Virus record (IMG/VR): IMGVR_UViG_3300036770_007703
Location: 1-64,000 of that record
Length of the DNA: 64,000 nucleotides
From: a virus
Reading direction: 5' to 3' (one strand)
In this document: positions 1 to 64,000 of the stretch, one piece after another
How positions within the stretch are numbered: the stretch's first letter is position 1
Layout: every line of letters starts with the position of its first letter
Notes under the pieces: model-generated
Databases searched by the model: none
The model's input: only the letters and a program-made list of their open reading frames with translations
What the model was told of the DNA's origin: nothing
Translations under genes and position numbers: made by a program

Positions 1-1188
1 GCCAACGGTGCGCCCTTTGTGTCGTCTTCTACAGGCAATATCACGTTTACTGATACCACGATGTCTCCTCCAGATGGGCAGGACATCTTCATCACTGCGG
101 CCAATTCAGAAGTAGAGATCACGGGCCTAGATTTCCGCGTGGAAGTCACGGATGATGTCAGAATCCAGGGCAACGACATCGTCAGCATCAGGAACACCAG
201 TAATAACGAGGCCATAACCATACGCACCGACTACAATGGTAATGACTACTCGTGGGAATTTGATGCCACAGGCAATCTCACCGCGCCTGGTAGCATCACT
301 GCATCGGGTGACATCACAGTGGCGGGCCACATCACCGGCACCTCAGCGGCTAGCACCTTGGTGCTTGCGGCCGAGCCCAACAGCAATACCGCCATACAAC
401 TCAACGACACTGTAGACAGCATCATCAGTACCGTTGCCAATCTTGAGGTCCGCACTGATGTGTCCAACACACCCCGGCTCTGGCGATTTGATACCAATGG
501 TGATTTGACTGTTCCAAATTACATCAATTTCAAAGATGGAACATTCATAGGTGATGAAGGCGGAGCCGGAACACCCGTGTTTAGAGTCGATTCGCCTCTG
601 GGTTTGGGAATAAATCTCACAACAGACAGTGATATAACTGGTAACAACTATACTTGGTCATTTGGCATTGATGGTGTTCTCACAGCACCAGGTAACATTT
701 CGGCCAACAACTTCATAGTTTCAGAATCCTTGATCGGGTCAGATGCCAGTCCGCAGCCAACGATATCAGGATTTAGCACTATATCGGCCACTGGCAACAT
801 CACTGGTGCTAACTTGATCACTACAGGCAACGTGGTGGGCAATGTCAGTGGTTATAGCATAGGTTACAGAGACATTCCACAGGTCTCATTCACTGGCAAC
901 GCCACCATGGCCACCACAGATGCCGGCAAGCATTTCTACTCAACAGAAAGCACCGACTATGTGCTGACCATAGCCAACAATGCCAGCCAGGGTTTTGCGA
1001 TGGGTGCTGCCATCAGCATCGTGAACCAGGGCACCGGCAACATCACCATAGCACAAGGTTCGGGTGTGACACTTTACTTGGCCGGTAACGCCACGTCGGG
1101 CAACAGGACTTTGAGCACATTTGGCATGGCCACCATAATGAAAGTGGCCACAGACACCTGGTTCATCAACGGTACCGGAGTATCTTAA
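1..1188 (+). CDS. Tail fibre/adhesin-like structural protein (5' partial)
   Basis: Frame is open from position 1. G/N/T/S-rich, with three copies of a W-x-F-x-x-x-G-x-L-T-x-P motif and a C-terminal 'ATIMKVATDTWFINGTG' end typical of phage fibre proteins. Confidence 0.7.
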   Translation, partial: ANGAPFVSSSTGNITFTDTTMSPPDGQDIFITAANSEVEITGLDFRVEVTDDVRIQGNDIVSIRNTSNNEAITIRTDYNGNDYSWEFDATGNLTAPGSITASGDITVAGHITGTSAASTLVLAAEPNSNTAIQLNDTVDSIISTVANLEVRTDVSNTPRLWRFDTNGDLTVPNYINFKDGTFIGDEGGAGTPVFRVDSPLGLGINLTTDSDITGNNYTWSFGIDGVLTAPGNISANNFIVSESLIGSDASPQPTISGFSTISATGNITGANLITTGNVVGNVSGYSIGYRDIPQVSFTGNATMATTDAGKHFYSTESTDYVLTIANNASQGFAMGAAISIVNQGTGNITIAQGSGVTLYLAGNATSGNRTLSTFGMATIMKVATDTWFINGTGVS

Positions 1189-2568
1189 ATGACCGGAATC
1201 ATGATGAGCCTCATGAACAATGTGGTTCAAGGCATTCCCGATCCTGTGCTGTATCTAGACGCTGAGGATTATTCCGGATCAGGAACCACCTGGCAATCAT
1301 CAGTGGGCCCGGACGCTACCTTGGTCAATGCTCCAGTGTATGTGTCAGCGGCACCTACCTACTTTGATTTTGATGGCGTCAATCAGTATGCGGAGTTCTT
1401 GCACGACAGCGTGCTCAAACCCACAGCAGCCATCACCATGGAGCAGTGGATCTCAGCCGATGACTGGTCCGCGGGCGACAGCGTAAACTATCTAGCATCA
1501 TTGAGCTGCACCCAGGGCGGTGGCTATGCTCATTACATATGGTCAGGCACCTGGCGCAGTTATGTGCGTGTGGGAGCCAGTTACCAGATACCCACGGCCG
1601 ATGTCAGTGGGTTTGCTGATTATTCATACCATCACTTGGTGACCACTTTTGATGGAAGATATACCCGACTCTATGTGGATGGTGTGTTGACAGATACCGA
1701 AGATCTCGGCACCAGCGGCAATGTGATCGGTTATGATGCCGACAACAGCATCTTGATAGGTGCCGAAGCCACGGGCACCACGGGTGCAGCCGGACAGTAT
1801 TGGAGGGGCAAAGTGGGTCTCACACGCATCTGGAACCGGGCTCTCACAGACGCCCAGGTCACAGAGATCTACGCAGAAAACTCTGAGAGATTCGCCAACA
1901 TCGTCGCCACCAATCTCCAACTGTATCTCACAGCAGCTGATCCCAGCAGTTATCCTGGCACAGGCACCACCTGGACCGATCTCAGCGCCAATGGTTACAC
2001 AACTACCTTGTCGGGTGCTCCTGCGTTCAATTCAACTTATTTCACATTTGATGGTACCACGGAATACGTGGACACCAACCAAAGCCTGGGCGCAGAATCA
2101 TTCTCAGTGGGTGCTTGGTTCCGCACCACGGCCTCGGGCATCAACATGATCCTCAGCAAAGAGACCACAGCAGGCTGGCCTTGGAACTATCGCATATGGC
2201 TCAACAGCGGGCAGATCATCGGAGACATAGCACAGAGTGGGGGTACCAACAACGCCATTAACAGCAGTGGGCCTACCTACAATGATGGTAGTTGGCACCT
2301 GGTGATGTTTACCCGGAATGATTCAACCCTGACCTTGTATGTGGACGGAAGCCAGATCGCTTCACAGGGCGACACGCTGACCGGCACCATCGTCAACGCA
2401 CAGGAGCTCTGGATCGGGCGTAGTGCTTTCACAGCCGGCGGCACCAGGCCCACAGGCAGTTATCAATACACCGGCGACATCGGACAGATATTCATTTACG
2501 ACGCAGTTTTGACCCCCACTCAAGTCCTGCAAAACTACGACGCCACACGGGCCACATACGGTTTGTAG
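1189..2568 (+). CDS. Tandem LamG/concanavalin A-like lectin domain virion protein
   Basis: Two repeats of LYLxAxD..SY.G.GTTW...F.FDG...W/YHLV.T....LYVDG...IG...IW/YNRALT..QV...Y. Confidence 0.85.
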   Translation: MTGIMMSLMNNVVQGIPDPVLYLDAEDYSGSGTTWQSSVGPDATLVNAPVYVSAAPTYFDFDGVNQYAEFLHDSVLKPTAAITMEQWISADDWSAGDSVNYLASLSCTQGGGYAHYIWSGTWRSYVRVGASYQIPTADVSGFADYSYHHLVTTFDGRYTRLYVDGVLTDTEDLGTSGNVIGYDADNSILIGAEATGTTGAAGQYWRGKVGLTRIWNRALTDAQVTEIYAENSERFANIVATNLQLYLTAADPSSYPGTGTTWTDLSANGYTTTLSGAPAFNSTYFTFDGTTEYVDTNQSLGAESFSVGAWFRTTASGINMILSKETTAGWPWNYRIWLNSGQIIGDIAQSGGTNNAINSSGPTYNDGSWHLVMFTRNDSTLTLYVDGSQIASQGDTLTGTIVNAQELWIGRSAFTAGGTRPTGSYQYTGDIGQIFIYDAVLTPTQVLQNYDATRATYGL

Positions 2569-2608
2569 CCCGTGAAAACCTGCTAAATACTCCAAAGCGA
2601 GGATAAAC

Positions 2609-2911
2609 ATGGCCAAGGAATTAATCAACATTGGAAACAATCCCAATGATGGATCTGGAGATCCGTTGCGCACGGCATTCAGCAAGTGCAACAACAACTT
2701 CAACGAACTTTACAGCCGTTTGCAGAGCCAAGTACCTGCCAGTGCAGTGGGATCCGTGGGCGACTTTGCCGGCATGATCGCCGTGGGGTCAAACCCCTTG
2801 AATGAAGCCACGTACGGCAAGTTTTTTTACTGTTTTGCAGACTACGACGGCAGCACAGAAATATGGCGCATGCTTGCTGGAACCACTTTTGACGGATCTA
2901 CCATAGAATGA
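2609..2911 (+). CDS. Small baseplate/fibre-associated protein
   Basis: N-terminal INIGNNPNDGSGDPLRTAFSKCNNNFNELY resembles the N-terminal motif of T4 gp9/gp10-type proteins. TAAATA and RBS upstream. Confidence 0.7.
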   Translation: MAKELINIGNNPNDGSGDPLRTAFSKCNNNFNELYSRLQSQVPASAVGSVGDFAGMIAVGSNPLNEATYGKFFYCFADYDGSTEIWRMLAGTTFDGSTIE

Positions 2912-5900
2912 CACAACCGGTATGGGTCACCGATTCCGGCAGCCTTGGCACAGTGCCCGAAGGACGCTTTTATCGTGTGCCTGTGGTGGCCGAAGCCGGA
3001 AGTGCCCGGGTATTTTATCGCGTCATCGCCGGAAATCTACCCGTGGGCATGCAAGTCACGCCCGATGGATTAGTGGAAGGTATACCCAAAAATCTAGTGC
3101 TCATACGCGGAGAGCCCCAGGATCTTGGCACCGACATCACCAGCTCGTTCGTGATACGAGCCTACACTGTACGACTTCTCAACGGAATACAAACAGTAGA
3201 TCGACTCAGTGACCGCACGTTCGAACTCACTGTGACCAGTCAAGCAGTGCCAAATTTCACTACCCCGCCCGGTCTCTTGGGCACTTACTACGACAGTGAT
3301 GCGGTGTCCATACAGTTGGAATTTTCTGACAGCAATCTCGATGAAACCATCACTGTGCGTTATCTGTCAGGATCGTTGCCGCCCGGACTTGCCATCACAC
3401 GCACCGGTCTCATCACCGGAGTGATACTGCCCTATACTGCCACCAGCCAAGGCATCAATCTGCCCGTGGGCACCACACCAGGTTATGATACCACGCCCAA
3501 GGGCGACTATCCCTATGATTTCATCACCAGGGGAGCGAGCCGCAATTATCAATTCGCGGTAGAAGTCAGTGATGGCAAAGATTCCAATGTACGCACTTTT
3601 GAGATCTATGTGTACTCGCGTGATAACATGACCGCTGACACCATAGATTTCACTGCCGACAACACTTTCTTGACCGCAGATCTCGTGCCAAGTCGAGTTC
3701 CGGTGATCATCACACCCGAGGGTGACGTCGGACGGGTTCGCAGCGACAACTATTTTAGCTACCAATTCTTCGCCCAGGACTTTGACGGTGATGACATACA
3801 GTTCGTGGCCACCACTGGTGCTGGTCTGGGCTACGATGAAACCCTGTACGACGAAGAAGGGTTTGGTTTTGACCGAGGCGCTTTGGCTCTGCCACCGGGA
3901 CTGACGTTTGATGTCAACACTGGTTGGCTGTACGGTTACATTCCCGATCTAGGCGCCACCGAGCTCACATATCGATTCGCACTGCGAGTGCGCAAAAAAG
4001 ACAATCTTGCTCTCATCAGCGATTTCTACTATTTCACGCTTACGATCACCGGTGACACTGACACTGACATCAATTGGCTCACCGAATCCAATCTCGGATA
4101 CATCATCAACGGTGCCATTAGCACGCTCAAAGTCGAGGCCGAAAATGTGGGCGGTCGCAGCCTTCTTTATCGTTTTGTTTCGGGATCCAAAAGCCGTTTG
4201 CCACAAGGCCTGAGACTGCTGCCATCAGGAAACATCACCGGGCGTGTGAGTTTCAACACTTTTGCTCTGGACAATGGTACCACCACATTTGATCGCAGCA
4301 CAAGAAAAGTGTACGACTATGACGAGACCACTTTTGATTCGCAGTTCTCGTTCTCTGTGAATGCCTATTCTCCACAGACTGAAAAGCTGGGTTATCAAGT
4401 CGAGCGCATCATAATCACCGACGGCGGATCGGGATACACCGAACAACCGCAGATCATCATATCTCCGCCGCCACTGAGTAGCAGCGCGATCCGTGCCACA
4501 GCCGGATTGGCCACACTGGACAGCAATGGGCGTATCACTTCGATATCAGTGGGTAACCCAGGTCGCGGTTATCTGAGTCCTCCCACCATCACCATCAGCG
4601 GAGGAGGAGGAAGTGGGGCCACCGCCGAGGCCGTGATCTCGATCCTGGACTTGGTCAATGCTGTGAGTTCGGTGCGCAGGTTCACTGTGCGCATCAATCG
4701 CGTTTACAACGAGCCTTATGAAAGCATCTACATCAAGGCCATGCCCACCAACGCAGATCGCAATTTCATCACAGGGCTGTTGTACAATCAAACCTTGCTG
4801 CCGTACGATAGTATCTACCGTGCCGACGATCCCAACTTTGGTATCGCTCAGTCCGTGAAATACATACACGCCTATGGACTCACTGCTGCCACCCTGGACG
4901 ACTATGTGGCAGCCATGCAGATCAATCACTACTGGAAAAACATCACACTGGGTCCCATCCGTACAGCACAGGCACTGGATGTAAACGGCAATCCCGAATA
5001 TGAAGTGATCTACTGTGACGTCATTGACAACTTGGTGAACAATTTCGGAGTCAGCGTGGGCAAATCCGTGCGCTTGCCTTATCAAGTCGAGTTGCCAGAC
5101 AGCAGCTTGGTCAGCACAGTGTATCCCAACAGTCTCATCAACATGCGAGACCAAATCATTGACAACATCGGTCAAGAGCCCACCATACTCCCAAGATGGA
5201 TGACCAGCCGACAGAAAAACGGCGAAGTCTTGGGTTTCCGACCGGTATGGGTCATAGCCTATGTCAAACCCGGCGAAGCTGATCGACTGGCCTATCGCAT
5301 AGATCGCAGCATCGGAGATCAGCTCAACACCATCGATTTCAAGGTAGATCGCTACGAGCTTGACAAGAGCCAGAGCTGGCTGTGGAATCCTGTGCTGAAA
5401 CGCTGGGGCGATGCTCCACCGGCTGCCACCACCTTTGACAGTTATACTCGGTACCTTTACAACATACCCATACTGGACACCAATGGTGTGGTGGCATCTA
5501 CCGAGACTTTCGTGGCCAATGGTACACAAACAGTGTTTGGTTTCGTGCCTCTGGAAAACATCGGCGCCATTATAGTCACCATCAATGGTATCCAACAGCC
5601 CTATCTCAGTCCCACCACCGCTGAGATCGACACCGCATATCGCATAGTTTACACCCGTATTTTGCCGTATTATGCTATCACAGAATGGGACATCACCGAA
5701 TTTTATCAACCCAACACAGTGGTGGTGTATGAAAATCTCTACTACGTGAGCCGTTATGAGGTACCGCCTGGGGTCAATATCACCAGTGAATTCTACTGGC
5801 GCCAGATAGATCCGCCCAATCAAGTGGTGTTCCAGACCGCGCCCTTGAACACTGCGGTGGTGTCGATCTATCAGATCAAAGATCGTTACATACTCAATCC

Positions 5901-6033
5901 CAATTCACCAACTCGATCTTCCACCACGTTTGATGGTGGCAGCACCACGTTCGTCAACGTGTCAGATACGTGGACCGGTGGTGATGAGCGTGATAAATAT
6001 CTCGCGTTCCCCAAGATCAACATTTTAGGATAA
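2908..6033 (+). CDS. Large virion structural protein with Ig-like (He_PIG-type) repeats, probable baseplate component
   Basis: Repeated 'G.LP.GL.....G.I.G' Ig motifs, and 'ITDGGSGYT..P.I.I' / 'NPGRGYLSPPTITISGGGGSGATA' repeats typical of T4-like structural proteins. Confidence 0.75.
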   Translation: MTQPVWVTDSGSLGTVPEGRFYRVPVVAEAGSARVFYRVIAGNLPVGMQVTPDGLVEGIPKNLVLIRGEPQDLGTDITSSFVIRAYTVRLLNGIQTVDRLSDRTFELTVTSQAVPNFTTPPGLLGTYYDSDAVSIQLEFSDSNLDETITVRYLSGSLPPGLAITRTGLITGVILPYTATSQGINLPVGTTPGYDTTPKGDYPYDFITRGASRNYQFAVEVSDGKDSNVRTFEIYVYSRDNMTADTIDFTADNTFLTADLVPSRVPVIITPEGDVGRVRSDNYFSYQFFAQDFDGDDIQFVATTGAGLGYDETLYDEEGFGFDRGALALPPGLTFDVNTGWLYGYIPDLGATELTYRFALRVRKKDNLALISDFYYFTLTITGDTDTDINWLTESNLGYIINGAISTLKVEAENVGGRSLLYRFVSGSKSRLPQGLRLLPSGNITGRVSFNTFALDNGTTTFDRSTRKVYDYDETTFDSQFSFSVNAYSPQTEKLGYQVERIIITDGGSGYTEQPQIIISPPPLSSSAIRATAGLATLDSNGRITSISVGNPGRGYLSPPTITISGGGGSGATAEAVISILDLVNAVSSVRRFTVRINRVYNEPYESIYIKAMPTNADRNFITGLLYNQTLLPYDSIYRADDPNFGIAQSVKYIHAYGLTAATLDDYVAAMQINHYWKNITLGPIRTAQALDVNGNPEYEVIYCDVIDNLVNNFGVSVGKSVRLPYQVELPDSSLVSTVYPNSLINMRDQIIDNIGQEPTILPRWMTSRQKNGEVLGFRPVWVIAYVKPGEADRLAYRIDRSIGDQLNTIDFKVDRYELDKSQSWLWNPVLKRWGDAPPAATTFDSYTRYLYNIPILDTNGVVASTETFVANGTQTVFGFVPLENIGAIIVTINGIQQPYLSPTTAEIDTAYRIVYTRILPYYAITEWDITEFYQPNTVVVYENLYYVSRYEVPPGVNITSEFYWRQIDPPNQVVFQTAPLNTAVVSIYQIKDRYILNPNSPTRSSTTFDGGSTTFVNVSDTWTGGDERDKYLAFPKINILG

Positions 6034-6037
6034 CAAA

Positions 6038-6928
6038 ATGCCGTCAAATATCAACCCCAACAACATCAATGGTGCCTATCCAGTGGCCGGACAGGACAAC
6101 GACAGCCAGGGTTTTCGTGACAATTTCACGAATACCAAGACCAATTTCGCTTTTGCTTCGGCTGAGATCACTGATCTACAAGCCAAGGCTGTGCTGAAAT
6201 CTGCGCTCACCGGCACTGTTCTAGACAACAACATGAACAACAGCGTGCTCAGCAACGCACAGTTCATCAATTGCAGCGTGCCCAAGCGTGAGTTGGGCAC
6301 TGTCACTGCGGCCGAGCTCAACTTTGCCAGCTCGTCCTACTACACGTTCACCACGGGTGGATCAGTGACCATCAGCTTGGTGAATTTTCCGCCCTCGGGC
6401 CAGATGGGCAGCCTGCGATTCCAGGCCAACATCACCAACACCAACTACACCCTGATACTGCCCAGCGCAGTCAGCATCGGTGTCACCAATGTGCAAGGTT
6501 ACAGCAACAACGTGATCACCTTCAACAAGACCGGTGTCTACGAGTTTGAAATACTGACTTCGGATGCGGGCGGCAGTTTCAGTTTGTTCGATCTCAATCG
6601 CAACCGAGATCCTCTGTTCTTGCCCAGCAAAGAAAATCTCACATTTTCTTCCAACGTGGGCAATCCCAGCCTGCTGGTGACTGCCACTTATTTCACCACC
6701 ACTGGTACCTGCACTGGTACATTGGCCGTGGGCAGCGAAGGACAGCTCAAGACCATTATGGCACGAGATGTGACTTCGGGCACTTATACTCTCACAGTCA
6801 CTGATGCTGGGTGGCGTAGTTCGGGCAACGGTACCATAACATTTGATGCCGTGGGCGAGAGCGTGATGCTGCAATACATCGGTGCCAAGTGGTATGCCGT
6901 GGGCGTGAACGGTGCCACACTAGCCTAA
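6038..6928 (+). CDS. Virion structural protein
   Basis: 'YPVAGQDNDSQGFRDNF' N-terminus, beta-rich composition, TAAATA at 5994. Confidence 0.65.
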   Translation: MPSNINPNNINGAYPVAGQDNDSQGFRDNFTNTKTNFAFASAEITDLQAKAVLKSALTGTVLDNNMNNSVLSNAQFINCSVPKRELGTVTAAELNFASSSYYTFTTGGSVTISLVNFPPSGQMGSLRFQANITNTNYTLILPSAVSIGVTNVQGYSNNVITFNKTGVYEFEILTSDAGGSFSLFDLNRNRDPLFLPSKENLTFSSNVGNPSLLVTATYFTTTGTCTGTLAVGSEGQLKTIMARDVTSGTYTLTVTDAGWRSSGNGTITFDAVGESVMLQYIGAKWYAVGVNGATLA

Positions 6929-6938
6929 CCAAAAATCG

Positions 6939-6968
6939 TTGACAGAGTCGCCGGGGTCGTGTTAAACT
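6939..6968 (+). promoter_or_regulatory. Sigma70-like promoter (TTGACA-N18-TAAACT)
   Basis: Hexamers lie in the intergenic region before the 6986 ORF. Confidence 0.55.
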
Positions 6969-6985
6969 GATCCCGAGTCGACAAA

Positions 6986-7222
6986 ATGGAACATCCTTTA
7001 ATACACAATCTCGATGATCTCAGCCTGGAACAACTTCAGGAGCGCATCAACGACATCACCAAAAAACTGTCGTGGGCCACACGTCACAGTCCAGCTCTGG
7101 CCGGGCAACTCGGCATGGTTCTAGAAAGCTATCGAAACAAGTATCAAGAAAAACAGCAGAAGCTCTGGAACGATTCCAAAAACAAAGGGTCGGACTACTC
7201 AGATCGGATCGATGTATCATGA
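6986..7222 (+). CDS. Hypothetical coiled-coil protein
   Basis: 78 aa ORF; ATGA overlap with the next gene. Confidence 0.7.
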   Translation: MEHPLIHNLDDLSLEQLQERINDITKKLSWATRHSPALAGQLGMVLESYRNKYQEKQQKLWNDSKNKGSDYSDRIDVS

Positions 7223-7818
7223 ATGTACAAATGTCTAAATCCTGGGAATTTGATTGCGTCATCGTGAGCGACCTTTACGATGATCCGTTGATCAATCGCT
7301 ACAGCGTGAGTTTGGTGTTTACCACCAACTGCGATGACAGCACAGACTACAACACCGCCTATCGTAGGATAAAGTTTTGGATCACACAAATCATGCAGGA
7401 TTCCGTGATCATCAATCATGACCATGCCAAAATCTCGGTGTGGCAAAACACTGGTATGCGTGTGTTGACCATAATGGATGAACCAGTAGACCAACTGGTG
7501 GGCATGATGTTATTCTCTAAGCTACAAGCGATTTGCGAGGATCGAGTCATCATAAATTCTCTCATGATTTCCAGCAGCCTGGACGAAGACATTGGTTATC
7601 ACCACGACTCGGACAGTGATTTGTCGGTGTTTGAATCGTCGGGTTGGTGGAATGATGCTCGACCCACCTGGGAGCATCACAAATCTCATAAAACACGTGG
7701 CAACAAAGTGATCAGCATTGATCGAACGCAGGACTGGAAGAAACTGGATCTAGGTTGGAGCTCTGAACAGGGCAACGTGGTGCTCAAGGCCGATTTTGGA
7801 AAAGATGAAAACCAATAA
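7219..7818 (+). CDS. Hypothetical protein (possible degenerate T-fold)
   Basis: Start moved to ATG 7219, which overlaps the previous stop. Weak QueD-like pattern without the catalytic His/Cys. Confidence 0.6.
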   Translation: MNVQMSKSWEFDCVIVSDLYDDPLINRYSVSLVFTTNCDDSTDYNTAYRRIKFWITQIMQDSVIINHDHAKISVWQNTGMRVLTIMDEPVDQLVGMMLFSKLQAICEDRVIINSLMISSSLDEDIGYHHDSDSDLSVFESSGWWNDARPTWEHHKSHKTRGNKVISIDRTQDWKKLDLGWSSEQGNVVLKADFGKDENQ

Positions 7819-8323
7819 TCTCGGCGAGATCATCTACGACAGCAACGACGTCATTGACCTGGTCATGCGTGGAGTTGATGTCATGTCCTTGGAAAAACTC
7901 ACCGTGGACAGTGACATCAACGTCGATGAGTTGATGGCGCATTTCCAAGAAGCAGGAAAATTGTCAACATGGACACCAGCCAGCTCGGAACAAGACACAG
8001 GCATCTATGATCAGTGGCAGCAACAGCAATGGTTGATGCCCGAGGAATATCGCGATCTAGACATCGCACAACATGTGCTGTCTCTGTGCGAATCCCAAGC
8101 CGAGCTGCAACGCTGTGGACAAGAATTGTTGATGTTCCAAGAACGCGACATGTTTGATGTGTTGAAATATCTCAAGTACCTGGTCGACGTGATGCAAACA
8201 AATGGTGTGATCTGGGGTGTGGGCCGAGGCAGCTCGGTGGCCAGTTTTGTGCTCTATAAACTGGGAGTGCATCGCGTCAACAGCTTGTTCTATGATTTAG
8301 ATCCCAGCGAATTTCTGCGTTAA
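7805..8323 (+). CDS. DNA polymerase III alpha (DnaE) palm-region fragment
   Basis: WGVGRGSSVASFVLYKLGVHRVNSLFYDL..SEFLR matches the DnaE GRGS motif region. Only 172 aa. Confidence 0.8.
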   Translation: MKTNNLGEIIYDSNDVIDLVMRGVDVMSLEKLTVDSDINVDELMAHFQEAGKLSTWTPASSEQDTGIYDQWQQQQWLMPEEYRDLDIAQHVLSLCESQAELQRCGQELLMFQERDMFDVLKYLKYLVDVMQTNGVIWGVGRGSSVASFVLYKLGVHRVNSLFYDLDPSEFLR

Positions 8324-8351
8324 ATACCAATCTAAGCAAGGAGTTTCTAAT

Positions 8352-8849
8352 ATGTCTAGCACCTACCGTACCGCACAAGGCAAGATGGTGGATATCAATG
8401 CTCTGCGTCTCAAAAACGAAAGTGTGAGAGCCGTGGGCAACATGAATGTCAATGCCAAAGGCGACCTAATCGATTCTCGCAATCGAACCATCAGCACACG
8501 CAACAATCAGGTGGAAAATCAATATCGCAAACAAGTGGATCGTACTGGCAAGCCCGGAAATGTCAATCACAATCCTCCAGCCACCAGTCTGGCCGATCTC
8601 GAAGCCGAACAAAAATTGTCCGAAAAGCCCACGAGGAAAACCAAGACCAGTGCTGCCAAAGTCAAGGACGATGCAGCCAAACCAGTGTCTGAAAAACCCC
8701 AGGTACCCGAGACCAAGGTCGTAGACAAGCCGGCCGGCAGCAGTGGCGGTCTTTCGGCGGCCATAGCTCGTGCTCGCGAGATACGGCAAGAACCCATCGA
8801 CAACAAGGATGCGCTGGCGCAAAAACGTCCCGGCATCGTCAAGATCTAA
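8352..8849 (+). CDS. Hypothetical phage protein
   Basis: TAAATA at 8321 and AGGAG RBS; 'AVGNMNVNAKGD' motif. Confidence 0.7.
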   Translation: MSSTYRTAQGKMVDINALRLKNESVRAVGNMNVNAKGDLIDSRNRTISTRNNQVENQYRKQVDRTGKPGNVNHNPPATSLADLEAEQKLSEKPTRKTKTSAAKVKDDAAKPVSEKPQVPETKVVDKPAGSSGGLSAAIARAREIRQEPIDNKDALAQKRPGIVKI

Positions 8850-8858
8850 GGAGTTGAC

Positions 8859-9230
8859 ATGAGTATCAATCCAACTCGCATCAACAGTCTGCGAGCATTG
8901 CATGATCATGTGCTGGTCGAGGACATGGACTTTGGAGGCCGTCAACTGAGCTCGGGAATCATATTGCCCAGCGACAACGGCAAGAGTTCTGGCATACGTC
9001 CACGTTGGGGTCGTGTGTATGCAGTGGGGCCCGAACACCAGGATGTCACTGTGGGACAATGGATCTGCGTGGCACACGGTCGCTGGACTCGCGGCGTCAC
9101 CATCGAAGACAGCAGCGGGGTGAAAACCATCCGCAGGGTTGATCCCAATGACATCTTGCTGATCAGCGACGATCGGCCCAGCGATGATACCATGAGCGAT
9201 GCAGTGGTGGTGCCCGAACGCAGCCGTTGA
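8859..9230 (+). CDS. groES: Co-chaperonin GroES-like
   Basis: LRALHDHVLV...SSGIILP...GRVYAVGP...V.VGQ. Confidence 0.85.
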   Translation: MSINPTRINSLRALHDHVLVEDMDFGGRQLSSGIILPSDNGKSSGIRPRWGRVYAVGPEHQDVTVGQWICVAHGRWTRGVTIEDSSGVKTIRRVDPNDILLISDDRPSDDTMSDAVVVPERSR

Positions 9231-9457
9231 TGGGCTTCCACAAACCCAGCATAGAAGATGCTTATCAAGCGGTGCGTCGACTTTGTGGAGAAATCTCCAG
9301 TCCCTACAACGACGGTTACACCGCTTCCACTTGCAAACACGAACTCTATCTGCTAAAATGTTGGTTAGAAGACACTTATGCCAGTCTGCCCAATTTCACC
9401 AATGAAGCAGACTGGGAAAAACAACGATTGATGGATAAATTGCGAGACACAAAATGA
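9227..9457 (+). CDS. Hypothetical protein
   Basis: ORF translationally coupled on both sides. Confidence 0.6.
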   Translation: MMGFHKPSIEDAYQAVRRLCGEISSPYNDGYTASTCKHELYLLKCWLEDTYASLPNFTNEADWEKQRLMDKLRDTK

Positions 9458-10374
9458 AACAACTCTGGACCGAAAAGTATCGCCCAGCCAAGTTAGATGA
9501 CTATGTTTTCCGTGACCAAGCACAAAAAAATCAAGTGGCAGGTTGGGTGCAATCGGGCGCCATCCCGCACCTGTTGTTTAGTGGTGCGCCGGGCGTGGGC
9601 AAGACCACCTTGGCCAAGATCTTGATCAATGAATTGGGCATCGACGACTACGATGTGCTAGAGATCAACGCCAGCCGTGAAAACTCGGTGGATACCATCC
9701 GCGACAAGATCACGGGATTCGTACAAACCATGCCGTTTGGTGCGTTCAAGGTGGTGTTGCTGGACGAGGCCGATTATATCAGTCCCAATGGCCAGGCCGC
9801 ACTGCGTGGCGTGATGGAAATGTATCACGCCAGTGCTAGATTCATTCTCACATGCAACTACCCAAATCGAGTGATCCCTGCTCTACACAGTCGATGCCAG
9901 GGCTTCCACATCGAACGAGTGGATGTCACTGAATTCACTGCTCGTGTGGCCACTGTGCTGGTCACCGAGGGCGTGGAATTCGATCTCGATGTCTTGGACA
10001 CTTATGTCAAAGCCACTTATCCCGATCTGCGCAAGTGCCTCAACATGTGCCAGATGAATTCCACGTCGGGTCAGTTGTCCCGACCACACGGTGATGAAGG
10101 CGGCAGCCAGGACTGGAAATTGTCGGCCGTGGATCTCTTCAAGAAAGGGCGTGTCACAGATGCCCGGCGCTTGATATGCTCGAACGTGAGACCCGATGAG
10201 ATGGAAGATCTCTTCCGCTGGATGTACGACAATCTAGAACTCTGGAGCCAGGATGTTGACAAACAAGACGAAGCCATCGTGATAATCCGCAATGGATTGG
10301 TGAACGTGCCCATGGTGGCTGATCAGGAGATCAATGTGTCTGCCACACTGATCGAATTGTGTCGTCTTAGATAA
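9454..10374 (+). CDS. Clamp loader AAA+ subunit (RFC small subunit/gp44-like)
   Basis: WTEKYRP, Walker A GAPGVGKTT, EINAS, Walker B LLDEAD, SRC motif. Confidence 0.92.
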   Translation: MKQLWTEKYRPAKLDDYVFRDQAQKNQVAGWVQSGAIPHLLFSGAPGVGKTTLAKILINELGIDDYDVLEINASRENSVDTIRDKITGFVQTMPFGAFKVVLLDEADYISPNGQAALRGVMEMYHASARFILTCNYPNRVIPALHSRCQGFHIERVDVTEFTARVATVLVTEGVEFDLDVLDTYVKATYPDLRKCLNMCQMNSTSGQLSRPHGDEGGSQDWKLSAVDLFKKGRVTDARRLICSNVRPDEMEDLFRWMYDNLELWSQDVDKQDEAIVIIRNGLVNVPMVADQEINVSATLIELCRLR

Positions 10375-10383
10375 CCAAAGATT

Positions 10384-10650
10384 ATGCGATATCTCATAGT
10401 AAACTATTACCAAAAGCCTTCGGGACAAATGGACGAAGTGGTGCAGATTTCCAAACGCACCCGCAACAGTGATTTACAGTCCGCTGGTGTGATCCTGGAT
10501 TTCAAAACACAACAAGTGCTCAAATGCAGTGTCAACGGGCAGGTGGGAGATCGTGATTGGACACGAGTGCGAGATTTTTACAATCAGCATTATCCCGAGA
10601 TCGTGTCCCAACTGGAAAAAGTCAATGAAAAGCAAGATAATCCTGGTTGA
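10384..10650 (+). CDS. Hypothetical protein
   Basis: 88 aa ORF in operon. Confidence 0.65.
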   Translation: MRYLIVNYYQKPSGQMDEVVQISKRTRNSDLQSAGVILDFKTQQVLKCSVNGQVGDRDWTRVRDFYNQHYPEIVSQLEKVNEKQDNPG

Positions 10651-11251
10651 TGCCGACGGTGTACTCCTGGACTGGGAGTATGCGTTCGATATCTATCTCC
10701 GCACACACGGGTTCAACAAAGTAGAGGGCGGCAATCTCAAGTACGACATCGGCAAACGCTACGGCATCGATCGAGATCAAGGCAAAAGACTGATCAAGAT
10801 CTTCAATGAATCAGCTCACATCGGATTCTTGCCACCCTTGCGCGATGCCATGTACTATGTAAAACGCTTGCACGAAGAGCATGGCTATGTGTTCCACTGC
10901 ATCACCAGCCTTAGCCGCGACGAAGACGCCCAAGAATTGCGCAGGATGAATCTCCGCAAACTGTTTGGTGAAACCGCGTTTGAAAAATTTGTTTTCTTGG
11001 ACACCGGTGCCGACAAAGACGATGCCTTGCTGCCTTATCGTGGGTCGGGGCTGTGGTGGATCGAGGACAAGATCGTGAACTGCCAAACCGGGTTGGCCTT
11101 GGGTCTGCGTCCCTTGCTCATGGAGCACGGACACAACATGGACTACGAGGATGACAACATCCCCCGTGTGCGCAACTGGCGCGAGATCTACGAAATCGTC
11201 ACCGGGCAGCGCGACGAACTGGCGGCCACTGCCCCGATGACAACGTTCTAA
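10625..11251 (+). CDS. HAD-family hydrolase (5'-nucleotidase-like)
   Basis: ILVDADGVLLDW motif I, ITS motif II, WIEDK motif IV. Start set at ATG 10625. Confidence 0.8.
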   Translation: MKSKIILVDADGVLLDWEYAFDIYLRTHGFNKVEGGNLKYDIGKRYGIDRDQGKRLIKIFNESAHIGFLPPLRDAMYYVKRLHEEHGYVFHCITSLSRDEDAQELRRMNLRKLFGETAFEKFVFLDTGADKDDALLPYRGSGLWWIEDKIVNCQTGLALGLRPLLMEHGHNMDYEDDNIPRVRNWREIYEIVTGQRDELAATAPMTTF

Positions 11252-11985
11252 GAGTACATTTCTAGAACTTTTTCGATGATGGGGTGACGTTGCACGTCGT
11301 TGGACCCTAATCGGCAGATACGTAGGCCGTCATACCTTTGCTTTTCCAATCTCGCAGCAAGGTCGATCAAGCCATTGTTGGCAACTGTTCGATCCGTTTG
11401 TTCAACGTCACCCGTGACCACTATCCTCGAACCTTCGCCGATTCGAGTCAGTAACATTTTCATCTGATTGGGCGTGGCATTTTGCATCTCGTCGGCCACG
11501 ATCCAAGCTCGCTTGAAGGTGCGTCCACGCATGAACGCCAGGGGCGAAATCTCGATGATTTCTTCCTCGATGAGGCGCACTACTTCGCGAGGGTGATAGA
11601 ATTCTTTCATGATGTCCAGCAAGGGGCGGGTCCAGGGTTCCATTTTACGCACTAGATCCCCGGGAAGGAAACCGTGTTTTTCATCTTCCACGCCCACGGC
11701 TGGACGTGTGAGTATGATACGGTCCACTGCTCCCATGCGCAAATCTCGCATGGCAGCCATCATGGCTAGATAGCTTTTACCGGTACCAGCTGGTCCTAAC
11801 ACCACTGTGGCCACGGCAGCGGGATCCAAGAGATTCACGATCAGTTGTTCTTGACCGCGTGTCTTGGGCCTTAGCTCGATGTGCCGGGATTTTCTAGCTT
11901 GGTTGAAGTCTATGGTGTTTTCTTGCTGGGGCTCTTGCTGATATTGCTGGCGGCGCTGCGCCTTGGTTCCACGTGCTCTGCTCAA
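11248..11985 (-). CDS. phoH: PhoH-family ATPase
   Basis: GPAGTGKS, LTRPAV, GFLPGD, AFMRGRTF, DEMQN, LTRIG, GDVEQTD. TTG start with AGGAGG RBS. Confidence 0.93.
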   Translation of the reverse strand: MSRARGTKAQRRQQYQQEPQQENTIDFNQARKSRHIELRPKTRGQEQLIVNLLDPAAVATVVLGPAGTGKSYLAMMAAMRDLRMGAVDRIILTRPAVGVEDEKHGFLPGDLVRKMEPWTRPLLDIMKEFYHPREVVRLIEEEIIEISPLAFMRGRTFKRAWIVADEMQNATPNQMKMLLTRIGEGSRIVVTGDVEQTDRTVANNGLIDLAARLEKQRYDGLRICRLGSNDVQRHPIIEKVLEMYS

Positions 11986-12139
11986 GTTGATCCTCCTTTG
12001 AACGTGTTGCATAGATATTTAGGTGAACCCGATCCAGAGAAATCTAGAAGTGTTTTGAGCGTAGAATCTGTATAAGTAAAAGACTGGGTTGACTATCACT
12101 GCTAAAATCCCAATCACACACACGCGGATAAATAATTGC

Positions 12140-12718
12140 ATGGACAAAGATCTGTTTAAAAATCACGAAGACTACTGGATGGTGTCGGACAACATCCGAA
12201 AACTGTATCTCAGTGAAGGCAGCATCGTGAGTCTCTTGGATTTCGAGCGTGTGCTGGACGAGCTTGATCTCTATGCTTTCAAAAACTGGCAGTTGGGCGA
12301 ATTGGTGCAAGGTCCCGTGATCAATAGATACACCGTGACCTGCACTTTTATGTGGCCAGAAAAACTCATGCCCGATCCCCGCGGCGGTCGCCGACTGTTG
12401 CCATTTGACTGCAAGATATCGTATCGTCGCACCAAGATAAAAATACCTGTCAAGATCGAAGATCCCGATGACTTTGTGCCCGGCACACACAAAGCAAGAT
12501 TGATAGAAAAATCGGTTTGGTTGGTAGAGATCGAGATGCCCAAGCGCCTCATGAATGACATACGCACGGGATCGGTGGAACTGGAAGATCAAGACATTGA
12601 TCTAGCCGAACTTGATGCGGCCTATGAAGAAGATCTGGATCAGAAAGAATATCGCGAGCAAGATGCCGACGCTCAATCTCCCGAACAAGGACAGCAAAAT
12701 GTTCCAGCCACTATCTGA
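12140..12718 (+). CDS. Conserved-looking phage hypothetical protein
   Basis: ATG directly after TAAATA; acidic C-terminus. Confidence 0.7.
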   Translation: MDKDLFKNHEDYWMVSDNIRKLYLSEGSIVSLLDFERVLDELDLYAFKNWQLGELVQGPVINRYTVTCTFMWPEKLMPDPRGGRRLLPFDCKISYRRTKIKIPVKIEDPDDFVPGTHKARLIEKSVWLVEIEMPKRLMNDIRTGSVELEDQDIDLAELDAAYEEDLDQKEYREQDADAQSPEQGQQNVPATI

Positions 12719-13238
12719 AGCCCTAGAATACAAAGACATGGAAGGCATGATCAAGCCCACCATACACGTGGACGAATTCTCGGCCAAGATGGGCGACGAC
12801 GATGACATCATCGTGATCAGCTTTTTCGTACGAGATCGACAGGCCGCAGCAGATCTCGCAGACTGGTTTGAAAAAGGCTATGACTGGGTGCTGGATGCTG
12901 ACACATCACCGGGCGAAATCAAACCCGGACGTTATCTTGTGTATATCGAAATGCGTCGCCGCAGCTCGATAGGTCGACATCTCCAGACCATGATCGAAGA
13001 TCTCAACACCTTGACCGAGCTCGAGCCCAACGAATGGCTCATGCACTATGAGGATTCTGAAACACCGTTCACGGTGGAAAACTTTGACCGCATCGTGCCA
13101 CTCAGTCCCAAAGAATACCGAGCTCGACGCGAGACCGATCTCAACGAAGTGCGCATAGCAGCCGGCTTGCCCACTCATCGCATCTATGATCAACGCGATG
13201 CTGATCTACGGAAACTGCAAAGCGCCGCGGGATTCTAG
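12699..13238 (+). CDS. Hypothetical phage protein
   Basis: Long ORF with the window's usual codon usage; start uncertain (12663 or 12699). Confidence 0.65.
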   Translation: MFQPLSEALEYKDMEGMIKPTIHVDEFSAKMGDDDDIIVISFFVRDRQAAADLADWFEKGYDWVLDADTSPGEIKPGRYLVYIEMRRRSSIGRHLQTMIEDLNTLTELEPNEWLMHYEDSETPFTVENFDRIVPLSPKEYRARRETDLNEVRIAAGLPTHRIYDQRDADLRKLQSAAGF

Positions 13239-13250
13239 CACATCAACCCA

Positions 13251-13901
13251 ATGAAGCTCAAGAGTTTTGGGTGCAGTTTTATCTTTGGTACCGATTTATG
13301 CGACATCGCGCACAGCACACATCAAGCTCTGCCCAGCAAATTGACTTGGCCGGCGCTGGTGGCACAACGACTCGAACTTGAATATTGCTGTTATGCCCGT
13401 CCCGGGGCCGGAAACCTGCGCATAGCAGAAAATGTGTTGGCACACGCTGCCAGCGGCGAACATGATTTGTTCGTGATCGGATGGACCTGGATCGATAGAT
13501 TTGACTACACCGACACCGAAGATCGCTGGCACACGTTGTTGCCCAATGACACAGGATCAGTGGCACGCACCTATTATCGTGATTTACACAGCCAGTATCG
13601 CGACAAACTCACCAATCTCATAATCATGCGCGACACTGTGTCAGTGTTGGAAAAACATGGCATACCCTATGTGATGACCTGCATGGACGAGCTGATAATG
13701 GAACAAAAGTGGCATGCCACCACAGCCGTGACCCAAGCCCAGGATTTCCTTGGTGCTAGATTGAGCGATTTTGACGGCACCAATTTCTTGGGCTGGAGCG
13801 AACGACAAGGATTTGACATCAGTGCCACCATGCATCCCTTGGAGCAGGCACATCGTGCTGCGGCAGATTTAATGTTAGCGTCATGTCAAGCAAGACTCTG
13901 A
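13251..13901 (+). CDS. SGNH/GDSL-like hydrolase or acyltransferase
   Basis: FGCSF..G, GAGN, C-terminal HP...AH. Confidence 0.65.
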   Translation: MKLKSFGCSFIFGTDLCDIAHSTHQALPSKLTWPALVAQRLELEYCCYARPGAGNLRIAENVLAHAASGEHDLFVIGWTWIDRFDYTDTEDRWHTLLPNDTGSVARTYYRDLHSQYRDKLTNLIIMRDTVSVLEKHGIPYVMTCMDELIMEQKWHATTAVTQAQDFLGARLSDFDGTNFLGWSERQGFDISATMHPLEQAHRAAADLMLASCQARL

Positions 13902-13931
13902 ATGCTAAATATCCGGGTAAAGGAGACTATT

Positions 13932-14396
13932 ATGCAACTCACCCAAAATTTCAGTCTGGCCGAGATGGTCAAAAGCGAAACTGCACTGCGTCGCGGTCTA
14001 GACAACACACCCGGTGATACCGAGATTGAAAATCTACGCACATTATGCGAGCAAGTGTTACAACCCTTGCGTGATGCCTATGGACGAGGCATCAAAGTAA
14101 ACTCGGGATTCCGCCACCCCGACGTCAACGCTGCCGTGGGCGGTAGCCGCACATCGGACCACTGCAAGGGCATGGCCGCTGACATCGAGATTCCTGGAGT
14201 CCCCAACTATGACTTGGCTGCATATATTGAGCAATATTTTGATTTCACTCAACTTATTCTTGAGTTTTATACTCCTGGTATACCCGACTCGGGTTGGGTA
14301 CACGTCAGCTACGACCCCAACAACCTCAAAAAGCAGGTCATGACAGCCATGCGCGAAAACGGCAAGACTGTTTACAAACAAGGATTGATAGCCTGA
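13932..14396 (+). CDS. Peptidase M15 family endolysin
   Basis: NFSLAEM, SGFR, S.H..G.AADI, WVHVS zinc motifs. TAAATA at 13906 and AGGAG RBS. Confidence 0.85.
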   Translation: MQLTQNFSLAEMVKSETALRRGLDNTPGDTEIENLRTLCEQVLQPLRDAYGRGIKVNSGFRHPDVNAAVGGSRTSDHCKGMAADIEIPGVPNYDLAAYIEQYFDFTQLILEFYTPGIPDSGWVHVSYDPNNLKKQVMTAMRENGKTVYKQGLIA

Positions 14397-14397
14397 C

Positions 14398-15048
14398 ATG
14401 ATCGGCATCGGTGGTGCCATCAAGGCCATATCAGCATTGTTGATCGTGGCCATCATAGCCGCAGGCGGGTGGTACATCACCGGCCTGCGAGCCGATCTAG
14501 CCATAAGCCAATCCAACGAAGTCAAGCTGCGAGAAGGCATCGAAGAGCAACAACGACTCATGGAAAAGATGCGTGTAGACATCGCGGCCATACAGCGTGC
14601 CAATAATCAGCTCAATGAAACCATCAAACGCCAGGCCGAGGATGTCACGGCACTGACAAAGAAATTCAGCCAGGATCGACAAGGCAATGCCCGAGATTTT
14701 GGTGAGTTTGCCAGTACCAAGCCCGAGTTGGTGCAAAATCTAGTGAATCGTGGCACCAAAAATGCCTATCGCTGCATGGAGATCGCATCAGGTTCACCGC
14801 TCACAGACGAAGAGCGGTCGGCCACTACCCGAGACAAAATCAACCGCGAATGTCCCAGCATCGCCAATCCCAATTATCGCGGTGGTGCCTTGGATGCTGT
14901 GGTAAAGTCGGCCGAGCGTGCGAGCGAACCTGTTCGGCCCGCCACGGTTGAAACAGTGGCACCAAAAACAGAGAGCGCACCTGCTGCTCCGGTACGCACA
15001 GCACCGCCCCCGCCAGTGCGACCACCTCCGCCGGGAGCCAAGAAATGA
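14398..15048 (+). CDS. Inner-membrane spanin-like protein (Rz-like)
   Basis: N-terminal TM helix, coiled coil, Pro-rich tail; follows the endolysin. Confidence 0.65.
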   Translation: MIGIGGAIKAISALLIVAIIAAGGWYITGLRADLAISQSNEVKLREGIEEQQRLMEKMRVDIAAIQRANNQLNETIKRQAEDVTALTKKFSQDRQGNARDFGEFASTKPELVQNLVNRGTKNAYRCMEIASGSPLTDEERSATTRDKINRECPSIANPNYRGGALDAVVKSAERASEPVRPATVETVAPKTESAPAAPVRTAPPPPVRPPPPGAKK

Positions 15049-15440
15049 TGCACAAGTTGATGACGATGGCTGTGTTGGTGCTGGCATTGCCAGGCTGCGC
15101 TGTGTTGCCCAACATCTGGGGCAAGTCCACAGAGCCGGTGGTGATAAAAAAAGAAGAAGTGGCTCGCACACCTTTGAACTTGCCCGACCCCGGTGCTCTC
15201 AAAACCACACCAGTGACTTGGATCGTGGTGACTCCTGAAAACATCAATCGTGTTTGGGAAGAGTTGCGCAACAAAAAAGCCGATCTAGTGTTGTTTGCTC
15301 TCACCGACGATGGTTACGAACAACTTTCCATAGATTTCGCACAGATCCGCAACTTCATCGAACAACAACGTCAAGTGATCGTGGAATATCGACGCTATTA
15401 CGAACCCGCCAAACCCGATCCCAAGGAAAGTAAAAAATGA
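15045..15440 (+). CDS. Lipoprotein, outer-membrane spanin-like (Rz1-like)
   Basis: Signal peptide with lipobox LPGC; Pro-rich; follows the i-spanin candidate. Confidence 0.65.
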   Translation: MMHKLMTMAVLVLALPGCAVLPNIWGKSTEPVVIKKEEVARTPLNLPDPGALKTTPVTWIVVTPENINRVWEELRNKKADLVLFALTDDGYEQLSIDFAQIRNFIEQQRQVIVEYRRYYEPAKPDPKESKK

Positions 15441-15835
15441 AAAAATTTTTCGTGATCTCAGTGCTGGCACTATCAATGTCTGGTTGTGCAGCCATCAAAG
15501 ACCAAATACCAAGTTTTTGGGACGACAATCAAAGTGCCAGCATAGTCAGCGTGCGCCAGCATGTAGAAAACATCGATTGCGCCAAACCACAGGCACCGCA
15601 AGTGATGACCATCTCTCAGAACATACGTTGGTTCCAGCTCTACAGCGAAAGCAAGGGCAGTCTGCAGAAAGATGTGCTGCGAGTGGTGGATCCCATGAGC
15701 AAGACCGTGGCCGATTGGCAATCCCGGCTGGATCAACAAGCCGAGGCGCCATCCCGGGCCTACTGCGAAATCAAGAAAAAACTCTTGACAGCGCAGTCAA
15801 AACTGGCGGCCCAGGCAGTGCTGGGACGTTATTGA
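15437..15835 (+). CDS. Lipoprotein
   Basis: MKKFFVISVLALSMSGC lipobox. Confidence 0.75.
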   Translation: MKKFFVISVLALSMSGCAAIKDQIPSFWDDNQSASIVSVRQHVENIDCAKPQAPQVMTISQNIRWFQLYSESKGSLQKDVLRVVDPMSKTVADWQSRLDQQAEAPSRAYCEIKKKLLTAQSKLAAQAVLGRY

Positions 15836-15862
15836 ATGATAAATCCCGAAAGGTTCGAAAAA

Positions 15863-16093
15863 ATGGAAGCATTGAGAGAAATGTTGGGCTGTGGCCATGG
15901 TTGGGCTGAGGAGCGTGCTCGCATCGCGCTAGAGATCACTGATCAGTATCATCAGCAAGCCATCAGTCGCGACGAATATGTAGAGCTGTTGGAAGATCTC
16001 ATCCGTACCGATGAACTGGATGTGGAAGCCAACGATGTGGCCGTGCGCGGCATGCTTGTGACCGGTGTCATGGGATTGATTTCGGTGGCCTGA
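15863..16093 (+). CDS. Hypothetical protein
   Basis: Short ORF; start uncertain (15836 or 15863). Confidence 0.6.
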   Translation: MEALREMLGCGHGWAEERARIALEITDQYHQQAISRDEYVELLEDLIRTDELDVEANDVAVRGMLVTGVMGLISVA

Positions 16094-16094
16094 T

Positions 16095-16862
16095 ATGCGT
16101 GTCATAGCCGGTCCTTGTCAGCACGAAAATCTCGCACACAGTCTCAAAATAGCCGAGCATTGCGCTCGCGTGTGTTCAAGACACGGTGTCGAATATTTTT
16201 TCAAAGCCAGTTATGACAAGGCCAATCGCAGCAGCGCTCTAGGAGTGCGTGGTCGCGGCATCGAACAGACCATGTACGATTTCACCAGCATGAAAGAACA
16301 GATGCCGGGCATACGCATACTCACCGACATACATGAACGACAGCACATAGACTACATCATGACCAAATGGCGCGATTCGGTGGATGTGTTACAGATACCC
16401 GCATTTCTATGCCGCCAAACCGACCTCGTTCAAGCAGCATGCGACACTGGTAAAATCGTGAACATCAAGAAAGGTCAGTTCTTGGCACCCTGGGACGTGG
16501 CCGGTATACTCACCAAGACCCAGGGCGAAGTATGGATCACCGAACGCGGTACCAGCTTTGGCTACAACACCTTGGTGGTAGATTTTACCGGCATCGATTA
16601 CATGTTGAATCACTACGATGTGCCCATAGTTTTTGACGTCACGCATGCGGTACAAAAACCCGGGGGCAATGGCATGAGTTCGGGCGGTAATCGAGACTAT
16701 GTTCCTGGTCTGACACGGGCTGCCGCGGCCTTGGGAGTGCGCAACTTCTTCATGGAGGTGCACGACGATCCCGATCAAGCTCCCAGTGATGGTGCCAACA
16801 TGCTGCGGCTAGACGACTTTGAATCAGTGATAGGAGCCATGGTGAGACATGCAAATGCCTGA
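16095..16862 (+). CDS. kdsA: KDO-8-phosphate synthase
   Basis: IAGPC, FKASYDKANRSS, QIPAFLCRQTDL, NIKKGQF, TERGTSFGY, DVTHAVQ, SDG. Confidence 0.93.
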   Translation: MRVIAGPCQHENLAHSLKIAEHCARVCSRHGVEYFFKASYDKANRSSALGVRGRGIEQTMYDFTSMKEQMPGIRILTDIHERQHIDYIMTKWRDSVDVLQIPAFLCRQTDLVQAACDTGKIVNIKKGQFLAPWDVAGILTKTQGEVWITERGTSFGYNTLVVDFTGIDYMLNHYDVPIVFDVTHAVQKPGGNGMSSGGNRDYVPGLTRAAAALGVRNFFMEVHDDPDQAPSDGANMLRLDDFESVIGAMVRHANA

Positions 16863-17226
16863 GATCGAAATGTATCATGGCATGGGCGCACTGTTGGCCG
16901 TGGTGGTGGGTGTGCTGGTGCTGATCCTTTGGAATTTCCAGCGCGATCGAGACAATCGCGTGGACATCAAGGATCTCATCTGCACCGATGGCGCCATCGA
17001 TGACAACAAATTTTTCCGTTTCACGGCCTGGCTGGTGTCGACCTGGGGATTCGTGTATCTCATAGTGGACCAGAGATTCAGCGAATGGTATTTTACCGGA
17101 TACATGGCCGCTTGGGTGGGCAATGCTCTGTTTGCCCGATATCTGGAATCTCGCGACACCAATTCACGCAAATCATCACCACCAACACCGCCAAAACCTA
17201 GCACTCCGTCCACAGACGTGCTATAA
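16849..17226 (+). CDS. Membrane protein, holin-like
   Basis: Three predicted hydrophobic segments; ends the lysis region. Confidence 0.5.
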   Translation: MQMPEIEMYHGMGALLAVVVGVLVLILWNFQRDRDNRVDIKDLICTDGAIDDNKFFRFTAWLVSTWGFVYLIVDQRFSEWYFTGYMAAWVGNALFARYLESRDTNSRKSSPPTPPKPSTPSTDVL

Positions 17227-17234
17227 TAACTGTT

Positions 17235-18032
17235 GTGAAAGACCTATATCAGATACTGGGTGTGCCAAGATCGGCCAGCGGCGAAGAAATCAAGCGGGCC
17301 TACCGTCGCCTGGCCAGCCAGCATCACCCCGACAAAGGTGGGGACAAATCAGTTTTCCAGGACATACAACAGGCCTACAGCATACTCAGCGACCCTGTTC
17401 AGCGTCAGCAGTACGACAATCCCGAACCTCGCATGCAGTTCAATCGTGGCCGGGGCGCTGGTCCCATGTGGAACTTCGATGACATCTTTGAAATGTTTGG
17501 CGCTCGCATGTCACCCGAGCAGGAGTTTGGTCGTGGCCGCATATCACACATACAACTCTGGATCAATCTCGAAGACGCACTGGGTGGTGAACCCAAACTC
17601 GTGAGCTTGGCCACTCCGGGCGGGCAGACCACTGCCGAAATAAACATACCACCCGGCATACAAGACGGTGATGCTGTGCGCTATGCTGGACTGGCACCTG
17701 GTGGCATGGACGTGGTGTGTACTTTTCGATTGCGCCCGCATCCGCAATGGCAGCGAGAAAATGACAATCTCATAACCGAAGTGCGAGTGGATTTTTGGCA
17801 ACTGATCGCGGGTACCACTCTCAATCTCAAGACCATTACTGGCACCATGGTCAGCGTGACCATACCCGAAAAAACCGATCCCAGCACTGTGCTGCGGGTG
17901 CGTGGCCATGGTATGCCGCGCAAACACAACGCTGCCCAGCGCGGAGACCTCATGCTGAAGCTGCAGGCGCAAATGCCCAAAGAAATACCCGATGATTTGC
18001 TACAGAGAATACGTTTGATCAACCCCCAATAA
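17235..18032 (+). CDS. DnaJ/CbpA-type chaperone (no zinc finger)
   Basis: J domain with HPD motif (QHHPDKGG) and C-terminal DnaJ_C domain. Extended -10 TGCTATAAT upstream. Confidence 0.9.
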   Translation: MKDLYQILGVPRSASGEEIKRAYRRLASQHHPDKGGDKSVFQDIQQAYSILSDPVQRQQYDNPEPRMQFNRGRGAGPMWNFDDIFEMFGARMSPEQEFGRGRISHIQLWINLEDALGGEPKLVSLATPGGQTTAEINIPPGIQDGDAVRYAGLAPGGMDVVCTFRLRPHPQWQRENDNLITEVRVDFWQLIAGTTLNLKTITGTMVSVTIPEKTDPSTVLRVRGHGMPRKHNAAQRGDLMLKLQAQMPKEIPDDLLQRIRLINPQ

Positions 18033-18040
18033 ATATTTTT

Positions 18041-18487
18041 ATGAAGCTGGATGACTCGATTTTACATGACACAGTACCGCACACCGAGCTGGGCAGCCTG
18101 ATGTCCAATCGCAGACTGGCCGATCGCATGTTCCGGGTCATGCGTCGCGAAGGTGGTATCGGTCTTGCAGCCACTCAAGTGGGCGTGGCCAAACGCATGT
18201 TTGTGATGGAGGTGCAGGGCCGTGACCGTGCTTGCTGGAATCCAGAAATCCTGGATTCCAGTTCCGAACAACAAGAATCGGTGGAAGGTTGTTTGAGTTT
18301 TCCCGGAGACTCGTGTACAATCAAAAGACCAACCACTGTGCGAGTGAGGTATTACAACTGTGCTGGGAAACTGCAAGAAGAAACGCTGACGGGTCTAGAA
18401 GCTCGATGTTTCCAACACGAGCTGGATCATCTAGACGGAATAACCATGTGGGATAGACAGAGAGAGCAGAATGCAACAAAATCCTGA
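18041..18487 (+). CDS. def: Peptide deformylase
   Basis: GIGLAATQV, EGCLS, QHELDHLDG. Confidence 0.93.
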   Translation: MKLDDSILHDTVPHTELGSLMSNRRLADRMFRVMRREGGIGLAATQVGVAKRMFVMEVQGRDRACWNPEILDSSSEQQESVEGCLSFPGDSCTIKRPTTVRVRYYNCAGKLQEETLTGLEARCFQHELDHLDGITMWDRQREQNATKS

Positions 18488-20750
18488 AATTGAAGCCATC
18501 ATCGAATTCGCGGTCAACCTGGCACGCGAAAAAAATCATCAATACGTGGTCACCGAACATCTGCTCATGGCCTTGATATGCCATCAGCCCTTTCAAAAAG
18601 TCATGGCCAAGTTTGGCATCGATGTCGACAAAATGGCCAGCGAGCTCAACGGTTACCTCGACAGTCTCACCAGCATCCATACCCGAGATTCCGATACTGT
18701 GCCCAAGAAAACACATGCTCTAGAGCGCATCTTCAATCGAGCCCTCACACAGGTATTGTTCACTGGTCGTCGACATGTCACCACCGGTGATCTCTATCTC
18801 GCTATCATGAGCGAGACCAATAGCCATGCACACTACTATCTGCTCAAGTACGGTGCCACCAAACAAGAATTCATCAAGTTCTGGGATCAAAACTACAATC
18901 ACAATCACAGCGACATGCCCATCACCAATGAACAAGCCGATGAGATACTCAACGAATACTGTGTTAACATCACCGAACTCTCCAAAAAGAATAGCCTAGA
19001 ACCCGTGATCGGGCGCGAGCATGACATCGATGAGATGGTGGCTGTGCTGGCACGCAGGTTCAAAGCCAATGTGCTGTTGGTGGGCGATCCCGGTGTGGGC
19101 AAAACTGCGCTCATCGAAGGTCTAGCACAACGCATCACTGCCGGCGAGGTGCCGCGTTTCCTCAAAGATCATGAAATATGGAGCCTGGAGATCGGCAGTC
19201 TCTTGGCCGGCAGCAAATATCGCGGCGACTTTGAAGAAAAGCTCAAGAGCGTGATCATGGCCTTGGAAACCAAAAAGAAATGCATATTGTTCATCGACGA
19301 AGCACACACCATGCGCGGAGCAGGTGCTTCGGGCAACAGCACCATGGATTTTGCCAACATGATCAAGCCCGCTATCACCAAGGGCAGTCTCAAAGTAGTG
19401 GCCAGCACCACCTGGGAAGAATTCTACGAGAGCTTTGAAAAAGATCGTGCCCTGATGCGCAGATTCCATAGACTGGGAGTGGACGAGCCCACAGCATCCG
19501 TGACCGAAAAAATCCTGATCGGACTCAGCCCCAGGCTGGAACAATTCCATGATGTCATGATCGACACCGAGGCCATCACCACCGCGGTAGAACTCAGTGC
19601 CAGATATCTCACCGATCGTAAAAATCCCGACAAGAGCATCGATCTCTTGGATGCCGCGTGTGCTCGCGAGCGTGTGCGAGACAGCGGTACAGTGACCGTG
19701 ACACGCGAGATGATACAACAACAATTGAGCCGCGTGACCGGTGTGCCCATGGATCGCCTCACCAACAACACCACTTCCAAGATACGCGACCTCGAGCGCA
19801 ACATCAAACAGCATCTATACGGCCAGGACTCGGTGGTGGATTCAGTGTTGGAGCGAGTGTATGTGAGTTTCGCCGGCATTGGATCATCGCGTCGGCCCAT
19901 GGCCAGTTTCTTGTTCTTGGGTCCCACTGGCACCGGCAAGACCGAATTGGCAAGACTGTTGAGCCAGCACTTGGACATGCACTTGCTGAAATACGACATG
20001 AGCGAGTATCAAGAGCGACACACTGTGTCGAGCCTGATAGGAGCGCCTCCGGGCTATGTGGGTTTCGAAGATGGCAACTTGTCAGGCGGCAAACTGATTT
20101 CAGATCTCTCCAAGCATCCTTTTGCCATCATCCTGTTCGACGAGATCGAAAAAGCGCACCCCGATGTCAGCAATATCTTGTTGCAGATGCTGGACGAGGG
20201 TCGGGTCACAGGCAGCAACGGCAAGACCGTGGACTGCAAGAACACCATCATCATCATGACATCGAACCTGGGTGCCAGAGACAACGAAAACAACAACATC
20301 GGCTTTGGCCACAGTCTAGAAAAGACCGGTGAAGAAGATCGTGCAGTCAAAGATTTCTTCCGGCCTGAGCTGCGCAATCGCATCGATTCGATCTGCAAGT
20401 TCAATCGATTGGAAAAACTCAGTATCAAGAAGATCGTGGTCAAGTTCGTTGACGAATTGCGCAACAGTTTGTCGACCCGGGCCATTGGTGTCAATCTCAC
20501 CGAACCCGCGGTGGAATACCTGGCCCAGGTGGGATATGATCCAAAGATGGGCGCCCGTCCCCTGGGTCGCAAGATCGACGAGCTCTTGCGTGTGCCCATC
20601 AGTAAAAAAATACTGTTCGAGGATCTCCGCGACACTGACCTCACCGTGGACTATCGTGATCAAAAAATAGAAATCGATGTACGACCCGCACGCACCGTGG
20701 CATCGGCCACCATCGATGAAGATGGCATCATACATGTCGGCGAAACATGA
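18471..20750 (+). CDS. clpA: ATP-dependent Clp protease ATP-binding subunit ClpA-like
   Basis: Clp N-domain, two AAA+ modules (GDPGVGKT, GPTGTGKT), GAPPGYVG, IGF loop; no ClpB middle domain. Confidence 0.9.
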   Translation: MQQNPEIEAIIEFAVNLAREKNHQYVVTEHLLMALICHQPFQKVMAKFGIDVDKMASELNGYLDSLTSIHTRDSDTVPKKTHALERIFNRALTQVLFTGRRHVTTGDLYLAIMSETNSHAHYYLLKYGATKQEFIKFWDQNYNHNHSDMPITNEQADEILNEYCVNITELSKKNSLEPVIGREHDIDEMVAVLARRFKANVLLVGDPGVGKTALIEGLAQRITAGEVPRFLKDHEIWSLEIGSLLAGSKYRGDFEEKLKSVIMALETKKKCILFIDEAHTMRGAGASGNSTMDFANMIKPAITKGSLKVVASTTWEEFYESFEKDRALMRRFHRLGVDEPTASVTEKILIGLSPRLEQFHDVMIDTEAITTAVELSARYLTDRKNPDKSIDLLDAACARERVRDSGTVTVTREMIQQQLSRVTGVPMDRLTNNTTSKIRDLERNIKQHLYGQDSVVDSVLERVYVSFAGIGSSRRPMASFLFLGPTGTGKTELARLLSQHLDMHLLKYDMSEYQERHTVSSLIGAPPGYVGFEDGNLSGGKLISDLSKHPFAIILFDEIEKAHPDVSNILLQMLDEGRVTGSNGKTVDCKNTIIIMTSNLGARDNENNNIGFGHSLEKTGEEDRAVKDFFRPELRNRIDSICKFNRLEKLSIKKIVVKFVDELRNSLSTRAIGVNLTEPAVEYLAQVGYDPKMGARPLGRKIDELLRVPISKKILFEDLRDTDLTVDYRDQKIEIDVRPARTVASATIDEDGIIHVGET

Positions 20751-21454
20751 TCAAAAAAATCCAAACCAGCCAACTGTTTTTCAACCAGTATCGCTGGGGT
20801 GCCGATGTTTATCTCACCGGCATCAGTTGTCTCCGGGGTTGGAAAAACACCGATCACTTCGACGAAAAAAATCTCGCCAGGGTACTGTCTCGCCGGCGAT
20901 CGGCCTGGATATATGTGAGCCAAAGACCACACAATGTGGTGGGATCATGGGGCGACCCCACCACTGACCCACAGCTCTTTGTCGAGTCTGCGCGACAACT
21001 GCAAAAACTGCATGTCCTGCTGAAACATCATCGCGAGCGTATAAAATTCACTGTGGGCTTTGATCATGGATATGTTTACACCAATGGTCAAGATGTGTTG
21101 GACGACATTTCTTCCTTGGATTTTTTGCGCATGACCAATGTGCGCGAAGCCGTGGTCACGCTGCCACGTGACACTGTGCTGTTGCGTGAAACCGAGCATA
21201 ATCTGCGCACATATTTCCGAGAGAAAAGCCTGGATCGAGGCACGGCTGCTGCCCTCAAGAAATTTCTCAGCTCACAAAAACACATGCGGCTGGGGCCCAG
21301 CTTGAAAAATTGGTGTGGTAGCCATGAAAAAGACATATATACTCGCAGCCATTGGTTCCTGGATCACGAAACTGTGCAGGATCTCATGCTGCTAAACATC
21401 GTGTGCCACAACATCGTGAGGCGGACGATACCCATCATAAAGGTAAATAATTGA
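20747..21454 (+). CDS. Hypothetical protein
   Basis: 235 aa ORF coupled to clpA. Confidence 0.65.
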   Translation: MIKKIQTSQLFFNQYRWGADVYLTGISCLRGWKNTDHFDEKNLARVLSRRRSAWIYVSQRPHNVVGSWGDPTTDPQLFVESARQLQKLHVLLKHHRERIKFTVGFDHGYVYTNGQDVLDDISSLDFLRMTNVREAVVTLPRDTVLLRETEHNLRTYFREKSLDRGTAAALKKFLSSQKHMRLGPSLKNWCGSHEKDIYTRSHWFLDHETVQDLMLLNIVCHNIVRRTIPIIKVNN

Positions 21455-21456
21455 CT

Positions 21457-21621
21457 ATGGCAAAGATACAAGAAGAAATCATCGTGATCAAAATCAGTCA
21501 GCTCGTCAAAAATGACGACGAGTCTGCGCCCCGGGCCACTGCCGAAGTGGTGGCTGCCCTTGCCCAAGTGGCCGAAGAACTCGTGGGAGCCGGTGCAGTG
21601 GTCGAGATCGAACAAGCATAA
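21457..21621 (+). CDS. Small hypothetical protein (MAKIQEEIIVIKISQLVK..., 54 aa; absent from ORF track)
   Basis: Translated by hand. Follows TAAATA at 21444; its stop overlaps the next ATG. Confidence 0.7.
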   Translation: MAKIQEEIIVIKISQLVKNDDESAPRATAEVVAALAQVAEELVGAGAVVEIEQA

Positions 21622-21986
21622 TGAAAACAACCACGTTCCAGTTGTTGCCCACCACCACATATGGCACACCATCGGGCAACTATGATGGTAGCAGCGAAGA
21701 TTTCGCCGGTGATGCGCAAAAAGCCGCCAACTACTATGTCAGCACAGGTGGTCTCCAGACCGTGGCTGTGTTTTTGTCTGGATTCGTGGGCAACATCGTT
21801 TTGCAGGCCAGCCTAGATTCATCTCCCACCAGTGATGCCAATTGGTTTGACGTGGATCGACTCGAGTACACGTCAAGCACCACCAGCAATTTCAGTCGCA
21901 ACATCACTGGCAACTTTACTTGGTTACGGGCCAAGGTCACTGACTTCCAAGCCGGCAGCATCGAAAAAATACAAATGTCGTACTGA
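21621..21986 (+). CDS. Hypothetical beta-rich, probably virion, protein
   Basis: Late operon; 'F.G...LQASL...P...WFDV...N.TGNF.WLRA' pattern. Confidence 0.65.
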   Translation: MKTTTFQLLPTTTYGTPSGNYDGSSEDFAGDAQKAANYYVSTGGLQTVAVFLSGFVGNIVLQASLDSSPTSDANWFDVDRLEYTSSTTSNFSRNITGNFTWLRAKVTDFQAGSIEKIQMSY

Positions 21987-21987
21987 C

Positions 21988-22422
21988 ATGTCTGGCACGC
22001 TGGAATTTGATATCAGCGCCACTGGCCAGGACCTGGTCCTAGAGCTTGCGCTAGATGGCAAGATTTTCTGGCGCGGCAATCCTGGGCTGGTCATGACCAC
22101 AGTGACACACGAGTTCGATGACACCAAATTCCAAGATCATTGTGCCACTGCCACATTGTCAAACAAACTACCCCATCACACCATGTTGGACTCACAAGGA
22201 AACATAGTGCATGATCGTGTTGTGCGCTTGCATGACCTTCGTCTGCGGGGACGCAGCATATGGCATCAGATACAAGGCACCAACATCTATCGACACGACG
22301 GCAACGGCGATGCCCAGATCCAGGATCATGCTTTTTTTGGCGATCTCGGCTGCAACGGCACAGTGAGCGTGGAGTTCCGCAGTCCGGTGTTGTTGTGGAT
22401 GCTAGAATATCCTGGCGCATAA
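21988..22422 (+). CDS. Hypothetical protein
   Basis: ATG 1 nt after the previous stop. Confidence 0.6.
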   Translation: MSGTLEFDISATGQDLVLELALDGKIFWRGNPGLVMTTVTHEFDDTKFQDHCATATLSNKLPHHTMLDSQGNIVHDRVVRLHDLRLRGRSIWHQIQGTNIYRHDGNGDAQIQDHAFFGDLGCNGTVSVEFRSPVLLWMLEYPGA

Positions 22423-22429
22423 ATAAGTG

Positions 22430-23356
22430 ATGCGCAAATTAGTGATCATCCCTGGTGGTTTCCACCCTTTCCATGCCGGGCACAAGGCTCTCTACGATGC
22501 TGCCCAGGCGGCTTTTCCCTCGGCCGAAATCTATGTGGCCGCTACAGCAGACACCAGCAACCGACCTTTTCCCTTTGAAGTCAAACAAAAGCTGGCTCAC
22601 CTAGCTGGTATACCCAAGCACCGATTCATCCAAGTGCGATCACCGTTCCAAGCTCGTGAAATCACTCAACACTTTGATCCCAACGATACCCAGCTGATTT
22701 TTGTGCGCAGCGAAAAAGATCGAGAACAACAGCCACAGGCCGGTGGCGTCAAACGCGATGGCACGCCGGGTTACCTGCAACCTTACAAACGCAACGGCCT
22801 TGCTCCCATGACTCAGCATGGTTACATGGCCTATCTACCTGTGGTGCAATTCGCCGATGGCATGACTTCGGCCACAGAGATCCGCGCCAAATGGCCGGAA
22901 ATGCAGCCCGAACAAAAAGCTGCGCTGATCAACAAACTGTATCCCGCCACACAGGGCAATGATCGTCTCATCGACGTAGTGGTGAAAATGTTTGACACTG
23001 TGATGGCACCTTCCGAACCCAAAGTCAAAGAAGCTGTGCTGATCAATGATCCCGATGCTGGTGTGCAGATACAACCCGACGGCGGCATGGGCACCTGGGA
23101 CGAAGCCAGCTTGGTCAGCAATCTCGCACGCAAGTTCGCTGACATGGTGAACATGGTCAAGAATCAGAACTATCAGGGACTGTATCATGTGTTGTACAAG
23201 TCAGGTGCCACAGAAAACATGGTGCGTGCTTTGGCCGAACTGGAAGGTTTCCAAAAGCAGCAGGGTCGCAGACCCATCGCTCGTGGACGCTCCATCGATC
23301 TCACTGACTATCTCGACGAAAAAAGAACCGATCAAGAAACAACCAACCGGGATTGA
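22430..23356 (+). CDS. Cytidylyltransferase-like (HIGH) nucleotidyltransferase with C-terminal extension
   Basis: IPGGFHPFHAGH and SATEIR motifs; TAAATA at 22420. Confidence 0.8.
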   Translation: MRKLVIIPGGFHPFHAGHKALYDAAQAAFPSAEIYVAATADTSNRPFPFEVKQKLAHLAGIPKHRFIQVRSPFQAREITQHFDPNDTQLIFVRSEKDREQQPQAGGVKRDGTPGYLQPYKRNGLAPMTQHGYMAYLPVVQFADGMTSATEIRAKWPEMQPEQKAALINKLYPATQGNDRLIDVVVKMFDTVMAPSEPKVKEAVLINDPDAGVQIQPDGGMGTWDEASLVSNLARKFADMVNMVKNQNYQGLYHVLYKSGATENMVRALAELEGFQKQQGRRPIARGRSIDLTDYLDEKRTDQETTNRD

Positions 23357-23362
23357 TACTGT

Positions 23363-23521
23363 ATGCGTGCTCGTGAATTCGTCGGCGAAAAACAAGATGC
23401 CTGCTACCACAAGGTAAAAAGCAGATACAAGGTGTGGCCAAGCGCCTATGCATCTGGTGCATTGGTACAGTGCCGCAAGAAAGGTGCCAAGAACTGGGGC
23501 ACTGGCGGAAAGAAAAAATGA
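23363..23521 (+). CDS. Small basic protein MRAREFVGEKQDACYHKVKSRYKVWPSAYASGALVQCRKK... (52 aa; absent from ORF track)
   Basis: Translated by hand. MRAxEF leader; the WPSAYAS module is familiar from T4-like cyanophages. ATGA overlap with the next gene. Confidence 0.8.
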   Translation: MRAREFVGEKQDACYHKVKSRYKVWPSAYASGALVQCRKKGAKNWGTGGKKK

Positions 23522-23925
23522 GACAGTACATCAACCTCCTGGAAGCCATCGAACGGGGCTGTCCTCCTGCCACACAAAGCATCGATCTCAACCTCGAGAA
23601 TCGTCAGAAAGCCATCGACGAATATCACTATGGTCCGCTCAATCCTGCAGAGCCCAACGAAGAATACTGGCAAGAGTTGGCTGACAAGTGGAACACCGAT
23701 GACATCGAGTCGGTGAAACAGAATCGCTGCGGCAACTGCGCAGCCTTTGACATCACAGAAAAGATGTTGGACTGCATAGCCCGGGGCATCGGTGAGGAGC
23801 CGGGCAGTGATCCGCACGACACCATTGATGCTGGCCAGTTGGGCTACTGCAAGTTCCTCAAGTTCAAATGTGCTGCCAAGCGTACCTGTGATGCTTGGGT
23901 GGAAGGCGGACCTGTTCGAGACTGA
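23518..23925 (+). CDS. Cys-rich hypothetical protein
   Basis: MRQYINLLEAIE leader; CGNC..F, GYC, C...RTC..W metal-binding-like pattern. Confidence 0.7.
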   Translation: MRQYINLLEAIERGCPPATQSIDLNLENRQKAIDEYHYGPLNPAEPNEEYWQELADKWNTDDIESVKQNRCGNCAAFDITEKMLDCIARGIGEEPGSDPHDTIDAGQLGYCKFLKFKCAAKRTCDAWVEGGPVRD

Positions 23926-23926
23926 T

Positions 23927-24592
23927 ATGAGAGCACAGGAATTCGTCCGAGAAAAGATCAATCCCAGCATACTCGAGCCCGATTTCTCTGAAGAAAAAAC
24001 AGTGATGATCCAAGGCGAGCCCTACGTGCTGCGGGCATCCACCTTGAACAGTCGCATGGTACCACAGATACGCATCGAAGCCATCGCTCCCAATGGCAAG
24101 AGCGTGGGCTATGTGAGATTCGTGGTACACAATGCCGATCAGCGCCCGGGGTGGTTTTCCCGCCCCGAAGAACCTTACTTGTCGGCAGGAAATCTCTCGG
24201 TGTGGAACGACTACAAGCGCCGCGGCATAGCTTCGGCCATGTACAACTTTGCACGTGAGCTGGGCAACGACATCCAGCCCAGCGGTACACAAACCGATCA
24301 AGGTCGTGCTTTCTGGCGAGCTGGTGCCGGTGAACGTGATCTCCAAGTCATGTCGGAAAATCTGCGCAAGTGGTTCCGTGAAAAATGGGTGCGGTTCAAC
24401 CCCCAAGGCAAGATCATGGGACCATGCGCCCGGGGTAGCAGCCGAGAAGGCAAGCCCAAGTGTTTGCCACAAAGCAAGGCACACGCCCTAGGCAAAAAAG
24501 GTCGTGCATCAGCTGCGGCCAGAAAGCGCAAGCAAGACCCCAATCCCGAACGCCGGGGCGCTGCCCGAAACGTGGCCACAAAGAAAAAATAA
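23927..24592 (+). CDS. GNAT acetyltransferase-like domain fused to a basic module
   Basis: MRAQEFVRE leader; V..DYKRRGIASAMY (acetyl-CoA motif A) and QTDQGRAFW; then LRKWFREKW...KPKCLP module. Confidence 0.75.
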   Translation: MRAQEFVREKINPSILEPDFSEEKTVMIQGEPYVLRASTLNSRMVPQIRIEAIAPNGKSVGYVRFVVHNADQRPGWFSRPEEPYLSAGNLSVWNDYKRRGIASAMYNFARELGNDIQPSGTQTDQGRAFWRAGAGERDLQVMSENLRKWFREKWVRFNPQGKIMGPCARGSSREGKPKCLPQSKAHALGKKGRASAAARKRKQDPNPERRGAARNVATKKK

Positions 24593-24614
24593 AAATTTGG
24601 CCGTCGTACTGCCA

Positions 24615-24652
24615 CTCTCGTAAATATATGCATATATTACCTACCGAGAGGA
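24615..24652 (+). promoter_or_regulatory. Hairpin containing a late promoter and covering the RBS
   Basis: CTCTCG (24615-20) pairs with CGAGAG (24645-50). Inner perfect palindrome AATATATGCATATATT (24623-38). TAAATA at 24621. Confidence 0.6.
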
Positions 24653-24656
24653 TCAA

Positions 24657-25562
24657 ATGGCAGACCAAACCCAAGAACAGCAAACTCCCGCTGGACAGCA
24701 ACAAGTCACAGTAAACGTAGACTATCTACGCACCACTCGTGTGCATATCTGCATGCCTTGTTATGGTGGCATGCTCACAGAAAGCACGTTCATGAGCTAC
24801 ATCAAATGGGCCAACACTTGTCGACAGCTGGGCATCGATTGGACCATGGAGACCATGACCAATGAGAGCTTGATCTCGCGTGCTAGAAACACCCTGGTGG
24901 CCAAGTTCCTCAACAACCCTGATTCGACACACCTCATGTTCATTGACGCTGACATTGGCTGGGAGCCTTGGCATCTACTGGTCATGCTGAATCGTGACGT
25001 TGATGTGATTGGTGGTCTCTATCCCATGAAGACTTTGCCGGTGCGTTGGGTAGTGAACGGATTTGATGGTGCCGAAACCGGGCCCGATGGGCTCCAGGAA
25101 GTATCAAAGACCGGTACCGGATTCATGTTGGTCAAGCGTCATGTGTTTGAAAAACTCAATGCACACCCTGCAGTGAAACCATTCCGCAATGACATCGGTC
25201 TTCCCAAGGAGCTGGACAAGCATCTCAAGACCTACTACGATACCGCAGTGCGGGAAAATCGCTACTACAGCGAAGACTGGACTTTCTGCGAAAACTGGCG
25301 TGACATCGGCGGCAAAGTATGGGTAGACAAGCGTGTGCTGCTCAAGCACACCGGTACCTATGTGTTTGATTTCCAGGCACAAGAACCCTTGTACAAGGCC
25401 TTGCATGAAATGGCACAGCAAAACCAGTCGCCCGTGGACAAGCCTGCCGCAGTGTCGGAATCCGCACCAGTGGCTGAGCCGCGAGTGGTGGCCACCAACA
25501 AAGATGCCAAGCCGGCTGCCAAACCCGCGGCCAAACGGGCCAACGCCAAGAAAAAAGACTAA
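24657..25562 (+). CDS. GT-A fold glycosyltransferase-like protein
   Basis: ICMPCYGG, SLISRARN, LMFIDADIGW (DxD), GTGFMLVKR, SEDW.FC. Confidence 0.75.
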   Translation: MADQTQEQQTPAGQQQVTVNVDYLRTTRVHICMPCYGGMLTESTFMSYIKWANTCRQLGIDWTMETMTNESLISRARNTLVAKFLNNPDSTHLMFIDADIGWEPWHLLVMLNRDVDVIGGLYPMKTLPVRWVVNGFDGAETGPDGLQEVSKTGTGFMLVKRHVFEKLNAHPAVKPFRNDIGLPKELDKHLKTYYDTAVRENRYYSEDWTFCENWRDIGGKVWVDKRVLLKHTGTYVFDFQAQEPLYKALHEMAQQNQSPVDKPAAVSESAPVAEPRVVATNKDAKPAAKPAAKRANAKKKD

Positions 25563-25576
25563 GCTAAATATAGTTC

Positions 25577-28500
25577 ATGCAGATACATGAACTAGGTCCT
25601 AGTCCCGAGTACCCCAAACCACTGTACGTCCAGGAGCTTGCACGCTTCTGGCGTACATCCTCGGAACAAGAACGCATGGCCATGCGTGTGGCCTTGAAAA
25701 TGAAGGATAGAGATGCTGTGATGCGTCTCTTGACCCCTTACACCGATGCAGCTCTGGCCGAAGCACGCCGGAAAAAAGGCCGCAAAGCCAGCCAGCGCCC
25801 AAAGAAAAAATTCCAGTACGGTGTTTATGGAGGATGGTTCTATCCCGGTTATCACAACAACAGCGGGGCTGACTCCAGCAGCTCGGACAGTGGTGCCGAG
25901 GGCGGCGGTGGCGAAAGCATACACGAAAACACTGAAAATCCACAAGACATCATAGAGAGATTCTCCAAAAGTTGTTGTCAATATCTCGGATTGAAAAATG
26001 CACCCCGGATACGGCTGCGACGAGATCCTGAATGGACACGCAGAAACGGCACGTTTGGTCGTTACATTGCCGAACCCCACAACACCATCGAGCTGGCCAC
26101 TGCGGGCCGACACATCATCGACATACTGCGCACACTGGCGCATGAAATGACCCATGCCGCACAAAACGAGCGTGTGGGCTTGCCTGACCATGCCGGGGAA
26201 ACTGGCAGCGAGTTCGAGGATGGTGCCAATGCCATGGCTGGTCGTATCATGCGCCACTGGGCCGAACAAGAACCCGAACTGTTTCAAGGCATGGATCTCG
26301 ACGAAAACTGGAGGCGCACTGCCGGGGCCGCCGCTGCCGCTGCGTGTATCGCCGGCACACCTGGATGCGCTACCACCAAGGGCGTGTCTGGCATGGATGC
26401 CTTGAGAACCATACAAACTGTTGGGCGTGCTGCGCAGAATCTTCCCACTCGTGCCGGTGCCGAAGAAGAGCTGCGACAAGAATTGAAAAACATAATCAAC
26501 AAAGGTCGTGGCACACATGTAGAACCTCGTATAAAAGAAACTGTTGCGACACCGGTCAAGAAAAACAAAGATGCTCATCAAGACTACTACAATTTTTTAA
26601 AAGCCAAGCGCATCGCAGGGCGTCCACTCAGCCGTCAAGAACAACAGTTTCTAATCAGCTTCGCGGCACTGAAAAATATACGTTCCAAGGAAGTGGCCGA
26701 AAGCTCGGGTTACATACCCACTGCGGCCGAAAAAAATGATCCACGTTTCTCCATGGCTCTCACTGTGGATGTTCGACCCGGTGAAACTGGCCGCCAAGCC
26801 AACAAGTTGGGTTTGAAGACTGACAGTGAAGGTCGTCCTGCGCTGTTGATGAAGCGACTCGAGAATCTCTTGGAAAGCGTCAAGACTGACGAAGATTGCT
26901 GGTCAGGATATCAACAACAAGGCATGAAGAAAAAAGGTAACCGCCAGGTACCCAACTGCGTGCCTGTGGCGGAAGACGAAGAGTTGATGGAAGTAGAGAT
27001 GAGCCCATCGGCGTTTAAAAAGTTCCTCAACAGTCCCGAAGCCGAGGGTATCCGTGCCGGCTTCGAAGCCGAACTCATATTCCGCAACGCTCAGCACGAC
27101 AGCGACAGTGGTGAGAGCGAGCCCGACTGGGACATGGACGAGCGTACTGGTAGCATACAAGACATCATAGCCTTCTTCCAGGGTGGCGAAAACGGCATGA
27201 CCGGTCGACAGGCTGATCGCTTGAACCAAGAACTCACAGAACAGTTCATGGACTGGGCCAGAGAAGAGTTTGCCAACAATTATTTCGATCAAGATCGTTT
27301 CATGTCATGGGCCGAAGAAAATGTGTGGCCCGACGATGCTGACAGTTATCGCGAAGATGCCCGTGCCAATCTCGATGATGAGGATGCCACCGACGAGGAC
27401 GTCGAGAAAGAAGCAGTGACCCTGTTCCGCGATGATGTGGAACGCGACTGGGATCGCAGCGGAGCCTGGTACGAGATGGCATCGGAAGAACTGTTCGACG
27501 AATTCATGGGCGACTTGGACGAATCAGATTGGTTAGATAGTGCTGGTCTCCGCTACATGAGCGATGTCTCCAACGAATACAGCCTGGACTGGCCTTACTG
27601 GACCGAAGGCAGTGGCGGCGGGGGCGAGCGTGATTGGCAAGAGATTGGTAATAGTCTGGCGCGTGCCACCAGCCGAGATGTCAAGGTCAGCAGTGGATAT
27701 CACAACACGCGTCGCGGCGATTACTATGTGATAGAACCCGACAGCAGCCTGGATTCTGATGATTCAGAAGATTTTGGACTAGAAGTGGTATCACCGCCCA
27801 TGCCCTTGCCCGAAGCCATCGAGCAACTGAACAAGGTCATAGACTGGGCCAACGGCGACGGTGATGCCTACACTAACTCAAGCACAGGACTGCACATGGG
27901 CGTGAGCCTGCCGTTCAAGGGCGAGGATGTGGATCCCATCAAGTTGATCCTGTTCATGGGCGACAAGAACATACTAGAAACATTTGGTCGAGAAAGCAAC
28001 ACCTATGCTCGATCCGCTTACGACAAATTGCAAAGCAAACTGAAAAGTCTGCGATATTCTAACTCGGAAAATTTTGAAAATGCGCTGAGTCTCATGAAAG
28101 GCAATCTCATCGAATTGGCCGAGCGCGAACTCAAGCGCGGTGTGTTGGGCGAAAAATATGTGAGCGTGAATCCGCACGATGGCTACATCGAATTCCGTGG
28201 GCCCGGTGGCGACTATCTCAGCAAAGAGAGCGAGATCGACGGTGTGTTGGAAAACACCATGCTGAGATTGGCCTATGCCATGAGCATAGCCGGCAGACCC
28301 GATCTATATAGACGAGAATACGCCAAGAAACTCTACAAGGTGTTGACTGGTTACAAAGGTGCCGAGATTTCCAAAGGTGCCCAAGACACCCGGTACAAAA
28401 CCCGTATCGAGACCGAGGGCGAAAATCCCTTTATGCGTTTGTTTGCCGACTATTCGGCCGGTGTCATCTCAGGCGATGAACTCAAGCGCCAGTGGGCCGA

Positions 28501-29452
28501 TACTGTGCTGGATGCCGAGCGTCAAAAAGACATGGAAGATGTACCTCTCTACACCACCACCGGTGAATACGAAGTGTACGACCGAAGCACTGGCACCCGA
28601 GGTGACCGAGACAGTTTCACAGTGATCGATACTTTCCGTGCCGACAGCGATGAACAAGCTCTGGAGATCGCACAGCAAAAATGGTCAGGCAAAGGCATCA
28701 GCTTTGGTGTGCGTGTGAAAGTAGTGGAGCCCGAAGGTAAAAAATCTTCCAGCCGCAGAGCCGAACTGGCCAAGCGTGTGACCCGCAGCACGCGGGATGT
28801 GGGCGAGCAACTGTGGCGCGTGAATCATCACAGCAGTGTCCGGTATGTGACAGCACGCAGCCAGGCCGAGGCCGTGAAAAAAGCCGTGAAGATGGATCGT
28901 GCATTCAACGATGTCGAGACCCGTGCCAGGATCGCCACCGATCAGGAAAAGATGCAATATCAGCAGGATCAGGAACGTGAGCGGTTGAGAAACGTGGCCT
29001 CGGGCGCGGTCGAAACACTCCGTAACACCAGCAGAGACCCCAATGCCAACTGGGCCATCGCTCGCAAACACAACGACGAAATCGTGATACCTTTCACTAG
29101 GAATACACAGCAAGAGGCCGAAAAGTACTTTAGAGACTGGATACAGGACAGAGTCGGTGGGCCCGATCAGTACAAATTGGTGCAGCTGGCTTCATCGGCC
29201 CAGCTCGGCCAACAGCAGGCTCTGGCTCGTGAACTAGAGCAGATGGCGGATTTACACAATCGAGCGATGGATGATGCCCAGGGTGAATGGACCGGTCATT
29301 GGATCGTGAGAGATGCCTCGGGACGAGAACTCACTAGATTCCACGGTATAGGCAACAATCAAAGCGATGCCAACCGTTATGCCATGAACTGGCTGCGACA
29401 AAACCCAGGACACATGCAGACAGGTGTCGAAGTAGTTCCGGAGATGCAGTGA
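25577..29452 (+). CDS. Large polyvalent protein: zincin metallopeptidase + amidoligase (COOH-NH2 ligase) domain + short modules
   Basis: RTLAHEMTH (HExxH); GFEAE...IEPDSSL...LEVVSPP...TNSSTGLH...YIEFR amidoligase motifs. TAAATA at 25565. Confidence 0.75.
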   Translation: MQIHELGPSPEYPKPLYVQELARFWRTSSEQERMAMRVALKMKDRDAVMRLLTPYTDAALAEARRKKGRKASQRPKKKFQYGVYGGWFYPGYHNNSGADSSSSDSGAEGGGGESIHENTENPQDIIERFSKSCCQYLGLKNAPRIRLRRDPEWTRRNGTFGRYIAEPHNTIELATAGRHIIDILRTLAHEMTHAAQNERVGLPDHAGETGSEFEDGANAMAGRIMRHWAEQEPELFQGMDLDENWRRTAGAAAAAACIAGTPGCATTKGVSGMDALRTIQTVGRAAQNLPTRAGAEEELRQELKNIINKGRGTHVEPRIKETVATPVKKNKDAHQDYYNFLKAKRIAGRPLSRQEQQFLISFAALKNIRSKEVAESSGYIPTAAEKNDPRFSMALTVDVRPGETGRQANKLGLKTDSEGRPALLMKRLENLLESVKTDEDCWSGYQQQGMKKKGNRQVPNCVPVAEDEELMEVEMSPSAFKKFLNSPEAEGIRAGFEAELIFRNAQHDSDSGESEPDWDMDERTGSIQDIIAFFQGGENGMTGRQADRLNQELTEQFMDWAREEFANNYFDQDRFMSWAEENVWPDDADSYREDARANLDDEDATDEDVEKEAVTLFRDDVERDWDRSGAWYEMASEELFDEFMGDLDESDWLDSAGLRYMSDVSNEYSLDWPYWTEGSGGGGERDWQEIGNSLARATSRDVKVSSGYHNTRRGDYYVIEPDSSLDSDDSEDFGLEVVSPPMPLPEAIEQLNKVIDWANGDGDAYTNSSTGLHMGVSLPFKGEDVDPIKLILFMGDKNILETFGRESNTYARSAYDKLQSKLKSLRYSNSENFENALSLMKGNLIELAERELKRGVLGEKYVSVNPHDGYIEFRGPGGDYLSKESEIDGVLENTMLRLAYAMSIAGRPDLYRREYAKKLYKVLTGYKGAEISKGAQDTRYKTRIETEGENPFMRLFADYSAGVISGDELKRQWADTVLDAERQKDMEDVPLYTTTGEYEVYDRSTGTRGDRDSFTVIDTFRADSDEQALEIAQQKWSGKGISFGVRVKVVEPEGKKSSSRRAELAKRVTRSTRDVGEQLWRVNHHSSVRYVTARSQAEAVKKAVKMDRAFNDVETRARIATDQEKMQYQQDQERERLRNVASGAVETLRNTSRDPNANWAIARKHNDEIVIPFTRNTQQEAEKYFRDWIQDRVGGPDQYKLVQLASSAQLGQQQALARELEQMADLHNRAMDDAQGEWTGHWIVRDASGRELTRFHGIGNNQSDANRYAMNWLRQNPGHMQTGVEVVPEMQ

Positions 29453-31074
29453 TGAGAGATTTATTGAACAAATTAGATGAAGTGTTGCTCGTTGAAAAAG
29501 CCCGGGGTCTGTTGTATCGTGATCCCGGTGATACATTTTTCCAAGGCACACTACAGTCTCCCACGGCCGAGATCGTGTTCCGCGATCTAGACTACTATCC
29601 GTCACAGCCCGGGGCCTATGACAGCTACGAAGAGATGGCCCAGGCCGGACAAAAATTAGCTGCCCAGTATCCCAATGGCATCATCTGGAGCAATCGACCC
29701 GGTGCTCGCAGTCGTGCTTTTGCTGTGCTCACTTTTGATGGCCCCGGCAAAGGTGAGACCACCAGTTTTGGTAGATTCTTTGATCAAATCAAGCCCGACA
29801 TGTCGGGACTGTGGAAGAACAATGAGCTGCCTGGCAACTGGCAATTGAAAAAGGCCACCAGCCTCAAAGGCAGTTACTACAAACTCAAGCCTTCGGATCT
29901 GTTTCCACCCGAGAGCAAATTTGATTCACCTGCAGACTGCATCTCCGGCATCGGCAGCAATGCCGACGCTTCGTCCCCGGGGCAGGAACAGGCCATACAA
30001 CAGATACTACCTGGCATGCAGATGCTGCTGAAAAAGCAGTATCCGATTTTCTCCAACATTGACCCCAACATGATATCGGCTGTGAGAGATGACCTCGGTG
30101 AAACCATTGGTCCCATAGCCATGGTCCAGGGCATGATCAAAGATGCCACGCTGGACAAAGCTCGAATAGACATACTCGGACAACGTGGCACATTCGCCGG
30201 CAGCCAAATTTACTTTCCGGCCAGCAAGATCAACGGTTTGGTCGACAGCTATCTCCTGCAGCCAGGTGGCGTCGAAATCGGTGTTTCCAGCAAAGGCGAA
30301 AGCGGGGCCAAGGCGTCGGTGAAGAACATCGCCGATGGTGTGGTGCGTGCCCGAGAAAAAGGCATGACCGATCTCTTAGACCAATACGCTGATCAAGTCG
30401 AGATCATCGAGCGTGTGGGATCTCTGGGCAGCCGAGATTTGCCCTTGGTGCTGGGACAAGAGTACGGATACATCACCAAGAGCCAGGCCGCTGCCATACT
30501 CAAGCTGATAGATTCGGGTGCCAAAAATCTCAATTCTGTCAATGTTGACAGCGAAGATCGCAAGGTCCTGCAAGGTCTCATGGATGAATACAAGCCCAAG
30601 ACCGACAACCCCAAATACAACGTGGGCTACCATGTGTTGGCGGTGCTGGCCAAGAAAGTCATGACCGACATCAACAAGGATCCCAAATTTGGAGAAGCCT
30701 GTCTCAAGTTTCTCAACACCAGCCCCATCGTGCAACTGCACCTCAAGGGACGCGAAGGCAAGGATTCGTACACGGTGTCGGGTTTTGATGTCAAATATCC
30801 TCCGGATTTCCGTGGCACAGTGGCCTTGGATGCATCAAAGGTGTATGCGGCCACCGGCACCAATGGTCGTGTGAGCTTTGCCTACAATCCCACGGTCGAC
30901 GCCGAAGCCTTGGTATCACCCGCAGACGAGCCCGGGGACAGTCCGGCGGCCTCTTCAGCGGCTGCTGTAGATCAAGATTTCGAAACACCGCGATCCAATA
31001 TCAAAGCTCGCAGAGAACCAGCGAAACCCGCCGGTGATCAAGCAGTGCTGGGAAGACAGCGCAGATCACGGTAA
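29452..31074 (+). CDS. Hypothetical protein, possible PD-(D/E)xK nuclease-like
   Basis: MRDLLNKLDE leader; FP....GLVDSYL....EIGVSSK pattern. Confidence 0.55.
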   Translation: MRDLLNKLDEVLLVEKARGLLYRDPGDTFFQGTLQSPTAEIVFRDLDYYPSQPGAYDSYEEMAQAGQKLAAQYPNGIIWSNRPGARSRAFAVLTFDGPGKGETTSFGRFFDQIKPDMSGLWKNNELPGNWQLKKATSLKGSYYKLKPSDLFPPESKFDSPADCISGIGSNADASSPGQEQAIQQILPGMQMLLKKQYPIFSNIDPNMISAVRDDLGETIGPIAMVQGMIKDATLDKARIDILGQRGTFAGSQIYFPASKINGLVDSYLLQPGGVEIGVSSKGESGAKASVKNIADGVVRAREKGMTDLLDQYADQVEIIERVGSLGSRDLPLVLGQEYGYITKSQAAAILKLIDSGAKNLNSVNVDSEDRKVLQGLMDEYKPKTDNPKYNVGYHVLAVLAKKVMTDINKDPKFGEACLKFLNTSPIVQLHLKGREGKDSYTVSGFDVKYPPDFRGTVALDASKVYAATGTNGRVSFAYNPTVDAEALVSPADEPGDSPAASSAAAVDQDFETPRSNIKARREPAKPAGDQAVLGRQRRSR

Positions 31075-31081
31075 ATAGAAA

Positions 31082-31900
31082 ATGCGCCTTGTAGACTTGT
31101 TCGAAGATTCTCCCCGCGACCGATTTGAACGTGATCCCTCGGCCACGGGCAAGCTGGTGATCTTTGACATCGACGATACCTTGGTGAACACCACTACAAA
31201 AGTGGGTGTGCGCAGAAATGGCAAACTTGTCAAAAAACTCAACAGCCATGATTTCACGCACTACGAACTACAGCCCGGCGAAGAGTTTGACTTTGGAGGA
31301 TTCCGCGACGCTCGCGAATTCTACACACAGGCCCGACCCATCCCGGGCATGATCCGACAGCTCAAACAGGACATAGAGTCGGGCAACAAGGTGATAATGC
31401 TCACAGCACGCAGCGACTTCAATGATCGTGACGTGTTTCTGGATACATTCCGGCAGTACGGTATTGACATGGATCGCATACACGTTTACCGCGCCGGCAA
31501 TCTGGTCACCAAAGCCGCCACAGAAGAAAAGAAAAAGATAATCTTGAAGCATTTGCTGGGCAAGCATCCCTACGAAAAGGTCATCATGTATGACGACTCG
31601 GTGCCCAATCTCAATGCTTTCCTCAGCCTCAAGCAAGACTTTCCTTACACAGAATTCTATGCCTGGCATGTGGATCCCAATGGGCAGGCCGCGGAATATC
31701 ACAGAACCAATGCAGGCGTCAAAGAAAACTTTGCGGATGGTAAGGTCAAAGGTAAGAGTCGCCCTGGCCGTGTGAAGCGTAGTGGTGCTAGTTGTAAAGG
31801 CAGCGTCACAGACCTGCGTGCCCGGGCAAAAAAGTATGGTGGTGAGCGCGGCCGGATGTACCATTGGTGCGCTAACATGAAGAGCGGTAAGAATAAGTAA
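31082..31900 (+). CDS. HAD phosphatase (PNKP-like) fused to a basic module
   Basis: MRLVDLFE leader; IFDIDDTL, LTAR, MYDDS..NL; C-terminal ENFADGKVKGKSRPGR module. TAAATA at 31072. Confidence 0.8.
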   Translation: MRLVDLFEDSPRDRFERDPSATGKLVIFDIDDTLVNTTTKVGVRRNGKLVKKLNSHDFTHYELQPGEEFDFGGFRDAREFYTQARPIPGMIRQLKQDIESGNKVIMLTARSDFNDRDVFLDTFRQYGIDMDRIHVYRAGNLVTKAATEEKKKIILKHLLGKHPYEKVIMYDDSVPNLNAFLSLKQDFPYTEFYAWHVDPNGQAAEYHRTNAGVKENFADGKVKGKSRPGRVKRSGASCKGSVTDLRARAKKYGGERGRMYHWCANMKSGKNK

Positions 31901-31904
31901 ACAC

Positions 31905-32108
31905 ATGAGAGCGCGAGACTTCACCAACCGTCAGTTAAAAACACTGAACACTTATCGTGTTCGCCTGCGTTTAAAGCAACCGGGTGGGTATACCCAGCAG
32001 CTGGACACCACGATCATGGCGAGAAATCCCATGATGGCTAGACGCATGTTGCAACAGCAATACAGCAATCGCAATGTCATGGTAGGAAATCCCCGACTCA
32101 TCAAATAA
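31905..32108 (+). CDS. Small hypothetical protein with MRARDF leader
   Basis: TAAGTA upstream; leader motif. Confidence 0.7.
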   Translation: MRARDFTNRQLKTLNTYRVRLRLKQPGGYTQQLDTTIMARNPMMARRMLQQQYSNRNVMVGNPRLIK

Positions 32109-32128
32109 AACACGCGGATAAATACAAC

Positions 32129-32428
32129 ATGGGAAAAAAGAACAGTCCATGTTTTGTCCGTGCGGTGTTTGATCTCGACTGCGAATGGGAGGGATTGCCT
32201 CCGGTATATCGCATCTATTTCAACGAAGAGCTTTTTACCGAGCGTGAATGGAGATGGCAAAATGTCTATCTCCAGGAAAATCTGCGCATAATGGCACCTC
32301 CCGGACGTTACGTGGTGCGTATACAGCCCGTGGGCCCAAATCTAGCCATATTCAGACCCTCCAATCATCGTGTCATGGCCGGCAATGCCGAATGGATAAG
32401 ACCAGACATACTGGAGATACGTCGATGA
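32129..32428 (+). CDS. Hypothetical protein
   Basis: Follows TAAATA at 32119. Confidence 0.65.
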   Translation: MGKKNSPCFVRAVFDLDCEWEGLPPVYRIYFNEELFTEREWRWQNVYLQENLRIMAPPGRYVVRIQPVGPNLAIFRPSNHRVMAGNAEWIRPDILEIRR

Positions 32429-32601
32429 GAGCTCGAGAATTCATACGCGAAAACTCAGACAGTGTCACCAGCGGTGACATAGCCACAGCAGCGGCACCCA
32501 TTGGTGGAGTTATTAGTCGCATGTTGAAACCAGTGACAACTAAATATAGAAATGCTGTGACAAATTACACCCTGGAAAAGACAAAAAATGTTGGTAGATG
32601 A
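32425..32601 (+). CDS. Small protein with MRAREFIRE leader
   Basis: ATGA overlap; leader motif. Confidence 0.7.
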   Translation: MRAREFIRENSDSVTSGDIATAAAPIGGVISRMLKPVTTKYRNAVTNYTLEKTKNVGR

Positions 32602-33031
32602 CCTCAAAACACTGTTGGCCACGCAATATGCGTTCGTGATCAAAGCACAGTTCTTCCACTGGAACGTGGAAGGTCCTGACTTTGCACAATTACATCGATT
32701 CTTTGGCAAGATCTACGAAGAGGTGTACGAAAACAGCATAGACCAGACCGCAGAATTCATACGCATACTCGACGACTACACACCTGGCAGTTTTGAGAGA
32801 TTCGGCGAGCTCAGCCTCATCACTGGACAGATCAAGGTACCGCGTGCCAGTCTCATGATCCAGGAGCTCTTGGCCGACACACAGACCTTGATCGATCAGC
32901 TCAACACCACGTTTGATGCAGCCGAGGCCGAAGATCAACAGGGCATCATGGACTTCCTGGCCGGACGAATCGACGCCATGGGCAAACACCGTTGGATGCT
33001 GAAGAGTTTCCTGAAAGAAGATCGAGCATGA
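32588..33031 (+). CDS. dps: Dps/ferritin-like DNA protection protein
   Basis: FHWNVEGPDFAQLH..F..IYEE.....D..AE.IR.L ... KHRWML. Confidence 0.9.
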   Translation: MLVDDLKTLLATQYAFVIKAQFFHWNVEGPDFAQLHRFFGKIYEEVYENSIDQTAEFIRILDDYTPGSFERFGELSLITGQIKVPRASLMIQELLADTQTLIDQLNTTFDAAEAEDQQGIMDFLAGRIDAMGKHRWMLKSFLKEDRA

Positions 33032-33789
33032 AGATACGCGATGTCAAACAATTGCCGGCCCGCTTTCAGCCCGCCAATACATCACCGCAGCTGAGTGGTC
33101 CCTATCCCGGACGCAATGCCACACGCGGATATCTCGTAGGTGAAGACCAAGAACAAAATGTTTCGGAAGCTGGCTACAATCCCTTGGATGCGGAACGTCG
33201 CGAGCAACGTGCCATGGATCAAGAACGTCGGCAGTTCAAGAGAGATGAACTTGAATTTGAACTGGGCGGCGAAGAAGAGCGCATGCGTGCCTACAATGAA
33301 GGCACCTTCTATCTGCGCATCAACGGACGCATCTGGCGGCGAAATGGAGAACCTGTTGCTTTCCAAGGACGCCAGCATGCAGCACGCGCCGGACAGACCA
33401 TCAAGGATCGTGATCCTAAACGCGATGTGGTGATCACCCGTGATGCTCGAGATCAGACTCCGGTGTCTGAAGCACGTGATACCACCTACGAGGACATACT
33501 CAGTAGCCTACAGCGCAAACTGGGCGACTATCTACAGGATGTGGCCACTGCTGTGAAAAACGATCCCGACCTCCTGGACAAAAAGCCGCAGCTCAAAGAC
33601 ATACAAGCTGTGAAAACTCTGCGCACCGATGATGGGCACGAGATCAAGATACACGGCAACGAAGATGATGGATTCCGTATTTCGATCCGCAACCGAGACA
33701 TCCCCACACATTTCCGAGATCTCGATGAGGCCATCATGGCTTCGGAGATGTACTGCCAGCGCCGGCGTGATTATCGACAAGAAGCCTGA
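33028..33789 (+). CDS. Modular hypothetical protein
   Basis: MKIRDV start; modules bounded by LVGE, NVSE and PVSE. Confidence 0.7.
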   Translation: MKIRDVKQLPARFQPANTSPQLSGPYPGRNATRGYLVGEDQEQNVSEAGYNPLDAERREQRAMDQERRQFKRDELEFELGGEEERMRAYNEGTFYLRINGRIWRRNGEPVAFQGRQHAARAGQTIKDRDPKRDVVITRDARDQTPVSEARDTTYEDILSSLQRKLGDYLQDVATAVKNDPDLLDKKPQLKDIQAVKTLRTDDGHEIKIHGNEDDGFRISIRNRDIPTHFRDLDEAIMASEMYCQRRRDYRQEA

Positions 33790-33791
33790 TC

Positions 33792-34955
33792 ATGAACCTA
33801 CAAGATCTATTTGAGAACAACGAACCCACTGCCATGGCCCAGGCTGTGACACGGAGGATACTGAGCACACGCAGTGACCTCTTGAGCCGCTACGGAGTCG
33901 AAGCTGTGAGCCAGGCCATTGATGATGTCACAGGCGACGGTGATTGGGAAGAGATCGGCAGCTCAGACGTGAGTGCTTATGTGAGATATGTGGAAGATTA
34001 CCTGCGAGATCACCATGGCAGCCGCGAGGAGATGGCGGACCGAAAGCCATTCGCCGAACAAGGTGTCTCGGAAGGCTTCATAGACACCATAAAGGGTGCT
34101 GCCAAAGAACTCACCAGAGACAGCCTGCAGAAGAAGATCAAGCAGGCCTGGGAAAATACATTCTGGCCCCGGCATGTGGAGCCTGCACTGAACCGCATCC
34201 AGATCGATGGTCGACCATTCCGCAAAATGGTCTTGGGAGAGCCACGCATGATCGAAAATGATCGCAGCCAGCGTGCCTTGCTCAAGCAGTATACCGTGAA
34301 CATAGTGTTCCCCATCGACCCCCAGGACTGGTCCGGTGATGAGATCCGGTATCTAGAAGGACAACTGCAAGACATCCAAGATGGAGCATGGAATCCCAAG
34401 GTACAGGGGCTGGGATTGGTCAGTTTCGACCAGCCCATGAAGAGTTTCCAATATACCCGCAGCGAGACACCCGACCTTGTGATACCTGTGAGGATCACCA
34501 GCCTGGACATCAATCGAGGATTGGTGGGCGAGCAAGGTGTGGCGGAAAACCAACGCCGTTTCAACAACGTCAACGACGATGATCTCTATGCTGTAGATCC
34601 ACGAACCAAAGAGATCATAGCTCACCTTGGCAATCCCTACAACAATAGAACGGCTGTATTGATCAAAAAGAGACAGCATGAACAGCAGGGCCATGAGGTC
34701 ATGTCAGGCATGCGAGCTAAATTCAACAGAGATGTCAACGAGCAACAGATCCAAGAAGATCGTGTTGTGCCTGTGGTCGTCATTGGATCTGACAACAAGA
34801 AAATAGATCGTCGAATTCGTATCGCACCTGGCACCAAAGATCCCATACTTGCCATCATGAGATACTACGCCCGGCAAGGACAAGAACTTTACTCGGTGAA
34901 CGGCCAACGAGTGGGAGCGGGTGCTCTGGCCGAAGCAGACTCAGATCATGAATGA
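33792..34955 (+). CDS. Modular hypothetical protein with EQGV(S/A)E linkers
   Basis: MNLQDLFE leader; EQGVSE and EQGVAE repeats. Confidence 0.7.
   Translation: MNLQDLFENNEPTAMAQAVTRRILSTRSDLLSRYGVEAVSQAIDDVTGDGDWEEIGSSDVSAYVRYVEDYLRDHHGSREEMADRKPFAEQGVSEGFIDTIKGAAKELTRDSLQKKIKQAWENTFWPRHVEPALNRIQIDGRPFRKMVLGEPRMIENDRSQRALLKQYTVNIVFPIDPQDWSGDEIRYLEGQLQDIQDGAWNPKVQGLGLVSFDQPMKSFQYTRSETPDLVIPVRITSLDINRGLVGEQGVAENQRRFNNVNDDDLYAVDPRTKEIIAHLGNPYNNRTAVLIKKRQHEQQGHEVMSGMRAKFNRDVNEQQIQEDRVVPVVVIGSDNKKIDRRIRIAPGTKDPILAIMRYYARQGQELYSVNGQRVGAGALAEADSDHE
34056..34547 (+). repeat. Imperfect 18-bp direct repeat GAACAAGGTGTCTCGGAA / GAGCAAGGTGTGGCGGAA flanking a module
   Basis: Copies at 34056-34073 and 34530-34547, 15/18 identical. 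Confidence 0.65.
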
Positions 34956-35130
34956 TGGATTGTTGCGCGAGTATCGATTCGAAGTGATCGATCGCCAAGA
35001 GCGGATCACCGAATACTTGATCATGGCCAACAATTTTGAACAAGCCCGGCTTGATCTCAGCAAACTCATCATGCCCGACACTGTGATCAAACTGATCGAT
35101 CGACAGGCCAACCCGGATCGATATCTATGA
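34948..35130 (+). CDS. Small hypothetical protein
   Basis: Coupled ORF of 60 aa. Confidence 0.55.
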   Translation: MNDGLLREYRFEVIDRQERITEYLIMANNFEQARLDLSKLIMPDTVIKLIDRQANPDRYL

Positions 35131-35786
35131 GAGCAAAAGAATTCGCCCAATCAGTAAAAGAATATGAACAGGACACCACTCGATCAAACGAGATAGAGAG
35201 AGTGATGACTCGAGCCGGTTACAAAATGTTGGGTGGCGGTGCTGAGGCAACAGCATGGGCTCGACAGTCTGGACCAGTCATCAAAGTGATCATGCCTGAT
35301 GAACACATCATAAACACCGATCCGGCCATGCAGTCATTTAAACGTTTCTATAAACTTACTAAAAAATATCCCAGCAAACATTGGCCAATTTTTTACAGTA
35401 TGAAGGATGAGAATGGTGTCGCTTCAGAGTTCGCCAAGTTCCGAATCGGAAACAGAAAGTACATGCAAATAGCCATCGAGAGACTGCAAGAACTAACTCC
35501 CAGAGAAGAAGAACTTGTAGAAGAAATGTCATCGCTTATTGCTGATGGAACATCATACAAAGAGTTCGTGGAAGAAGAACTTCCAGTGATAAAAAGATTC
35601 AATCCACCCACATACAAAATAGCACAGGCAATAAAACTTCAGTTGCCCACGTTATGGGCTGCCATGGAAATGGCATACAAAAAATCAAGTCATAGATACG
35701 AGTGGGATCTACATGGCGGCAATGTCATGAAACGTGCAGATGGAACCCTGGTCATCACCGATCCTTTTATACAATGGGCAGGTTGA
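35127..35786 (+). CDS. Protein kinase-like (PKL fold) protein
   Basis: MRAKEF leader; LGGGAEA (Gly loop), VIK, DLHGGNVM catalytic loop, VITDP. Confidence 0.8.
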   Translation: MRAKEFAQSVKEYEQDTTRSNEIERVMTRAGYKMLGGGAEATAWARQSGPVIKVIMPDEHIINTDPAMQSFKRFYKLTKKYPSKHWPIFYSMKDENGVASEFAKFRIGNRKYMQIAIERLQELTPREEELVEEMSSLIADGTSYKEFVEEELPVIKRFNPPTYKIAQAIKLQLPTLWAAMEMAYKKSSHRYEWDLHGGNVMKRADGTLVITDPFIQWAG

Positions 35787-35787
35787 T

Positions 35788-36075
35788 ATGAGAGCCAGCG
35801 AATTCGTCACCGAAAAGTGGAGCCAAAAATACAAGCGTAGCATCAACTGTGATCGTCCCCGTGGATTCAGCCAGCGTGCGCATTGTGCTGGGCGCAAGAA
35901 AACCGACGAAGAAGAGCAATTGGATGAGCTGAATTTCTTGGGCAGTCCCTGTACCAAGGATTGCAGTGGGCATCGTGCCGGTTATGAATGGAGCCGTCGA
36001 AACGGAGGACGAGCTCCGGCTTCTTGGAGTCCCAGTTTCAACAAAGGTGCGGCTTTACAACGATCGGGCAAATAG
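35788..36075 (+). CDS. Small two-module Cys-containing basic protein
   Basis: MRASEFVTE leader; KWSQKYKRSINC..PRGFSQRAHC and CTKDCSGHRAGYEW modules. Confidence 0.75.
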   Translation: MRASEFVTEKWSQKYKRSINCDRPRGFSQRAHCAGRKKTDEEEQLDELNFLGSPCTKDCSGHRAGYEWSRRNGGRAPASWSPSFNKGAALQRSGK

Positions 36076-36089
36076 TGTATACTAAAGGC

Positions 36090-36323
36090 ATGCCCAAGAA
36101 TCCTGTGATTTTCGAAAGTCCCGATGGCGGACATACTGTGTACCAAAGAGAAATAGGCAGCGATCATCGAGAACTCATCATAGAGGACTCGACCATACTC
36201 ACTCAGCGCGAACGATTGGTGGAAAAACAGTTATGGCACAACATACTGGAGGCCAGCCGCAGCGATGCCGTGCTCCGAGAACTGTTGGATCGAGCTCTTG
36301 TCTACTATGAACTCAAAAAATAA
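36090..36323 (+). CDS. Hypothetical protein
   Basis: IFESPDGG.TVY.R motif; TATACT -10-like hexamer upstream. Confidence 0.65.
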   Translation: MPKNPVIFESPDGGHTVYQREIGSDHRELIIEDSTILTQRERLVEKQLWHNILEASRSDAVLRELLDRALVYYELKK

Positions 36324-36885
36324 ATCCATATCCGAAAGCAGCGGATACAGCCTCAAAGGCAGCTTCACTCGAGACCTCACCACCAGCAAGGTATGGTTGC
36401 TGATGGAACTTGCTCGCATACGACCACGAGTGGGAACTGTTTACAATCTAGGTTCTTGGTATGGAAATCTGGCCATGTACTTCAATCTGCTGCCCCTGGT
36501 TCGAGCTCGCAAAATCATCAATGTAGAACAACAATCTCAATGGTTGCGCCAAGGTGCACGCATGCTGCGCCTCATGGGTGCCCAGAACGTGATCAACATG
36601 CACCAAGATGCCAATGATCTAGACTATCCACAGCTGGATGGCAACGGAGTGGTCATCAATACCAGTGTCAACGACATGCCTGGACGAGACTGGTATGATC
36701 ATGTGCCAAACAACACACTGATGATCATGCAGACCCGAGATCACAATCCCAATCGCAGCGACTACGAAAACAACGACGAAATCTTGCAAGCGTTTCCCTT
36801 GCGCCGTGTGCTGTATCGCGGCCGCCTGGATCTCACAGACCCTGAAACCGAATACACACGCTACATGGTGATTGGCATCAAATGA
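36307..36885 (+). CDS. Class I SAM-dependent methyltransferase-like
   Basis: SKVWL, NLGSWYG, INVE, DAN, VINTS, RYMVIG. Confidence 0.65.
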   Translation: MNSKNKSISESSGYSLKGSFTRDLTTSKVWLLMELARIRPRVGTVYNLGSWYGNLAMYFNLLPLVRARKIINVEQQSQWLRQGARMLRLMGAQNVINMHQDANDLDYPQLDGNGVVINTSVNDMPGRDWYDHVPNNTLMIMQTRDHNPNRSDYENNDEILQAFPLRRVLYRGRLDLTDPETEYTRYMVIGIK

Positions 36886-38015
36886 CATTGAACGCAACAG
36901 TGTCAGGCCTGGATCATCATCTCCTCACTCCGCACGAAGGTTTTGATATACAGCACTGGGATCAGTGTTTGGATCATACCCAACGGGTGTTTGATTGGTT
37001 GCCTTCGGTGTTTCGAGATGGAAAATCCACCTATTGCCTGCTCAATGTCAACAATCCCACGGACTCCACCATACCCGATCTCCCACAGCATTACGATCGC
37101 TATGTGATATCTTTCCATCTCGAGTATCCGCGTTATTGGTGGATAGAGAAATTTTGTCAGCATTTCTCGGATCGAGAAGTGGTGCTGATAACCCAGTTCG
37201 ATCATTTTCATCTCCACATACCCAATCTCCGTGTGCTGTGCTATGATGTGTGGCCCGAGGTTCTGGAACTGCTGCGCGAACACGGCCATTTCGTTCCGTT
37301 ACCATCAACACCGCGCACACACAAGCTCAGCGCACTGTGCAACCGTGTCAGCCAGATCAAGGCTTACGTGGTGTGGTATCTCTATCGAAGACACGATGCC
37401 GACCAATGCATATTGTCATGGCATTGCAATGTGACCAAGCCCGAAGATTTGTTTTTTATGTCGGCCACTGGCAATGCCCGCATCGACGATCTCACGACGT
37501 GGATGCAACAAAACCGTGTGCTAGAAAAGCGCATCATACCCGATCGTTTCTCCAACACTCCACTGGCCAATTTTGACTATAGCATACCGGCCTATCTAGA
37601 CTGCGTGGTCAACTGCACCAACGAAAGCTGGAACCATTCGTATCAGCGTGTGGATGGTCGAGAATATGTGTTGCCCGGACCTTATCTCACTGAAAAGACC
37701 TGGAAACCTTTGCTGTCCGGCACCGCGCTGTTGCCGGCCGGGCAGTACAACAACTATCGCACCCTAGAATCCCTGGGATTCCGCTTTGATTATCCCTGGG
37801 ATCTCAGTTACGACGACGAAGTTGGCGACCTAAAAAGATTTGATCGACTGTTTGATGTGCTGGATTCCATCATGTCCCTGGATCTAGATTATCTGCGACG
37901 GCGCACACAACGCAGCAATGAGCACAATCAGCGCCACATACTACAGGGCGGCTTCACCCAGCGTGCTCGACGAGTCAATCAACAACGATTGGAAAAATAT
38001 CGATATGGTCAATGA
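36882..38015 (+). CDS. Glycosyltransferase-like protein (GT-B, GT10-like C-terminus)
   Basis: C.VN...E......LTEKTWKPLL.G....GQ......LESLGF.....DLSYD. Confidence 0.5.
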   Translation: MTLNATVSGLDHHLLTPHEGFDIQHWDQCLDHTQRVFDWLPSVFRDGKSTYCLLNVNNPTDSTIPDLPQHYDRYVISFHLEYPRYWWIEKFCQHFSDREVVLITQFDHFHLHIPNLRVLCYDVWPEVLELLREHGHFVPLPSTPRTHKLSALCNRVSQIKAYVVWYLYRRHDADQCILSWHCNVTKPEDLFFMSATGNARIDDLTTWMQQNRVLEKRIIPDRFSNTPLANFDYSIPAYLDCVVNCTNESWNHSYQRVDGREYVLPGPYLTEKTWKPLLSGTALLPAGQYNNYRTLESLGFRFDYPWDLSYDDEVGDLKRFDRLFDVLDSIMSLDLDYLRRRTQRSNEHNQRHILQGGFTQRARRVNQQRLEKYRYGQ

Positions 38016-38823
38016 GCTGGGCGTGACTGGTGCCAGTATATCACGCTGTCCTTGGTTGACCTGGGTGGACTTTTTGCTCGACGATCTAGGATCGCCGGCC
38101 CTGCGCAACTATGCTTGCAAGGGTGCCGGAAATAGGTATATTTCGCACAGCGCCATGAAACTGTCACAGGATCTAGTTGATGAAGCTGTTGTGGCTGTGA
38201 TGTTCACCAACTTTGACAAGTTTGATCAATGGGTACAAGGCAGTGTATTGGAAAGCCTGCGCGATGAACGGCATGTTCCAAGATGGATCAACGGCGACGT
38301 GGCACGAGATCGCGGCTATTGGTGTACCGGCAGTCATTTTCCCAAAATCAAATCTCTGTATCGAGACCACTACTTCGATGTCACGCAGTTGGCTCTCCAG
38401 TCGTTGAACGACATCGCAGCCGCTGTGGCTGTGCTGAAACGGCGCCGTCCTTCGCTGTTGGTGATGTTTGACAGTCCGGTGTTGTGTTGCACCGAACAAC
38501 ACATCAACACGCTGACACAACGCAGCCATGGAGATCTATCACTGGAATCTGATCGGTCCATGCAACCGTTGATCGACTATGTACGAGATCATGTCGTGGA
38601 TTTCCGGGGACTGATTGGACACTGCTGGGACCACGATCTTCCCTGGCAGCACTCGGTGTATGGACCGCACCCGCCCAGCAACAGCCACCTCAGTTACTAC
38701 GAACTGTGTGTGAGACCCTGGATACAAAGGAATTGGACCCACTGTGATCTAATGGGCATAGCAAATGAAACTCGCAGCATGGCCGACAAGATGACGAAAA
38801 AATGGCATCAGTCGGGATTTTGA
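38005..38823 (+). CDS. SGNH-like hydrolase or acyltransferase
   Basis: GASIS..W.TW, GAGN.YI, HPP..SH. Confidence 0.55.
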
Positions 38824-38834
38824 TATATAATCTT

Positions 38835-40120
<1,286 letters not shown>

Positions 40121-40124
<4 letters not shown>

Positions 40125-40148
40125 CATTCTTCTAGCATCTGTTATACT
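40121..40148 (+). promoter_or_regulatory. Sigma70-like promoter TTGACA-N16-TATACT with extended -10 TG
   Basis: Direct sequence match upstream of the 40170 ORF. Confidence 0.7.
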
Positions 40149-40169
40149 AGTATTTTTCCTGGAGATAAA

Positions 40170-40430
40170 ATGGACACTCGAACTTTCAGCGCAGAACAAA
40201 AAGCCAAACTCACACAGATCATCAACGAAGGCATGCAGGTCATGCATGAAGTGGAAACACTCAACGGTGGACTCAGCGACACCATCAAGGCCGTGGCCGA
40301 AGAACTTGAGATCAAACCCAATGTGCTCAAAAAGGCCATACGACTGGCACACAAGGCTGAATTTGGCAAAGAGCAGCAGGATCATGCCTTGCTGGAAACC
40401 ATCCTTACCACAGTGGGCAAAACTCTTTGA
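40170..40430 (+). CDS. dsDNA-binding protein (T4 DsbA/GapR-like)
   Basis: Size and helical pattern '..IK.VAEELEIKP..LKKAIRLAHK'. Confidence 0.6.
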   Translation: MDTRTFSAEQKAKLTQIINEGMQVMHEVETLNGGLSDTIKAVAEELEIKPNVLKKAIRLAHKAEFGKEQQDHALLETILTTVGKTL

Positions 40431-41213
40431 ATGTTTGTGCGCAGATCGTACCTGGAACAGAACCCGGTATTTTCGATCGCGCACGATTTTGGATATGAAA
40501 ATCTGGTAGTAAGTGGTTGCAGTTTCACTTTCAACAACAGTGAAACCCATGCCAGCAGCTGGCCCTACTACCTGAGAGAGTTGGGTGGATTCAAGAAAGT
40601 GTATGATTGTTCGTTGCCCGGGGCCGGCAACTATCACATCAGTCATGCATTGCAATGGTCACTGACCCAAGAAGGCCTGGATCCCAGTGAGACCTTGGTA
40701 TTGGTGATGTGGTCCGGCCATGACCGAGATGACACCATTGCCGGTGTATCAGCATTGGATCCCGGCTACACGACCAAACACTACTACACCCCGGGAGTGG
40801 TGTCTGCGGTCACAGGAGGCAGCATCTTGGATGCTCGCGGAAACACACGCAATGGACTGGACTGCATGCGATCGATCAAGACTCCAGAGTCTCGAGCCGT
40901 GGAAAACTATCTCTACATCGATGCTCTGCGAGCCTGGCTGGTTCACAATGGTTATCGGTCGGTGTTTGTGGATTATCTAGATCCGTCTCTGCCCAATCGC
41001 ACCCGGAATTTCAACATACGAGATCATCTCCCAACTGCGTGCCAACAACGATTGGATGCTGTGTTTGCTGACTGTGTGGACATCTATGCATTTTGTGTCA
41101 AAAATGATCTGTTGTACGAAGATGATCTGCACCCCAGTGCCAACGGACATCTGGCTTGGACCCGCCAATGTTTGATACCTTGTCTCAAATCGCTGAACAT
41201 CGACAACAAGTGA
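40431..41213 (+). CDS. SGNH-like hydrolase or acyltransferase
   Basis: SGCSFT, SWP, GAGN, DDLHPS.NGH. Confidence 0.65.
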   Translation: MFVRRSYLEQNPVFSIAHDFGYENLVVSGCSFTFNNSETHASSWPYYLRELGGFKKVYDCSLPGAGNYHISHALQWSLTQEGLDPSETLVLVMWSGHDRDDTIAGVSALDPGYTTKHYYTPGVVSAVTGGSILDARGNTRNGLDCMRSIKTPESRAVENYLYIDALRAWLVHNGYRSVFVDYLDPSLPNRTRNFNIRDHLPTACQQRLDAVFADCVDIYAFCVKNDLLYEDDLHPSANGHLAWTRQCLIPCLKSLNIDNK

Positions 41214-41220
41214 GCACATC

Positions 41221-42111
41221 GTGTCCAATCAAGCGCGGATCACACTGACTTCGCCCGATGGCAAGGATTCGGTGTGGGCCACCATCAACCTCATTGACAA
41301 TCCCGGAGTGCAGGCCTGGCAACAAGCCGTGAGGAAGAATCCCCGGCAGCGTGATGTTTTGCCCATGCATCGATTCCGAGAACCCTATGCTCGAGATCCG
41401 CAGTTCGATCGAGCATATCGAGATCTCTTGATCGTGGCCCACCAGTTAAAGGACACCGATTATGCACTGCCCGAACCAGTGCCCTCGGTGCAGGAAATAT
41501 CACAGCCGTGGTGCAATCGTGCGCATCGGCATTTCACTCACGCACATCAACGATTGACCGAAAACTACAGCTGGGATCACCCGCACTATGTGAAACACTA
41601 TCCGTTGCTGTCGCGATTGAACGATCATGTACACATGGTAGAGATATATCATGATTGTTGGCCGCGGCACATGAACACTTGGTTCACTCCACACATCACT
41701 TGCTTGGCCAACATGGACTACGAAGCTGTGCCGATTCCTGATGCTGGTCAGTATCACAGCTGGCAACATCATGACGTGATACTGGATGCCTACATCTTGG
41801 GCAAGACCACTATATGCAGTTTCCTCGACGACGACGATCCTCGAGATTGGGATACCACCGGACATCACATCACTGCCGGTGGATTCATGATACTGTTTGA
41901 CGATCATCGCCAGAAAATCTATCAAAGTCCGGAGTTCCAGGCATGGCTGTCTAAATACCAGGTCACCAAGCAAGATATTCCCGGAGACTTTCCCTTGGGA
42001 AATCTGGATCCAGCTCACCGACAACGGTTGCAGCAGTTTTGGCCACGCATGGATCCAAATTGGCGATGCGACATCGAATTGACCGTTGACCATCACAGAG
42101 AAACATGTTAG
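41221..42111 (+). CDS. Hypothetical protein
   Basis: 296 aa His-rich ORF with GTG start. Confidence 0.6.
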   Translation: MSNQARITLTSPDGKDSVWATINLIDNPGVQAWQQAVRKNPRQRDVLPMHRFREPYARDPQFDRAYRDLLIVAHQLKDTDYALPEPVPSVQEISQPWCNRAHRHFTHAHQRLTENYSWDHPHYVKHYPLLSRLNDHVHMVEIYHDCWPRHMNTWFTPHITCLANMDYEAVPIPDAGQYHSWQHHDVILDAYILGKTTICSFLDDDDPRDWDTTGHHITAGGFMILFDDHRQKIYQSPEFQAWLSKYQVTKQDIPGDFPLGNLDPAHRQRLQQFWPRMDPNWRCDIELTVDHHRETC

Positions 42112-42114
42112 AAT
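42086..42114 (+). promoter_or_regulatory. Sigma70-like promoter TTGACC-N17-TAGAAT with extended -10
   Basis: Lies upstream of the polymerase TTG start. Confidence 0.6.
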
Positions 42115-42136
42115 AACTCATCAACGAGGGAAAACA

Positions 42137-44797
42137 TTGAGCTACATTGACGCTTTATACGACCGAGAACGCGATCGCATACATGTGGTAGGGCGACGGG
42201 ATGGCGAACGCTATTACGAAGAGTTTCCGGCCAACTATGTGTTTTACTACGACGATCCGCGAGGCAAATTCCGCAGCATCTATGGCAACCCAGTAAGCAG
42301 ATTCAGCACACGCAACAACAAAGAGTTCCGCAAAGAATTGGCCATACAAAAAGGCAAACGCTGTTACGAAAGTGACATCAATCCGGTGTTCCGTTGCCTG
42401 GAAGAGAATTACAAAGGTGTCGATGCTCCCAGGCTGCACACAGCGTTCTTTGACATCGAAGTAGACTTTGATCCCGAGCGTGGGTTCTCGCGCCCCGAAG
42501 ATCCCTTCAATCCCATCACTGCTATTTCGGTGTACATGGACTGGTTGGATCGACTGGTGACTTTGGTGATCCCACCTCGTTCCATGAGTCGTGAAACAGC
42601 TCAAGAGATCGCGGCCGAGTTCGAAGACACCTTCGTGTTCGAGCAGGAATCACAACTGCTGGATGCGTTCCTCAACATCATCGAAGATGCCGATGTGTTG
42701 AGTGGTTGGAACTCCGAGGGTTATGACATACCTTACACCGTGCAACGCATCACACGGGTGCTGTCAAAAGATGACACGCGGAGATTTTGTCTCTGGCATC
42801 AATTGCCCAAACAGAGGACTTTCGAGCGCTTTGGTGCCGAAAACATCACGTTTGATCTCATAGGTCGTGTGCATCTCGACTACATGCAACTGTACAGGAA
42901 ATACACCTACGAAGAGCGACACAGCTACAGCCTGGATGCCATTGGTGAATACGAAGAGCTGGGGAGCAAGACTGCGTTCGAAGGCACCCTGGATCAGCTC
43001 TACAACCAAAACTGGAAGACATTCATCGAGTACAACCGGCAAGATGTCCGGCTCCTGGCCAACATCGACAAAAAACTCCGGTTCCTGGATCTAGCCAACA
43101 CGCTGGCACATGAAAACACTGTGCTCCTGCCCACCACCATGGGTGCGGTGGCTGTCACAGAGCAGGCCATCATCAATGAAGCACACGAACGTGGCATGGT
43201 TGTGCCCAATCGTCGAGATCAACTGTCAGACGAAGAGACACAGGCCGCTGGCGCTTATGTGGCCTATCCCAAGAAAGGCATGCATGACTGGGTGGGATCG
43301 ATAGACATCAATAGTCTATATCCATCTACCATCCGGGCCCTGAACATGGGACCCGAGACCATCGTTGGTCAGCTTCGGCCCACGATGACCGATCGTTACA
43401 TACGCGAACGACAACAAGGTGGCATGAGCTTTGCGGCTGCTTGGGAAGGCCTGTTTGGAACGCTGGAGTACACGGCCGTGATGGAGCAACAGCGAGGCAC
43501 AGAGATCACCATCGACTGGGCACAGGGCGGGGATGATGTGCTCAGTGCCGCTGAAGTATGGCAACTGATATTTGACAGCAATCGACCCTGGATGCTTTCG
43601 GCCAATGGCACCATATTCACCTACGAGACTGAGGCAGTGATCCCTGGCTTGTTGAAACGCTGGTATGCAGAACGCAAAGAAATGCAAGCCAAACTCAAGG
43701 AGTCGACTACAAAAGAAGACGAGGAATACTGGGACAAAAGACAGCTGGTCAAGAAGATCAATCTAAATAGTCTGTATGGAGCTATCTTGAATCCCGGCTG
43801 TAGATTTTTTGACAAACGCATCGGTCAGAGCACCACGCTCACGGGCCGGGCCATCGCACAGCACATGGATGCCTATGTCAACGAGTGCATCACCGGAAAG
43901 TATGATCACGTGGGCGAAACCATCATCTACGGTGACACAGACTCGTGTTACTTCTCGGCCTGGCCTGTGCTACGCAAAGAAGTGGAGGCCGGCCACATGC
44001 AGTGGAGCAAAGAGACCTGCATCCAGCTCTATGATGGCATCGCCGAACAAGTGAACCAGAGCTTCCCGGGATTCATGGAGCGTGCTTTCCATGTGCCGCG
44101 TGAGATGGGCAGTGTGATCCGAGGCGGTCGCGAAGTTGTGGCCAGCCGGGGCTTGTTCATCACCAAGAAGCGTTATGCTGTGATGATCATTGACAAAGAA
44201 GGCAAACGCATCGATGTCAACGGTCGCCCCGGTAAAGTCAAGGCCATGGGTCTGGATCTCAAGCGCAGTGACACACCTCGTGTGATCCAGGACTTCCTCA
44301 GCGATCTCCTGGAACGTGTGCTAAATGGATCTCAGCGCGACGAGATCGTGGAAATCGTCAAGGAGTTCAAGTATGCGTTCAAAGAGCGTCCAGGCTGGGA
44401 GAAAGGTTCGCCCAAGCGTGCCAACAACATCACACAATATGCCAAGAAAGAAGAACGCGAAGGCCGAGCCAACATGCCGGGACATGTGCGTGCCAGCTTG
44501 AACTGGAATACCATGCGCCGAATGAACAGCGACAACTACTCGATGCAGATCGTGGATGGCATGAAAGTGATCGTGTGCAAGCTCAAGTCAAATGCCTTGG
44601 GCTGGACATCGATAGCTTATCCCACAGATGAACTGCATCTACCCACGTGGTTCAAAGAACTACCGTTTGATGACGGAGAGATGGAAGCCACCATCATTGA
44701 CGGCAAGATCGATAACCTCTTGGGTGTGTTGGATTGGGATCTAGAATCTGCCACCAATACCGACAACACTTTCCAGACCTTGTTCGAATTCCAATGA
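42137..44797 (+). CDS. Family B DNA polymerase (gp43-like)
   Basis: ExoI FDIE, ExoII WN...YD, ExoIII YN..D, DINSLYPS, K...NSLYG, YGDTDS, KKRY. TTG start after GAGGG. Confidence 0.96.
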   Translation: MSYIDALYDRERDRIHVVGRRDGERYYEEFPANYVFYYDDPRGKFRSIYGNPVSRFSTRNNKEFRKELAIQKGKRCYESDINPVFRCLEENYKGVDAPRLHTAFFDIEVDFDPERGFSRPEDPFNPITAISVYMDWLDRLVTLVIPPRSMSRETAQEIAAEFEDTFVFEQESQLLDAFLNIIEDADVLSGWNSEGYDIPYTVQRITRVLSKDDTRRFCLWHQLPKQRTFERFGAENITFDLIGRVHLDYMQLYRKYTYEERHSYSLDAIGEYEELGSKTAFEGTLDQLYNQNWKTFIEYNRQDVRLLANIDKKLRFLDLANTLAHENTVLLPTTMGAVAVTEQAIINEAHERGMVVPNRRDQLSDEETQAAGAYVAYPKKGMHDWVGSIDINSLYPSTIRALNMGPETIVGQLRPTMTDRYIRERQQGGMSFAAAWEGLFGTLEYTAVMEQQRGTEITIDWAQGGDDVLSAAEVWQLIFDSNRPWMLSANGTIFTYETEAVIPGLLKRWYAERKEMQAKLKESTTKEDEEYWDKRQLVKKINLNSLYGAILNPGCRFFDKRIGQSTTLTGRAIAQHMDAYVNECITGKYDHVGETIIYGDTDSCYFSAWPVLRKEVEAGHMQWSKETCIQLYDGIAEQVNQSFPGFMERAFHVPREMGSVIRGGREVVASRGLFITKKRYAVMIIDKEGKRIDVNGRPGKVKAMGLDLKRSDTPRVIQDFLSDLLERVLNGSQRDEIVEIVKEFKYAFKERPGWEKGSPKRANNITQYAKKEEREGRANMPGHVRASLNWNTMRRMNSDNYSMQIVDGMKVIVCKLKSNALGWTSIAYPTDELHLPTWFKELPFDDGEMEATIIDGKIDNLLGVLDWDLESATNTDNTFQTLFEFQ

Positions 44798-45792
44798 AAC
44801 TAAGCGAACTCATCAAATACCGAGAAAATCTCGCACAGCTAAGACCGCAAGATCCCGAGTCCACTATATCGTTGTCCTTGGATCCGGTGAGGCATCATAT
44901 CATGACTCATGAACCGCGTTTTAAAAAGCTCGCAGCCGATCTCGAGCAATCGCGGATACGAGTCAGCGCAGGCATACAAGATTATCTCAACACGCTCAAT
45001 GCCTATGATCACGAAGTCCAACGCCAGATCGATCAACTGCATGCCGAGTACATGGCCCGCAGTTATCGCATCTACGAACAAGAAATGAGCCGCGACGACG
45101 TGGACGTGATATTGAATCGCAAACTGGGTTACGAGCTGGAAAAACGCGAATACCTACGAGGTAGGATCGCGGCCCAGTGCGATTGGAAAAATCCCGGCAT
45201 GATCTTGAGACCGGCACGCGAGCAGTGGATACTCAAACTGGTGGGCTTGGATCCGCTTTACATCGTGGATCAAAGCCATGATCTCTTGCGACCATCTATC
45301 ACGCAGTTCACTCCCGAATATCAGCGTCGGTTGAGACCGTACATCATACGAGAAAGCGTGAGCGGCACCGTGGGACTGGATCTTCCCGATCGGCAAATGG
45401 GCTATGCGCTGATCTACAATTTTTTCAACTACAAGCCCATGGAACTGATAAGAGCCTACATGGAATGCATCGACAAAAAAATGGCCACGGGATCCATAGT
45501 TCATCTCACCATCAATGATTGTGACCGCAGTGGCGGTGCTTTGCTGGCCGAAAGTGGTTACATGTGTTACACGCCCGGTGGCATGGTCATCAGCATGTTG
45601 GAAAGCATGGAGTACGATCTCATCAACAGTTTTCACATCGATGAGGCAGTGACCTGGCTTGAGTTCCGCAAGTCCGGTGAGAGGATCAGTTATCGAGGCG
45701 GACAGACTCTGGCTAAAATTATTGACAAAAGCAATCGTTTCTATTACAATGACGATGACGTAGATACATCAAACCCCAAGGAGATATTATGA
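44794..45792 (+). CDS. Hypothetical protein with degenerate methyltransferase-like C-terminus
   Basis: Coiled N-terminus and Rossmann-like pattern (LYIVD, LP..Q.G....YNFFNY). Confidence 0.5.
   Translation: MKLSELIKYRENLAQLRPQDPESTISLSLDPVRHHIMTHEPRFKKLAADLEQSRIRVSAGIQDYLNTLNAYDHEVQRQIDQLHAEYMARSYRIYEQEMSRDDVDVILNRKLGYELEKREYLRGRIAAQCDWKNPGMILRPAREQWILKLVGLDPLYIVDQSHDLLRPSITQFTPEYQRRLRPYIIRESVSGTVGLDLPDRQMGYALIYNFFNYKPMELIRAYMECIDKKMATGSIVHLTINDCDRSGGALLAESGYMCYTPGGMVISMLESMEYDLINSFHIDEAVTWLEFRKSGERISYRGGQTLAKIIDKSNRFYYNDDDVDTSNPKEIL
45722..45750 (+). promoter_or_regulatory. Sigma70-like promoter TTGACA-N17-TACAAT
   Basis: Near-consensus match upstream of the clamp gene. Confidence 0.7.
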
Positions 45793-46520
45793 GAGATTAC
45801 CTATTAGATTTAGTATCACACACCTACGATCTTGGCTGCATAGATCTTGTCAAGATCACTGGCACAGACCAAGAAACCGTGATCGATGGCTTGGCCGAAG
45901 ATCGTTCAGTGGTGCTCAGTGCTCGGTTCTCGGGACCTGTGGCCGACTTCATTGGCACGTTTGGCATGCCAAATCTCGCCAAGCTCAAGATCCTGCTGAA
46001 TCTACAAGAATATCGCGAGGATGCTGACATCACTGTCAAGCGACAGGACCGCAACGGACAAGAAGTTCCTGTGGGACTGCACTTCAAGAACGCAGCCGGT
46101 GATTTCAAGAACGATTATAGATTCATGACTTCGGAGATCGTGGCCGAGAAACTCAAGACCGTGAAGTTTCGCGGTGTGAACTGGAACATCGAGTTCGAGC
46201 CCACAGTGGCAGGCATCCAGCGTCTCAAGATGCAGGCCCAAGCCAACAGCGAAGAGCCCATGTTCCAGGTCAAAGTAGACAACGGAAACTTGTTGTTCCA
46301 GTTCGGTGATCATAGCACACACGCCGGTGAGTTCATCTTCCATGCCGGTATCACTGGAGATCTCAAACGCACCTGGAGCTATCCGGTCAAACAAGTGATC
46401 TCGATCCTGGATCTCGTGGGCGACAAAGTGGTTCGCATCAGCGACGACGGAGCTGCTGAGATCACTGTGGACTCGGGCATGGCCCAGTATCGTTACATCC
46501 TACCAGCTCAAGTCAAGTGA
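45789..46520 (+). CDS. Sliding clamp (gp45/PCNA-like)
   Basis: 243 aa two-domain size, acidic, C-terminal Y.Y.LPA; near the polymerase, with a clamp loader in the window. Confidence 0.65.
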   Translation: MRDYLLDLVSHTYDLGCIDLVKITGTDQETVIDGLAEDRSVVLSARFSGPVADFIGTFGMPNLAKLKILLNLQEYREDADITVKRQDRNGQEVPVGLHFKNAAGDFKNDYRFMTSEIVAEKLKTVKFRGVNWNIEFEPTVAGIQRLKMQAQANSEEPMFQVKVDNGNLLFQFGDHSTHAGEFIFHAGITGDLKRTWSYPVKQVISILDLVGDKVVRISDDGAAEITVDSGMAQYRYILPAQVK

Positions 46521-48043
46521 CCGAACAATACGACCTCACTGGCCGACAACAGGATTATGCTGTGTTTTTGCCGGCCATATCCAGCTTTTATGCCACTTAC
46601 ATAGGCAAGCAACGCTACGACAACAATTTTGTTCCAGCTTCGCGCATGCCCGCTGGCATTCCTGACATGGAACAACTGAACTGGTTGAATGCCCAGAAAT
46701 CGTTGTTTCCCTATCGTTGGAGCCTGTACTCAGCGGGCCATGCCAACTTGGACGTATCAAAGTTGGTGCCCAAAGAAGACATGGTCAGGAACCGTGACCC
46801 CAACACCGTGATGTTGTGCGACTCAGGTGGATTTCAGATCGCCAAAGGTGTGTGGCCAGGACGCTGGGCCGATCCACGAGATCAGGCCGCAGAACGAAAA
46901 CGCAGAGAAGTCCTGGAGTGGCAATGTAGTATCGCCACTTATGGCATGACCATGGACATTCCCACCTGGACCTATCGCAATCCCGAATGGGCTGCGTTGG
47001 CTGGAATTTCCAGCTACGATGATGCTGTCACAGCCACCAAAAACAACAACGACTTCTGGATCGCCAATCGCCACGGTGATACCAAGATACTCAATGTGTT
47101 GCAGGGCGGTAACCATGCCGAAGCCGACCACTGGTACGACATCATGAAAGTGTATTCGGATCCCAAGCACTACCCAGAACGACACTTCAACGGCTGGGGC
47201 ATGGGCGGACAAAACATGTGTGACGTGCATCTCGTTCTCAAACGTCTGGTGCATCTCATACACGATGGCTTGCTGGAAAAAGGTGCCCATGATTGGATGC
47301 ACTTCTTGGGAACATCAAAACTGGAGTGGGCCGTGTTGCTCACTGACATCCAGCGCGCCATTCGCAAGTATCACAACAGCAACTTCACCATCAGTTTCGA
47401 TTGCGCTTCACCGTTCTTGGCCATCGCCAATGGTCAACTCTATCACGAGATCGTTACCGGAAATCGGGAAAAGTGGAGCTATCGCATGGAGCCCACGGCC
47501 GACAACAAAAAGTATGCCACAGACAATCGTCTGTTCCGAGACGCAGTGATACAGGACAGCATACATTCTGTTTTTGAGGACAGTCCGGTGAGCTCGCGTC
47601 TCAAGATTTCCGATGTGTGCGTGTACCGTCCTGGCGACGTCAACAAAGTGGGAAAAGAAGGCAAGACGTCATGGGACAGCTTCAGCTATGCTCTTCTCAT
47701 GGCGCACAATGCCTGGATGCACATTGAAGCGGTACAGCGAGCCAATCGACTCTATGATCAAGGCATCGTACCAGACATGATGGCACACCCCACCGACAAT
47801 GCTTTTGATGCCCGGACCGTGATAGACAAAGTGTTTGCCGCTCGTGATCGCCAAAAGAGCTTGCGCATAATCGATGAACATGCTAAAGTTTGGGAACGGG
47901 TGATTGGTACTCGTGGATTCACCGGAAAACGAGCTGTCAATGCCCATACCATGTTCAACAGTCTTTTTGATGTGACAGAAGAAGTCGAACCCGACAACGA
48001 ATTTGACCAAACCTGTCTTGACCGACTCGAGGAAAGTGTATAA
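46517..48043 (+). CDS. dpdA: DpdA/TGT-family guanine transglycosylase (7-deazaguanine insertion)
   Basis: DSGGFQ, MTMDIP, NVLQG, GWGMGG, HFLG, SFD..S TGT-barrel motifs; clustered with folE, queD and queE. Confidence 0.8.
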   Translation: MTEQYDLTGRQQDYAVFLPAISSFYATYIGKQRYDNNFVPASRMPAGIPDMEQLNWLNAQKSLFPYRWSLYSAGHANLDVSKLVPKEDMVRNRDPNTVMLCDSGGFQIAKGVWPGRWADPRDQAAERKRREVLEWQCSIATYGMTMDIPTWTYRNPEWAALAGISSYDDAVTATKNNNDFWIANRHGDTKILNVLQGGNHAEADHWYDIMKVYSDPKHYPERHFNGWGMGGQNMCDVHLVLKRLVHLIHDGLLEKGAHDWMHFLGTSKLEWAVLLTDIQRAIRKYHNSNFTISFDCASPFLAIANGQLYHEIVTGNREKWSYRMEPTADNKKYATDNRLFRDAVIQDSIHSVFEDSPVSSRLKISDVCVYRPGDVNKVGKEGKTSWDSFSYALLMAHNAWMHIEAVQRANRLYDQGIVPDMMAHPTDNAFDARTVIDKVFAARDRQKSLRIIDEHAKVWERVIGTRGFTGKRAVNAHTMFNSLFDVTEEVEPDNEFDQTCLDRLEESV

Positions 48044-48252
48044 TGTACGAAAATCGTATCCGGCACCTAGAAGAAATGCACCAGAATCTCAACAAGCGCA
48101 TCGATGGTTTGGAAAAAACCGGTGTTTTCGAAGACAAGAATCTGCTCGAACTCAAGAAACAAAAATTGGCCATACGTGATGAATTGAGCCGATTGCAGAA
48201 ACTGCAATGGGAGCATAATCACGAAAGCGTGAACTTGGAGGAAGATCGATGA
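48043..48252 (+). CDS. DUF465/YdcH-like coiled-coil protein
   Basis: L.E.H..L...I......LKKQKL.IRDE. Confidence 0.7.
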   Translation: MYENRIRHLEEMHQNLNKRIDGLEKTGVFEDKNLLELKKQKLAIRDELSRLQKLQWEHNHESVNLEEDR

Positions 48253-48773
48253 ACCGACCCGGGCACAAAGACACCGAGTTTTTCTGGGGCGACGAAGTAG
48301 AGCATACTCCGGTTCATGGTGAACCTACCTTGTTCGTGGTAGGATATCAGACCCAAGAAGCCATTGACTCTGCATTGCGTGACGCCAACTTTGCCAACAT
48401 TCCCGGAACAATCCGACACATCTTTTTTGGTGCCAACGACAGCTATCGTCCACGCACCGCAGATGATTTCACAGCCTGGGAGAACGTGATCATGACTTAT
48501 CTGGATCGTGGATTCTGGTGCAGTCTGGACGTTCCGTTCCAGTATGTGGAAGAGTTCCACGAAGGTGGCTTGTGCGAGCGTGATCGATTCATCCCCATCA
48601 TCAAGGTTCCCGTTCCTTACATCCGGCTCTGGAACTACAACACCTGTGTCAAGATCGATGATAGAGATTTCGCAGCCAGCAATCCCGGTGTGTGGGTACA
48701 TCAGCTACATGACCTCTTGCCACGTGACCGTTTCACGTCATGGGCCGACTACGACAAGGACCGCACTGTATGA
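48249..48773 (+). CDS. Hypothetical protein of the modification locus
   Basis: G.EVE.TP..G..TLFVVG, HIFFGAN.SY, KIDD.DF..SNPGVW. Confidence 0.7.
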   Translation: MNRPGHKDTEFFWGDEVEHTPVHGEPTLFVVGYQTQEAIDSALRDANFANIPGTIRHIFFGANDSYRPRTADDFTAWENVIMTYLDRGFWCSLDVPFQYVEEFHEGGLCERDRFIPIIKVPVPYIRLWNYNTCVKIDDRDFAASNPGVWVHQLHDLLPRDRFTSWADYDKDRTV

Positions 48774-49084
48774 AATGGTTTGACCGATGGTTTGTCCGCA
48801 AATGCAAATGGGCCTGGGACAATCGAGATATCGCCGATGTGGCAGAGACATCGCGTCTCAATTCGGCGAAATATGCCACAGCAATAGAAGAGGATTCGAC
48901 ACCATGGAACGATGGTCTCCGCATCAATATAAAAAAGATGATCGGCGGGTTTGTTGTTAGTTTCCGTGTGTATGATCGAAAAACAGATCGCACAGATGAC
49001 CGTGCTTACATCATCACCGACGAGCAGGATTTCAACACCGAACTGGGCAAGATTATAACCATGGAATCAATGAGGCAGACATGA
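48770..49084 (+). CDS. Hypothetical protein
   Basis: Coupled ORF. Confidence 0.65.
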   Translation: MKWFDRWFVRKCKWAWDNRDIADVAETSRLNSAKYATAIEEDSTPWNDGLRINIKKMIGGFVVSFRVYDRKTDRTDDRAYIITDEQDFNTELGKIITMESMRQT

Positions 49085-49521
49085 ATCAAGACGAAAGAGC
49101 CACAGCAGAACGCATCAAAGACCGAGCACGGCGCATGATCTGGGTCACTTTCCGCAAGGAAGGCATCCATCGTTATCCGGCAGCGGCCACAGATCCCCGA
49201 CTGTGTGCCGCCGGCGAGTATGATGTCAGTTTCCTGGCCAATGCACACAGACACATCTTTCACTTCCGGGTGGGCATCCAGGTGTTCCACAATGATCGGG
49301 ACATCGAGTTTATCCAGTTCAAACGCTGGCTGGAAAATCTCTATAACAAAGGCACCTTGGAGTTAGACTTCAAAAGTTGCGAGATGATTTCTGACGACTT
49401 ATATATACACATAGCAGATCGATATCCCGGACGCGACGTGTACATCGAAGTGGCAGAAGACGGCGAGAACGGTTGTGAGATCCGCTACGAAACCCATCAA
49501 CCACAAACCATTTCAGTCTAA
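49081..49521 (+). CDS. QueD-like T-fold protein
   Basis: F...GIH.Y, HRH.FH, SCE, V.V.EDGENG layout parallels PTPS/QueD metal motifs. Confidence 0.65.
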   Translation: MNQDERATAERIKDRARRMIWVTFRKEGIHRYPAAATDPRLCAAGEYDVSFLANAHRHIFHFRVGIQVFHNDRDIEFIQFKRWLENLYNKGTLELDFKSCEMISDDLYIHIADRYPGRDVYIEVAEDGENGCEIRYETHQPQTISV

Positions 49522-49533
49522 CAAGGAGTAATC

Positions 49534-49746
49534 ATGGGCCGGCCCCAGATCAAATCCAATCCACGAACCCAGTCCACTTTTGAGGATCTGGAAAACTTTC
49601 TGGACTTTTGTCGCAACTATGGATACAAGTTCCATGAAGGTGATCTCTACAACTGGAAGAGCTACGCCTTCCAGCAATTCAACAAATTCCAACAAGGCAA
49701 GCCCGCCAAAGACATGTGGGCCATCGACGCACGCCGCGCAGGGTAG
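49534..49746 (+). CDS. Hypothetical protein
   Basis: AGGAG RBS; 70 aa. Confidence 0.7.
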   Translation: MGRPQIKSNPRTQSTFEDLENFLDFCRNYGYKFHEGDLYNWKSYAFQQFNKFQQGKPAKDMWAIDARRAG

Positions 49747-49747
49747 C

Positions 49748-50437
49748 ATGGACTTTGATCGAGTCGGTCCAAAGTCTCGCGAACTGTGGCAACGTGTTTT
49801 TGATGGCAAGTCCGTCTTAGACATTGCCAGTCACACCGGGCGCACCAGTCAAGACATATTAGATTTTGGTGCGCGACGAGTCGTGGGACTAGAGCCCAGA
49901 CCCGACATGGTGATAGAAGCCCGCAGACAGAGATCCGATCCAAGGATAGAGTTCATCTGCGGTGATGCCACCGATGCCAGGATCATGCCGGCTTTGCTCG
50001 CCGAGGTAGACACAGTGGCCTGCCTGGGTGTACTATATCACATGCATGATCACTTCAACTTCTTCAAGTCGGTATGCGTGAGTCCGGTGCGATATCTCGT
50101 GATCGAGACCTTGTTTGGACTCGAAAGTCCCAATCCCACCATGCTATGCAACGTGGAATCGTCGCAGGAACAGGACCGAACATGTGGCATCAACGTGGGA
50201 TTTGATCGTGTCATGGTGGGCGCTCCCAACTTGGCCTGGATACATTCGGTGTTGGAGATATTTGGGTGGCACATCACATGGTTCAGCACCTACATCAGCC
50301 ACTTGCCCGATGACCGGATGTTGATCGTGGCCGAGAACAGCAGATACAGTGCTGGGACGCTGTTGCCCGGAGATCTCTGGCAGTGGCATGTTGAACCCGG
50401 TCACACAGTTGGTAGCAAGCATTTCAGTTTATATTAA
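49748..50437 (+). CDS. Class I SAM-dependent methyltransferase
   Basis: VLDIASHTG, VVGLEPR, GDA, CLGVLYH. Confidence 0.8.
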   Translation: MDFDRVGPKSRELWQRVFDGKSVLDIASHTGRTSQDILDFGARRVVGLEPRPDMVIEARRQRSDPRIEFICGDATDARIMPALLAEVDTVACLGVLYHMHDHFNFFKSVCVSPVRYLVIETLFGLESPNPTMLCNVESSQEQDRTCGINVGFDRVMVGAPNLAWIHSVLEIFGWHITWFSTYISHLPDDRMLIVAENSRYSAGTLLPGDLWQWHVEPGHTVGSKHFSLY

Positions 50438-50449
50438 CAAGGACGCATG

Positions 50450-51667
50450 ATGAGAAAACTTTTTTACATGGGGCTGGAAAGTTATGAGGCCCGTTATACC
50501 CTGCAACTCACAGAGTGGAACCGCCGTGTGTTTGAACGACGCGGTATCGATGTTGTGTATGTGCCCGGCAGCACCATCGATGACACCCAGAGTATCTCTG
50601 TGGGACAGGTCTTGGATGCACATGGTCGCAGTTATTTCTCAATGAGCCAGATGATGAATCTGGTACAATGGATGCGCAACGGAGAGGTCACCAATGAAGA
50701 TGTTATCTACTTTGAAGACATGTTTCAGCCCGGTATCGAGAGCTTACCTTATATTCTTGATCAAGTGCCTGAGTCTCAGCGTCCTCGCATTTTTGTCCGT
50801 TGTCTTGCTCAAGCCATTGATCCTGATGACTTCGTTCATGTCTGGGGCATGGCAGGCTGGATGTCAACGTATGAAAAGATGGTGAATCAGATCCCCGGCG
50901 TCACTGTGTTGGCCACCAACGAAGAGATGGTTGCTCACATGCGTATCGCGGGCTGGACTGCTCCCATCTACAATATCTCGGGCCTGGCGTTTGGCAAGGC
51001 GGAAGTGCTGGAACGCATTGGTGGTGCTGATTACATAAAACCATTCGCAAACAGAACCATGCGTGTAGGGTTTGCTGCCAGATTTGATCAGGAGAAACAG
51101 CCCGACTTTTATATGGACTTGATCGAGATGTATCTTGCGCAAGGTCGTCACAAGCACGTTGAGTTCGCTGTGTTTTCGGGTGGACCCTTGCGTAGCAATA
51201 ATCCTCGATACCTCGAACGTGCTCGGGACATGCAAGCCCAAGGCAAGTTAAAAATCTATGACGGGCTGAAGAAAAATGATTATTACCATCTCCTCAATGA
51301 TACTCGCGTGTTGTTCAATTGCGCCCTCCAAGATTGGGTCAGCAACACTGTTAGCGAAGCCGACACCTTGGGTTGTAATGTGCTGTATCCTGCATATCGC
51401 AGTTTCCCCGAGACCTTTGCCAACGACCCCCAGCGCTTGTATGTGCCTTGGAGCATAGATGATGCCTTCCACAAGTTGGAGAATCTCTTGGCAGAGCCAC
51501 ATCACAACATGGGCTTGATCTCGGCATGGACCAATGGCACAGTGGATCGTTGTCTAGACATCATGCTGGGCCAAGGCGAAGAATGGCGCAGAGACGGTGC
51601 TCGTTATCGAGATCATGTGAACACAGCCAAGTATGCTGTGCGGAAAGTCGAGGATCAAAATGTCTGA
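50450..51667 (+). CDS. GT-B fold glycosyltransferase (GT4-like)
   Basis: FAARFDQEKQP and LQDWVSNTVSEA..LGC..LYP nucleotide-sugar-binding region. Confidence 0.75.
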   Translation: MRKLFYMGLESYEARYTLQLTEWNRRVFERRGIDVVYVPGSTIDDTQSISVGQVLDAHGRSYFSMSQMMNLVQWMRNGEVTNEDVIYFEDMFQPGIESLPYILDQVPESQRPRIFVRCLAQAIDPDDFVHVWGMAGWMSTYEKMVNQIPGVTVLATNEEMVAHMRIAGWTAPIYNISGLAFGKAEVLERIGGADYIKPFANRTMRVGFAARFDQEKQPDFYMDLIEMYLAQGRHKHVEFAVFSGGPLRSNNPRYLERARDMQAQGKLKIYDGLKKNDYYHLLNDTRVLFNCALQDWVSNTVSEADTLGCNVLYPAYRSFPETFANDPQRLYVPWSIDDAFHKLENLLAEPHHNMGLISAWTNGTVDRCLDIMLGQGEEWRRDGARYRDHVNTAKYAVRKVEDQNV

Positions 51668-52619
51668 ACGTGTGGTAGTTACCGGTAGTTCGGGTTATAT
51701 CGGAGGCCAGACCACGATACGCCTCAAGGAACTGGGGTATCATGTGATCGGTATCGATGTGCAATCGTGTCCGCAAAGGTTGCGCAGTTATCAGGATCGT
51801 TCCTTTCAAGAAGACTACGCCAGTCGATTCGCCTTGGACTTGATCGCAGACTCGCAGCCCTTGGCCATCATCCATTGTGCTGGCACCAGTTTGGTGGGTC
51901 CCAGCCTCTTGGACCCAGAAAGATACTACAACAACAACTTCGTGAAAACCAAGCGTTTGATGGATCATGTGCGGGTGCGTGTTCCAAAAACACGCATGGT
52001 GTTTTCGAGCTCGGCTGCGGTGTACGGGGAACCAGTGATGACTCCATGTCACGAAGTTGATCCCACTCTCCCGATATCGCCTTATGGCGAAAGCAAACTC
52101 ATGATCGAAATGCTGCTACAGGCCTATCAACGTGCGTATGGAACCGATTTCGTGGCACTGAGATATTTCAATGCCGCCGGCGCTGACCCCAAGGGACGTC
52201 ATGGACAAAATCCAGCAGCCACACATCTCGTGGCTCGTGTGTTAGAGGCCAGCTTGAATCAATCCATGTTCACGCTCAACGGCAACGATTACCCCACACC
52301 TGATGGAACCTGCATCCGAGATTACATACACGTGGACGATCTCGCCGATGCACATGTGCGTGCCATGCTGCCAGAAACTGCGCCCGGGATTTACAATCTT
52401 GGCACCAATTCAGGACACAGCAATCTAGAAGTGATCGACACTGCCCGGAAAATCACTGGCATCGAACTGACCGTGGCACAAGGCCCCGCACGGGTGGGGG
52501 ATCCAGCACAGCTCACTGCGAACTCAGAAAAGTTTCGTTTGGCCACCGATTGGAAGCCCAAGTGGACGCTCGAGGACATCATTGCACATGCCTGGAGATG
52601 GTATCGCGATGGCGTTTGA
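51660..52619 (+). CDS. galE: UDP-glucose 4-epimerase
   Basis: VTGSSGYIG, FSSSAAVYG, YGESK, LRYFNAAGA, DGTCIRDYIHV.DLA.AH. Confidence 0.9.
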   Translation: MSERVVVTGSSGYIGGQTTIRLKELGYHVIGIDVQSCPQRLRSYQDRSFQEDYASRFALDLIADSQPLAIIHCAGTSLVGPSLLDPERYYNNNFVKTKRLMDHVRVRVPKTRMVFSSSAAVYGEPVMTPCHEVDPTLPISPYGESKLMIEMLLQAYQRAYGTDFVALRYFNAAGADPKGRHGQNPAATHLVARVLEASLNQSMFTLNGNDYPTPDGTCIRDYIHVDDLADAHVRAMLPETAPGIYNLGTNSGHSNLEVIDTARKITGIELTVAQGPARVGDPAQLTANSEKFRLATDWKPKWTLEDIIAHAWRWYRDGV

Positions 52620-53190
52620 TGCTCTGTTTGATTTCGAAAAAGCCTTGGCCGAATTCACTGGTGCACCTTATGTGGTGGTCACTGACGGTTGTACACATGC
52701 CATTGAACTTTGCATGAGATACCACGGTGTAAAGAAAACACGATTCACAGCATTTACCTATCTCAGCATACCGCAGCTGATGCGTCAACTTGACATCGAA
52801 CACGATCTGATCGGAGAAGAGTGGCACGGAGAATACCAATTCTATGACACCTGTATCTGGGATTCGGCCCGGCGGCTCGAATCCAACATGTACCGCAGTG
52901 GACAACGACAGTGCGTGAGTTTTGGTTTCGACAAACCGTTGGCCTTGGGCAAGGGTGGTGCTGTGTTGTTGGATGATCATCACGAATGGGAAGTGCTGTC
53001 ACGCTGGCGAGCCGATGGTCGAGATCTGCGAATATCACCGTGGCAACAACAGGTGAGATTTGGTCCTGGATGGCATTATTGTCCCACTCTAGAACTGTGT
53101 CGCCAAGGTTTGGCATTGCTGTCGGGGTTCTCTGGTGCTTGCCAGACAGCAAAGTATCCAGATTGTCGACAAATAGTGCTGGAATCTTGA
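52609..53190 (+). CDS. Compact DegT/DnrJ-type PLP aminotransferase-like protein
   Basis: FEKALAEFTGA.Y.V....CT.AI.L, DSA, SF...K.L..GKGG. Only 193 aa. Confidence 0.7.
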   Translation: MAFDALFDFEKALAEFTGAPYVVVTDGCTHAIELCMRYHGVKKTRFTAFTYLSIPQLMRQLDIEHDLIGEEWHGEYQFYDTCIWDSARRLESNMYRSGQRQCVSFGFDKPLALGKGGAVLLDDHHEWEVLSRWRADGRDLRISPWQQQVRFGPGWHYCPTLELCRQGLALLSGFSGACQTAKYPDCRQIVLES

Positions 53191-53250
53191 CCACGACCTA
53201 AATATCTTGTACAATAACAGCATGGCGATCCACCGCCCTAACTCGGAGAC
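53187..53250 (+). promoter_or_regulatory. Overlapping sigma70-like and late promoters plus 5' leader hairpin of folE
   Basis: TTGACC-N17-TACAAT (53187-53215) with TAAATA at 53199; hairpin GGCG-ATCCAC-CGCC; GGAG RBS. Confidence 0.6.
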
Positions 53251-53254
53251 TGTA

Positions 53255-53953
53255 ATGGAAAATGGGAAATACCTCAGCGATATTATCCGCAAGAACATGC
53301 GGGACAACAACAAACGATTCTGGGCCGGAGACAACATCTCCGACTATGTGCGTGACACAGATGTACCGTTCCTGATAGACGAAGCCACCGAAGCCTTTGA
53401 ACTGGTGTTGGATCGGCTCCTGATCGATAGAGAAACCGATCCCAACTCAAAGGGCACAGCACGCAGATTGGCCAAGATGTACTACAACGAGATCATGGCC
53501 GGTCGCTATGATGCCGCGCCTGATTGCACAGCGTTTCCCAATGATTCAGAGGATAGATATGAAGGAATGTTGGTGGTGCGGAGCGAAATCCGCAGCATGT
53601 GCAGCCATCATCACCAACCTGTTGTGGGTGTGGCTTATATTGGCATATTGGCTGCTCACAAGCTCATCGGGCTTTCCAAATATACCCGGATCGCCCAGTG
53701 GTGCAGCCGGCGTGGCACGCTACAGGAAGAACTCTGCAACGACATCGCCAGAGAGATCATGAAGGTCACTGACAGCCAGGACGTGGGAGTGTATATCCAA
53801 GCCACCCACGGCTGTTGCGAGAATCGTGGCATCATGGCACATTCCAGCCTCACCCAGACCACTGTGCTACATGGCATGTTCAAGACCGATCCTGCCGTGA
53901 AAAAAGAGTTCATCGACAACATCAAACTACAGCAGGACTTTGCACCAAGATGA
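53255..53953 (+). CDS. folE: GTP cyclohydrolase I
   Basis: T..R.AKMY, SMCSHH, GLSK..R, LQE, HGC...RG. Confidence 0.95.
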   Translation: MENGKYLSDIIRKNMRDNNKRFWAGDNISDYVRDTDVPFLIDEATEAFELVLDRLLIDRETDPNSKGTARRLAKMYYNEIMAGRYDAAPDCTAFPNDSEDRYEGMLVVRSEIRSMCSHHHQPVVGVAYIGILAAHKLIGLSKYTRIAQWCSRRGTLQEELCNDIAREIMKVTDSQDVGVYIQATHGCCENRGIMAHSSLTQTTVLHGMFKTDPAVKKEFIDNIKLQQDFAPR

Positions 53954-54345
53954 CAGATCTAGAACAAGCCCAACAACAACGAATAGCACCCTGGGATGAC
54001 GTGGTATGGGAGGACTTCCATGTCACGGTGTTTCGTGATCGGTATCCCGTGACTCCCGGCCATTTGTTGTTTGTGCCCAAATACAACAACAACGGCGTGA
54101 TACGCGAAGCACTGGCCAGTGCCCAGATCGAAGGAGACAACATGGTAGCCCGTGGCGACTGCGACGGCTACAACATCGGTCTCAACCAGGGACGATCGGC
54201 CGGACAAACAGTGATGTACCCTCATGTGCATCTCATTCCGCGACGCACCGGCGACTGCGCCGACCCCACAGGTGGTGTTCGTGGTGTGATACCCACTCAA
54301 CAGAATTACAAAAACACAGACTACAAAGATCCCACAGGTAAGTAA
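53950..54345 (+). CDS. HIT-family nucleotide hydrolase
   Basis: D.YPVTPGH.L.VPK, AGQTV..PHVHLIPR. Confidence 0.9.
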   Translation: MTDLEQAQQQRIAPWDDVVWEDFHVTVFRDRYPVTPGHLLFVPKYNNNGVIREALASAQIEGDNMVARGDCDGYNIGLNQGRSAGQTVMYPHVHLIPRRTGDCADPTGGVRGVIPTQQNYKNTDYKDPTGK

Positions 54346-54351
54346 CTGCTC

Positions 54352-54400
54352 AGCGGTCTCTCAATGACGCTCATCCCGCTCTATAAATTCTGCGTGTCAT
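54352..54400 (+). ncRNA. Candidate preQ1-I-like riboswitch/pseudoknot in the queD leader
   Basis: P1 AGCGG/CCGCT, loop ending CATC, A-rich CTATAAA tail; loop ATGACGC complementary to downstream GCGT(G)TCAT. Confidence 0.5.
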
Positions 54401-54431
54401 CAAACTTGCCCCTTATCACAGGAGACTAGAG

Positions 54432-54947
54432 ATGGCAAAATTCTATTCAACAAAAACCTATGGCAATGATCGCGGACTCAGCTGTTGTTTCCGGCAGTGG
54501 AGATCCACTCACAGTCATTGTTCTACCTTGCATGGATACAGCATAGGTATACGATTGATCTTTGAAAGCGAAACACTAGATGAACGCAACTGGGTCATGG
54601 ACTTCGGTGGACTCAAAGACTTCAAGGCCTGGGCCGACTACATGTTTGATCACACTCTGGTCATTGCCGAGGATGACCCGCATCTAGACTTTTTTAAAAT
54701 GATGGCCCAGCAGGTCACTGCGGGGTCCGAGAATCCCAACAGCTTTGTTCCACACGAGCGAGGAGCATTGTGCGACTTGCGTATAGTGCCAGCTGTGGGC
54801 TGTGAAATGTTTGCCAAACTGGCCTATGACAAAATGGCCGAATTGCTAAAGTCCGGCAAATCTAGGTATGTTATCAACCCAGGAGTTCGTGTAAAATCAG
54901 TTGAAGTATTCGAACACGGCGCCAACTCAGCGATCTACGAGGGCTAA
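54432..54947 (+). CDS. queD: 6-carboxy-tetrahydropterin synthase
   Basis: HCSTLHGY, WVMDFGGLK, FDHT, GCE, V.VFEH..NSA.Y. Confidence 0.9.
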   Translation: MAKFYSTKTYGNDRGLSCCFRQWRSTHSHCSTLHGYSIGIRLIFESETLDERNWVMDFGGLKDFKAWADYMFDHTLVIAEDDPHLDFFKMMAQQVTAGSENPNSFVPHERGALCDLRIVPAVGCEMFAKLAYDKMAELLKSGKSRYVINPGVRVKSVEVFEHGANSAIYEG

Positions 54948-54959
54948 AAGGACTTGGTC

Positions 54960-55673
54960 ATGTCATACATCTATGAATACCGATACTATCAACGCAGTGA
55001 TGGTATTCAAAGCTGGAAGAACCGTTCGTTAAAATTCGGTGACGCCATGGCTGCCTTGTGTTATGCCCACGACATACCCTGGGACTATCTCGAAGTATCG
55101 TTCCCCGAATGTTTCAAGCGCAACGAACTGGGACGATTGGAACGTCATCCCTACAGCGTCGACGATCAGATCGAGTTCATGCAAGAGATGGCGCAGCGGC
55201 ACCCCAAACGTGTGCTGGAGATTGGTGGCGGAAGAGGTGAGGTGGCCAATGTGTTGACACACATGGGCATACCCACAGTCAGCATCGAGACCGGACCCGA
55301 TTGTGATCGATGGTATCGAGAAACCGGACAGCAATTCTTTGGCAACGATGCATTGGTACAGCCCTTGAACATTGGTCTAGATCAAGCTCGGCGCGATCTA
55401 GATCTGTCTGAGTTTGACACCATCATCATGGTAGAGACACTGGAACACATTCCTGTCGAAGAGTTTGATCCTTTCTGGGATCATGTGGTAGAAAAATTCC
55501 GTGGTAGATTCGTAGTCACTAACTGGAAAAATTTCCATCCCATTTGGGTAGGTCGTGGTGCAGGCCCCCAAGAACATTGCCGTTTGGTAGACGACGATCT
55601 CTATGATCGATTCAGTTCGCAGGCACGAGAAGTCGTGATCCGAGACGGTAGCCATCTAGTATTGGATTTGTAA
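54960..55673 (+). CDS. Class I SAM-dependent methyltransferase
   Basis: VLEIGGGRGE, FDTIIMVETLEHI. Confidence 0.8.
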   Translation: MSYIYEYRYYQRSDGIQSWKNRSLKFGDAMAALCYAHDIPWDYLEVSFPECFKRNELGRLERHPYSVDDQIEFMQEMAQRHPKRVLEIGGGRGEVANVLTHMGIPTVSIETGPDCDRWYRETGQQFFGNDALVQPLNIGLDQARRDLDLSEFDTIIMVETLEHIPVEEFDPFWDHVVEKFRGRFVVTNWKNFHPIWVGRGAGPQEHCRLVDDDLYDRFSSQAREVVIRDGSHLVLDL

Positions 55674-56471
55674 ATGTTATCTATATTATTGCCCACTCGC
55701 GGTCGACAGGAATCTCTCAAGCACAGCGTGATGAGCCTGGTAGATCTGGCCAACGACAACACCCAGATCGAATGGTGGTTTGGTTTTGACGACGATGATC
55801 AAAGCAGTTTGGAATATTGCCAGCGTGAAATCTTGCCCGAGCTTGATCGTCGAGGCAGTGTTTATACCGTGATGCAGTTCCAGCGACTGGGCTACGGTCG
55901 CCTCAATGAATACGTGAATGCCCTGGCACGTGATGCCACCGGCGATTGGTTGATCTTCTGGAACGACGATGCTGTGATGCGCACCCAAGACTGGGACGTG
56001 GTGATACGCAGCCACACCGGGAAGTTCGTGATACAGGCGTTTGACACACACAAAAAACACCCGTATTCGATATTTCCCATCGTTCCGCGCGAGTGGAGAG
56101 ACGAACTTGGGCTGTTGAGCCATCATCCGCTCAATGATGCCTGGATCAGCCAGATCGCCTGGATCTTGGACATCATGGTGAGGATCGACGTGGTAGTGGA
56201 TCACGAACGATTTGATCTCACCGGCAAAAACGGTGATGACACCTACAAAGAACGGCAGATCTACGAAGGCAATGTCAACGATCCCAGAGATTTCAATCAC
56301 ATCAGCAATCGACGTGTGAGACTTGATGCTGCTAACCGGCTGGCCCGCTACATGGCCAAACGCAAAGATTGTGATCTCACTCACTGGAACGAAGTGGCAC
56401 AGGGACGCAGAGATCCTTGGTCCAAGATGCTGGAGTCAGATGTCAACAACCAAATGATGAGGATAGTTTGA
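55674..56471 (+). CDS. GT2-family glycosyltransferase
   Basis: SILLPTRGR, FDDDD, N.LA..ATGDWL..WNDD. Confidence 0.85.
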   Translation: MLSILLPTRGRQESLKHSVMSLVDLANDNTQIEWWFGFDDDDQSSLEYCQREILPELDRRGSVYTVMQFQRLGYGRLNEYVNALARDATGDWLIFWNDDAVMRTQDWDVVIRSHTGKFVIQAFDTHKKHPYSIFPIVPREWRDELGLLSHHPLNDAWISQIAWILDIMVRIDVVVDHERFDLTGKNGDDTYKERQIYEGNVNDPRDFNHISNRRVRLDAANRLARYMAKRKDCDLTHWNEVAQGRRDPWSKMLESDVNNQMMRIV

Positions 56472-57046
56472 TGAAAAAAGTCTATGTGAGTTGGACCGAT
56501 GTACAACGTCAAACACAGGATATCATTCGTCAGATGAATCTAGACGACTGGAGACCCGACTACGTGGTGGGTATCACTCGCGGAGGATTGGCGCCAGCGG
56601 TGCTGATAAGCCAATATCTAAATGTGCGCATGGAAACGCTCAAGGTCAGTTTGCGTGACAACGTGGATTGTGAAACCAATTGCTGGATGCCCGAGGATGC
56701 GTTTGGATATGTGTGGAAAGAACATCGCAAGGATCCAGAGGTCACCAGCGACATCGATCGCAGACAACGCATACTCATCGTGGACGACATCAATGATTCC
56801 GGTGAAACCTTGAACTGGATAAAAAACGACTGGCAAAGTTCTTGCATGCCCAATGATCCGGCCTGGCAAGACATATGGAATCACAACGTGCGCATCGCTG
56901 TGTTGTACCAAAACGAAAGCAGCCATTCTGAATTGACTCCTGACTATGCAGCCGAAGTCATCAACAAACTGGAGGAACCACAGTGGGTGGTGTTTCCCTG
57001 GGAAGAGTGGTGGCGGAGATGGAACCCCAGCGAGGAGCATCAATGA
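56471..57046 (+). CDS. Purine phosphoribosyltransferase (Gpt/Hpt-like)
   Basis: VVGITRGGL, ILIVDDINDSGET (PRPP motif), WVVFPWE. Confidence 0.88.
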   Translation: MKKVYVSWTDVQRQTQDIIRQMNLDDWRPDYVVGITRGGLAPAVLISQYLNVRMETLKVSLRDNVDCETNCWMPEDAFGYVWKEHRKDPEVTSDIDRRQRILIVDDINDSGETLNWIKNDWQSSCMPNDPAWQDIWNHNVRIAVLYQNESSHSELTPDYAAEVINKLEEPQWVVFPWEEWWRRWNPSEEHQ

Positions 57047-57378
57047 AGGATCAGCCAGATCTCAACATCATGACCACCGGTGTTTATGATGATGCACGCT
57101 CATTTCGTGTGGCCTGTGACTGCCATGACAATGATCACGATGTCGACGTCTGGATCGAAGTTGAAACTGAGGAGGAATCGCCGGGAATCACCGTAACATT
57201 TTATCGTGAACTAGATACTCCGTGGTGGGAATCGGGTTTCAACCGATTCCGCGAAGCCTGGCGCATCCTGGTGCATGGACGCAGCCGATTCTCTGGCACA
57301 TTGATCATGCAGGCCGAAACTGCCGAGGCCTTGTGTGACGCTATCCGATCATCAATTGAAAGATTAAAGAAACGATGA
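57043..57378 (+). CDS. Hypothetical protein
   Basis: Coupled ORF with a CDC...H motif. Confidence 0.65.
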   Translation: MKDQPDLNIMTTGVYDDARSFRVACDCHDNDHDVDVWIEVETEEESPGITVTFYRELDTPWWESGFNRFREAWRILVHGRSRFSGTLIMQAETAEALCDAIRSSIERLKKR

Positions 57379-57626
57379 CACTACCCGACGAACGCTATCG
57401 TGCCGTCAAGCACACTGAACAGTTCCTACGGCGTCTAGCAGCTGGAGATATTCCCCGTGTGCCCAAGGCAGTTCGCGATGAAGCTCGAGCCCTGTTGCGA
57501 CACTATCCTAATCAATGGGATATAGACAGGTTGGCAGAAAAATCACCTGATGTGATAACAAAAGAAATGGAACCACTCACCAAAATGGTGATGCAATACG
57601 ATATCAACCAAAAGGAAAATCCATGA
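57375..57626 (+). CDS. Hypothetical protein
   Basis: MTLPDER.RA...FL..L...P.VP..VR..AR.LLRHYP. Confidence 0.7.
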   Translation: MTLPDERYRAVKHTEQFLRRLAAGDIPRVPKAVRDEARALLRHYPNQWDIDRLAEKSPDVITKEMEPLTKMVMQYDINQKENP

Positions 57627-57985
57627 GCGACGTTTTCAGCGATCAAAGAAAATTCATGACCGTGTCCGGCCAGTCCGTGGACCGTTACAATCCCGACCAA
57701 TTCGAGCTTTACAAACGCTTGATACAAGAAGAAGTCACTGAACTGGAAGAAGCTGTTGACATGGAGGCCGAACTGGATGCTCTCATCGACATCTTGGTGG
57801 TGACTGTGGGTGCCATCCACAGCATGGGCGCCGATGCTGAAAGTGCCTGGAAAGAAGTGTTCCGCAGCAACATGGCCAAAGTGGATCCCATCACAGGTCG
57901 TGTGATGAAACGCGAAGATGGCAAAGTGCTCAAACCCGCCAATTGGGAACCACCTAGGTTGTCTGGTTTTCTCAGGAAATCATGA
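57623..57985 (+). CDS. MazG-like/PRA-PH NTP pyrophosphohydrolase
   Basis: EE..EL..A....ELDALID, SNMAK, REDGKVLKP. Confidence 0.85.
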   Translation: MSDVFSDQRKFMTVSGQSVDRYNPDQFELYKRLIQEEVTELEEAVDMEAELDALIDILVVTVGAIHSMGADAESAWKEVFRSNMAKVDPITGRVMKREDGKVLKPANWEPPRLSGFLRKS

Positions 57986-58419
57986 CTGCCATGATCGAAC
58001 CCTTGCGCGATGACCTCATGGTACAGCAACAACTGCCGGCGGGGTTTGGCCCGATTGGTGCCTGGCAACACATGGTGGCAGTGATCATGCTGAACCAGAC
58101 TGGACGAAAACCTGTGAAAACGGTATTTCCCATTTTCATGCACCGATGGCCCACACCCCTGTCTTTCTACAAGGCCACGGAACAGGAAGTCAAAGATGTG
58201 ATATGGCCTCTGGGTATGATGAATGTGCGTTATAAACGACTCAAAGGCATGACCCAAGACTTCTTGACGTGGGACCAAGATGATGCTACAATGTTGTATG
58301 GCATCGGCAAATATGGTTCGGACTCATATGAGATCTTTTTCAAGAACAACTACACTGTGGAACCCACTGACAAAGAACTGCGGCGCTACTTGGACGAAGA
58401 AATTTTCACAACGGCCTAA
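57982..58419 (+). CDS. HhH-GPD DNA glycosylase, MBD4-like
   Basis: W..MVA.IMLN.T, WPTP, PLG...[22 protein letters not shown]. Confidence 0.8.
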
Positions 58420-58427
58420 ATAAAATC

Positions 58428-59315
58428 ATGGAAAAAATCACTTACACTGAAATCTTTTACAGCCTGCAAGGCGAGGGCAAATGGGCCGGTGTGCCCTCGG
58501 TGTTCTTCCGCACATACGGTTGCAACTTCCGTTGCCGCAAGTTTGGTCGCACAGACGACTTCGAAGGGCACAACCCCGAAGTGGTGGACATCATCAAGAT
58601 GGTGCAAGCCGAGCCCGAGAAATACAAAAAGTTCGAAGACTTGCCCCTTGTGACCACAGGCTGCGATACCTATGCCAGCATCTATCCCGAATTCAAGAGT
58701 TTCAACGAACAGGATGATGTTGACACCATCGTGGATCGCATGCATGCCTTGATTCCCAACAACACCTGGGACCAAGGCTGGAACGATGATGTGCATCTCG
58801 TGATCACGGGTGGAGAACCACTCTTGGGTTATCAAAAATTGTATCCCGAGATGCTTCAACGCTGCCGAGACAATGGTCTACGCAACCTCACATTTGAGAC
58901 CAACGGCAGCCAGGAGCTCTATCCCGAAGTCGAACGATATCTCTTTGAAGAATTTACACGCAACGGTAGAGACTATGATCGGCTCACATTCAGTGTCAGC
59001 CCCAAATTGCCCTGTTCGGGTGAGCGGTGGGAATCGGCTATCAACCCCAAGGTGGTCAAAAGCTACGAGATGGTGGGTATGACCTATCTCAAGTTTGTAG
59101 TGGCCACGAGGCAGGACGTAGAAGATGCTGAACGTGCTGTCACAGAGTTCCGCGAAGCCGGCTTTGGTGGACCGGTGTATCTCATGCCCATGGGCGGTGT
59201 GCCGCAGGTTTACAATCTCAACACACAAGAAGTGGCTCGCTTGGCCATGGAGCGAGGTTGGCGCTACAGTCCCAGGCTGCAAGTGGATATCTGGAGGAAC
59301 GCATGGGGAACTTGA
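58428..59315 (+). CDS. queE: 7-carboxy-7-deazaguanine synthase (radical SAM)
   Basis: [19 protein letters not shown]...CDT, ITGGEPL, ETNG, SVSPK, R.S.RLQ. Confidence 0.9.
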
Positions 59316-60070
59316 CCACCAAACAACGCATCAAATCCATCACTGGCTGGATCAAAGACTACGCCAAGAAAAATCGCATCAAGACCTTGGTGGTAGGAGT
59401 TTCTGGCGGCATCGATTCCGCAGTGGTCAGTGCCTTGTGTGCTCGCACTGGCTTGCCCACCATCGCAGTGAGCATGCCCATCCATCAGAGCAAAAAGACA
59501 CACAGCCTTAGCGTGGCCCACGGTGCTTGGTTGAGAGAAAATTTTGAAAACGTGCGGCACGAGACTGTAGATCTCACACCCACGTTCCGGCAGTTTGAAC
59601 GACTGTTTGATGGCGGATCCGAGCTGGGCTTGGCCAACAGCCGTGCCCGACTCAGGATGATGTGCCTATACCAGACTGCACAAGATGCTGGTGGTATCGT
59701 GGTAGGCACCGGTAACCGTGTGGAAGACTTTGGTGTGGGCTTCTTTACCAAGTACGGTGATGGCGGTGTGGATATCAGCCCCATCGGCGACTGTCTCAAA
59801 ACCGAAGTCTGGGCCATGGGACGCGAGTTGGGCATTCTCGACGAAATCATCGATGCACCCCCCACTGACGGTCTCTGGGCCGATGGACGCACCGACGAAA
59901 CACAATTGGGCATGACCTATCCCGAACTGGAAGAGGCCATGCAGCTGGACGAGGTCGCCGAGACCGCTGACCTAGATCGCGGGCAACGAGCAAGGTTGAA
60001 ACGCTATCGAGAGATCCGTGCCCGTAACTTGCACAAGATGCTGCCCATCCCGGTGTGCAAGATAGATTAA
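59303..60070 (+). CDS. nadE: NH3-dependent NAD+ synthetase
   Basis: [10 protein letters not shown]-loop, [38 protein letters not shown]. Confidence 0.92.
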
Positions 60071-60085
60071 AAAGAAAGGCAACAC

Positions 60086-61186
60086 ATGAGTTATCTGTTT
60101 ACCAGCGAAAGCGTCAGTGAAGGTCATCCCGACAAAGTGGCCGATGCCATCTCGGATGCAGTGGTGGATTATTTCATGGAGCAAGGCACCGATCGTGTGC
60201 GATGTGCCTGTGAGACCTTGGTCACCACAAATCGCGTGATCATTGCCGGCGAGTACAAAGGCGAATTTGATGCCGGCAACATCGAAGATCGCATACGCGA
60301 AACCGTGCGCGGCATTGGCTATCATCAGAGCGGATTTGATGCCGACACTTTTACATTCACCAACCTCATGCACGGTCAGAGCGCGGACATCGCCTTGGGC
60401 ACCGATTCGTTTGGTGCCGGAGATCAAGGACTCATGTTTGGCTATGCATGCAAAGAAACCGATGCTTACATGCCTGCAGCCATTTACTGGAGTCATCGCA
60501 TCGTGGAAACACTGGCACAACTGCGCCACGGTGGCAAGATGTCATGGCTGGGACCCGATGCCAAAAGCCAGGTCACGTTCGAATACAACGACAGCGGAGT
60601 ACCAACTCGGGTGGCTCGAGTGGTGTGTAGCACGCAGCACGAAGAAGGCATGAACATCGAATCTCTTCGACATGCTGTGGAAACCGTGATACGATCAGTG
60701 TTGCCGCAAAAATACATAGACTCCAACACTGAATTTTACATCAATCCCACGGGACGGTTCGTTATAGGTGGGCCCGATGGCGACACTGGTGTCACGGGAC
60801 GCAAGATCATCGTGGACACTTATGGTGGTTCAGCACCGCATGGCGGAGGTGCATTTTCTGGCAAAGATCCCACCAAAGTGGATCGCAGTGCTGCCTACAT
60901 GATGCGTTACATTGCCAAGAACATCGTGGCCTCGGGACGAGCATCATGGGCCACCTGCCAAATCAGTTATGCCATTGGTGTATCCCAGCCCATGAGTTTT
61001 TACATCGAGTGTGATGACACAGCATTGGCAAGAGACTTGACATTACTGATTCCAAAGGTAGTAGACTTGACTCCTCGGGGAATCATCGAGCGCTTTGATC
61101 TTTTCCGACCCATATATCACAACACCACTAATTACGGACACTTTGGAAAACCAGGATTGCCCTGGGAAAAAATCGATTTGTTCTAA
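60086..61186 (+). CDS. metK: S-adenosylmethionine synthetase
   Basis: FTSESVSEGHPDK, GAGDQG, GRFVIGGP.GD.G.TGRKIIVDTYGG, GGGAFSGKDPTKVDRS. Confidence 0.97.
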   Translation: MSYLFTSESVSEGHPDKVADAISDAVVDYFMEQGTDRVRCACETLVTTNRVIIAGEYKGEFDAGNIEDRIRETVRGIGYHQSGFDADTFTFTNLMHGQSADIALGTDSFGAGDQGLMFGYACKETDAYMPAAIYWSHRIVETLAQLRHGGKMSWLGPDAKSQVTFEYNDSGVPTRVARVVCSTQHEEGMNIESLRHAVETVIRSVLPQKYIDSNTEFYINPTGRFVIGGPDGDTGVTGRKIIVDTYGGSAPHGGGAFSGKDPTKVDRSAAYMMRYIAKNIVASGRASWATCQISYAIGVSQPMSFYIECDDTALARDLTLLIPKVVDLTPRGIIERFDLFRPIYHNTTNYGHFGKPGLPWEKIDLF

Positions 61187-61189
61187 GTG

Positions 61190-61438
61190 ATGCCGGTACC
61201 ATTCATGGACATACAGTACTATGATTTTTTTGACGAGCTTGCCACTCTACAGCATCGCTGGAGTTGGTGGCCGCGTCGATGCCATATATCCGGGCGTTGG
61301 TTGTTTTGCCAACCAGCAGTTCGTGCCCGTGTTGTGTACACTGGTCCCGGTGATCCCGTCGTAAAAGATCGATGGTATCACCGTCAAGAAGCATTGGTAA
61401 AAATTATGAGAGGATCACATCATGGGTTTGTTCGATAG
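61190..61438 (+). CDS. Hypothetical protein
   Basis: W.WWPRRC..SG.WL pattern. Confidence 0.55.
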   Translation: MPVPFMDIQYYDFFDELATLQHRWSWWPRRCHISGRWLFCQPAVRARVVYTGPGDPVVKDRWYHRQEALVKIMRGSHHGFVR

Positions 61439-61811
61439 ATTTAAGAAAAAACCTGCGGCCCCTGCAGAACCTAAAGAAAAACCTGAAAAGGTAACAAAAA
61501 AATCTGCCAAGGAACTGGCCACCGAACGCGGAGAGCCCTATGTGTCGATCGTGCGCATGGATGTCAATCCCGAAAATCTGCACGAAGGCAGTTTCGAACT
61601 GGACTGGAACGACAAGTTCATAGCCAACCTGGTGCGAGCAGGATATCAGATGAAGCCCAACGAATCCGAAGACATCATAGTAGATCGTTGGTTCCAGAAT
61701 GTGTGCCGCAACGTGGTCATGGAGACCTGGGAACAAGAACAGGCCATGAACCCCAATGTTCGTTACACCCAGAGTCGTGATCTCGGTGGAGGTCGGCGAG
61801 AAGTATCATGA
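61422..61811 (+). CDS. Hypothetical phage protein
   Basis: K..AT..GEPYV, G.FELDWND.F..L...GY, IVD.WF. Confidence 0.7.
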   Translation: MGLFDRFKKKPAAPAEPKEKPEKVTKKSAKELATERGEPYVSIVRMDVNPENLHEGSFELDWNDKFIANLVRAGYQMKPNESEDIIVDRWFQNVCRNVVMETWEQEQAMNPNVRYTQSRDLGGGRREVS

Positions 61812-62371
61812 ACATCCTGCTGTGCGGTGACAGTTTCGCTGCCGACTGGAATCATCGTTCCACCCAGGCATGGTGGCAACAACTGTCACAGCATCATGAC
61901 ATGGTCAATGTGGCCCAGGCCGGATGCAGCGAATATCGCATCCTACAACAACTGAGAAATCAATGCCTCAACGACTTTGACGCTGTGATCATTTGCCACA
62001 CCAGTCCATATCGCATCTATGTGCAAAAGAATCCCTTGCACCCCAGTGGTACTCATGCCAACAGCGATCTCATATTCAGTGATGTGGAAAACAGCAAAAA
62101 CACTGAGGTACGTGAGCATCTGCTGTACTGGTTCCAGCATCTCTTGGATCTAGATCATGCCAGAGACATGTATGGCATGATACGCAGAGAGATACAAGAC
62201 CTGGTGTCCGGGCGGCCATGCCTGCATCTCAATTTTTTTGAACAAACACTTTCCGGTGACGTCAGCATGCATAGATTCTGGCGAGATCATCCCGGCGACA
62301 TCAATCACATGGATCCCACTGGAAATCGCAGGGTCTACCAATACATCAAGGAACTGATCAATGATCTTTAA
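61808..62371 (+). CDS. SGNH-like hydrolase or acyltransferase
   Basis: CGDSFA, N.AQAGCSEY.I, NHM...GN. Confidence 0.65.
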   Translation: MNILLCGDSFAADWNHRSTQAWWQQLSQHHDMVNVAQAGCSEYRILQQLRNQCLNDFDAVIICHTSPYRIYVQKNPLHPSGTHANSDLIFSDVENSKNTEVREHLLYWFQHLLDLDHARDMYGMIRREIQDLVSGRPCLHLNFFEQTLSGDVSMHRFWRDHPGDINHMDPTGNRRVYQYIKELINDL

Positions 62372-62837
62372 TCACATCAAACAACTCAAAGCCGAAGGCA
62401 AAAAGATCGGCATCACTTTCAGCACCTTTGATATGCTGCATGCCGGGCACATCGCCATGCTGAGTGAAGCCAAGAACCACTGCGATTATCTCATCTGTGG
62501 CTTGCAGACCGATCCCACCATAGATCGTCCCGACACCAAGAACCGTCCAGTGCAGAGCATAGTAGAACGCCAGATCCAGTTGGCCGCTTGCCGCTATGTG
62601 GACGAAGTGGTGGTGTATGAGACCGAGCAGGATCTCGTGGATCTCTTGCTGATCCTGCCCTTGGATGTTCGCATCCTGGGAGTAGAGTACGAAGGCAAAC
62701 ACTTCAGCGGCCGGGACGAATGCGAACATCGCTGCATCGACATCATCTTCAATGCCCGAGATCACAGTTTCTCTAGTTCAAGTTTGCGCAAGCGTGTGGT
62801 TCAAGCCGAAGTAGAAAAAGGTCTCCGTCAATCATGA
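62361..62837 (+). CDS. Cytidylyltransferase (TagD-like)
   Basis: STFDMLHAGH, ER...L....YVDEV, R.H..SSS.LR. Confidence 0.88.
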   Translation: MIFNHIKQLKAEGKKIGITFSTFDMLHAGHIAMLSEAKNHCDYLICGLQTDPTIDRPDTKNRPVQSIVERQIQLAACRYVDEVVVYETEQDLVDLLLILPLDVRILGVEYEGKHFSGRDECEHRCIDIIFNARDHSFSSSSLRKRVVQAEVEKGLRQS

Positions 62838-63547
62838 AACTCTACATCAACGGTGACAGCCATGCTGCAGCCGCCGAGGCTGTGAATACCTATGCTTTTG
62901 CCGAAGACGATCACAAATTCTTGTATCTAGGTCGAGCACCGCACCCCGACAATGCTCGCGTGAGCTGGCCACGCAGGCTGGCCGATGTCATGAAGGCCAC
63001 TTTGCACAACGACTCTGAAAGTGCCAGCAGCAACGACCGCATCATGCGCACCACGCGCCAGTGGTTGCAACAACATTCGAGATGGTTGCCCGAGACCTTG
63101 GTGATCATACAGTGGAGCACCTGGGAGCGCGAAGAATGGTGGATCGATGGTAGATCCTATCAGGTCACTGCATCTGGTACCGACGATGTGCCAGAAAATC
63201 ACCGCGAACAATACAAGCAATTTGTGAGCCAGATCAATTGGCAGCAGACCACGAAACGAGCACATCAGCGTGTGTGGGATTTCCACGTCGAGCTCCAGAA
63301 TCTGGGCGTGCGCCATGTGTTCATGAACGGCAACAATCATTTTGGTGACATTTCTGGACCAGAACAACGCGACTGGCAAGGCAGCTACATCTCTCCGTAT
63401 GACCCCGCGGGCACCTATGATGCGTGGCTCAAACACAACGGATTCCACACGGTTTCTCCAAAATCCTGGCATTTTGGACGAGATGCTCATGCGGCCTGGG
63501 CCAATTTTGTGTTACAATATGTTATCGACAACCAACTCATGACATGA
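62834..63547 (+). CDS. SGNH-like hydrolase or acyltransferase
   Basis: NGDSH, SW, SSNDRI.R, IQWS..ER.E, WHF..DAH. Confidence 0.6.
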   Translation: MKLYINGDSHAAAAEAVNTYAFAEDDHKFLYLGRAPHPDNARVSWPRRLADVMKATLHNDSESASSNDRIMRTTRQWLQQHSRWLPETLVIIQWSTWEREEWWIDGRSYQVTASGTDDVPENHREQYKQFVSQINWQQTTKRAHQRVWDFHVELQNLGVRHVFMNGNNHFGDISGPEQRDWQGSYISPYDPAGTYDAWLKHNGFHTVSPKSWHFGRDAHAAWANFVLQYVIDNQLMT

Positions 63548-63550
63548 TCT

Positions 63551-64000
63551 ATGCGATATCTATTGATGGACACTGCCAATGTATTTTTCCGAGCCAGGCA
63601 CGCGGCTTTTCGTGCCGCTGACGCTTGGGAAAAAGTCGGCTACGCTCTGCACATCACCTTGAGTTCTATCAACAAGGTGTATCGGCAGTTTCCCGCAGAT
63701 CATGTGGTGTTTGCGCTGGAGGGTCGCAGTTGGCGCAAAGATGTGTATGCACCCTACAAGCGCAATCGTGCCGATGCCCGGGCAGCTCTCACTGAAAAAG
63801 AACGCGAAGAAGATCAGCTGTTCTGGGAAACCTATGATAATCTGACTAAATACTTGGCTGAAAACACCAACTGCTCGGTGATCAGACACGAGCGAGCCGA
63901 AGCTGATGACGTGATAGCTCGCTGGATAGCATTACATCCCAACGACGAACACATCATCGTTTCCAGCGACACTGACTTTGCACAACTCTTGGCCCACAAC
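63551..64000 (+). CDS. rnh: 5'-3' exonuclease/T4 RNase H-like (3' partial; absent from ORF track)
   Basis: Translated by hand: MRYLLMDTANVFFR...SWRK..Y..YK.NR...EADD.IA...IVSSD.DF.QL. Confidence 0.9.
   Translation, partial: MRYLLMDTANVFFRARHAAFRAADAWEKVGYALHITLSSINKVYRQFPADHVVFALEGRSWRKDVYAPYKRNRADARAALTEKEREEDQLFWETYDNLTKYLAENTNCSVIRHERAEADDVIARWIALHPNDEHIIVSSDTDFAQLLAHN

Follow-up and report, generated by a model that had tools for sequence, protein, structure and literature searches.

The region 22420-36885 of the window, a 64,000-nt stretch of viral DNA analysed in full, is probably the locus at which a T4-core jumbo phage encodes its head cargo, modules that would be leader-targeted, trimmed by a gp21-type protease and injected. 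A T4-like leader heads a changing set of enzymes and small basic proteins, and modules are joined at a protease motif, so the products are probably head-packed and protease-trimmed. Sequence comparison shows that leaders and joints are portable, that complete relatives encode the protease and that a late-type promoter motif is shared. The source is an uncultured giant T4-related phage, represented by a fragment of 25% completeness (CheckV); the contig examined, which includes the window, comprises 85,288 bp, and both strands were covered. Relatives were fetched with the phrog_1574 protein as anchor, which has 444 relatives in IMG/VR. The comparison set consisted of the contig and 80 related IMG/VR loci (1.54 Mb in total), presence and absence of locus genes were counted over 40 full-flank relatives, and five complete relatives (337-353 kb) were available, one of which (G001) was used for capsid, scaffold and promoter comparison.

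We infer core binding, cleavage, presence in the virion, ejection and the role of each module as follows. Cargo would start with a propeptide of 9-12 residues, M-R-A-x-E-F-[I/V/L]-x-E or the Alt-like M-x-L-x-D-L-F-E, acting like the T4 capsid-targeting sequence by binding the scaffolding core, so that cargo would be enclosed upon shell formation. A gp21-type prohead protease would cleave after the Glu of hydrophobic-x-Glu, removing the leader, and would split multi-module proteins at their joints (..GVKE/NFADG, ..EVAE/SSGY, ..PVAE/DEE, ..QGVAE). The head would then contain free enzymes (GNAT-like, HAD phosphatase, kinase-like, zincin and amidoligase) and many small basic Cys-containing peptides, all of which would exit with the DNA at infection.

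Table 1. Genes of the putative cargo block, with N-terminal starts and the joints found in their translations.
Position	Strand	Protein	N-terminal start	Joints	TAAATA and Glu codons
22427..23356	+	Nucleotidyltransferase (cytidylyltransferase/NMNAT-like, HxGH motif)	no leader		TAAATA at 22420
23363..23521	+	52 aa; small basic Cys module KQDACYHKVKSRYKVWPSAYASGALV.CRKKGA.NWG	MRAREFVGE
23518..23925	+	135 aa; Cys-rich	MRQYINLLE (leader-like)
23927..24592	+	221 aa; GNAT-like domain, basic module NLRKWF..PKCLP	MRAQEFVRE	VMSE144/NLRKWF	leader Glu 23951-23953; joint Glu 24356-24358
24657..25562	+	301 aa; phrog_1574 protein, backbone	no leader
25577..29452	+	1291-aa polyprotein; basic/Gly-rich stretch, SprT/Wss1-like zincin (HEMTH at residue 189), Ala-rich segment, SSGYIPT module, CW.GY..PNCVP module, amidoligase region, C-terminal region	MQIHE/L.. 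(short N-terminus)	SIHE117 (before zincin), DLDE243/NWRR (before Ala-rich segment), EVAE375/SSGY, PVAE466/DEE (before amidoligase region)
29452..31074	+	540 aa; orphan	MRDLLNKLDE (leader-like)
31082..31900	+	272 aa; HAD phosphatase domain, basic module NFADGKVKGKSRPG	MRLVDLFE (leader-like, Alt-like)	GVKE215/NFADG	TAAATA at 31072; joint Glu 31724-31726
31905..32108	+	67 aa; basic, MRARDFTNRQLKTLNTYRVRLRLKQ	MRARDF (no Glu at residue 9)
32129-32428	+	99 aa	no leader		TAAATA at 32119
32425..32601	+	58 aa; NSDSVTSGDIATAAAPIGG after leader	MRAREFIRE
32588-33031	+	Dps/ferritin-like	no leader		TAAATA at 32541
33792..34955	+	387 aa; three modules	MNLQDLFE (leader-like)	EQGVSE94/GF, EQGVAE252/NQ
35127..35786	+	219 aa; kinase-like	MRAKEFAQSVKE (12 residues)
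35788..36075	+	95 aa; KWSQKYKRSINC module, LNFLGSPCTKDCSGH module	MRASEFVTE	QLDE47/LNF (between modules)

Six copies of the leader MRA-x-(E/D)-F lie in the contig, each at an ORF start between 23363 and 35788, and these, like the four leader-like starts, are all present as originally noted. Outside the six gene starts MRA[RQKS][ED]F has no occurrence on either strand of the 85,288-bp contig. Across the contig and the 80 related loci the motif was found 126 times, always on the coding strand, and reversal of the motif and each of three permutations gave no match there. It heads 111 distinct proteins of at least 18 unrelated groups in the 80 loci, with I, V or L at residue 7 in 97 and Glu at residue 9 in 87; hydrophobic-x-Glu occupies residues 7-9 in 87 proteins, and no conservation is seen beyond residue 9. 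At these residues the tripeptide is missing from the other 24, and from two of the six contig leaders (31905 and 35127). Among the six, Arg2 is encoded by CGT or AGA and Ala3 by GCT, GCA, GCG or GCC, and no conservation was found in the DNA 5' of their starts; the leader is thus conserved at the level of the peptide. Leader types are also swapped between orthologs of the same cargo protein. In agreement with a predicted bias towards late genes, the leader is confined to the cargo block and one small terminase-adjacent cluster, and is absent from replication genes. These observations support a portable leader that appears to be under peptide-level selection and to end at a T4-type cut motif.

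The proteins behind these leaders are diverse. The 52-aa protein matches phrog_727 (E=1e-20), and its module occurs within cyanophage polyproteins after ..FVNE and ..MTE/GKDKK..; [LIM]xE precedes eight of its 11 internal copies in relatives, the other three being one residue off. Orthologs of the 135-aa protein keep M-R-x-[FIL]-I-[ND]-L-[LF]-E, and one relative (L072) has the module internally after ..RLSE. The GNAT-like domain shows a motif A (RRGIASAMY) and sub-threshold Pfam matches to Acetyltransf_7 (E=0.011) and Acetyltransf_1 (E=0.097), residues 137-220 of the same protein match phrog_727/23735, and its orthologs start with MRAQEFVTE, MRFKEFVTE or alike. The 272-aa protein matches DUF2608 (E=1e-6) and Acid_phosphat_B in Pfam and a polynucleotide kinase family in PHROG; its orthologs carry other leaders (MRAQEFANS-, MRAQELGSG-, MKSLARQLRE). 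The 67-aa protein belongs to a family of at least six small proteins starting MRAxDF/MKAxEI, and the 58-aa protein to one of 19 members (MRAxEFIxE/NASAG.T.SGSIATV) whose putative mature start is similar to the N-terminus of the mature major capsid protein in the clade (..KYLKE/NASAGSTVSGNIATL in G001). The kinase-like protein has 29 orthologs that keep M-R-x-x-E-F-x3-[VIM]-x-E/YE, with LGGG..A.., VIK and WDLHGGN..DP as invariant motifs; at an AF2 pLDDT of 53 the fold is unconfirmed. The 540-aa protein has no homolog in the 80 loci and no Pfam, PHROG or PDB match, and in the ESM Atlas its matches (scores 0.85-0.87) are confined to clusters of viral hypothetical proteins and a weak lead to a restriction endonuclease.

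In the 1291-aa polyprotein, Amidoligase_2 is matched above the cut-off (E=6e-7). The zincin has an HExxH motif invariant in 16 relatives, with SprT-like, M78 and MPTase matches below threshold. In the PDB, the top matches to its AF2 model (pLDDT 90.6) are without exception minimal zincins. Among the effector activities proposed originally, the kinase is assigned by motif and the nuclease-like activity is a weak lead. Relatives lend support to the joints of the polyprotein: in one (L061) the amidoligase is a separate gene with the leader ..RFREFIRE, starting exactly at the aligned PVAE/DEE joint, in another (L042) MRYKEILE/ACWKGY.. places the CW.GY module directly behind a leader, and many show ..[LIV]xE/(A/S)(S/T)GYIP contexts that back the SSGYIPT joint.

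Similar exchanges are found for other modules. The NFADG module has Glu at P1 in 39 of 41 unique internal contexts, with a hydrophobic P3 as well ([LIVMF]xE) in 37, against a background rate of 1.75% per position, and in a relative it is free-standing behind MRAHEFVTE. The KWSxKYK module follows [LIV]xE in all 11 internal contexts. Coding-strand ORFs contain 54 copies of a fixed joint, QGV(A/S)E (43 unique contexts), and the other strand has none; the first module of the 387-aa protein is internal in relatives, behind ..QGVAE, and the second module of the 95-aa protein lies behind ELTE in a relative. Modules that one genome encodes as free-standing, leader-tagged genes are found internally in others, and the boundary falls on the same residue in both cases. 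The 1291-aa protein contains 26 hydrophobic-x-Glu sites where about 23 are expected, which is chance level. As the tripeptide is so common, the weight of the motif comes solely from the comparative junction test. All eight boundaries initially proposed are found in the translations. The junction counts support hydrophobic-x-Glu as a probable marker of joints between modules reshuffled among relatives.

Within the block described as an array of cargo genes, about eight genes lack a leader, among them the nucleotidyltransferase, the phrog_1574 protein, the 99-aa protein and the Dps-like protein, and several of the eight are conserved backbone. The nucleotidyltransferase (CTP_transf_like in Pfam, E=8.8e-4, below the cut-off; cytidyltransferase in PHROG) and the phrog_1574 protein (E=8e-38, with a weak glycosyltransferase-like match) are present in 40 of 40 full-flank loci, and the 99-aa and Dps-like proteins (the latter Ferritin in Pfam, E=1e-17) in 34 of 40 each. 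Cargo genes are found in 0-19 of the 40 loci, whereas backbone genes are found in 34-40. TAAATA, which had been linked to the cargo genes, is enriched (19 versus 8.2 expected, a number reached in none of 100 shuffles) and does precede several genes or operons, with 18 of 19 copies on the coding strand, mostly 4-30 nt 5' of an ATG. However, it also occurs outside the block, and in G001 it lies 5' of the portal, scaffold and terL genes as well as of cargo operons. By sequence it is a general late-type promoter-like motif and no marker of cargo.

No protease, capsid or scaffold gene, nor any other head gene, was found in the fragment, so the link to the protease rests on relatives. The prohead protease that the original prediction called for, although missing from the fragment, is encoded by all five complete relatives as a Peptidase_S77 (gp21 family) protein scoring 82-92 bits against a cut-off of 27. 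The capsid protein of G001 aligns LKE42/N with LTE65/A of T4 gp23, a known cut; a sequence search of G001 detected no gp22-type scaffold. PA5oct and MIJ3, the closest cultured phages for which a virion proteome exists, have the protease and lack the leader family. Portable leader, reshuffled joints, protease and capsid cut alignment all favour, in silico, the modular cargo first proposed.

The leader might instead deliver scaffold or core and DNA-counterion material, most fragments being expelled after cleavage or kept as inert internal peptides, with the enzymes acting during assembly on, for instance, packaged DNA or head proteins. T4 gp21 also degrades gp22, gp67 and gp68, some peptides of which stay in the head, the modules here include many that are tiny, basic and rich in Cys, and the 58-aa family mimics the mature capsid N-terminus. 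Nevertheless, the enzyme types (GNAT, phosphatase, kinase-like, zincin) are known injected categories (PMC5512222, PMC7824862), and the high turnover among relatives resembles arms-race cargo more than assembly machinery, which makes a purely structural role unlikely.

Less probable still is joint cleavage by a host protease or by the SprT/Wss1-like zincin that the polyprotein itself contains, with the leader targeting a non-head site or aiding translation or folding. All 40 relatives encode this zincin within the polyprotein, HExxH being invariant, and processing of polyvalent proteins has been ascribed to internal metallopeptidases (Iyer et al. 2017, PMC5512222), but leader and joint motif are also seen in dozens of separate zincin-free genes. 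Furthermore, Glu at P1 with a hydrophobic P3 is the gp21 rule, found at the aligned capsid cut site, and the leader matches the T4 targeting sequence at residues mapped by mutation. Very improbable is a shared start that is a nucleic-acid feature, either the translation-initiation region of coupled genes or the boundary of a recombination cassette, with no protein targeting. All six starts abut or overlap the preceding stop codon (as ATGA at 32425 and 35127), an arrangement that favours A as the first base of codon 2 and thereby Arg or Lys, and T-even internal-protein genes are thought to shuffle via conserved leaders (PMC9026906). Against this, the upstream DNA is unconserved and synonymous codons vary, conservation takes in Glu at residue 9 and then ends, and the same tripeptide rule holds at internal joints far from start codons; leader recombination is compatible with targeting and no substitute for it.

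Head cargo delivered by a leader has its closest parallel in T4 IPI, IPII, IPIII and Alt, unrelated proteins that share a short N-terminal propeptide. As originally stated, the T4 record and literature give MKTYQEFIAE (IPII/IPIII) and the gp21 cut rule; Alt starts with MELITELFDE and gp24 with MAKINELLRE. In IPIII targeting depends on residues 4 and 7 and processing on residues 8 and 10 (PMC9026906), and the F, I/V and E of the leader have the T4 spacing here, within the same ..E-F-I-x-E core. A single regular expression retrieves exactly IPII, IPIII, gp24 and Alt from 85 kb of T4, and four of the six leader genes plus one other gene from the contig. An Alt-like ..DLFE variant, the hydrophobic-x-Glu cut motif, a gp21-family protease in the lineage, a late-type promoter motif and a cargo set as variable among relatives as the internal-protein genes of T-even phages complete the likeness. 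In contrast to T4, the leader here has one residue fewer and begins with MRA instead of MKT, cargo types are far more numerous (at least 18 groups in 80 loci) and include enzymes, and many putative cargo proteins are multi-module chains with internal cut-type joints and a fixed QGVAE, which are absent from T4 internal proteins.

Giant phages of the phiKZ type (phiKZ, 201phi2-1, SPN3US) contain many head-internal proteins cut after Glu by a gp21-related protease, with propeptides thought to target them to the prohead. They differ in belonging to another lineage, in the motif A/S/G-x-E and in propeptides that usually exceed 100 residues and share no short leader. Like polyvalent proteins (PMC5512222), the 1291-aa protein is phage-encoded, joins a zincin-like metallopeptidase to small domains and further enzymatic ones, and is predicted to enter together with the DNA. 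That report makes no mention of capsid-targeting leaders or prohead-protease joints, whereas joints here obey the gp21 rule and modules also exist as separate leader-tagged genes. T4-like cyanophages encode polyproteins near the terminase genes, S-CAM8 gp114 (after terS) and S-SCSM1_29 (before terL), in which the same three small basic modules (KWF, DACY and CW.GY) are joined at [LIVMF]xE, the DACY module being 64-87% identical to its counterpart here. S-SCSM1_29 is labelled 'virion protein' in its record, a label untraceable to any table; S-SCSM1 virions were analysed by mass spectrometry. Its neighbour S-SCSM1_30 starts with MKTFKQFMSE. While these modules share one protein in the cyanophages, three genes carry them here: as a free-standing protein, as a fusion with the GNAT-like domain and inside the 1291-aa chain.

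Sequence comparison supports the original prediction that the block encodes cargo loaded into the phage head and cut there by a protease, on the strength of leader statistics, joints defined by homology, and a protease found in relatives. The leader-bearing proteins are probably targeted to the head and processed by a protease of the T4 gp21 type. The window covers the opening 64 kb of an 85,288-bp IMG/VR viral contig, 25% complete by CheckV, which carries almost all of its genes on the + strand. Its clamp loader has its closest counterpart in the PA5oct group of Pseudomonas jumbo phages (57.5% identity), followed by Phosso, RsoM2USA and Atu_ph07, and this kinship identifies the contig as part of a T4-core jumbo phage genome of about 340 kb. 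The whole block gave no megablast match among named phages; it is known from metagenomes alone. The leaderless phrog_1574 gene was used as the anchor for collecting relatives and has 444 related stretches in IMG/VR; 80 of these loci, with flanks of up to 10 kb, form together with the contig a comparative set of 1.54 Mb. Five complete relatives of 337-353 kb share the locus, three of them with terminal repeats.

All six predicted leaders are present in the window (see table), each at the beginning of an ORF whose start adjoins or overlaps the preceding stop codon, and MRA[RQKS][ED]F occurs at only these six sites in the contig. The 1.54 Mb contain 126 copies of MRA-x-[ED]-F, every one on the coding strand and a median of 8 codons behind an in-frame stop; controls with the motif reversed, or permuted in three ways, gave 0 each. 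The 80 loci encode 111 distinct proteins with this start, 51-614 aa long and belonging to at least 18 unrelated clusters. Residue 7 is I/V/L in 97/111 and residue 9 is Glu in 87/111, and an (L/I/V)-x-Glu ending is present in 87/111; from residue 10 on there is no conservation. Among the window leaders, hydrophobic-x-Glu stands at residues 7-9 in four of six and at 10-12 in one, and is lacking at 31905. A scan of the whole collection with a degenerate DNA pattern for MRAxEFIxE matched at least 120 stretches.

A DNA-level repeat could in principle account for shared starts, but is rejected on the evidence of the DNA upstream of the six leaders, which is not conserved, and by their synonymous codons, which differ (Arg2 is CGT or AGA, and Ala3 uses all four). 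Selection thus acts on the leader peptide. The EcoRI site GAATTC found in 5/6 leaders is nothing unusual, with 23 copies in the window against 19.8 expected. Orthologs of the HAD protein exchange leaders, carrying MRLVDLFE/ in the window (the slash marks a predicted cut after Glu) and MRAQEFANS-, MRAQELGSG- or MKSLARQLRE/ in relatives. The kinase-like protein retains its 12-residue leader, M-R-x-x-E-F-x3-[VIM]-x-E/YE, in 29 orthologs. One further window ORF, if read from an internal Met, would begin with a leader-like decapeptide; the SSGY behind it is also the beginning of the module that follows EVAE375/ in the polyprotein.

The T4 record (NC_000866), when translated, gives the MKTYQEFIAE named in the original prediction for both IPII and IPIII, MKTFKEFTS..ITE for IPI, MELITELFDE for Alt and MAKINELLRE for gp24. 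A leader pattern calibrated on T4 (M-x3-4-[ED]-[FIL]-[LIVMFAT]-x-E close to an ORF start) recovered exactly IPII, IPIII, gp24 and Alt from 85 kb of T4 as a positive control. On the contig the same pattern picked out one other gene besides four of the six leader genes, and in G001, a complete-genome relative, seven leader genes plus two matches likely due to chance. The single other contig match lies outside the window, in an ORF adjoining two large ORFs of 614 and 839 aa.

Coordinates of features in the window, the contig and related sequences (L-numbers are fetched relative sequences)
Feature	Sequence	Position	Description
Leader gene	window	23363	MRAREFVGE
Leader gene	window	23927	MRAQEFVRE
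phrog_1574 gene	window	24657-25562	leaderless
Polyprotein	window	25577-29452	1291 aa; zincin, small modules, amidoligase
Polyprotein start	window	25577-25930	MQIHEL, then short segment
HAD protein	window	31082-31900	272 aa
Leader gene	window	31905	MRARDF
Leader gene	window	32425-32601	MRAREFIRE; 19-member family
Dps/ferritin-like gene	window	32588-33031	Pfam E=1e-17; own TAAATA
Kinase-like protein	window	35127-35786	219 aa; leader gene
Leader gene	window	35788	MRASEFVTE
ORF with internal Met	window	36307-36885	MNSKNKSISE/SSGY..
TAAATA	window	22420, 25565, 31072, 32119, 58417, 18030 and others	often 4-13 nt before ATG
Other pattern match	contig	78731	172 aa; MTQWVDLLKE/NSIPEY
Polyprotein of relatives	L008; L014	10852; 10874	e.g. 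with nucleotidyltransferase domain
GNAT-like chain	L044	15624-17612	663 aa; three GNAT-like repeats
GNAT/lysozyme-like chain	L068	17336-18562	..GRGYIQLTGRDNY..
Capsid gene	G001 (L097)	226300-227517 (6300-7517)	..KYLKE/NASAGSTVSGNIATL
Leader-tagged paralogs	G001 (L099)	263121-263878	MRAREFIAE/, MRAREFITE/

The eight predicted internal boundaries ending in hydrophobic-x-E were all found in the translations. This motif has a background of 1.75% per position, and the polyprotein contains 26 sites against about 23 expected, without enrichment; raw motif counting was dropped as evidence for that reason, and junctions were defined by homology only. Where one genome has a small recurring module, named by its sequence, as a free-standing protein after a leader, longer ORFs of other genomes were searched for that module and the residues preceding it were read. 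The NFADG module has 41 unique internal contexts, with Glu directly before the joint (P1) in 39, of which 37 also have V/I/L/M at P3; P2 and P4 are variable. Hydrophobic-x-Glu precedes KWSxKYK in 11/11 internal contexts and DACY in 8/11, the remaining three being shifted by one residue, and ..[LIV]xE precedes the (A/S)(S/T)GYIP module in dozens of polyproteins. The pentapeptide QGV[A/S]E is a fixed joint with 54 copies in coding-strand ORFs vs 0 in opposite-strand ORFs; its 43 unique contexts have unrelated sequence on either side, and a 387-aa window protein contains two copies. One relative (L061) encodes the amidoligase on its own, in a gene with the start (V)RFREFIRE/SQELDEV, which aligns exactly to the internal PVAE466/DEELMEV of the window. 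Another (L042) encodes the chain MRYKEILE/CW-module..VSE/..KWF-module..LNE/DACY-module, and the same three modules are distributed over three genes in the window. Leader-tagged chains of relatives, one with three GNAT-like repeats and one with a GNAT-like domain joined to a lysozyme-like segment, illustrate the freedom with which modules combine.

The backbone of the block consists of leaderless genes. In 40 full-flank loci the nucleotidyltransferase, the phrog_1574 protein and the zincin part of the polyprotein are each present in 40, and a 99-aa protein and the Dps-like protein in 34 each. Leader-tagged cargo is patchy, found in 0-19/40. The Dps/ferritin-like gene kept in those 34 loci has no leader. 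In relatives the polyprotein opens with M-[ND]-I-x-E/L and a nucleotidyltransferase domain of about 220 aa (..GSNAAYTYTPHSDIDLHLVVD..); the window polyprotein keeps only six residues of that start, and an unrelated short segment replaces the domain. No link between the nucleotidyltransferase and the NMNAT-like proteins reported from cyanophage virions was found by tblastn.

Amidoligase_2 scores above its curated Pfam cut-off, and the HAD phosphatase near or above its own. The zincin has an invariant HExxH and sub-threshold SprT-like/M78/MPTase matches; its AF2 model (pLDDT 90.6) has as best PDB matches only minimal zincins, namely abylysin, IrrE, Spartan SprT and Wss1, all weak with E-values of 0.009 or higher. 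The GNAT-like domain has a sub-threshold profile match and motif A, the 540-aa protein is an orphan with a weak endonuclease lead only, and the kinase stays at the level of motifs because its AF2 model (pLDDT 53) is unusable. PDB sequence searches with these last three proteins returned no match.

The prohead protease expected by the original prediction is encoded by the relatives but not by the 85-kb contig, on which neither gp21 (PF03420) nor the gp23 capsid gene (PF07068) was found, the contig being 25% complete. Peptidase_S77 is present in 5/5 complete relatives sharing the locus, at 82-92 bits against a curated cut-off of 27. The gene order in the head module of G001 is portal, small protein, acidic protein, protease, helical Glu-rich protein, major capsid protein; its protease gene occupies 224562-225188. 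The 361-aa helical Glu-rich protein occupies the gp22 position between the protease and capsid genes, with no homology to T4 gp22 detectable by BLASTP (E=0.43). The propeptide of T4 gp23 has 65 residues and ends in L63-T-E65 (PMC5694885); BLASTP aligns this end with L40-K-E42 of the G001 capsid protein, followed by NASAGSTVSGNIATL, and the G001 protein is predicted to be cut after LKE42. A 19-member family of 58-67 aa leader proteins, MRAxEFIxE/NASAG.T.SGSIATV.., matches about 14 residues of this predicted mature N-terminus. These small proteins may compete as protease substrates or mimic the N-terminal arm of the capsid protein.

G001 has its leader genes in the same locus, at 54-73 kb, and in a pair (263.1 and 263.5 kb) immediately upstream of terL, with none among the replication genes, as anticipated. 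Both members of the pair are paralogs with a ..KGYPR end. The same pair of leaders, spaced about 370-400 nt apart, occurs on many IMG/VR contigs among the matches listed. The hexamer TAAATA, originally noted ahead of several cargo genes or their operons, is over-represented (19 copies vs 8.2 expected, reached in 0/100 shuffles), with 18/19 on the coding strand and most copies 4-30 nt ahead of an ATG; it is not specific to the block and also precedes genes outside it. In G001, TAAATA stands directly ahead of the portal, small head protein, acidic protein and terL genes as well as cargo operons. Its presence before both head genes and cargo fits late co-expression of the two. TAAATA often overlaps the TAA stop of the preceding gene, and most starts close behind it lack a Shine-Dalgarno sequence. 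If TAAATA is a -10 element of the T4 late type, mRNAs at many of these starts would be leaderless or nearly so.

Whether the released modules are injected effectors, or internal structural or counter-ion peptides, is about evenly balanced. A wider reading is rather doubtful: a leader and a few fixed joints (hydrophobic-x-E, QGVAE) would form a general plug-in grammar by which this clade of jumbo phages, abundant and uncultured, and T4-like phages more widely, could load almost any module into the head and free it as a separate molecule; the DACY, KWF, CW.GY and NFADG modules, which are small, basic, Cys-containing and widespread, would make up a hitherto unrecognised class of internal peptides that associate with the DNA and are delivered with it; and the mimics of the capsid N-terminus would regulate the prohead protease or compete as its substrates. 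If head loading is correct, T4 capsid targeting is no peculiarity of T-even coliphages: distant T4-core phages, the large environmental jumbo-phage clade behind the 444 IMG/VR loci among them, would share it as a conserved and expandable means of delivery. A simple sequence rule would then predict the phage proteins that accompany the DNA into the cell; these are the first to act against host defences, and genome annotation does not otherwise reveal them. The recurrence of many 'hypothetical' small basic modules in marine cyanophages would also be explained, and natural leader and joint peptides would be at hand to bring foreign proteins into phage heads, a use that the T4 targeting sequence already has in laboratory strains.

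Among cultured phages, segments of 365 records, for the most part genomes of T4-like cyanophages, are 64-87% identical to the DACY module; polyproteins there unite DACY, KWF and CW modules joined at [LIVMF]xE. These polyproteins lie near terminase genes: S-CAM8 gp114 follows terS, and S-SCSM1_29 is two genes before terL, next to S-SCSM1_30, which begins MKTFKQFMSE. S-SCSM1_29 is labelled 'virion protein' in its record. Virion mass spectrometry by the S-SCSM1 authors identified 45 proteins, 13 of unknown function (PMC9602691); in the part of that paper's supplement available to us, no table underlying the label was found. The nearest cultured relatives, PA5oct and MIJ3, encode a gp21-type protease, and no MRAxEF leader family was found in their whole genomes, so their virion proteome is not transferable. 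Literature searches turned up no account of cargo chains with leader tags and protease joints in either jumbo phages or cyanophages.

Polyvalent proteins are single phage polypeptides of two to fifteen unrelated domains, with a zincin-like metallopeptidase typically among them, and have been discussed in terms of internal zincins, injection and autoprocessing, with no tie to capsid-targeting sequences or the prohead protease (Iyer et al., 2017, PMC5512222). The window polyprotein likewise unites a zincin, Amidoligase_2 and small modules. However, polyvalent proteins adjoin virion or packaging genes, whereas the G001 polyprotein, at about 67 kb, is far from the head genes (221-228 kb) and terL (266 kb) and has only the promoter motif in common with them. 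Ejection proteins of the phiKZ type differ in their motif, (A/S/G)-x-E, where P3 here is V, I, L or M, and in their propeptides of over 100 aa, compared with leaders of 8-12 residues. The closer parallel is T4, in which the capsid-targeting mechanism with gp21 and the variable basic proteins bearing such sequences in T-even phages are already established (PMC9026906; PMC5694885). T4 propeptides of 10-19 residues direct proteins to the scaffolding core, and gp21 cleaves after Glu, in agreement with the original prediction (PMC5694885; PMC9026906). In IPIII, residues 4 and 7 are important for targeting, and residues 8 and 10 for processing (PMC9026906). Here too a short N-terminal propeptide is common to otherwise unrelated proteins: MRLVDLFE and MNLQDLFE resemble the Alt leader, and MRAxEF[IV]xE, though one residue shorter, aligns with the ..YQEFIAE of IPII and IPIII, keeping the spacing of Phe, Ile/Val and Glu.

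Follow-up and report, generated by a model that had tools for sequence, protein, structure and literature searches.

A likely QueC-less, DpdL-type 7-deazaguanine module in the replication genes of a phage includes a GT-B glycosyltransferase

The stretch of phage DNA that we analysed (IMG/VR record IMGVR_UViG_3300036770_007703, positions 1 to 64,000; hereafter the window, 64,000 nucleotides) likely carries a QueC-less, DpdL-type module for 7-deazaguanine modification of DNA. The module has a GT-B glycosyltransferase as an integral part. The genes that the initial annotation had named were confirmed as one co-oriented run at the place it gave, and the run occupies a slot among replication genes that leads from a clamp-like gene through the module to RNase H. 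The order of the genes is conserved across 80 related viral loci and three near-complete genomes (G001-G003). The phage is an uncultured giant of about 340 kb.

Results

A divergent transglycosylase opens the module

All features located below, from the clamp-like gene onwards, lie on the plus strand. Directly 5' of the module, and after PolB (42086-44797), is a gene for a 243-aa clamp-like protein (45789..46520). The run had been said to start directly behind a sliding clamp; the position holds, but the identity derives solely from the annotation of a homologue in Phosso. The protein is 33-35% identical to that homologue and to PA5oct gp314; it has no Pfam match and matches only phrog_12062, a family with no function assigned in PHROG.

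The first gene of the module (46517..48043) encodes a protein of 508 aa that had been read as dpdA/TGT. Fold and motifs bear this out, but a match to a sequence family does not: searches of Pfam, PHROG, NCBIfam and PDB sequences returned nothing, and the protein is too distant from DpdA for assignment at that level. Its AF2 model (pLDDT 91) retrieved only TGTs among the top 50 Foldseek matches (E about 3e-7). In VIA fold comparisons the best scores went to ArcTGT (Z 19.5), QTRT2 (18.5) and TGT (17.5), followed by DpdA 7ui4 (16.5) and Cap10 (14.8), with generic TIM barrels no higher than 11.6. Invariant positions comprise D102-S-G-G-F-Q107, D147, H262/G265 and the catalytic Asp D295; a conserved Cys/His zinc motif is not found among the invariant columns. 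The family has 910 representatives at 50% identity, and it is homologous to the long TGT-like proteins of ACP17, X1, BUCT-ZZ01 and BCSR5 (hhalign Prob 97.9%, E 3.5e-13), whose genes adjoin DpdL. The 508-aa protein is probably the inserter of the deazaguanine base, and a TGT/DpdA-like enzyme of a 7-deazaguanine locus within the replication module is supported.

Precursor enzymes and DpdL

Family searches in Pfam and PHROG confirmed folE, queD and queE. FolE, the GTP cyclohydrolase I of the first step from GTP, lies at 53207..53953 (Pfam E 1e-39; NCBIfam FolE matches below their cut-offs). The 6-carboxytetrahydropterin synthase QueD (54432..54947; Pfam PTPS E 1e-15; PHROG QueD-like E 6e-37) has the motif CxxxHGY. 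QueE, the radical SAM 7-carboxy-7-deazaguanine (CDG) synthase (58428..59315; PHROG QueE-like E 1e-50), also matches several NCBIfam QueE models, and it combines invariant cluster cysteines (C32, C36, C79) with a 39-aa insert. SAM supply is represented by the S-adenosylmethionine synthetase MetK (60086..61186; three Pfam MetK domains, E 1e-30 to 1e-56).

A further gene, at 49081..49521, had been described as QueD-like. The gene is there, but its identity as DpdL, a T-fold, QueD-derived protein proposed to be a CDG decarboxylase, had been missed. It reads 'LANAHRHIF' at the DpdL signature LxxxHRHxF (defined in PMC10516641), is 55% identical to ACP17 DpdL and 32% to phiST DpdL, and has the invariants H30, H56, H58, H70, E76, E101 and E126; a profile comparison with the window's own QueD was not significant. 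The decarboxylase activity of DpdL is a proposal only, and DpdL plus DpdA from ACP17 and phiST produced no dDG in E. coli (PMC10516641). The lack of a visible queC or queF extends beyond the window: neither was found above family cut-off in the 85-kb contig, three relatives that are 91-99% complete, or PA5oct. In the same set canonical TGT gave no match, and in Phosso QueC and TGT were likewise not found. Since DpdL is present and QueC, QueF and canonical TGT were not found, the predicted base shifts from CDG, as first suggested, to 7-deazaguanine (dDG).

A GT-B glycosyltransferase that travels with DpdL

The companion of DpdL is a GT4-type GT-B glycosyltransferase (50447..51667). Its Pfam match is weak, and the GT-B and GT2 matches of the window are both below cut-offs; the GT-B assignment is validated because homologues in X1, BCSR5 and BUCT-ZZ01 pass the Glycos_transf_1 cut-off. 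Its ESM neighbours are GT4, and EPxExRYT, R..EKQP and D/E-x7-E are the family motifs. The gene is present in one copy per genome, always inside the cluster, and a second, canonical GT4 lies elsewhere on the contig. All 14 phage records carrying GT-B have DpdL within 3 kb, and among 50,697 phage records GT-B never occurs without it. Across 80 diverse viral loci retrieved with the GT-B family (42 near, 38 far), DpdL is present in 75, and at 50% identity it accompanies GT-B in 15 of 16 clusters. The gap between the two genes is at most 100 nt in 16 loci. GT-B is often start/stop-coupled to DpdL, and the association spans phages whose sizes run from about 95 to 470 kb and whose TGT types differ. 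The co-occurrence of GT-B with dpdA across phages, put forward earlier as a test, is positive.

GT-B is 67-88% identical within the clade and more conserved than the TGT-like protein. It moves between clusters yet stays inside them, because in BUCT-ZZ01 GT-B is 66% identical to that of the window, DpdL only 39%, and the TGT-like protein is unmatched by the profile of the window's family. PA5oct has a compact version of the module, made up of the TGT-like gene, GT-B, DpdL, an SDR fragment (172 aa of GalE), PRT and QueE. In the window GT-B is followed by GalE, UDP-glucose 4-epimerase (51633..52619), an assignment that stands at 296 bits against the TIGR01179 equivalog cut-off of 262. GalE is a partial follower of GT-B, found in 31/42 near and 5/38 far loci and directly 3' of it in 28 of the 80; it is probably the donor-sugar supply for GT-B.

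Companions and passengers

Two small genes follow the TGT-like gene. A DUF465 protein (48043..48252; Pfam E 7e-11) is a variable companion, present in 32/80 related loci. The conserved 174-aa protein g174 (48249..48773), whose co-occurrence with dpdA had been put forward as a check, travels with the module only in part: it is found in 73/80 related loci, and in ACP17 a homologue precedes the TGT-like gene (profile E 3e-14). Its AF2 model (pLDDT 87) has no clear fold match (Foldseek E >0.008, VIA Z <=6.5). A weak SGNH-like lead was seen for this protein.

The two methyltransferases and the HIT, PRT and MazG genes were likewise confirmed by family searches. Between DpdL and GT-B lies a class-I SAM methyltransferase (49580..50437; Pfam Methyltransf_25 E 3e-10), rare and lineage-specific, with tblastn matches in 7/80 related loci, mostly pieces of about 50 aa, and a long match only in L049/L051; by GT-B locus it is found in 2/42 near and 0/38 far. 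Its start codon is uncertain. The second class-I methyltransferase (54954..55673; Pfam Methyltransf_23 E 3e-9) occurs in 2/80 related and 0/80 GT-B loci. What had been called a DegT-type aminotransferase (52582..53190) does belong to the DegT family, but in a conserved, shortened form of 202 aa: the Pfam match (E 6e-11) covers the N-terminal part only, and the aligned profile spans DegT residues 31-91 and 174-253, with the SF..K lysine motif among them and K118 and D94 invariant. It is clade-specific (5/42 near, 1/38 far), as are the HinT-like HIT-family protein (53815..54345, with its true start probably at ATG 53950; Pfam E 4e-11) and the GT2-like glycosyltransferase (55674..56471; PHROG glycosyltransferase E 3e-15; Pfam GT2 E 6e-4), which is found in the three complete relatives but in only 1/42 near and 0/38 far loci.

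A purine phosphoribosyltransferase of xanthine/guanine type (PRT; 56417..57046, probable start 56471; Pfam Pribosyltran E 5e-12) has xanthine PRT as its best NCBIfam match, below cut-off. Its homologues adjoin QueE in BUCT-ZZ01 and PA5oct, and in GT-B loci (29/80) it sometimes follows GT-B. The MazG-like nucleotide pyrophosphohydrolase (57623..57985; Pfam PRA-PH E 6e-9; PHROG E 2e-34) lies slightly downstream in relatives G001 and G002. Next to it is a 145-aa MBD4-type HhH-GPD DNA glycosylase domain (57982..58419; PDB phmmer E 1e-14) that keeps ten residues of the MBD4 glycosylase domain; a copy 85% identical adjoins QueE in G003. The sole PP-loop gene (59258..60070) is a true NadE, NAD+ synthase (Pfam NAD_synthase E 5e-50; TIGR00552 above cut-off; PHROG NAD synthetase E 1e-82). 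It was considered as QueC and rejected, with a QueC match of only 17 bits; it is not in the same slot in G001-G003 and is probably an unrelated metabolic gene. Further along is a sugar-phosphate nucleotidyltransferase, RfaE-II/TagD-like (62361..62837; Pfam CTP_transf_like E 2e-12; TIGR02199 E 2e-23, below cut-off), 74-87% identical in G001-G003 and present in 9/42 near and 2/38 far loci.

None of GT2, the two methyltransferases, the shortened DegT, HIT and MazG follows GT-B. With the exception of MazG these genes are, like NadE and the nucleotidyltransferase, lineage-specific passengers. The decoration with a methylated amino-sugar that had been envisaged finds no support, as GT2, the methyltransferases and the shortened DegT do not accompany the module across the 80 GT-B loci.

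Discussion

We propose the following pathway, in which the enzymatic steps and the targeting of DNA are all inferred from the families present. FolE would convert GTP to dihydroneopterin triphosphate, QueD would turn this into 6-carboxytetrahydropterin and QueE, using SAM from the phage MetK, would produce CDG. DpdL would remove the carboxyl group to give 7-deazaguanine, for which the divergent TGT/DpdA-like enzyme would swap guanine in phage DNA. The PRT and the MazG-like enzyme could feed a nucleotide-level route. The GT4 glycosyltransferase, supplied here by GalE, would act within the module on a putative acceptor.

What is the final base in the DNA? Plain 2'-deoxy-7-deazaguanosine has close to an even chance. 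This nucleoside is already known from phage phiST (PMC10516641) and vibriophage VP1 (10.1101/2025.10.29.685425). GT-B is not needed for dDG, because phiST makes it without GT-B.

A tentative but serious candidate is a hexosylated 7-deazaguanine, for which the GT4 would use UDP-galactose/UDP-glucose balanced by GalE. Addition of the sugar might take place on the free base, in concert with DpdL, or once the base is in DNA, and one guess is that a carbon-7 nucleophile left by decarboxylation is trapped to form a C-glycoside. A family almost confined to DpdL clusters, often start/stop-coupled to DpdL, with its GT4 catalytic motifs kept, more conserved within the clade than the TGT-like protein, mobile between clusters yet staying inside them and frequently with GalE directly behind it argues for such a role, as does the failure of heterologous DpdL and DpdA alone (PMC10516641). 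The complete relatives have no other pathway to a modifiable base; no ThyA/dCMP-hydroxymethylase family member was found in them, which leaves no hmC or hmU as an evident acceptor. However, 7-deazaguanine has no obvious hydroxyl acceptor for a sugar, the dDG measured in phiST and VP1 is the plain base, and no glycosylated deazapurine in DNA is reported in the literature searched.

A pre-replicative entry of the modified base into DNA is doubtful; on this route the PRT would form the nucleotide, kinases and reductase of host or phage would yield the dNTP, PolB would incorporate it, MazG would remove dGTP and the TGT-like enzyme would serve in proofreading or salvage. CDG is joined to PRPP by PRT enzymes during the biosynthesis of tubercidin and toyocamycin, which counts in favour of this route. 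The same can be said of the PRT in the cluster here, in PA5oct, in BUCT-ZZ01 and in over a third of the GT-B loci, of MazG here and the MazG/dUTPase-like gene in the phiST cluster, and of the full replacement of guanine in phiST and VP1 (PMC10516641; 10.1101/2025.10.29.685425). Most loci lack PRT and MazG, however, and all phages with such a pathway encode a DpdA-type enzyme, interpreted in the field as pointing to post-replicative insertion (PMC10516641).

We think it unlikely that the sugar genes are unrelated to DNA, that they serve to glycosylate the proteins of the virion or to alter the surface of the host, and sit between clamp and RNase H merely because this slot gathers early metabolic genes. 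The slot does hold NadE, MetK, HIT and the MBD4-like glycosylase, a canonical GT4 exists elsewhere on the contig, and the association of DpdL with GT2, the methyltransferases, the shortened DegT, the SGNH protein and the nucleotidyltransferase does not extend beyond the close clade. For GT-B the explanation fails: DpdL accompanies it in 15 of 16 clusters, across phages from about 95 to 470 kb, and none of the 50,697 phage records has it without DpdL. A tRNA or protein target for the TGT-like enzyme is very improbable, for although its nearest solved folds are tRNA enzymes and the Cap10 entry 9ntn is a complex with the NDG-modified protein CdnD, in all relatives its gene lies between RNase H and the PolB/clamp-like genes, PA5oct DNA resists restriction enzymes with G-containing sites (PMC12191111) and the DpdL-type cluster of phiST gives dDG in DNA.

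What would a hexosylated base mean for these phages? If the C-glycoside guess is true, the sugar would lie in the major groove. The glucose on hydroxymethylcytosine of T4 is likewise placed in the major groove. A sugar-bearing deazaguanine, if true, would be a base never yet measured in DNA, and one that can be tested for on cultured relatives.

Results

The locus lies on a contig of 85,288 bp, the first 64 kb of which form the window, and CheckV places its completeness at 25%. Relatives of the contig that are 91-99% complete measure 316-345 kb, and the source is therefore regarded as an uncultured jumbo phage. Its replication region comprises a PolB gene (42086-44797), a gene for a 352-aa protein and one for a clamp-like protein of 243 aa, directly followed by a run of co-oriented genes that extends to an RNase H/5'-3' exonuclease gene (63551-64552). 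The label 'sliding clamp', used in the initial annotation, has as its sole basis the annotation of the homologue in phage Phosso. Family searches bore out the gene content claimed for the run: FolE, QueD (PTPS), QueE, GalE, HIT, MazG, a purine-type phosphoribosyltransferase (PRT) and two class-I methyltransferases were all recovered, with GalE scoring above the TIGR01179 equivalog cut-off. The match to GT2 glycosyltransferases is stronger in PHROGs than in Pfam, where it is weak. The gene called DegT encodes a conserved shortened form of 202 aa that aligns to DegT residues 31-91 and 174-253, keeps the lysine motif and lacks the C-terminal domain. A megablast search of the whole locus against phages gave no match. 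Searching with the TGT-like protein retrieved 80 related viral loci (63-81% identity) in which the order is TGT-like, (DUF465), g174, (g114), DpdL, GT-B, GalE, short DegT, FolE, (HIT), QueD and GT2, where g174 is a 174-aa protein and GT-B a GT4-type glycosyltransferase. In the three near-complete genomes these genes are followed downstream by (PRT), (MBD4-like glycosylase), QueE, g129, a nucleotidyltransferase and SGNH, with MazG nearby.

The motif of QueD (54432-54947, + strand) reads CxxxHGY in place of the canonical CxxxHGH. The gap that precedes its gene (54339-54431) contains TATAAAT, which we take to resemble a T4-type late promoter; an Rfam scan of 45500-64000 at E up to 1 found no match and gave no support for a preQ1 riboswitch before queD. 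QueE (58428-59315, +) has three invariant cluster cysteines (C32, C36 and C79), with 39 residues inserted between C36 and C79, unlike QueE of phage ACP17 with its plain CX3CX2C motif. Overlapping the end of queE is a gene for full-length NAD+ synthase (NadE; 59258-60070, +), and a SAM synthetase gene, metK, lies at 60086-61186 (+). Together with an S-adenosylhomocysteine (AdoHcy) hydrolase (38802-40124, +), the synthetase makes up most of a phage-encoded methyl cycle. A 145-aa homologue of the MBD4 glycosylase domain (57982-58419, +; PDB phmmer E 1e-14) keeps the catalytic-Asp motif, and a copy 85% identical to it adjoins QueE in the 316-kb relative. MBD4 is a T/U:G mismatch glycosylase; our guess is that the phage protein may repair deaminated cytosines opposite a modified guanine. 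Elsewhere in the window are genes for a ClpB-like double AAA+ chaperone (18471-20750, +) and a protein of 1291 aa that contains an amidoligase domain (25577-29452, +).

QueC was sought with PF06508, and nothing in the contig exceeded the cut-off; the single match, at 15-17 bits, was the NadE gene. A hidden QueC can be dismissed here, for three libraries identify the product as full-length NAD synthase and it passes TIGR00552. Neither queC nor queF was found over the family cut-off in the contig, three near-complete relatives or the Pseudomonas jumbo phage PA5oct. The Pfam TGT family likewise had no match in these genomes, and neither QueC nor TGT was found in Phosso. The QueC-like matches in the relatives are short, weak PP-loop matches, one of which comes to 24.9 bits only by summation with its frame neighbours while the others stay under the cut-off; one QueF-like match, also under the cut-off, lies inside the FolE gene. 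The three complete relatives have no NadE in the slot after queE, and their weak PP-loop (QueC-model) matches, tens of kb away, are presumed to be NadE-like genes.

The gene at 49081-49521 (+), called 'QueD-like' in the initial annotation, encodes a 146-aa protein that reads LANAHRHIF. This fits the LxxxHRHxF signature, as opposed to CxxxHGH of QueD, that defines DpdL, a proposed decarboxylase of 7-carboxy-7-deazaguanine (CDG) described by Cui, Hutinet and colleagues (PMC10516641). L52, H56, H58 and F60 never vary in an alignment of 29 sequences, DpdL of ACP17 and phiST among them, and R57 almost never does. Identity by tblastn is 55% to the ACP17 protein (E 2e-38) and 32% to that of phiST (E 5e-8), with phmmer E-values of 1e-41 and 1e-13, respectively. 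HHpred homology of DpdL to the T-fold/PTPS group has been given as 99.9% (PMC10516641); in our searches Pfam PTPS had no match and hhalign to QueD of the window gave Prob 12%. DpdL co-occurs with FolE, QueD, QueE and a DpdA-like enzyme, without QueC. With FolE, QueD, QueE and DpdL but no QueC, the pathway should according to PMC10516641 end at 7-deazaguanine, and the presence of DpdL thus shifts the expected base away from CDG, the product first proposed for this locus. Decarboxylation of CDG by DpdL is itself a proposal (PMC10516641). Full replacement of dG by 2'-deoxy-7-deazaguanosine (dDG) has been measured in phiST (PMC10516641) and also in vibriophage VP1 (10.1101/2025.10.29.685425). Expression of DpdL and DpdA of ACP17 and phiST in E. 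coli yielded no dDG, and other enzymes are possibly required (PMC10516641). We consider it probable that the phage DNA carries a base of the 7-deazaguanine type. PAPS-reductase-type PP-loop genes are present within the DpdL clusters of phages X1 and BCSR5; these could conceivably have a carboxylate-activating role.

The 508-aa product of the first gene of the run (46517-48043, +) had no match in Pfam, PHROGs, NCBIfam or PDB sequences, either by phmmer or by hmmsearch with a 53-sequence profile, and PF01702 matched neither this protein nor the six-frame translations of PA5oct, Phosso and three relatives. Identification worked only by fold and hhalign. A diverse alignment served to build a confident AlphaFold model (pLDDT 91, pTM 0.88). 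This was compared with the PDB using Foldseek, and the top 50 matches were all Zymomonas TGT (E about 3e-7, prob 1.0). VIA, which is independent of Foldseek, gave Z scores of 19.5 for archaeosine TGT, 18.5 for QTRT2, 17.5 for bacterial TGT, 16.5 for DpdA, the DNA preQ0 insertase (PDB 7ui4), and 14.8 for Cap10, with generic TIM barrels at 11.6 or less, well under all five entries of the TGT superfamily. The positions invariant across 53 family sequences are D102, S103, G105, D147, H262/G265 and D295; G104 and Q107 are almost so. The stretch D102-S-G-G-F-Q107 matches the DSGGFQ motif shared with DpdA and the tRNA-guanine transglycosylases, and D295, the putative catalytic Asp, lies in SFDCASPF, which resembles MFDCV and corresponds to the catalytic-Asp motif of TGT. 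With respect to the zinc site, the invariant or nearly invariant columns of the 53-sequence alignment contain no Cys and show no zinc-site Cys/His set. The protein differs from DpdA and TGT, whose TIM-barrel fold it shares, in its failure to match Pfam TGT or PDB sequences and in an extra helical C-terminal region (residues 388-507 of the model). By hhalign, the family aligns, motifs included, with TGT-like proteins of 416-446 aa encoded beside DpdL in ACP17, X1, BUCT-ZZ01 and BCSR5 (Prob 97.9%, E 3.5e-13); the alignment to the 259-aa DpdA3 of phiST is weak (Prob 65%). Lacking a PF01702 match, the protein is placed in the TGT superfamily as a divergent member, most probably acting in the manner of DpdA, rather than under a named DpdA subfamily. 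As QueC is absent, its substrate is presumably not preQ0. The family is large: a word-indexed search found more than 7,500 sequences, and a full HMMER search 910 representatives at 50% identity.

GT-B (50447-51667, +) scores 17.9 bits, under the Pfam cut-offs. Homologues in X1 (45.5 bits), BCSR5 (42 bits) and BUCT-ZZ01 (28.3 and 26.5 bits) exceed those of Glycos_transf_1 or Glyco_trans_1_4, and its language-model neighbours are GT4 clusters. R209, E213, K214, K272 and E300 are invariant in the family alignment (A5; numbered on its first sequence). The family keeps R..EKQP and D/E-x7-E (D296...E304 in the window protein) and has an N-terminal motif of its own, EPxExRYT; we read the R/K residues and E-x7-E as donor-diphosphate-binding and GT4 motifs. 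The family profile gave nothing significant against PDB sequences or against the second, canonical GT4 glycosyltransferase of the contig (contig 69084-70094, - strand; L002:6084-7094), which lies beyond the window. That second enzyme has strong Pfam matches to both GT4 domains, is no relative of the DpdL-linked proteins and has a metallophosphoesterase gene as its neighbour. A further GT4-like gene, weak and encoding 447 aa, lies between FolE and the TGT-like gene within the DpdL cluster of the Synechococcus phage BUCT-ZZ01 (L093, 6364-7707).

The initial annotation had asked whether the glycosyltransferase assorts with the deazaguanine genes across phages, and this association is borne out. 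Among 50,697 phage records searched by tblastn, only 14 contain GT-B, all 14 with DpdL within 3 kb. Profile searches add ACP17, BCSR5 and Phosso, so that GT-B is found in 7/11 cultured DpdL-bearing lineages whose neighbourhoods were fetched; the phiST group, RHph_I1_18, Ahp1 and Bakedbeans have no GT-B within 7-9 kb of DpdL. A single-protein search of IMG/VR with the X1 GT-B found nothing, and the family alignment recovered at least 462 relatives there. In the best 80 of these loci DpdL lies within the 8-kb flanks in 75 (within 3 kb in 74 and within 100 nt in 16), and 78/80 have at least one deazaguanine gene. These loci form 16 clusters at 50% identity, 15 of which hold DpdL. L112 and L113 make up the sole cluster without a deazaguanine gene in its flanks, and both carry a homologue of the nucleotidyltransferase encoded at 62361-62837 of the window. 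In five whole genomes GT-B occurs exactly once per genome, within the cluster. In BUCT-ZZ01 GT-B is 66% identical to that of the window, DpdL just 39%, and the TGT-like protein is unmatched by the window family profile; GT-B therefore moves between clusters yet stays inside them. It is genuinely part of the DpdL-type module.

Which other genes travel with GT-B? We split the best 80 loci by GT-B identity to the window into 42 near (60% or more) and 38 far (below 60%). GalE is present in 31/42 near and 5/38 far loci, and directly 3' of GT-B in 28/80; PRT is found in 20/42 and 9/38. The g174 gene (48249-48773, +), also singled out at the outset for a co-occurrence check, travels with the module in part (24/42 and 8/38). 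It lies between the TGT-like gene and DpdL and has a homologue in ACP17; the confident model of its product singles out no solved structure (best Z 6.5), and a language-model (ESM) lead to SGNH hydrolases is weak. Counts for the remaining genes are low: short DegT 5/42 and 1/38, GT2 1/42 and 0/38, HIT 1/42 and 1/38, the methyltransferases 0-2/42 and 0/38, and MazG none in either set. Module membership is confined to GT-B and, in part, to GalE, PRT and g174. The near and far counts of GT2, the methyltransferases and DegT mark the genes behind a methylated amino-sugar as passengers of a close clade. What is upheld of the initial annotation is the gene run, with labels corrected, and the link of GT-B to the module; its suggestion of CDG decorated with a methylated amino-sugar is not supported.

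Discussion

The window carries a novel form of the DpdL-type deazaguanine system already known. Like the window, the Cellulophaga phage phiST (FolE, QueD, QueE, DpdL and DpdA3, producing dDG; PMC10516641) has a QueC-less set with an LxxxHRHxF DpdL, adjoining replication genes and with a MazG-like gene nearby. The two differ in that the phiST DpdA3 has 259 aa and is weakly alignable with the 508-aa TGT-like protein, and in that phiST is without GT-B, g174, GalE and PRT. A compact version of the window cluster occupies the same slot, in the same order, in Wroclawvirus PA5oct (gp316-gp322): PolB, clamp-like, TGT-like (35% identical), GT-B, DpdL (52%), a small unknown gene, a GalE/SDR fragment, PRT and QueE, with RNase H three genes after QueE. 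Unlike the window, PA5oct has a GalE fragment of 172 aa, no GT2, DegT or methyltransferase, and no FolE or QueD in the cluster. Its QueD has been placed elsewhere in the genome, for which QueE and PTPS alone were noted (PMC12191111). PA5oct DNA resists G-site restriction enzymes (PMC12191111).

Based on these observations and on established pathway knowledge, we propose the following route. FolE, QueD and QueE would convert GTP to CDG, with SAM supplied by the phage MetK and its cycle completed by AdoHcy hydrolase (38802-40124). DpdL would then decarboxylate CDG to 7-deazaguanine, as proposed in the literature. From the replication-module setting and the restriction resistance of PA5oct we infer that the TGT-like enzyme exchanges guanine in phage DNA for 7-deazaguanine. 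Entry at the nucleotide level, via PRT and MazG, is a possible side route; tubercidin biosynthesis uses PRT enzymes that attach PRPP to CDG. The final base could be plain dDG, to which we give slightly less than an even chance. More tentatively, the base may bear a hexose: phages with the module would carry, in place of guanine, a 7-deazaguanine with a sugar attached, the GT4 enzyme coupled to DpdL and fed by GalE adding the hexose, possibly at carbon 7. One could speculate that a carbon-7 nucleophile arising from decarboxylation is captured by the sugar to form a C-glycoside, a guess that would explain the tight coupling of DpdL and GT-B.

QTMAN/GTDC1, the tRNA queuosine mannosyltransferase, is likewise a GT-B enzyme that places a hexose onto a 7-deazaguanine derivative; its acceptor is the queuosine cyclopentenediol, which the window pathway cannot make, and a search for its domain PF12038 (QTMAN_N) at E up to 1 found nothing in the contig, two complete relatives, PA5oct or Phosso. 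The alpha- and beta-glucosyltransferases of T4 are phage enzymes of GT-B fold that use UDP-hexose donors and are tied to modification of a DNA base, hydroxymethylcytosine (hmC). They belong to another family than the GT4-like protein of the window, and hmC or hmU as acceptor was rejected, since ThyA and dCMP-hydroxymethylase families are lacking in the three near-complete relatives, which leaves no such base in sight for GT-B to glycosylate.

What are the implications of a hexose on 7-deazaguanine? To our knowledge, the sugar-bearing DNA bases known so far are all pyrimidines, and known 7-deazaguanine modifications carry small groups. A literature search found no report of a glycosylated deazaguanine in DNA, nor any reported DNA chemistry for a phage carrying GT-B. 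If our proposal is true, the base would be the first sugar-bearing purine in any DNA, and a widespread one, given at least 462 GT-B loci in IMG/VR, including the cultured PA5oct, ACP17, Xanthomonas phage X1, BUCT-ZZ01, Burkholderia phage BCSR5 and Sinorhizobium phage Phosso. The presence of GT-B within the deazaguanine gene set of hundreds of phages points to a missing pathway step, which may explain why reconstitution with DpdL and DpdA alone has failed. The TGT/DpdA-like family, with 910 representatives at 50% identity, has escaped annotation by standard libraries, and for PA5oct-like phages, which are candidates for therapy, it supplies the likely enzyme behind a guanine modification that has so far lacked an explanation. 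Such a change to the DNA would matter for restriction, for glycosylase-based and END-nuclease defence, and for the sequencing of these genomes.

Follow-up and report, generated by a model that had tools for sequence, protein, structure and literature searches.

A conserved H-type pseudoknot lies directly 5′ of a QueD-like gene, at positions 54352-54400 of a 64-kb window (the whole stretch of DNA analyzed here) from an 85-kb IMG/VR virus record of an uncultured giant phage. We favor, with moderate confidence, the explanation that this queD-like mRNA leader is a cis-acting RNA switch in which a ligand-stabilized knot turns QueD translation on. The element looks like a new riboswitch found only in phages, probably one by which translation of an enzyme of DNA-base modification is switched ON. 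Conservation, base-pair covariation, the exclusive link to queD and the strand shared between two alternative helices are shown by the analysis.

Genomic context of the leader

CheckV estimated the record to be 25% complete, corresponding to a phage genome of roughly 330 kb. BLASTN searches of the locus against deposited phage genomes returned weak coding matches only, indicating that the phage has no cultured relative among them. The element lies in the 86-nt gap (54346-54431) already pointed out in an earlier note on this DNA, which separates a HIT-family gene (stop codon 54343-54345) from the QueD-like gene (ATG at 54432). The product of the latter scored 37 bits with the NCBIfam QueD model, which is under the curated cut-off. 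Besides FolE, the genes upstream of the leader include an NAD-dependent epimerase and a DegT fragment. Downstream, queD is followed by a methyltransferase, a GT2 glycosyltransferase and a xanthine/guanine-PRTase-like protein and, farther away, by a MazG/PRA-PH-like protein, an HhH-GPD protein and a QueE-like radical-SAM enzyme (PHROG 2076, 1e-50), with the gene run closing in a NadE-like amidotransferase and MetK. Because FolE, QueD-like (phrog_2389) and QueE-like (phrog_2076) genes surround the leader, the locus is, as judged by homology, a genuine FolE-QueD-QueE deazapurine locus, in support of the connection to que genes drawn in the earlier note. Pfam searches of the 85-kb record identified no true QueC and no TGT/DpdA, QueF was likewise not found, and a 508-aa ORF (46517-48043) had no Pfam or PHROG match at the thresholds used.

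The genes between 56417 and 60070 of the window form a cluster encoding xanthine/guanine-PRTase-like, MazG/PRA-PH-like, HhH-GPD glycosylase-like and NadE-like amidotransferase proteins, and no QueC. This gene set points to conversion of a deaza base into a nucleotide, and the NadE-like enzyme may be responsible for amidation of a carboxylate.

Structure and covariation of the pseudoknot

The gap contains, in order, AGCGG (54352-56), TCTCTCAATGACGCTCATC, CCGCT (54376-80), CTATAAATTCTGC and GTGTCAT, and the loop between the two P1 strands is 19 nt long and ends in CAUC (Table 1). The 5-bp stem, the CAUC loop end, the A-rich tail and the preceding TAAGTA(A) (54339-45) that had been read from the sequence previously are thus all present. 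The pairing of loop with tail proposed at the same time is also real, but its register, ATGACGC with GCGT(G)TCAT and one bulge, is not the conserved one, since all 124 distinct leaders have exactly 13 nt between P1 and the variable part of P2. The comparative data instead give P2 as a continuous helix of AUGACGC (54364-70) and GUGUCAU (54394-400) with one G.U pair, continuing towards the junction through a U54371.C54393 mismatch, C54372:G54392 and A54373:U54391. The nested minimum free energy (MFE) of the leader was unremarkable (z = -0.08), as expected because the leader is a pseudoknot.

Table 1. Positions of the leader elements and associated genes in the window, and of loci in relatives where queD is paired with a UvdE-like gene
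Feature	Position	Strand	Remarks
GTP cyclohydrolase I (FolE)	53207-53953		Upstream of leader
TAAGTAA promoter-like motif	54339..54345	+	Overlaps stop codon of upstream HIT gene; putative promoter role
P1 5′ strand, AGCGG	54352..54356	+	Pairs with 54376-54380
L1, UCUCUCA	54357..54363	+	First nt variable, then invariant C and U (C8 and U9 in alignments A1 and A2), then variable pyrimidine-rich stretch
P2 5′ strand	54364..54373	+	Variable AUGACGC (54364-70), mismatch U54371, conserved C54372 and A54373; covaries with 54391-54400
L2 (refined model), U then C	54374..54375	+	C54375 invariant in every real copy
P1 3′ strand, CCGCU	54376..54380	+	Pairs with 54352-54356
L3, CUAUAAAUUC (10 nt)	54381..54390	+	A at positions 3, 5 and 7 and final UC invariant
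P2 3′ strand	54391..54400	+	U54391, G54392, C54393 (mismatch), variable GUGUCAU (54394-400); covariation, four pattern scans
Sequestor helix 5′ strand, UGUCAUC	54395..54401	+	Overlaps P2 3′ strand; paired with 54431-54437 in the MFE structure
Shine-Dalgarno (SD), AGGAG	54420..54424	+	Inside sequestor hairpin
Sequestor helix 3′ strand, GAUGGCA	54431..54437	+	Contains AUG 54432-34
QueD-like/PTPS gene (171 aa), regulated gene	54432..54947	+	Pfam PTPS 1.2e-15; PHROG 2389 (QueD-like) 5.9e-37
QueD-UvdE pairing loci	L010:3577-4614, L016:3664-4698, L067:3601-4707, L007:3698-4852, L164:5-1048		Conserved

Two alignments were analyzed, A1 with 41 sequences and A2 with 93 sequences covering both subfamilies described below. 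In P1, 100% of cells in A1 and 97.6% in A2 were paired, four of the five pairs showed compensatory changes, and ten different P1 types occurred among 124 leaders. P2 covaried on A1 and was 83% paired on A2, where the whole model reached 88.8% paired cells and compensatory changes in 12 of 14 pairs. Covariation on A2 was 0.513 compared to 0.153 in shuffles (0/500) and 0.04-0.14 in slid controls, and the anchored P2 length was 3.85 versus 1.54 when the strands were shuffled. Aligning the leaders of related phages, as the earlier note had proposed, hence revealed strong covariation of both helices.

The pair closest to P1 was tested by four otherwise identical pattern scans of IMG/VR that differed only at L2 position 3 and L3 position 11 of the first-pass layout, corresponding to A54373:U54391 in the window. 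The A...U scan returned at least 120 stretches, and all 80 loci fetched for examination were real by the covariance model; the G...C scan likewise returned at least 120, of which 76 of the 80 examined were real. The A...C scan gave 28 stretches with one real copy and the G...U scan 18 stretches with none, and the two positions therefore form a Watson-Crick pair. In addition, the first-pass L3 ended in UCYGC, the YG of which pairs with the CR of L2, and one relative carried UCGAC and UCCGC in place of UCAUC and UCUGC. By this comparative evidence P2 runs all the way to the junction, through the U.C mismatch, an invariant C:G pair and a covarying R:Y pair beside P1, so that the refined model leaves only two nucleotides in L2 (N and the invariant C) and ten in L3.

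The unpaired regions are also constrained. L3 positions 4 and 6 track the middle P1 pair, being Y and A when this is C:G, and A and Y when it is A:U or U:A. This covariation between L3 and P1 persists within platform types and is consistent with L3 lying in the groove of P1. Among 119 leaders of the A:U subfamily, the nucleotide before the invariant C was U in 95, C in 14 and A in 9, while it was mostly A in the G:C subfamily. At the first L1 position, 52 leaders had A, 40 had C and 27 had U. The invariance of the single-stranded junction residues resembles that seen in riboswitch pockets. Overall, the element has the generic features of a riboswitch, namely a structured 5′ leader, covariation, invariant junction residues and association with one metabolic gene family.

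Relatives have TAAATA, TATAAATA or TAAGTAA 6-13 nt 5′ of P1 or, alternatively, TGTATAAT at a distance of about 7 nt. Consensus scans of the window detected no sigma-70 match in front of the element and no terminator after it.

Distribution of the element

A search of IMG/VR with the QueD protein identified 457 relatives, and 71 of the best 80 loci carry the element directly 5′ of queD. A covariance model built from 41 distinct copies matched these QueD-relative loci at 44-66 bits, with exactly one match per locus, and matched the window once (58.1 bits, E = 1.8e-17), with no further match in it at E ≤ 1. In total, about 180 distinct phage leaders share the element (124 of the A:U type and 59 of the G:C type), although the sequence sets stem from related phages and were partly collected by pattern, meaning that these counts are not independent events. 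Of 77 distinct ORFs downstream of A:U-type copies, 76 encode QueD homologs with 30-83% identity to the QueD of the window, and the ORFs downstream of the real G:C-type copies (76 of the 80 matches listed) likewise encode QueD homologs. Five large relatives (167-335 kb) all encode FolE and a QueE-like protein, and four of them contained a single model match, located only before queD even where queD is 55-60 kb away from folE and queE. Since the flanking genes also vary between loci (HIT/GT2, PRTase/QueE or UvdE-like), the RNA follows queD and not the neighborhood. In support of the earlier reading, the leader is a genuine, conserved pseudoknot with a specific tie to queD.

Bacterial and archaeal genomes were scanned as well. 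A loose pattern returned at least 120 matches, and 79 of 80 fetched loci scored below 20 bits, the sole exception being L164 (54.5 bits), a phage-like contig in a Bacteroidota MAG; a stricter pattern gave three matches, two of them real. The real copies in these scans reside on short phage-like contigs binned into Bacteroidota MAGs, which we do not take as host evidence, and as far as these scans reach, the element appears on phage contigs only.

Among sequencing runs, the locus itself was found only in the probable source sample. However, three RNA-library runs, which come from a sediment metatranscriptome study and a study of a whole-organism sample, contain contigs that are 98-100% identical to the window over 89 nt (54351-54439) but have flanks unlike those of the window, so that conservation is far higher in the leader than around it. 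These contigs differ from the window in the coding sequence after codon 3, and they extend upstream of the promoter-like motif and show neither a transcript start nor expression.

Several variations on the common arrangement were observed. Nine of the 80 QueD relatives lack the RNA, and in six of these (L051-L053, L041, L047 and L017; match at about position 3001) queD is part of a folE-x-queD-queE run. For L041 and L051-L053, four of the six, the preceding ORF stops where queD starts, an arrangement suggestive of translational coupling instead of the switch. Many relatives have queD and its leader at a distance from folE and queE, with a UvdE-like gene (UV damage endonuclease family; Table 1) coming next. 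Some phages carry two copies of the element. L216 has the regular copy before queD and, just upstream of that, a class-I methyltransferase-like gene preceded by a decayed copy (positions 7-53, 29 bits, UUCGC tail); L472 has two full copies 2.2 kb apart (9175-9221 and 11406-11452), one of which is the only real A.C junction variant found. Finally, L049 (2297-2354) and L373 (2150-2204, minus strand) contain a duplicated promoter and 5′ aptamer half, comprising P1, loop and P1′ without L3 or P2 tail, about 640 nt upstream of the full motif. This half copy directly precedes an inserted ORF starting with (F)YLYIKQH and containing a NUMOD3 motif, which looks like a homing endonuclease, and the conserved aptamer DNA may have been its insertion target.

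Expression platform

The expression platform, which the earlier note had called unclear, was identified as a helix between UGUCAUC (54395-401) and GAUGGCA (54431-37), giving a predicted sequestor hairpin of -10.0 kcal/mol (MFE) in the 3′ part of the leader. The SD is located 20 nt 3′ of P2, in agreement with the previous remark that P2 does not include it. In 115 of the 124 A:U-type leaders and 44 of the 59 G:C-type ones (159 of 183 in total), folding predictions placed the P2 3′ strand in a helix with either the start codon or the SD, and the pairings involved differ by group (GUCAUC/GAUGGC, GCCAUUG/CAAUGGC, CCUAUG/CAUAGG and ACUCC/GGAGU). Because of this pairing, the P2 5′ strand is, in the folding model, a mimic of the start or SD region. 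No sequestor was predicted in about 15 short "CGUU"-type leaders of the G:C subfamily.

As the P2 3′ strand is common to the knot and the sequestor, the two structures exclude each other, a thermodynamic prediction in which the mean duplex energy is -3.6 kcal/mol for P2 alone vs. -8.8 for the sequestor. Blocking the P2 3′ strand had a mean cost of 4.8 kcal/mol and raised the predicted accessibility of the SD from 0.45 to 0.73; for the leader of the window, the predicted unpaired probability rose from 0.25 to 0.71 for the SD and from 0.003 to 0.48 for the AUG. In some type-B leaders, the predicted AUG accessibility drops instead of rising when P2 is blocked. Given that knot and sequestor are mutually exclusive, a stabilized knot should free the ribosome site and act as an ON switch, as calculated by nearest-neighbor folding without pseudoknot energetics. 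This would run counter to the feedback idea of the earlier note if read as OFF logic, as the P2 3′ strand also forms the helix that buries the AUG and the knot should consequently open the start site.

Proposed mechanism and candidate ligands

In the mechanism that we favor, 54352-54400 would form the aptamer-like part, a knot in which L2 ends in the invariant C and L3 runs along P1. A small molecule with a guanine-like face would bind at the P1/P2 junction, pair with the invariant C and stabilize the knot, whereupon the sequestor would be lost, the ribosome-binding site freed and QueD translated. As ligand we envisage an intermediate of the FolE-QueD-QueE route, either a 7-deazaguanine or a pterin. 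We infer that ligand binding, a ligand of this kind and the ON direction are most likely, and a ligand with a guanine-like face is proposed because of the invariant C and the pathway context, which together suggest a deazaguanine or a pterin as candidate. With ON logic, a metabolite from upstream in the pathway (dihydroneopterin triphosphate from FolE, guanine or GTP) would be the more natural activator, whereas activation by a deazaguanine product would amount to positive feedback. Several points speak against this explanation: no known riboswitch model matches the element, a ligand that activates the first committed enzyme would be unusual logic, and all preQ1 classes described so far switch genes OFF (PMC11625349). 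The "CGUU"-type leaders with no predicted sequestor and the type-B leaders in which AUG accessibility drops count against it as well.

A comparable arrangement is known from the add adenine riboswitch of Vibrio vulnificus, a bacterial translational ON switch with a three-way-junction purine aptamer and a known ligand. Both RNAs use the 3′ strand of an aptamer helix a second time, in a sequestor of the SD or AUG, and the folded aptamer frees, or in our case would free, the ribosome site. The phage element differs in being a pseudoknot instead of a three-way junction and in its phage origin.

A more specific form of the ligand-dependent switch can be put forward tentatively, namely that the element constitutes a new phage-exclusive class that is not a preQ1-I variant in ligand terms and in which an early or pathway-specific metabolite activates QueD translation. 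Candidates would be dihydroneopterin triphosphate, CPH4, CDG, ADG or guanine released from host DNA, and QueD would be the committed enzyme of a nucleotide-level route to 7-deazapurine DNA modification.

Alternative explanations and relation to known RNAs

The leader could also be a protein operator, at which QueD itself (autoregulation) or a phage translational regulator stabilizes the knot or the sequestor. The mRNA leader of T4 gene 32 is such an operator, as its pseudoknot nucleates cooperative binding of the gene's own product, which represses translation. Like the element described here, it is a phage-encoded H-type pseudoknot at an mRNA 5′ end, used in T4 for translational control; in contrast, the two share no sequence, and the protein partner is known for T4. 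Conserved single-stranded residues and the alternation between knot and sequestor fit operators as well as they fit riboswitches, and the restriction of the element to phages would also agree with a protein partner. However, there is one site per genome in front of one enzyme gene, even where the QueDs involved are only 30% identical and stand in unrelated neighborhoods, whereas a general regulator would have more targets. Moreover, T-fold enzymes are not known to bind RNA. Altogether, we regard an operator as unlikely.

Slightly less probable again is a ligand-independent leader, in which the knot forms first and the sequestor later (a timer), or which serves mRNA stability, standby binding or a temperature response. 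Transcription of the aptamer about 30 nt ahead of the sequestor 3′ strand, the weakness of P2 alone and promoter-like motifs that put the transcript start just 5′ of P1 are all compatible with a timer. Still, around 12 invariant unpaired or junction nucleotides, a fixed L3 length and the covariation of L3 with P1 exceed what a timer or thermometer needs.

The earlier note had described the leader as preQ1-I-like, and the least probable of the regulatory alternatives, which we consider doubtful, is that it is a divergent true preQ1-I member, with preQ1 or preQ0 as the ligand and end-product repression of queD as the outcome. The preQ1-I riboswitch is an H-type pseudoknot of about 34 nt with a gene-off response, exemplified in types I-III by B. 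subtilis queC, T. tengcongensis, C. antarcticum and E. coli, and all known preQ1 classes are OFF switches (PMC11625349). In preQ1-I, U or UU follows the P1 5′ strand, a specificity C preceded by U (type I) or A (types II/III) precedes the P1 3′ strand, and an A-rich L3 is docked on P1 (PMC11625349). The resemblance is considerable, as the phage element is also a small H-type pseudoknot with a 5-bp P1 and a G-C top pair, has an invariant C immediately 5′ of the P1 3′ strand after U (type I-like), A (type II/III-like) or C, has an A-rich L3 that tracks P1, and precedes a gene of the queuosine/deazaguanine pathway. By analogy with the preQ1-I specificity C, C54375 is a candidate for the ligand-pairing base (PMC11625349). 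In addition, in the short "CGUU" leaders without a sequestor the knot lies 6-9 nt from the SD and could act by occlusion.

On the other hand, the phage element is 47-51 nt long, a variable nucleotide and an invariant CU take the place of U/UU in L1, P2 has 7-10 tiers with a conserved (U.C)-C:G-R:Y junction block instead of 3-4 bp, and the 10-nt L3 ends in an invariant UC instead of A. The SD, which in preQ1-I is in or next to P2 unless a terminator is used, is outside P2, and competition between P2 3′ strand and sequestor in most leaders predicts ON, contrary to the gene-off preQ1-I motifs; the phage element is also confined to phage contigs. As neither QueC nor QueF turned up in the searches of the 85-kb record, the pathway may yield something other than preQ0 or preQ1. 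The Rfam PreQ1 model (RF00522, threshold 39 bits), proposed earlier as a check, gave no match at E ≤ 10 in the window leader (54250-54520) or the 85-kb record, and only noise of 9-15 bits on the five large relatives, including 9.3 bits at the aptamer of one of them (L011). Membership in preQ1-I is therefore not supported by the RF00522 score, the L1 sequence lacking U/UU and the predicted ON direction, and the element is filed as resembling preQ1-I; of the earlier description the resemblance is supported and membership is not.

More generally, no Rfam 15 family matched the whole window at gathering thresholds, or the leader and ten related loci at E ≤ 10. This includes preQ1-II and preQ1-III (RF01054 and RF02680), which are likewise pseudoknotted 7-deazaguanine sensors with translational control but form larger HLout-type pseudoknots in which the SD is buried on ligand binding. 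A literature search found no paper describing a phage queD leader RNA.

Finally, it is highly improbable that the element is a recoding signal that stimulates read-through or frameshifting in the upstream HIT gene, or that it is a chance structure. The stop codon 6 nt before P1 in the window does resemble the spacing of read-through signals, but relatives have other genes upstream, which end at a distance of 50-100 nt and are often separated from the motif by a promoter, and the motif goes with queD and not with the upstream gene. Recoding was rejected on these comparative grounds, and E = 1.8e-17 and the covariation exclude chance.

Implications for giant phages

Virus-confined riboswitch classes are very rare, and phage DNA hypermodification pathways have no known RNA sensor. 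If confirmed, the queD leader would be a compact pseudoknot aptamer of about 50 nt whose logic is opposite to that of every known preQ1 riboswitch, and a natural case of a preQ1-I-like scaffold rewired by a longer P2, a junction block and different L1 and L3 ends; it would potentially serve as a small ON-switch part for synthetic biology. Confirmation would also provide a handle on what uncultured giant phages make from GTP, and if the phage-exclusive class proves true, giant phages would have gained metabolite-gated control over genome hypermodification.
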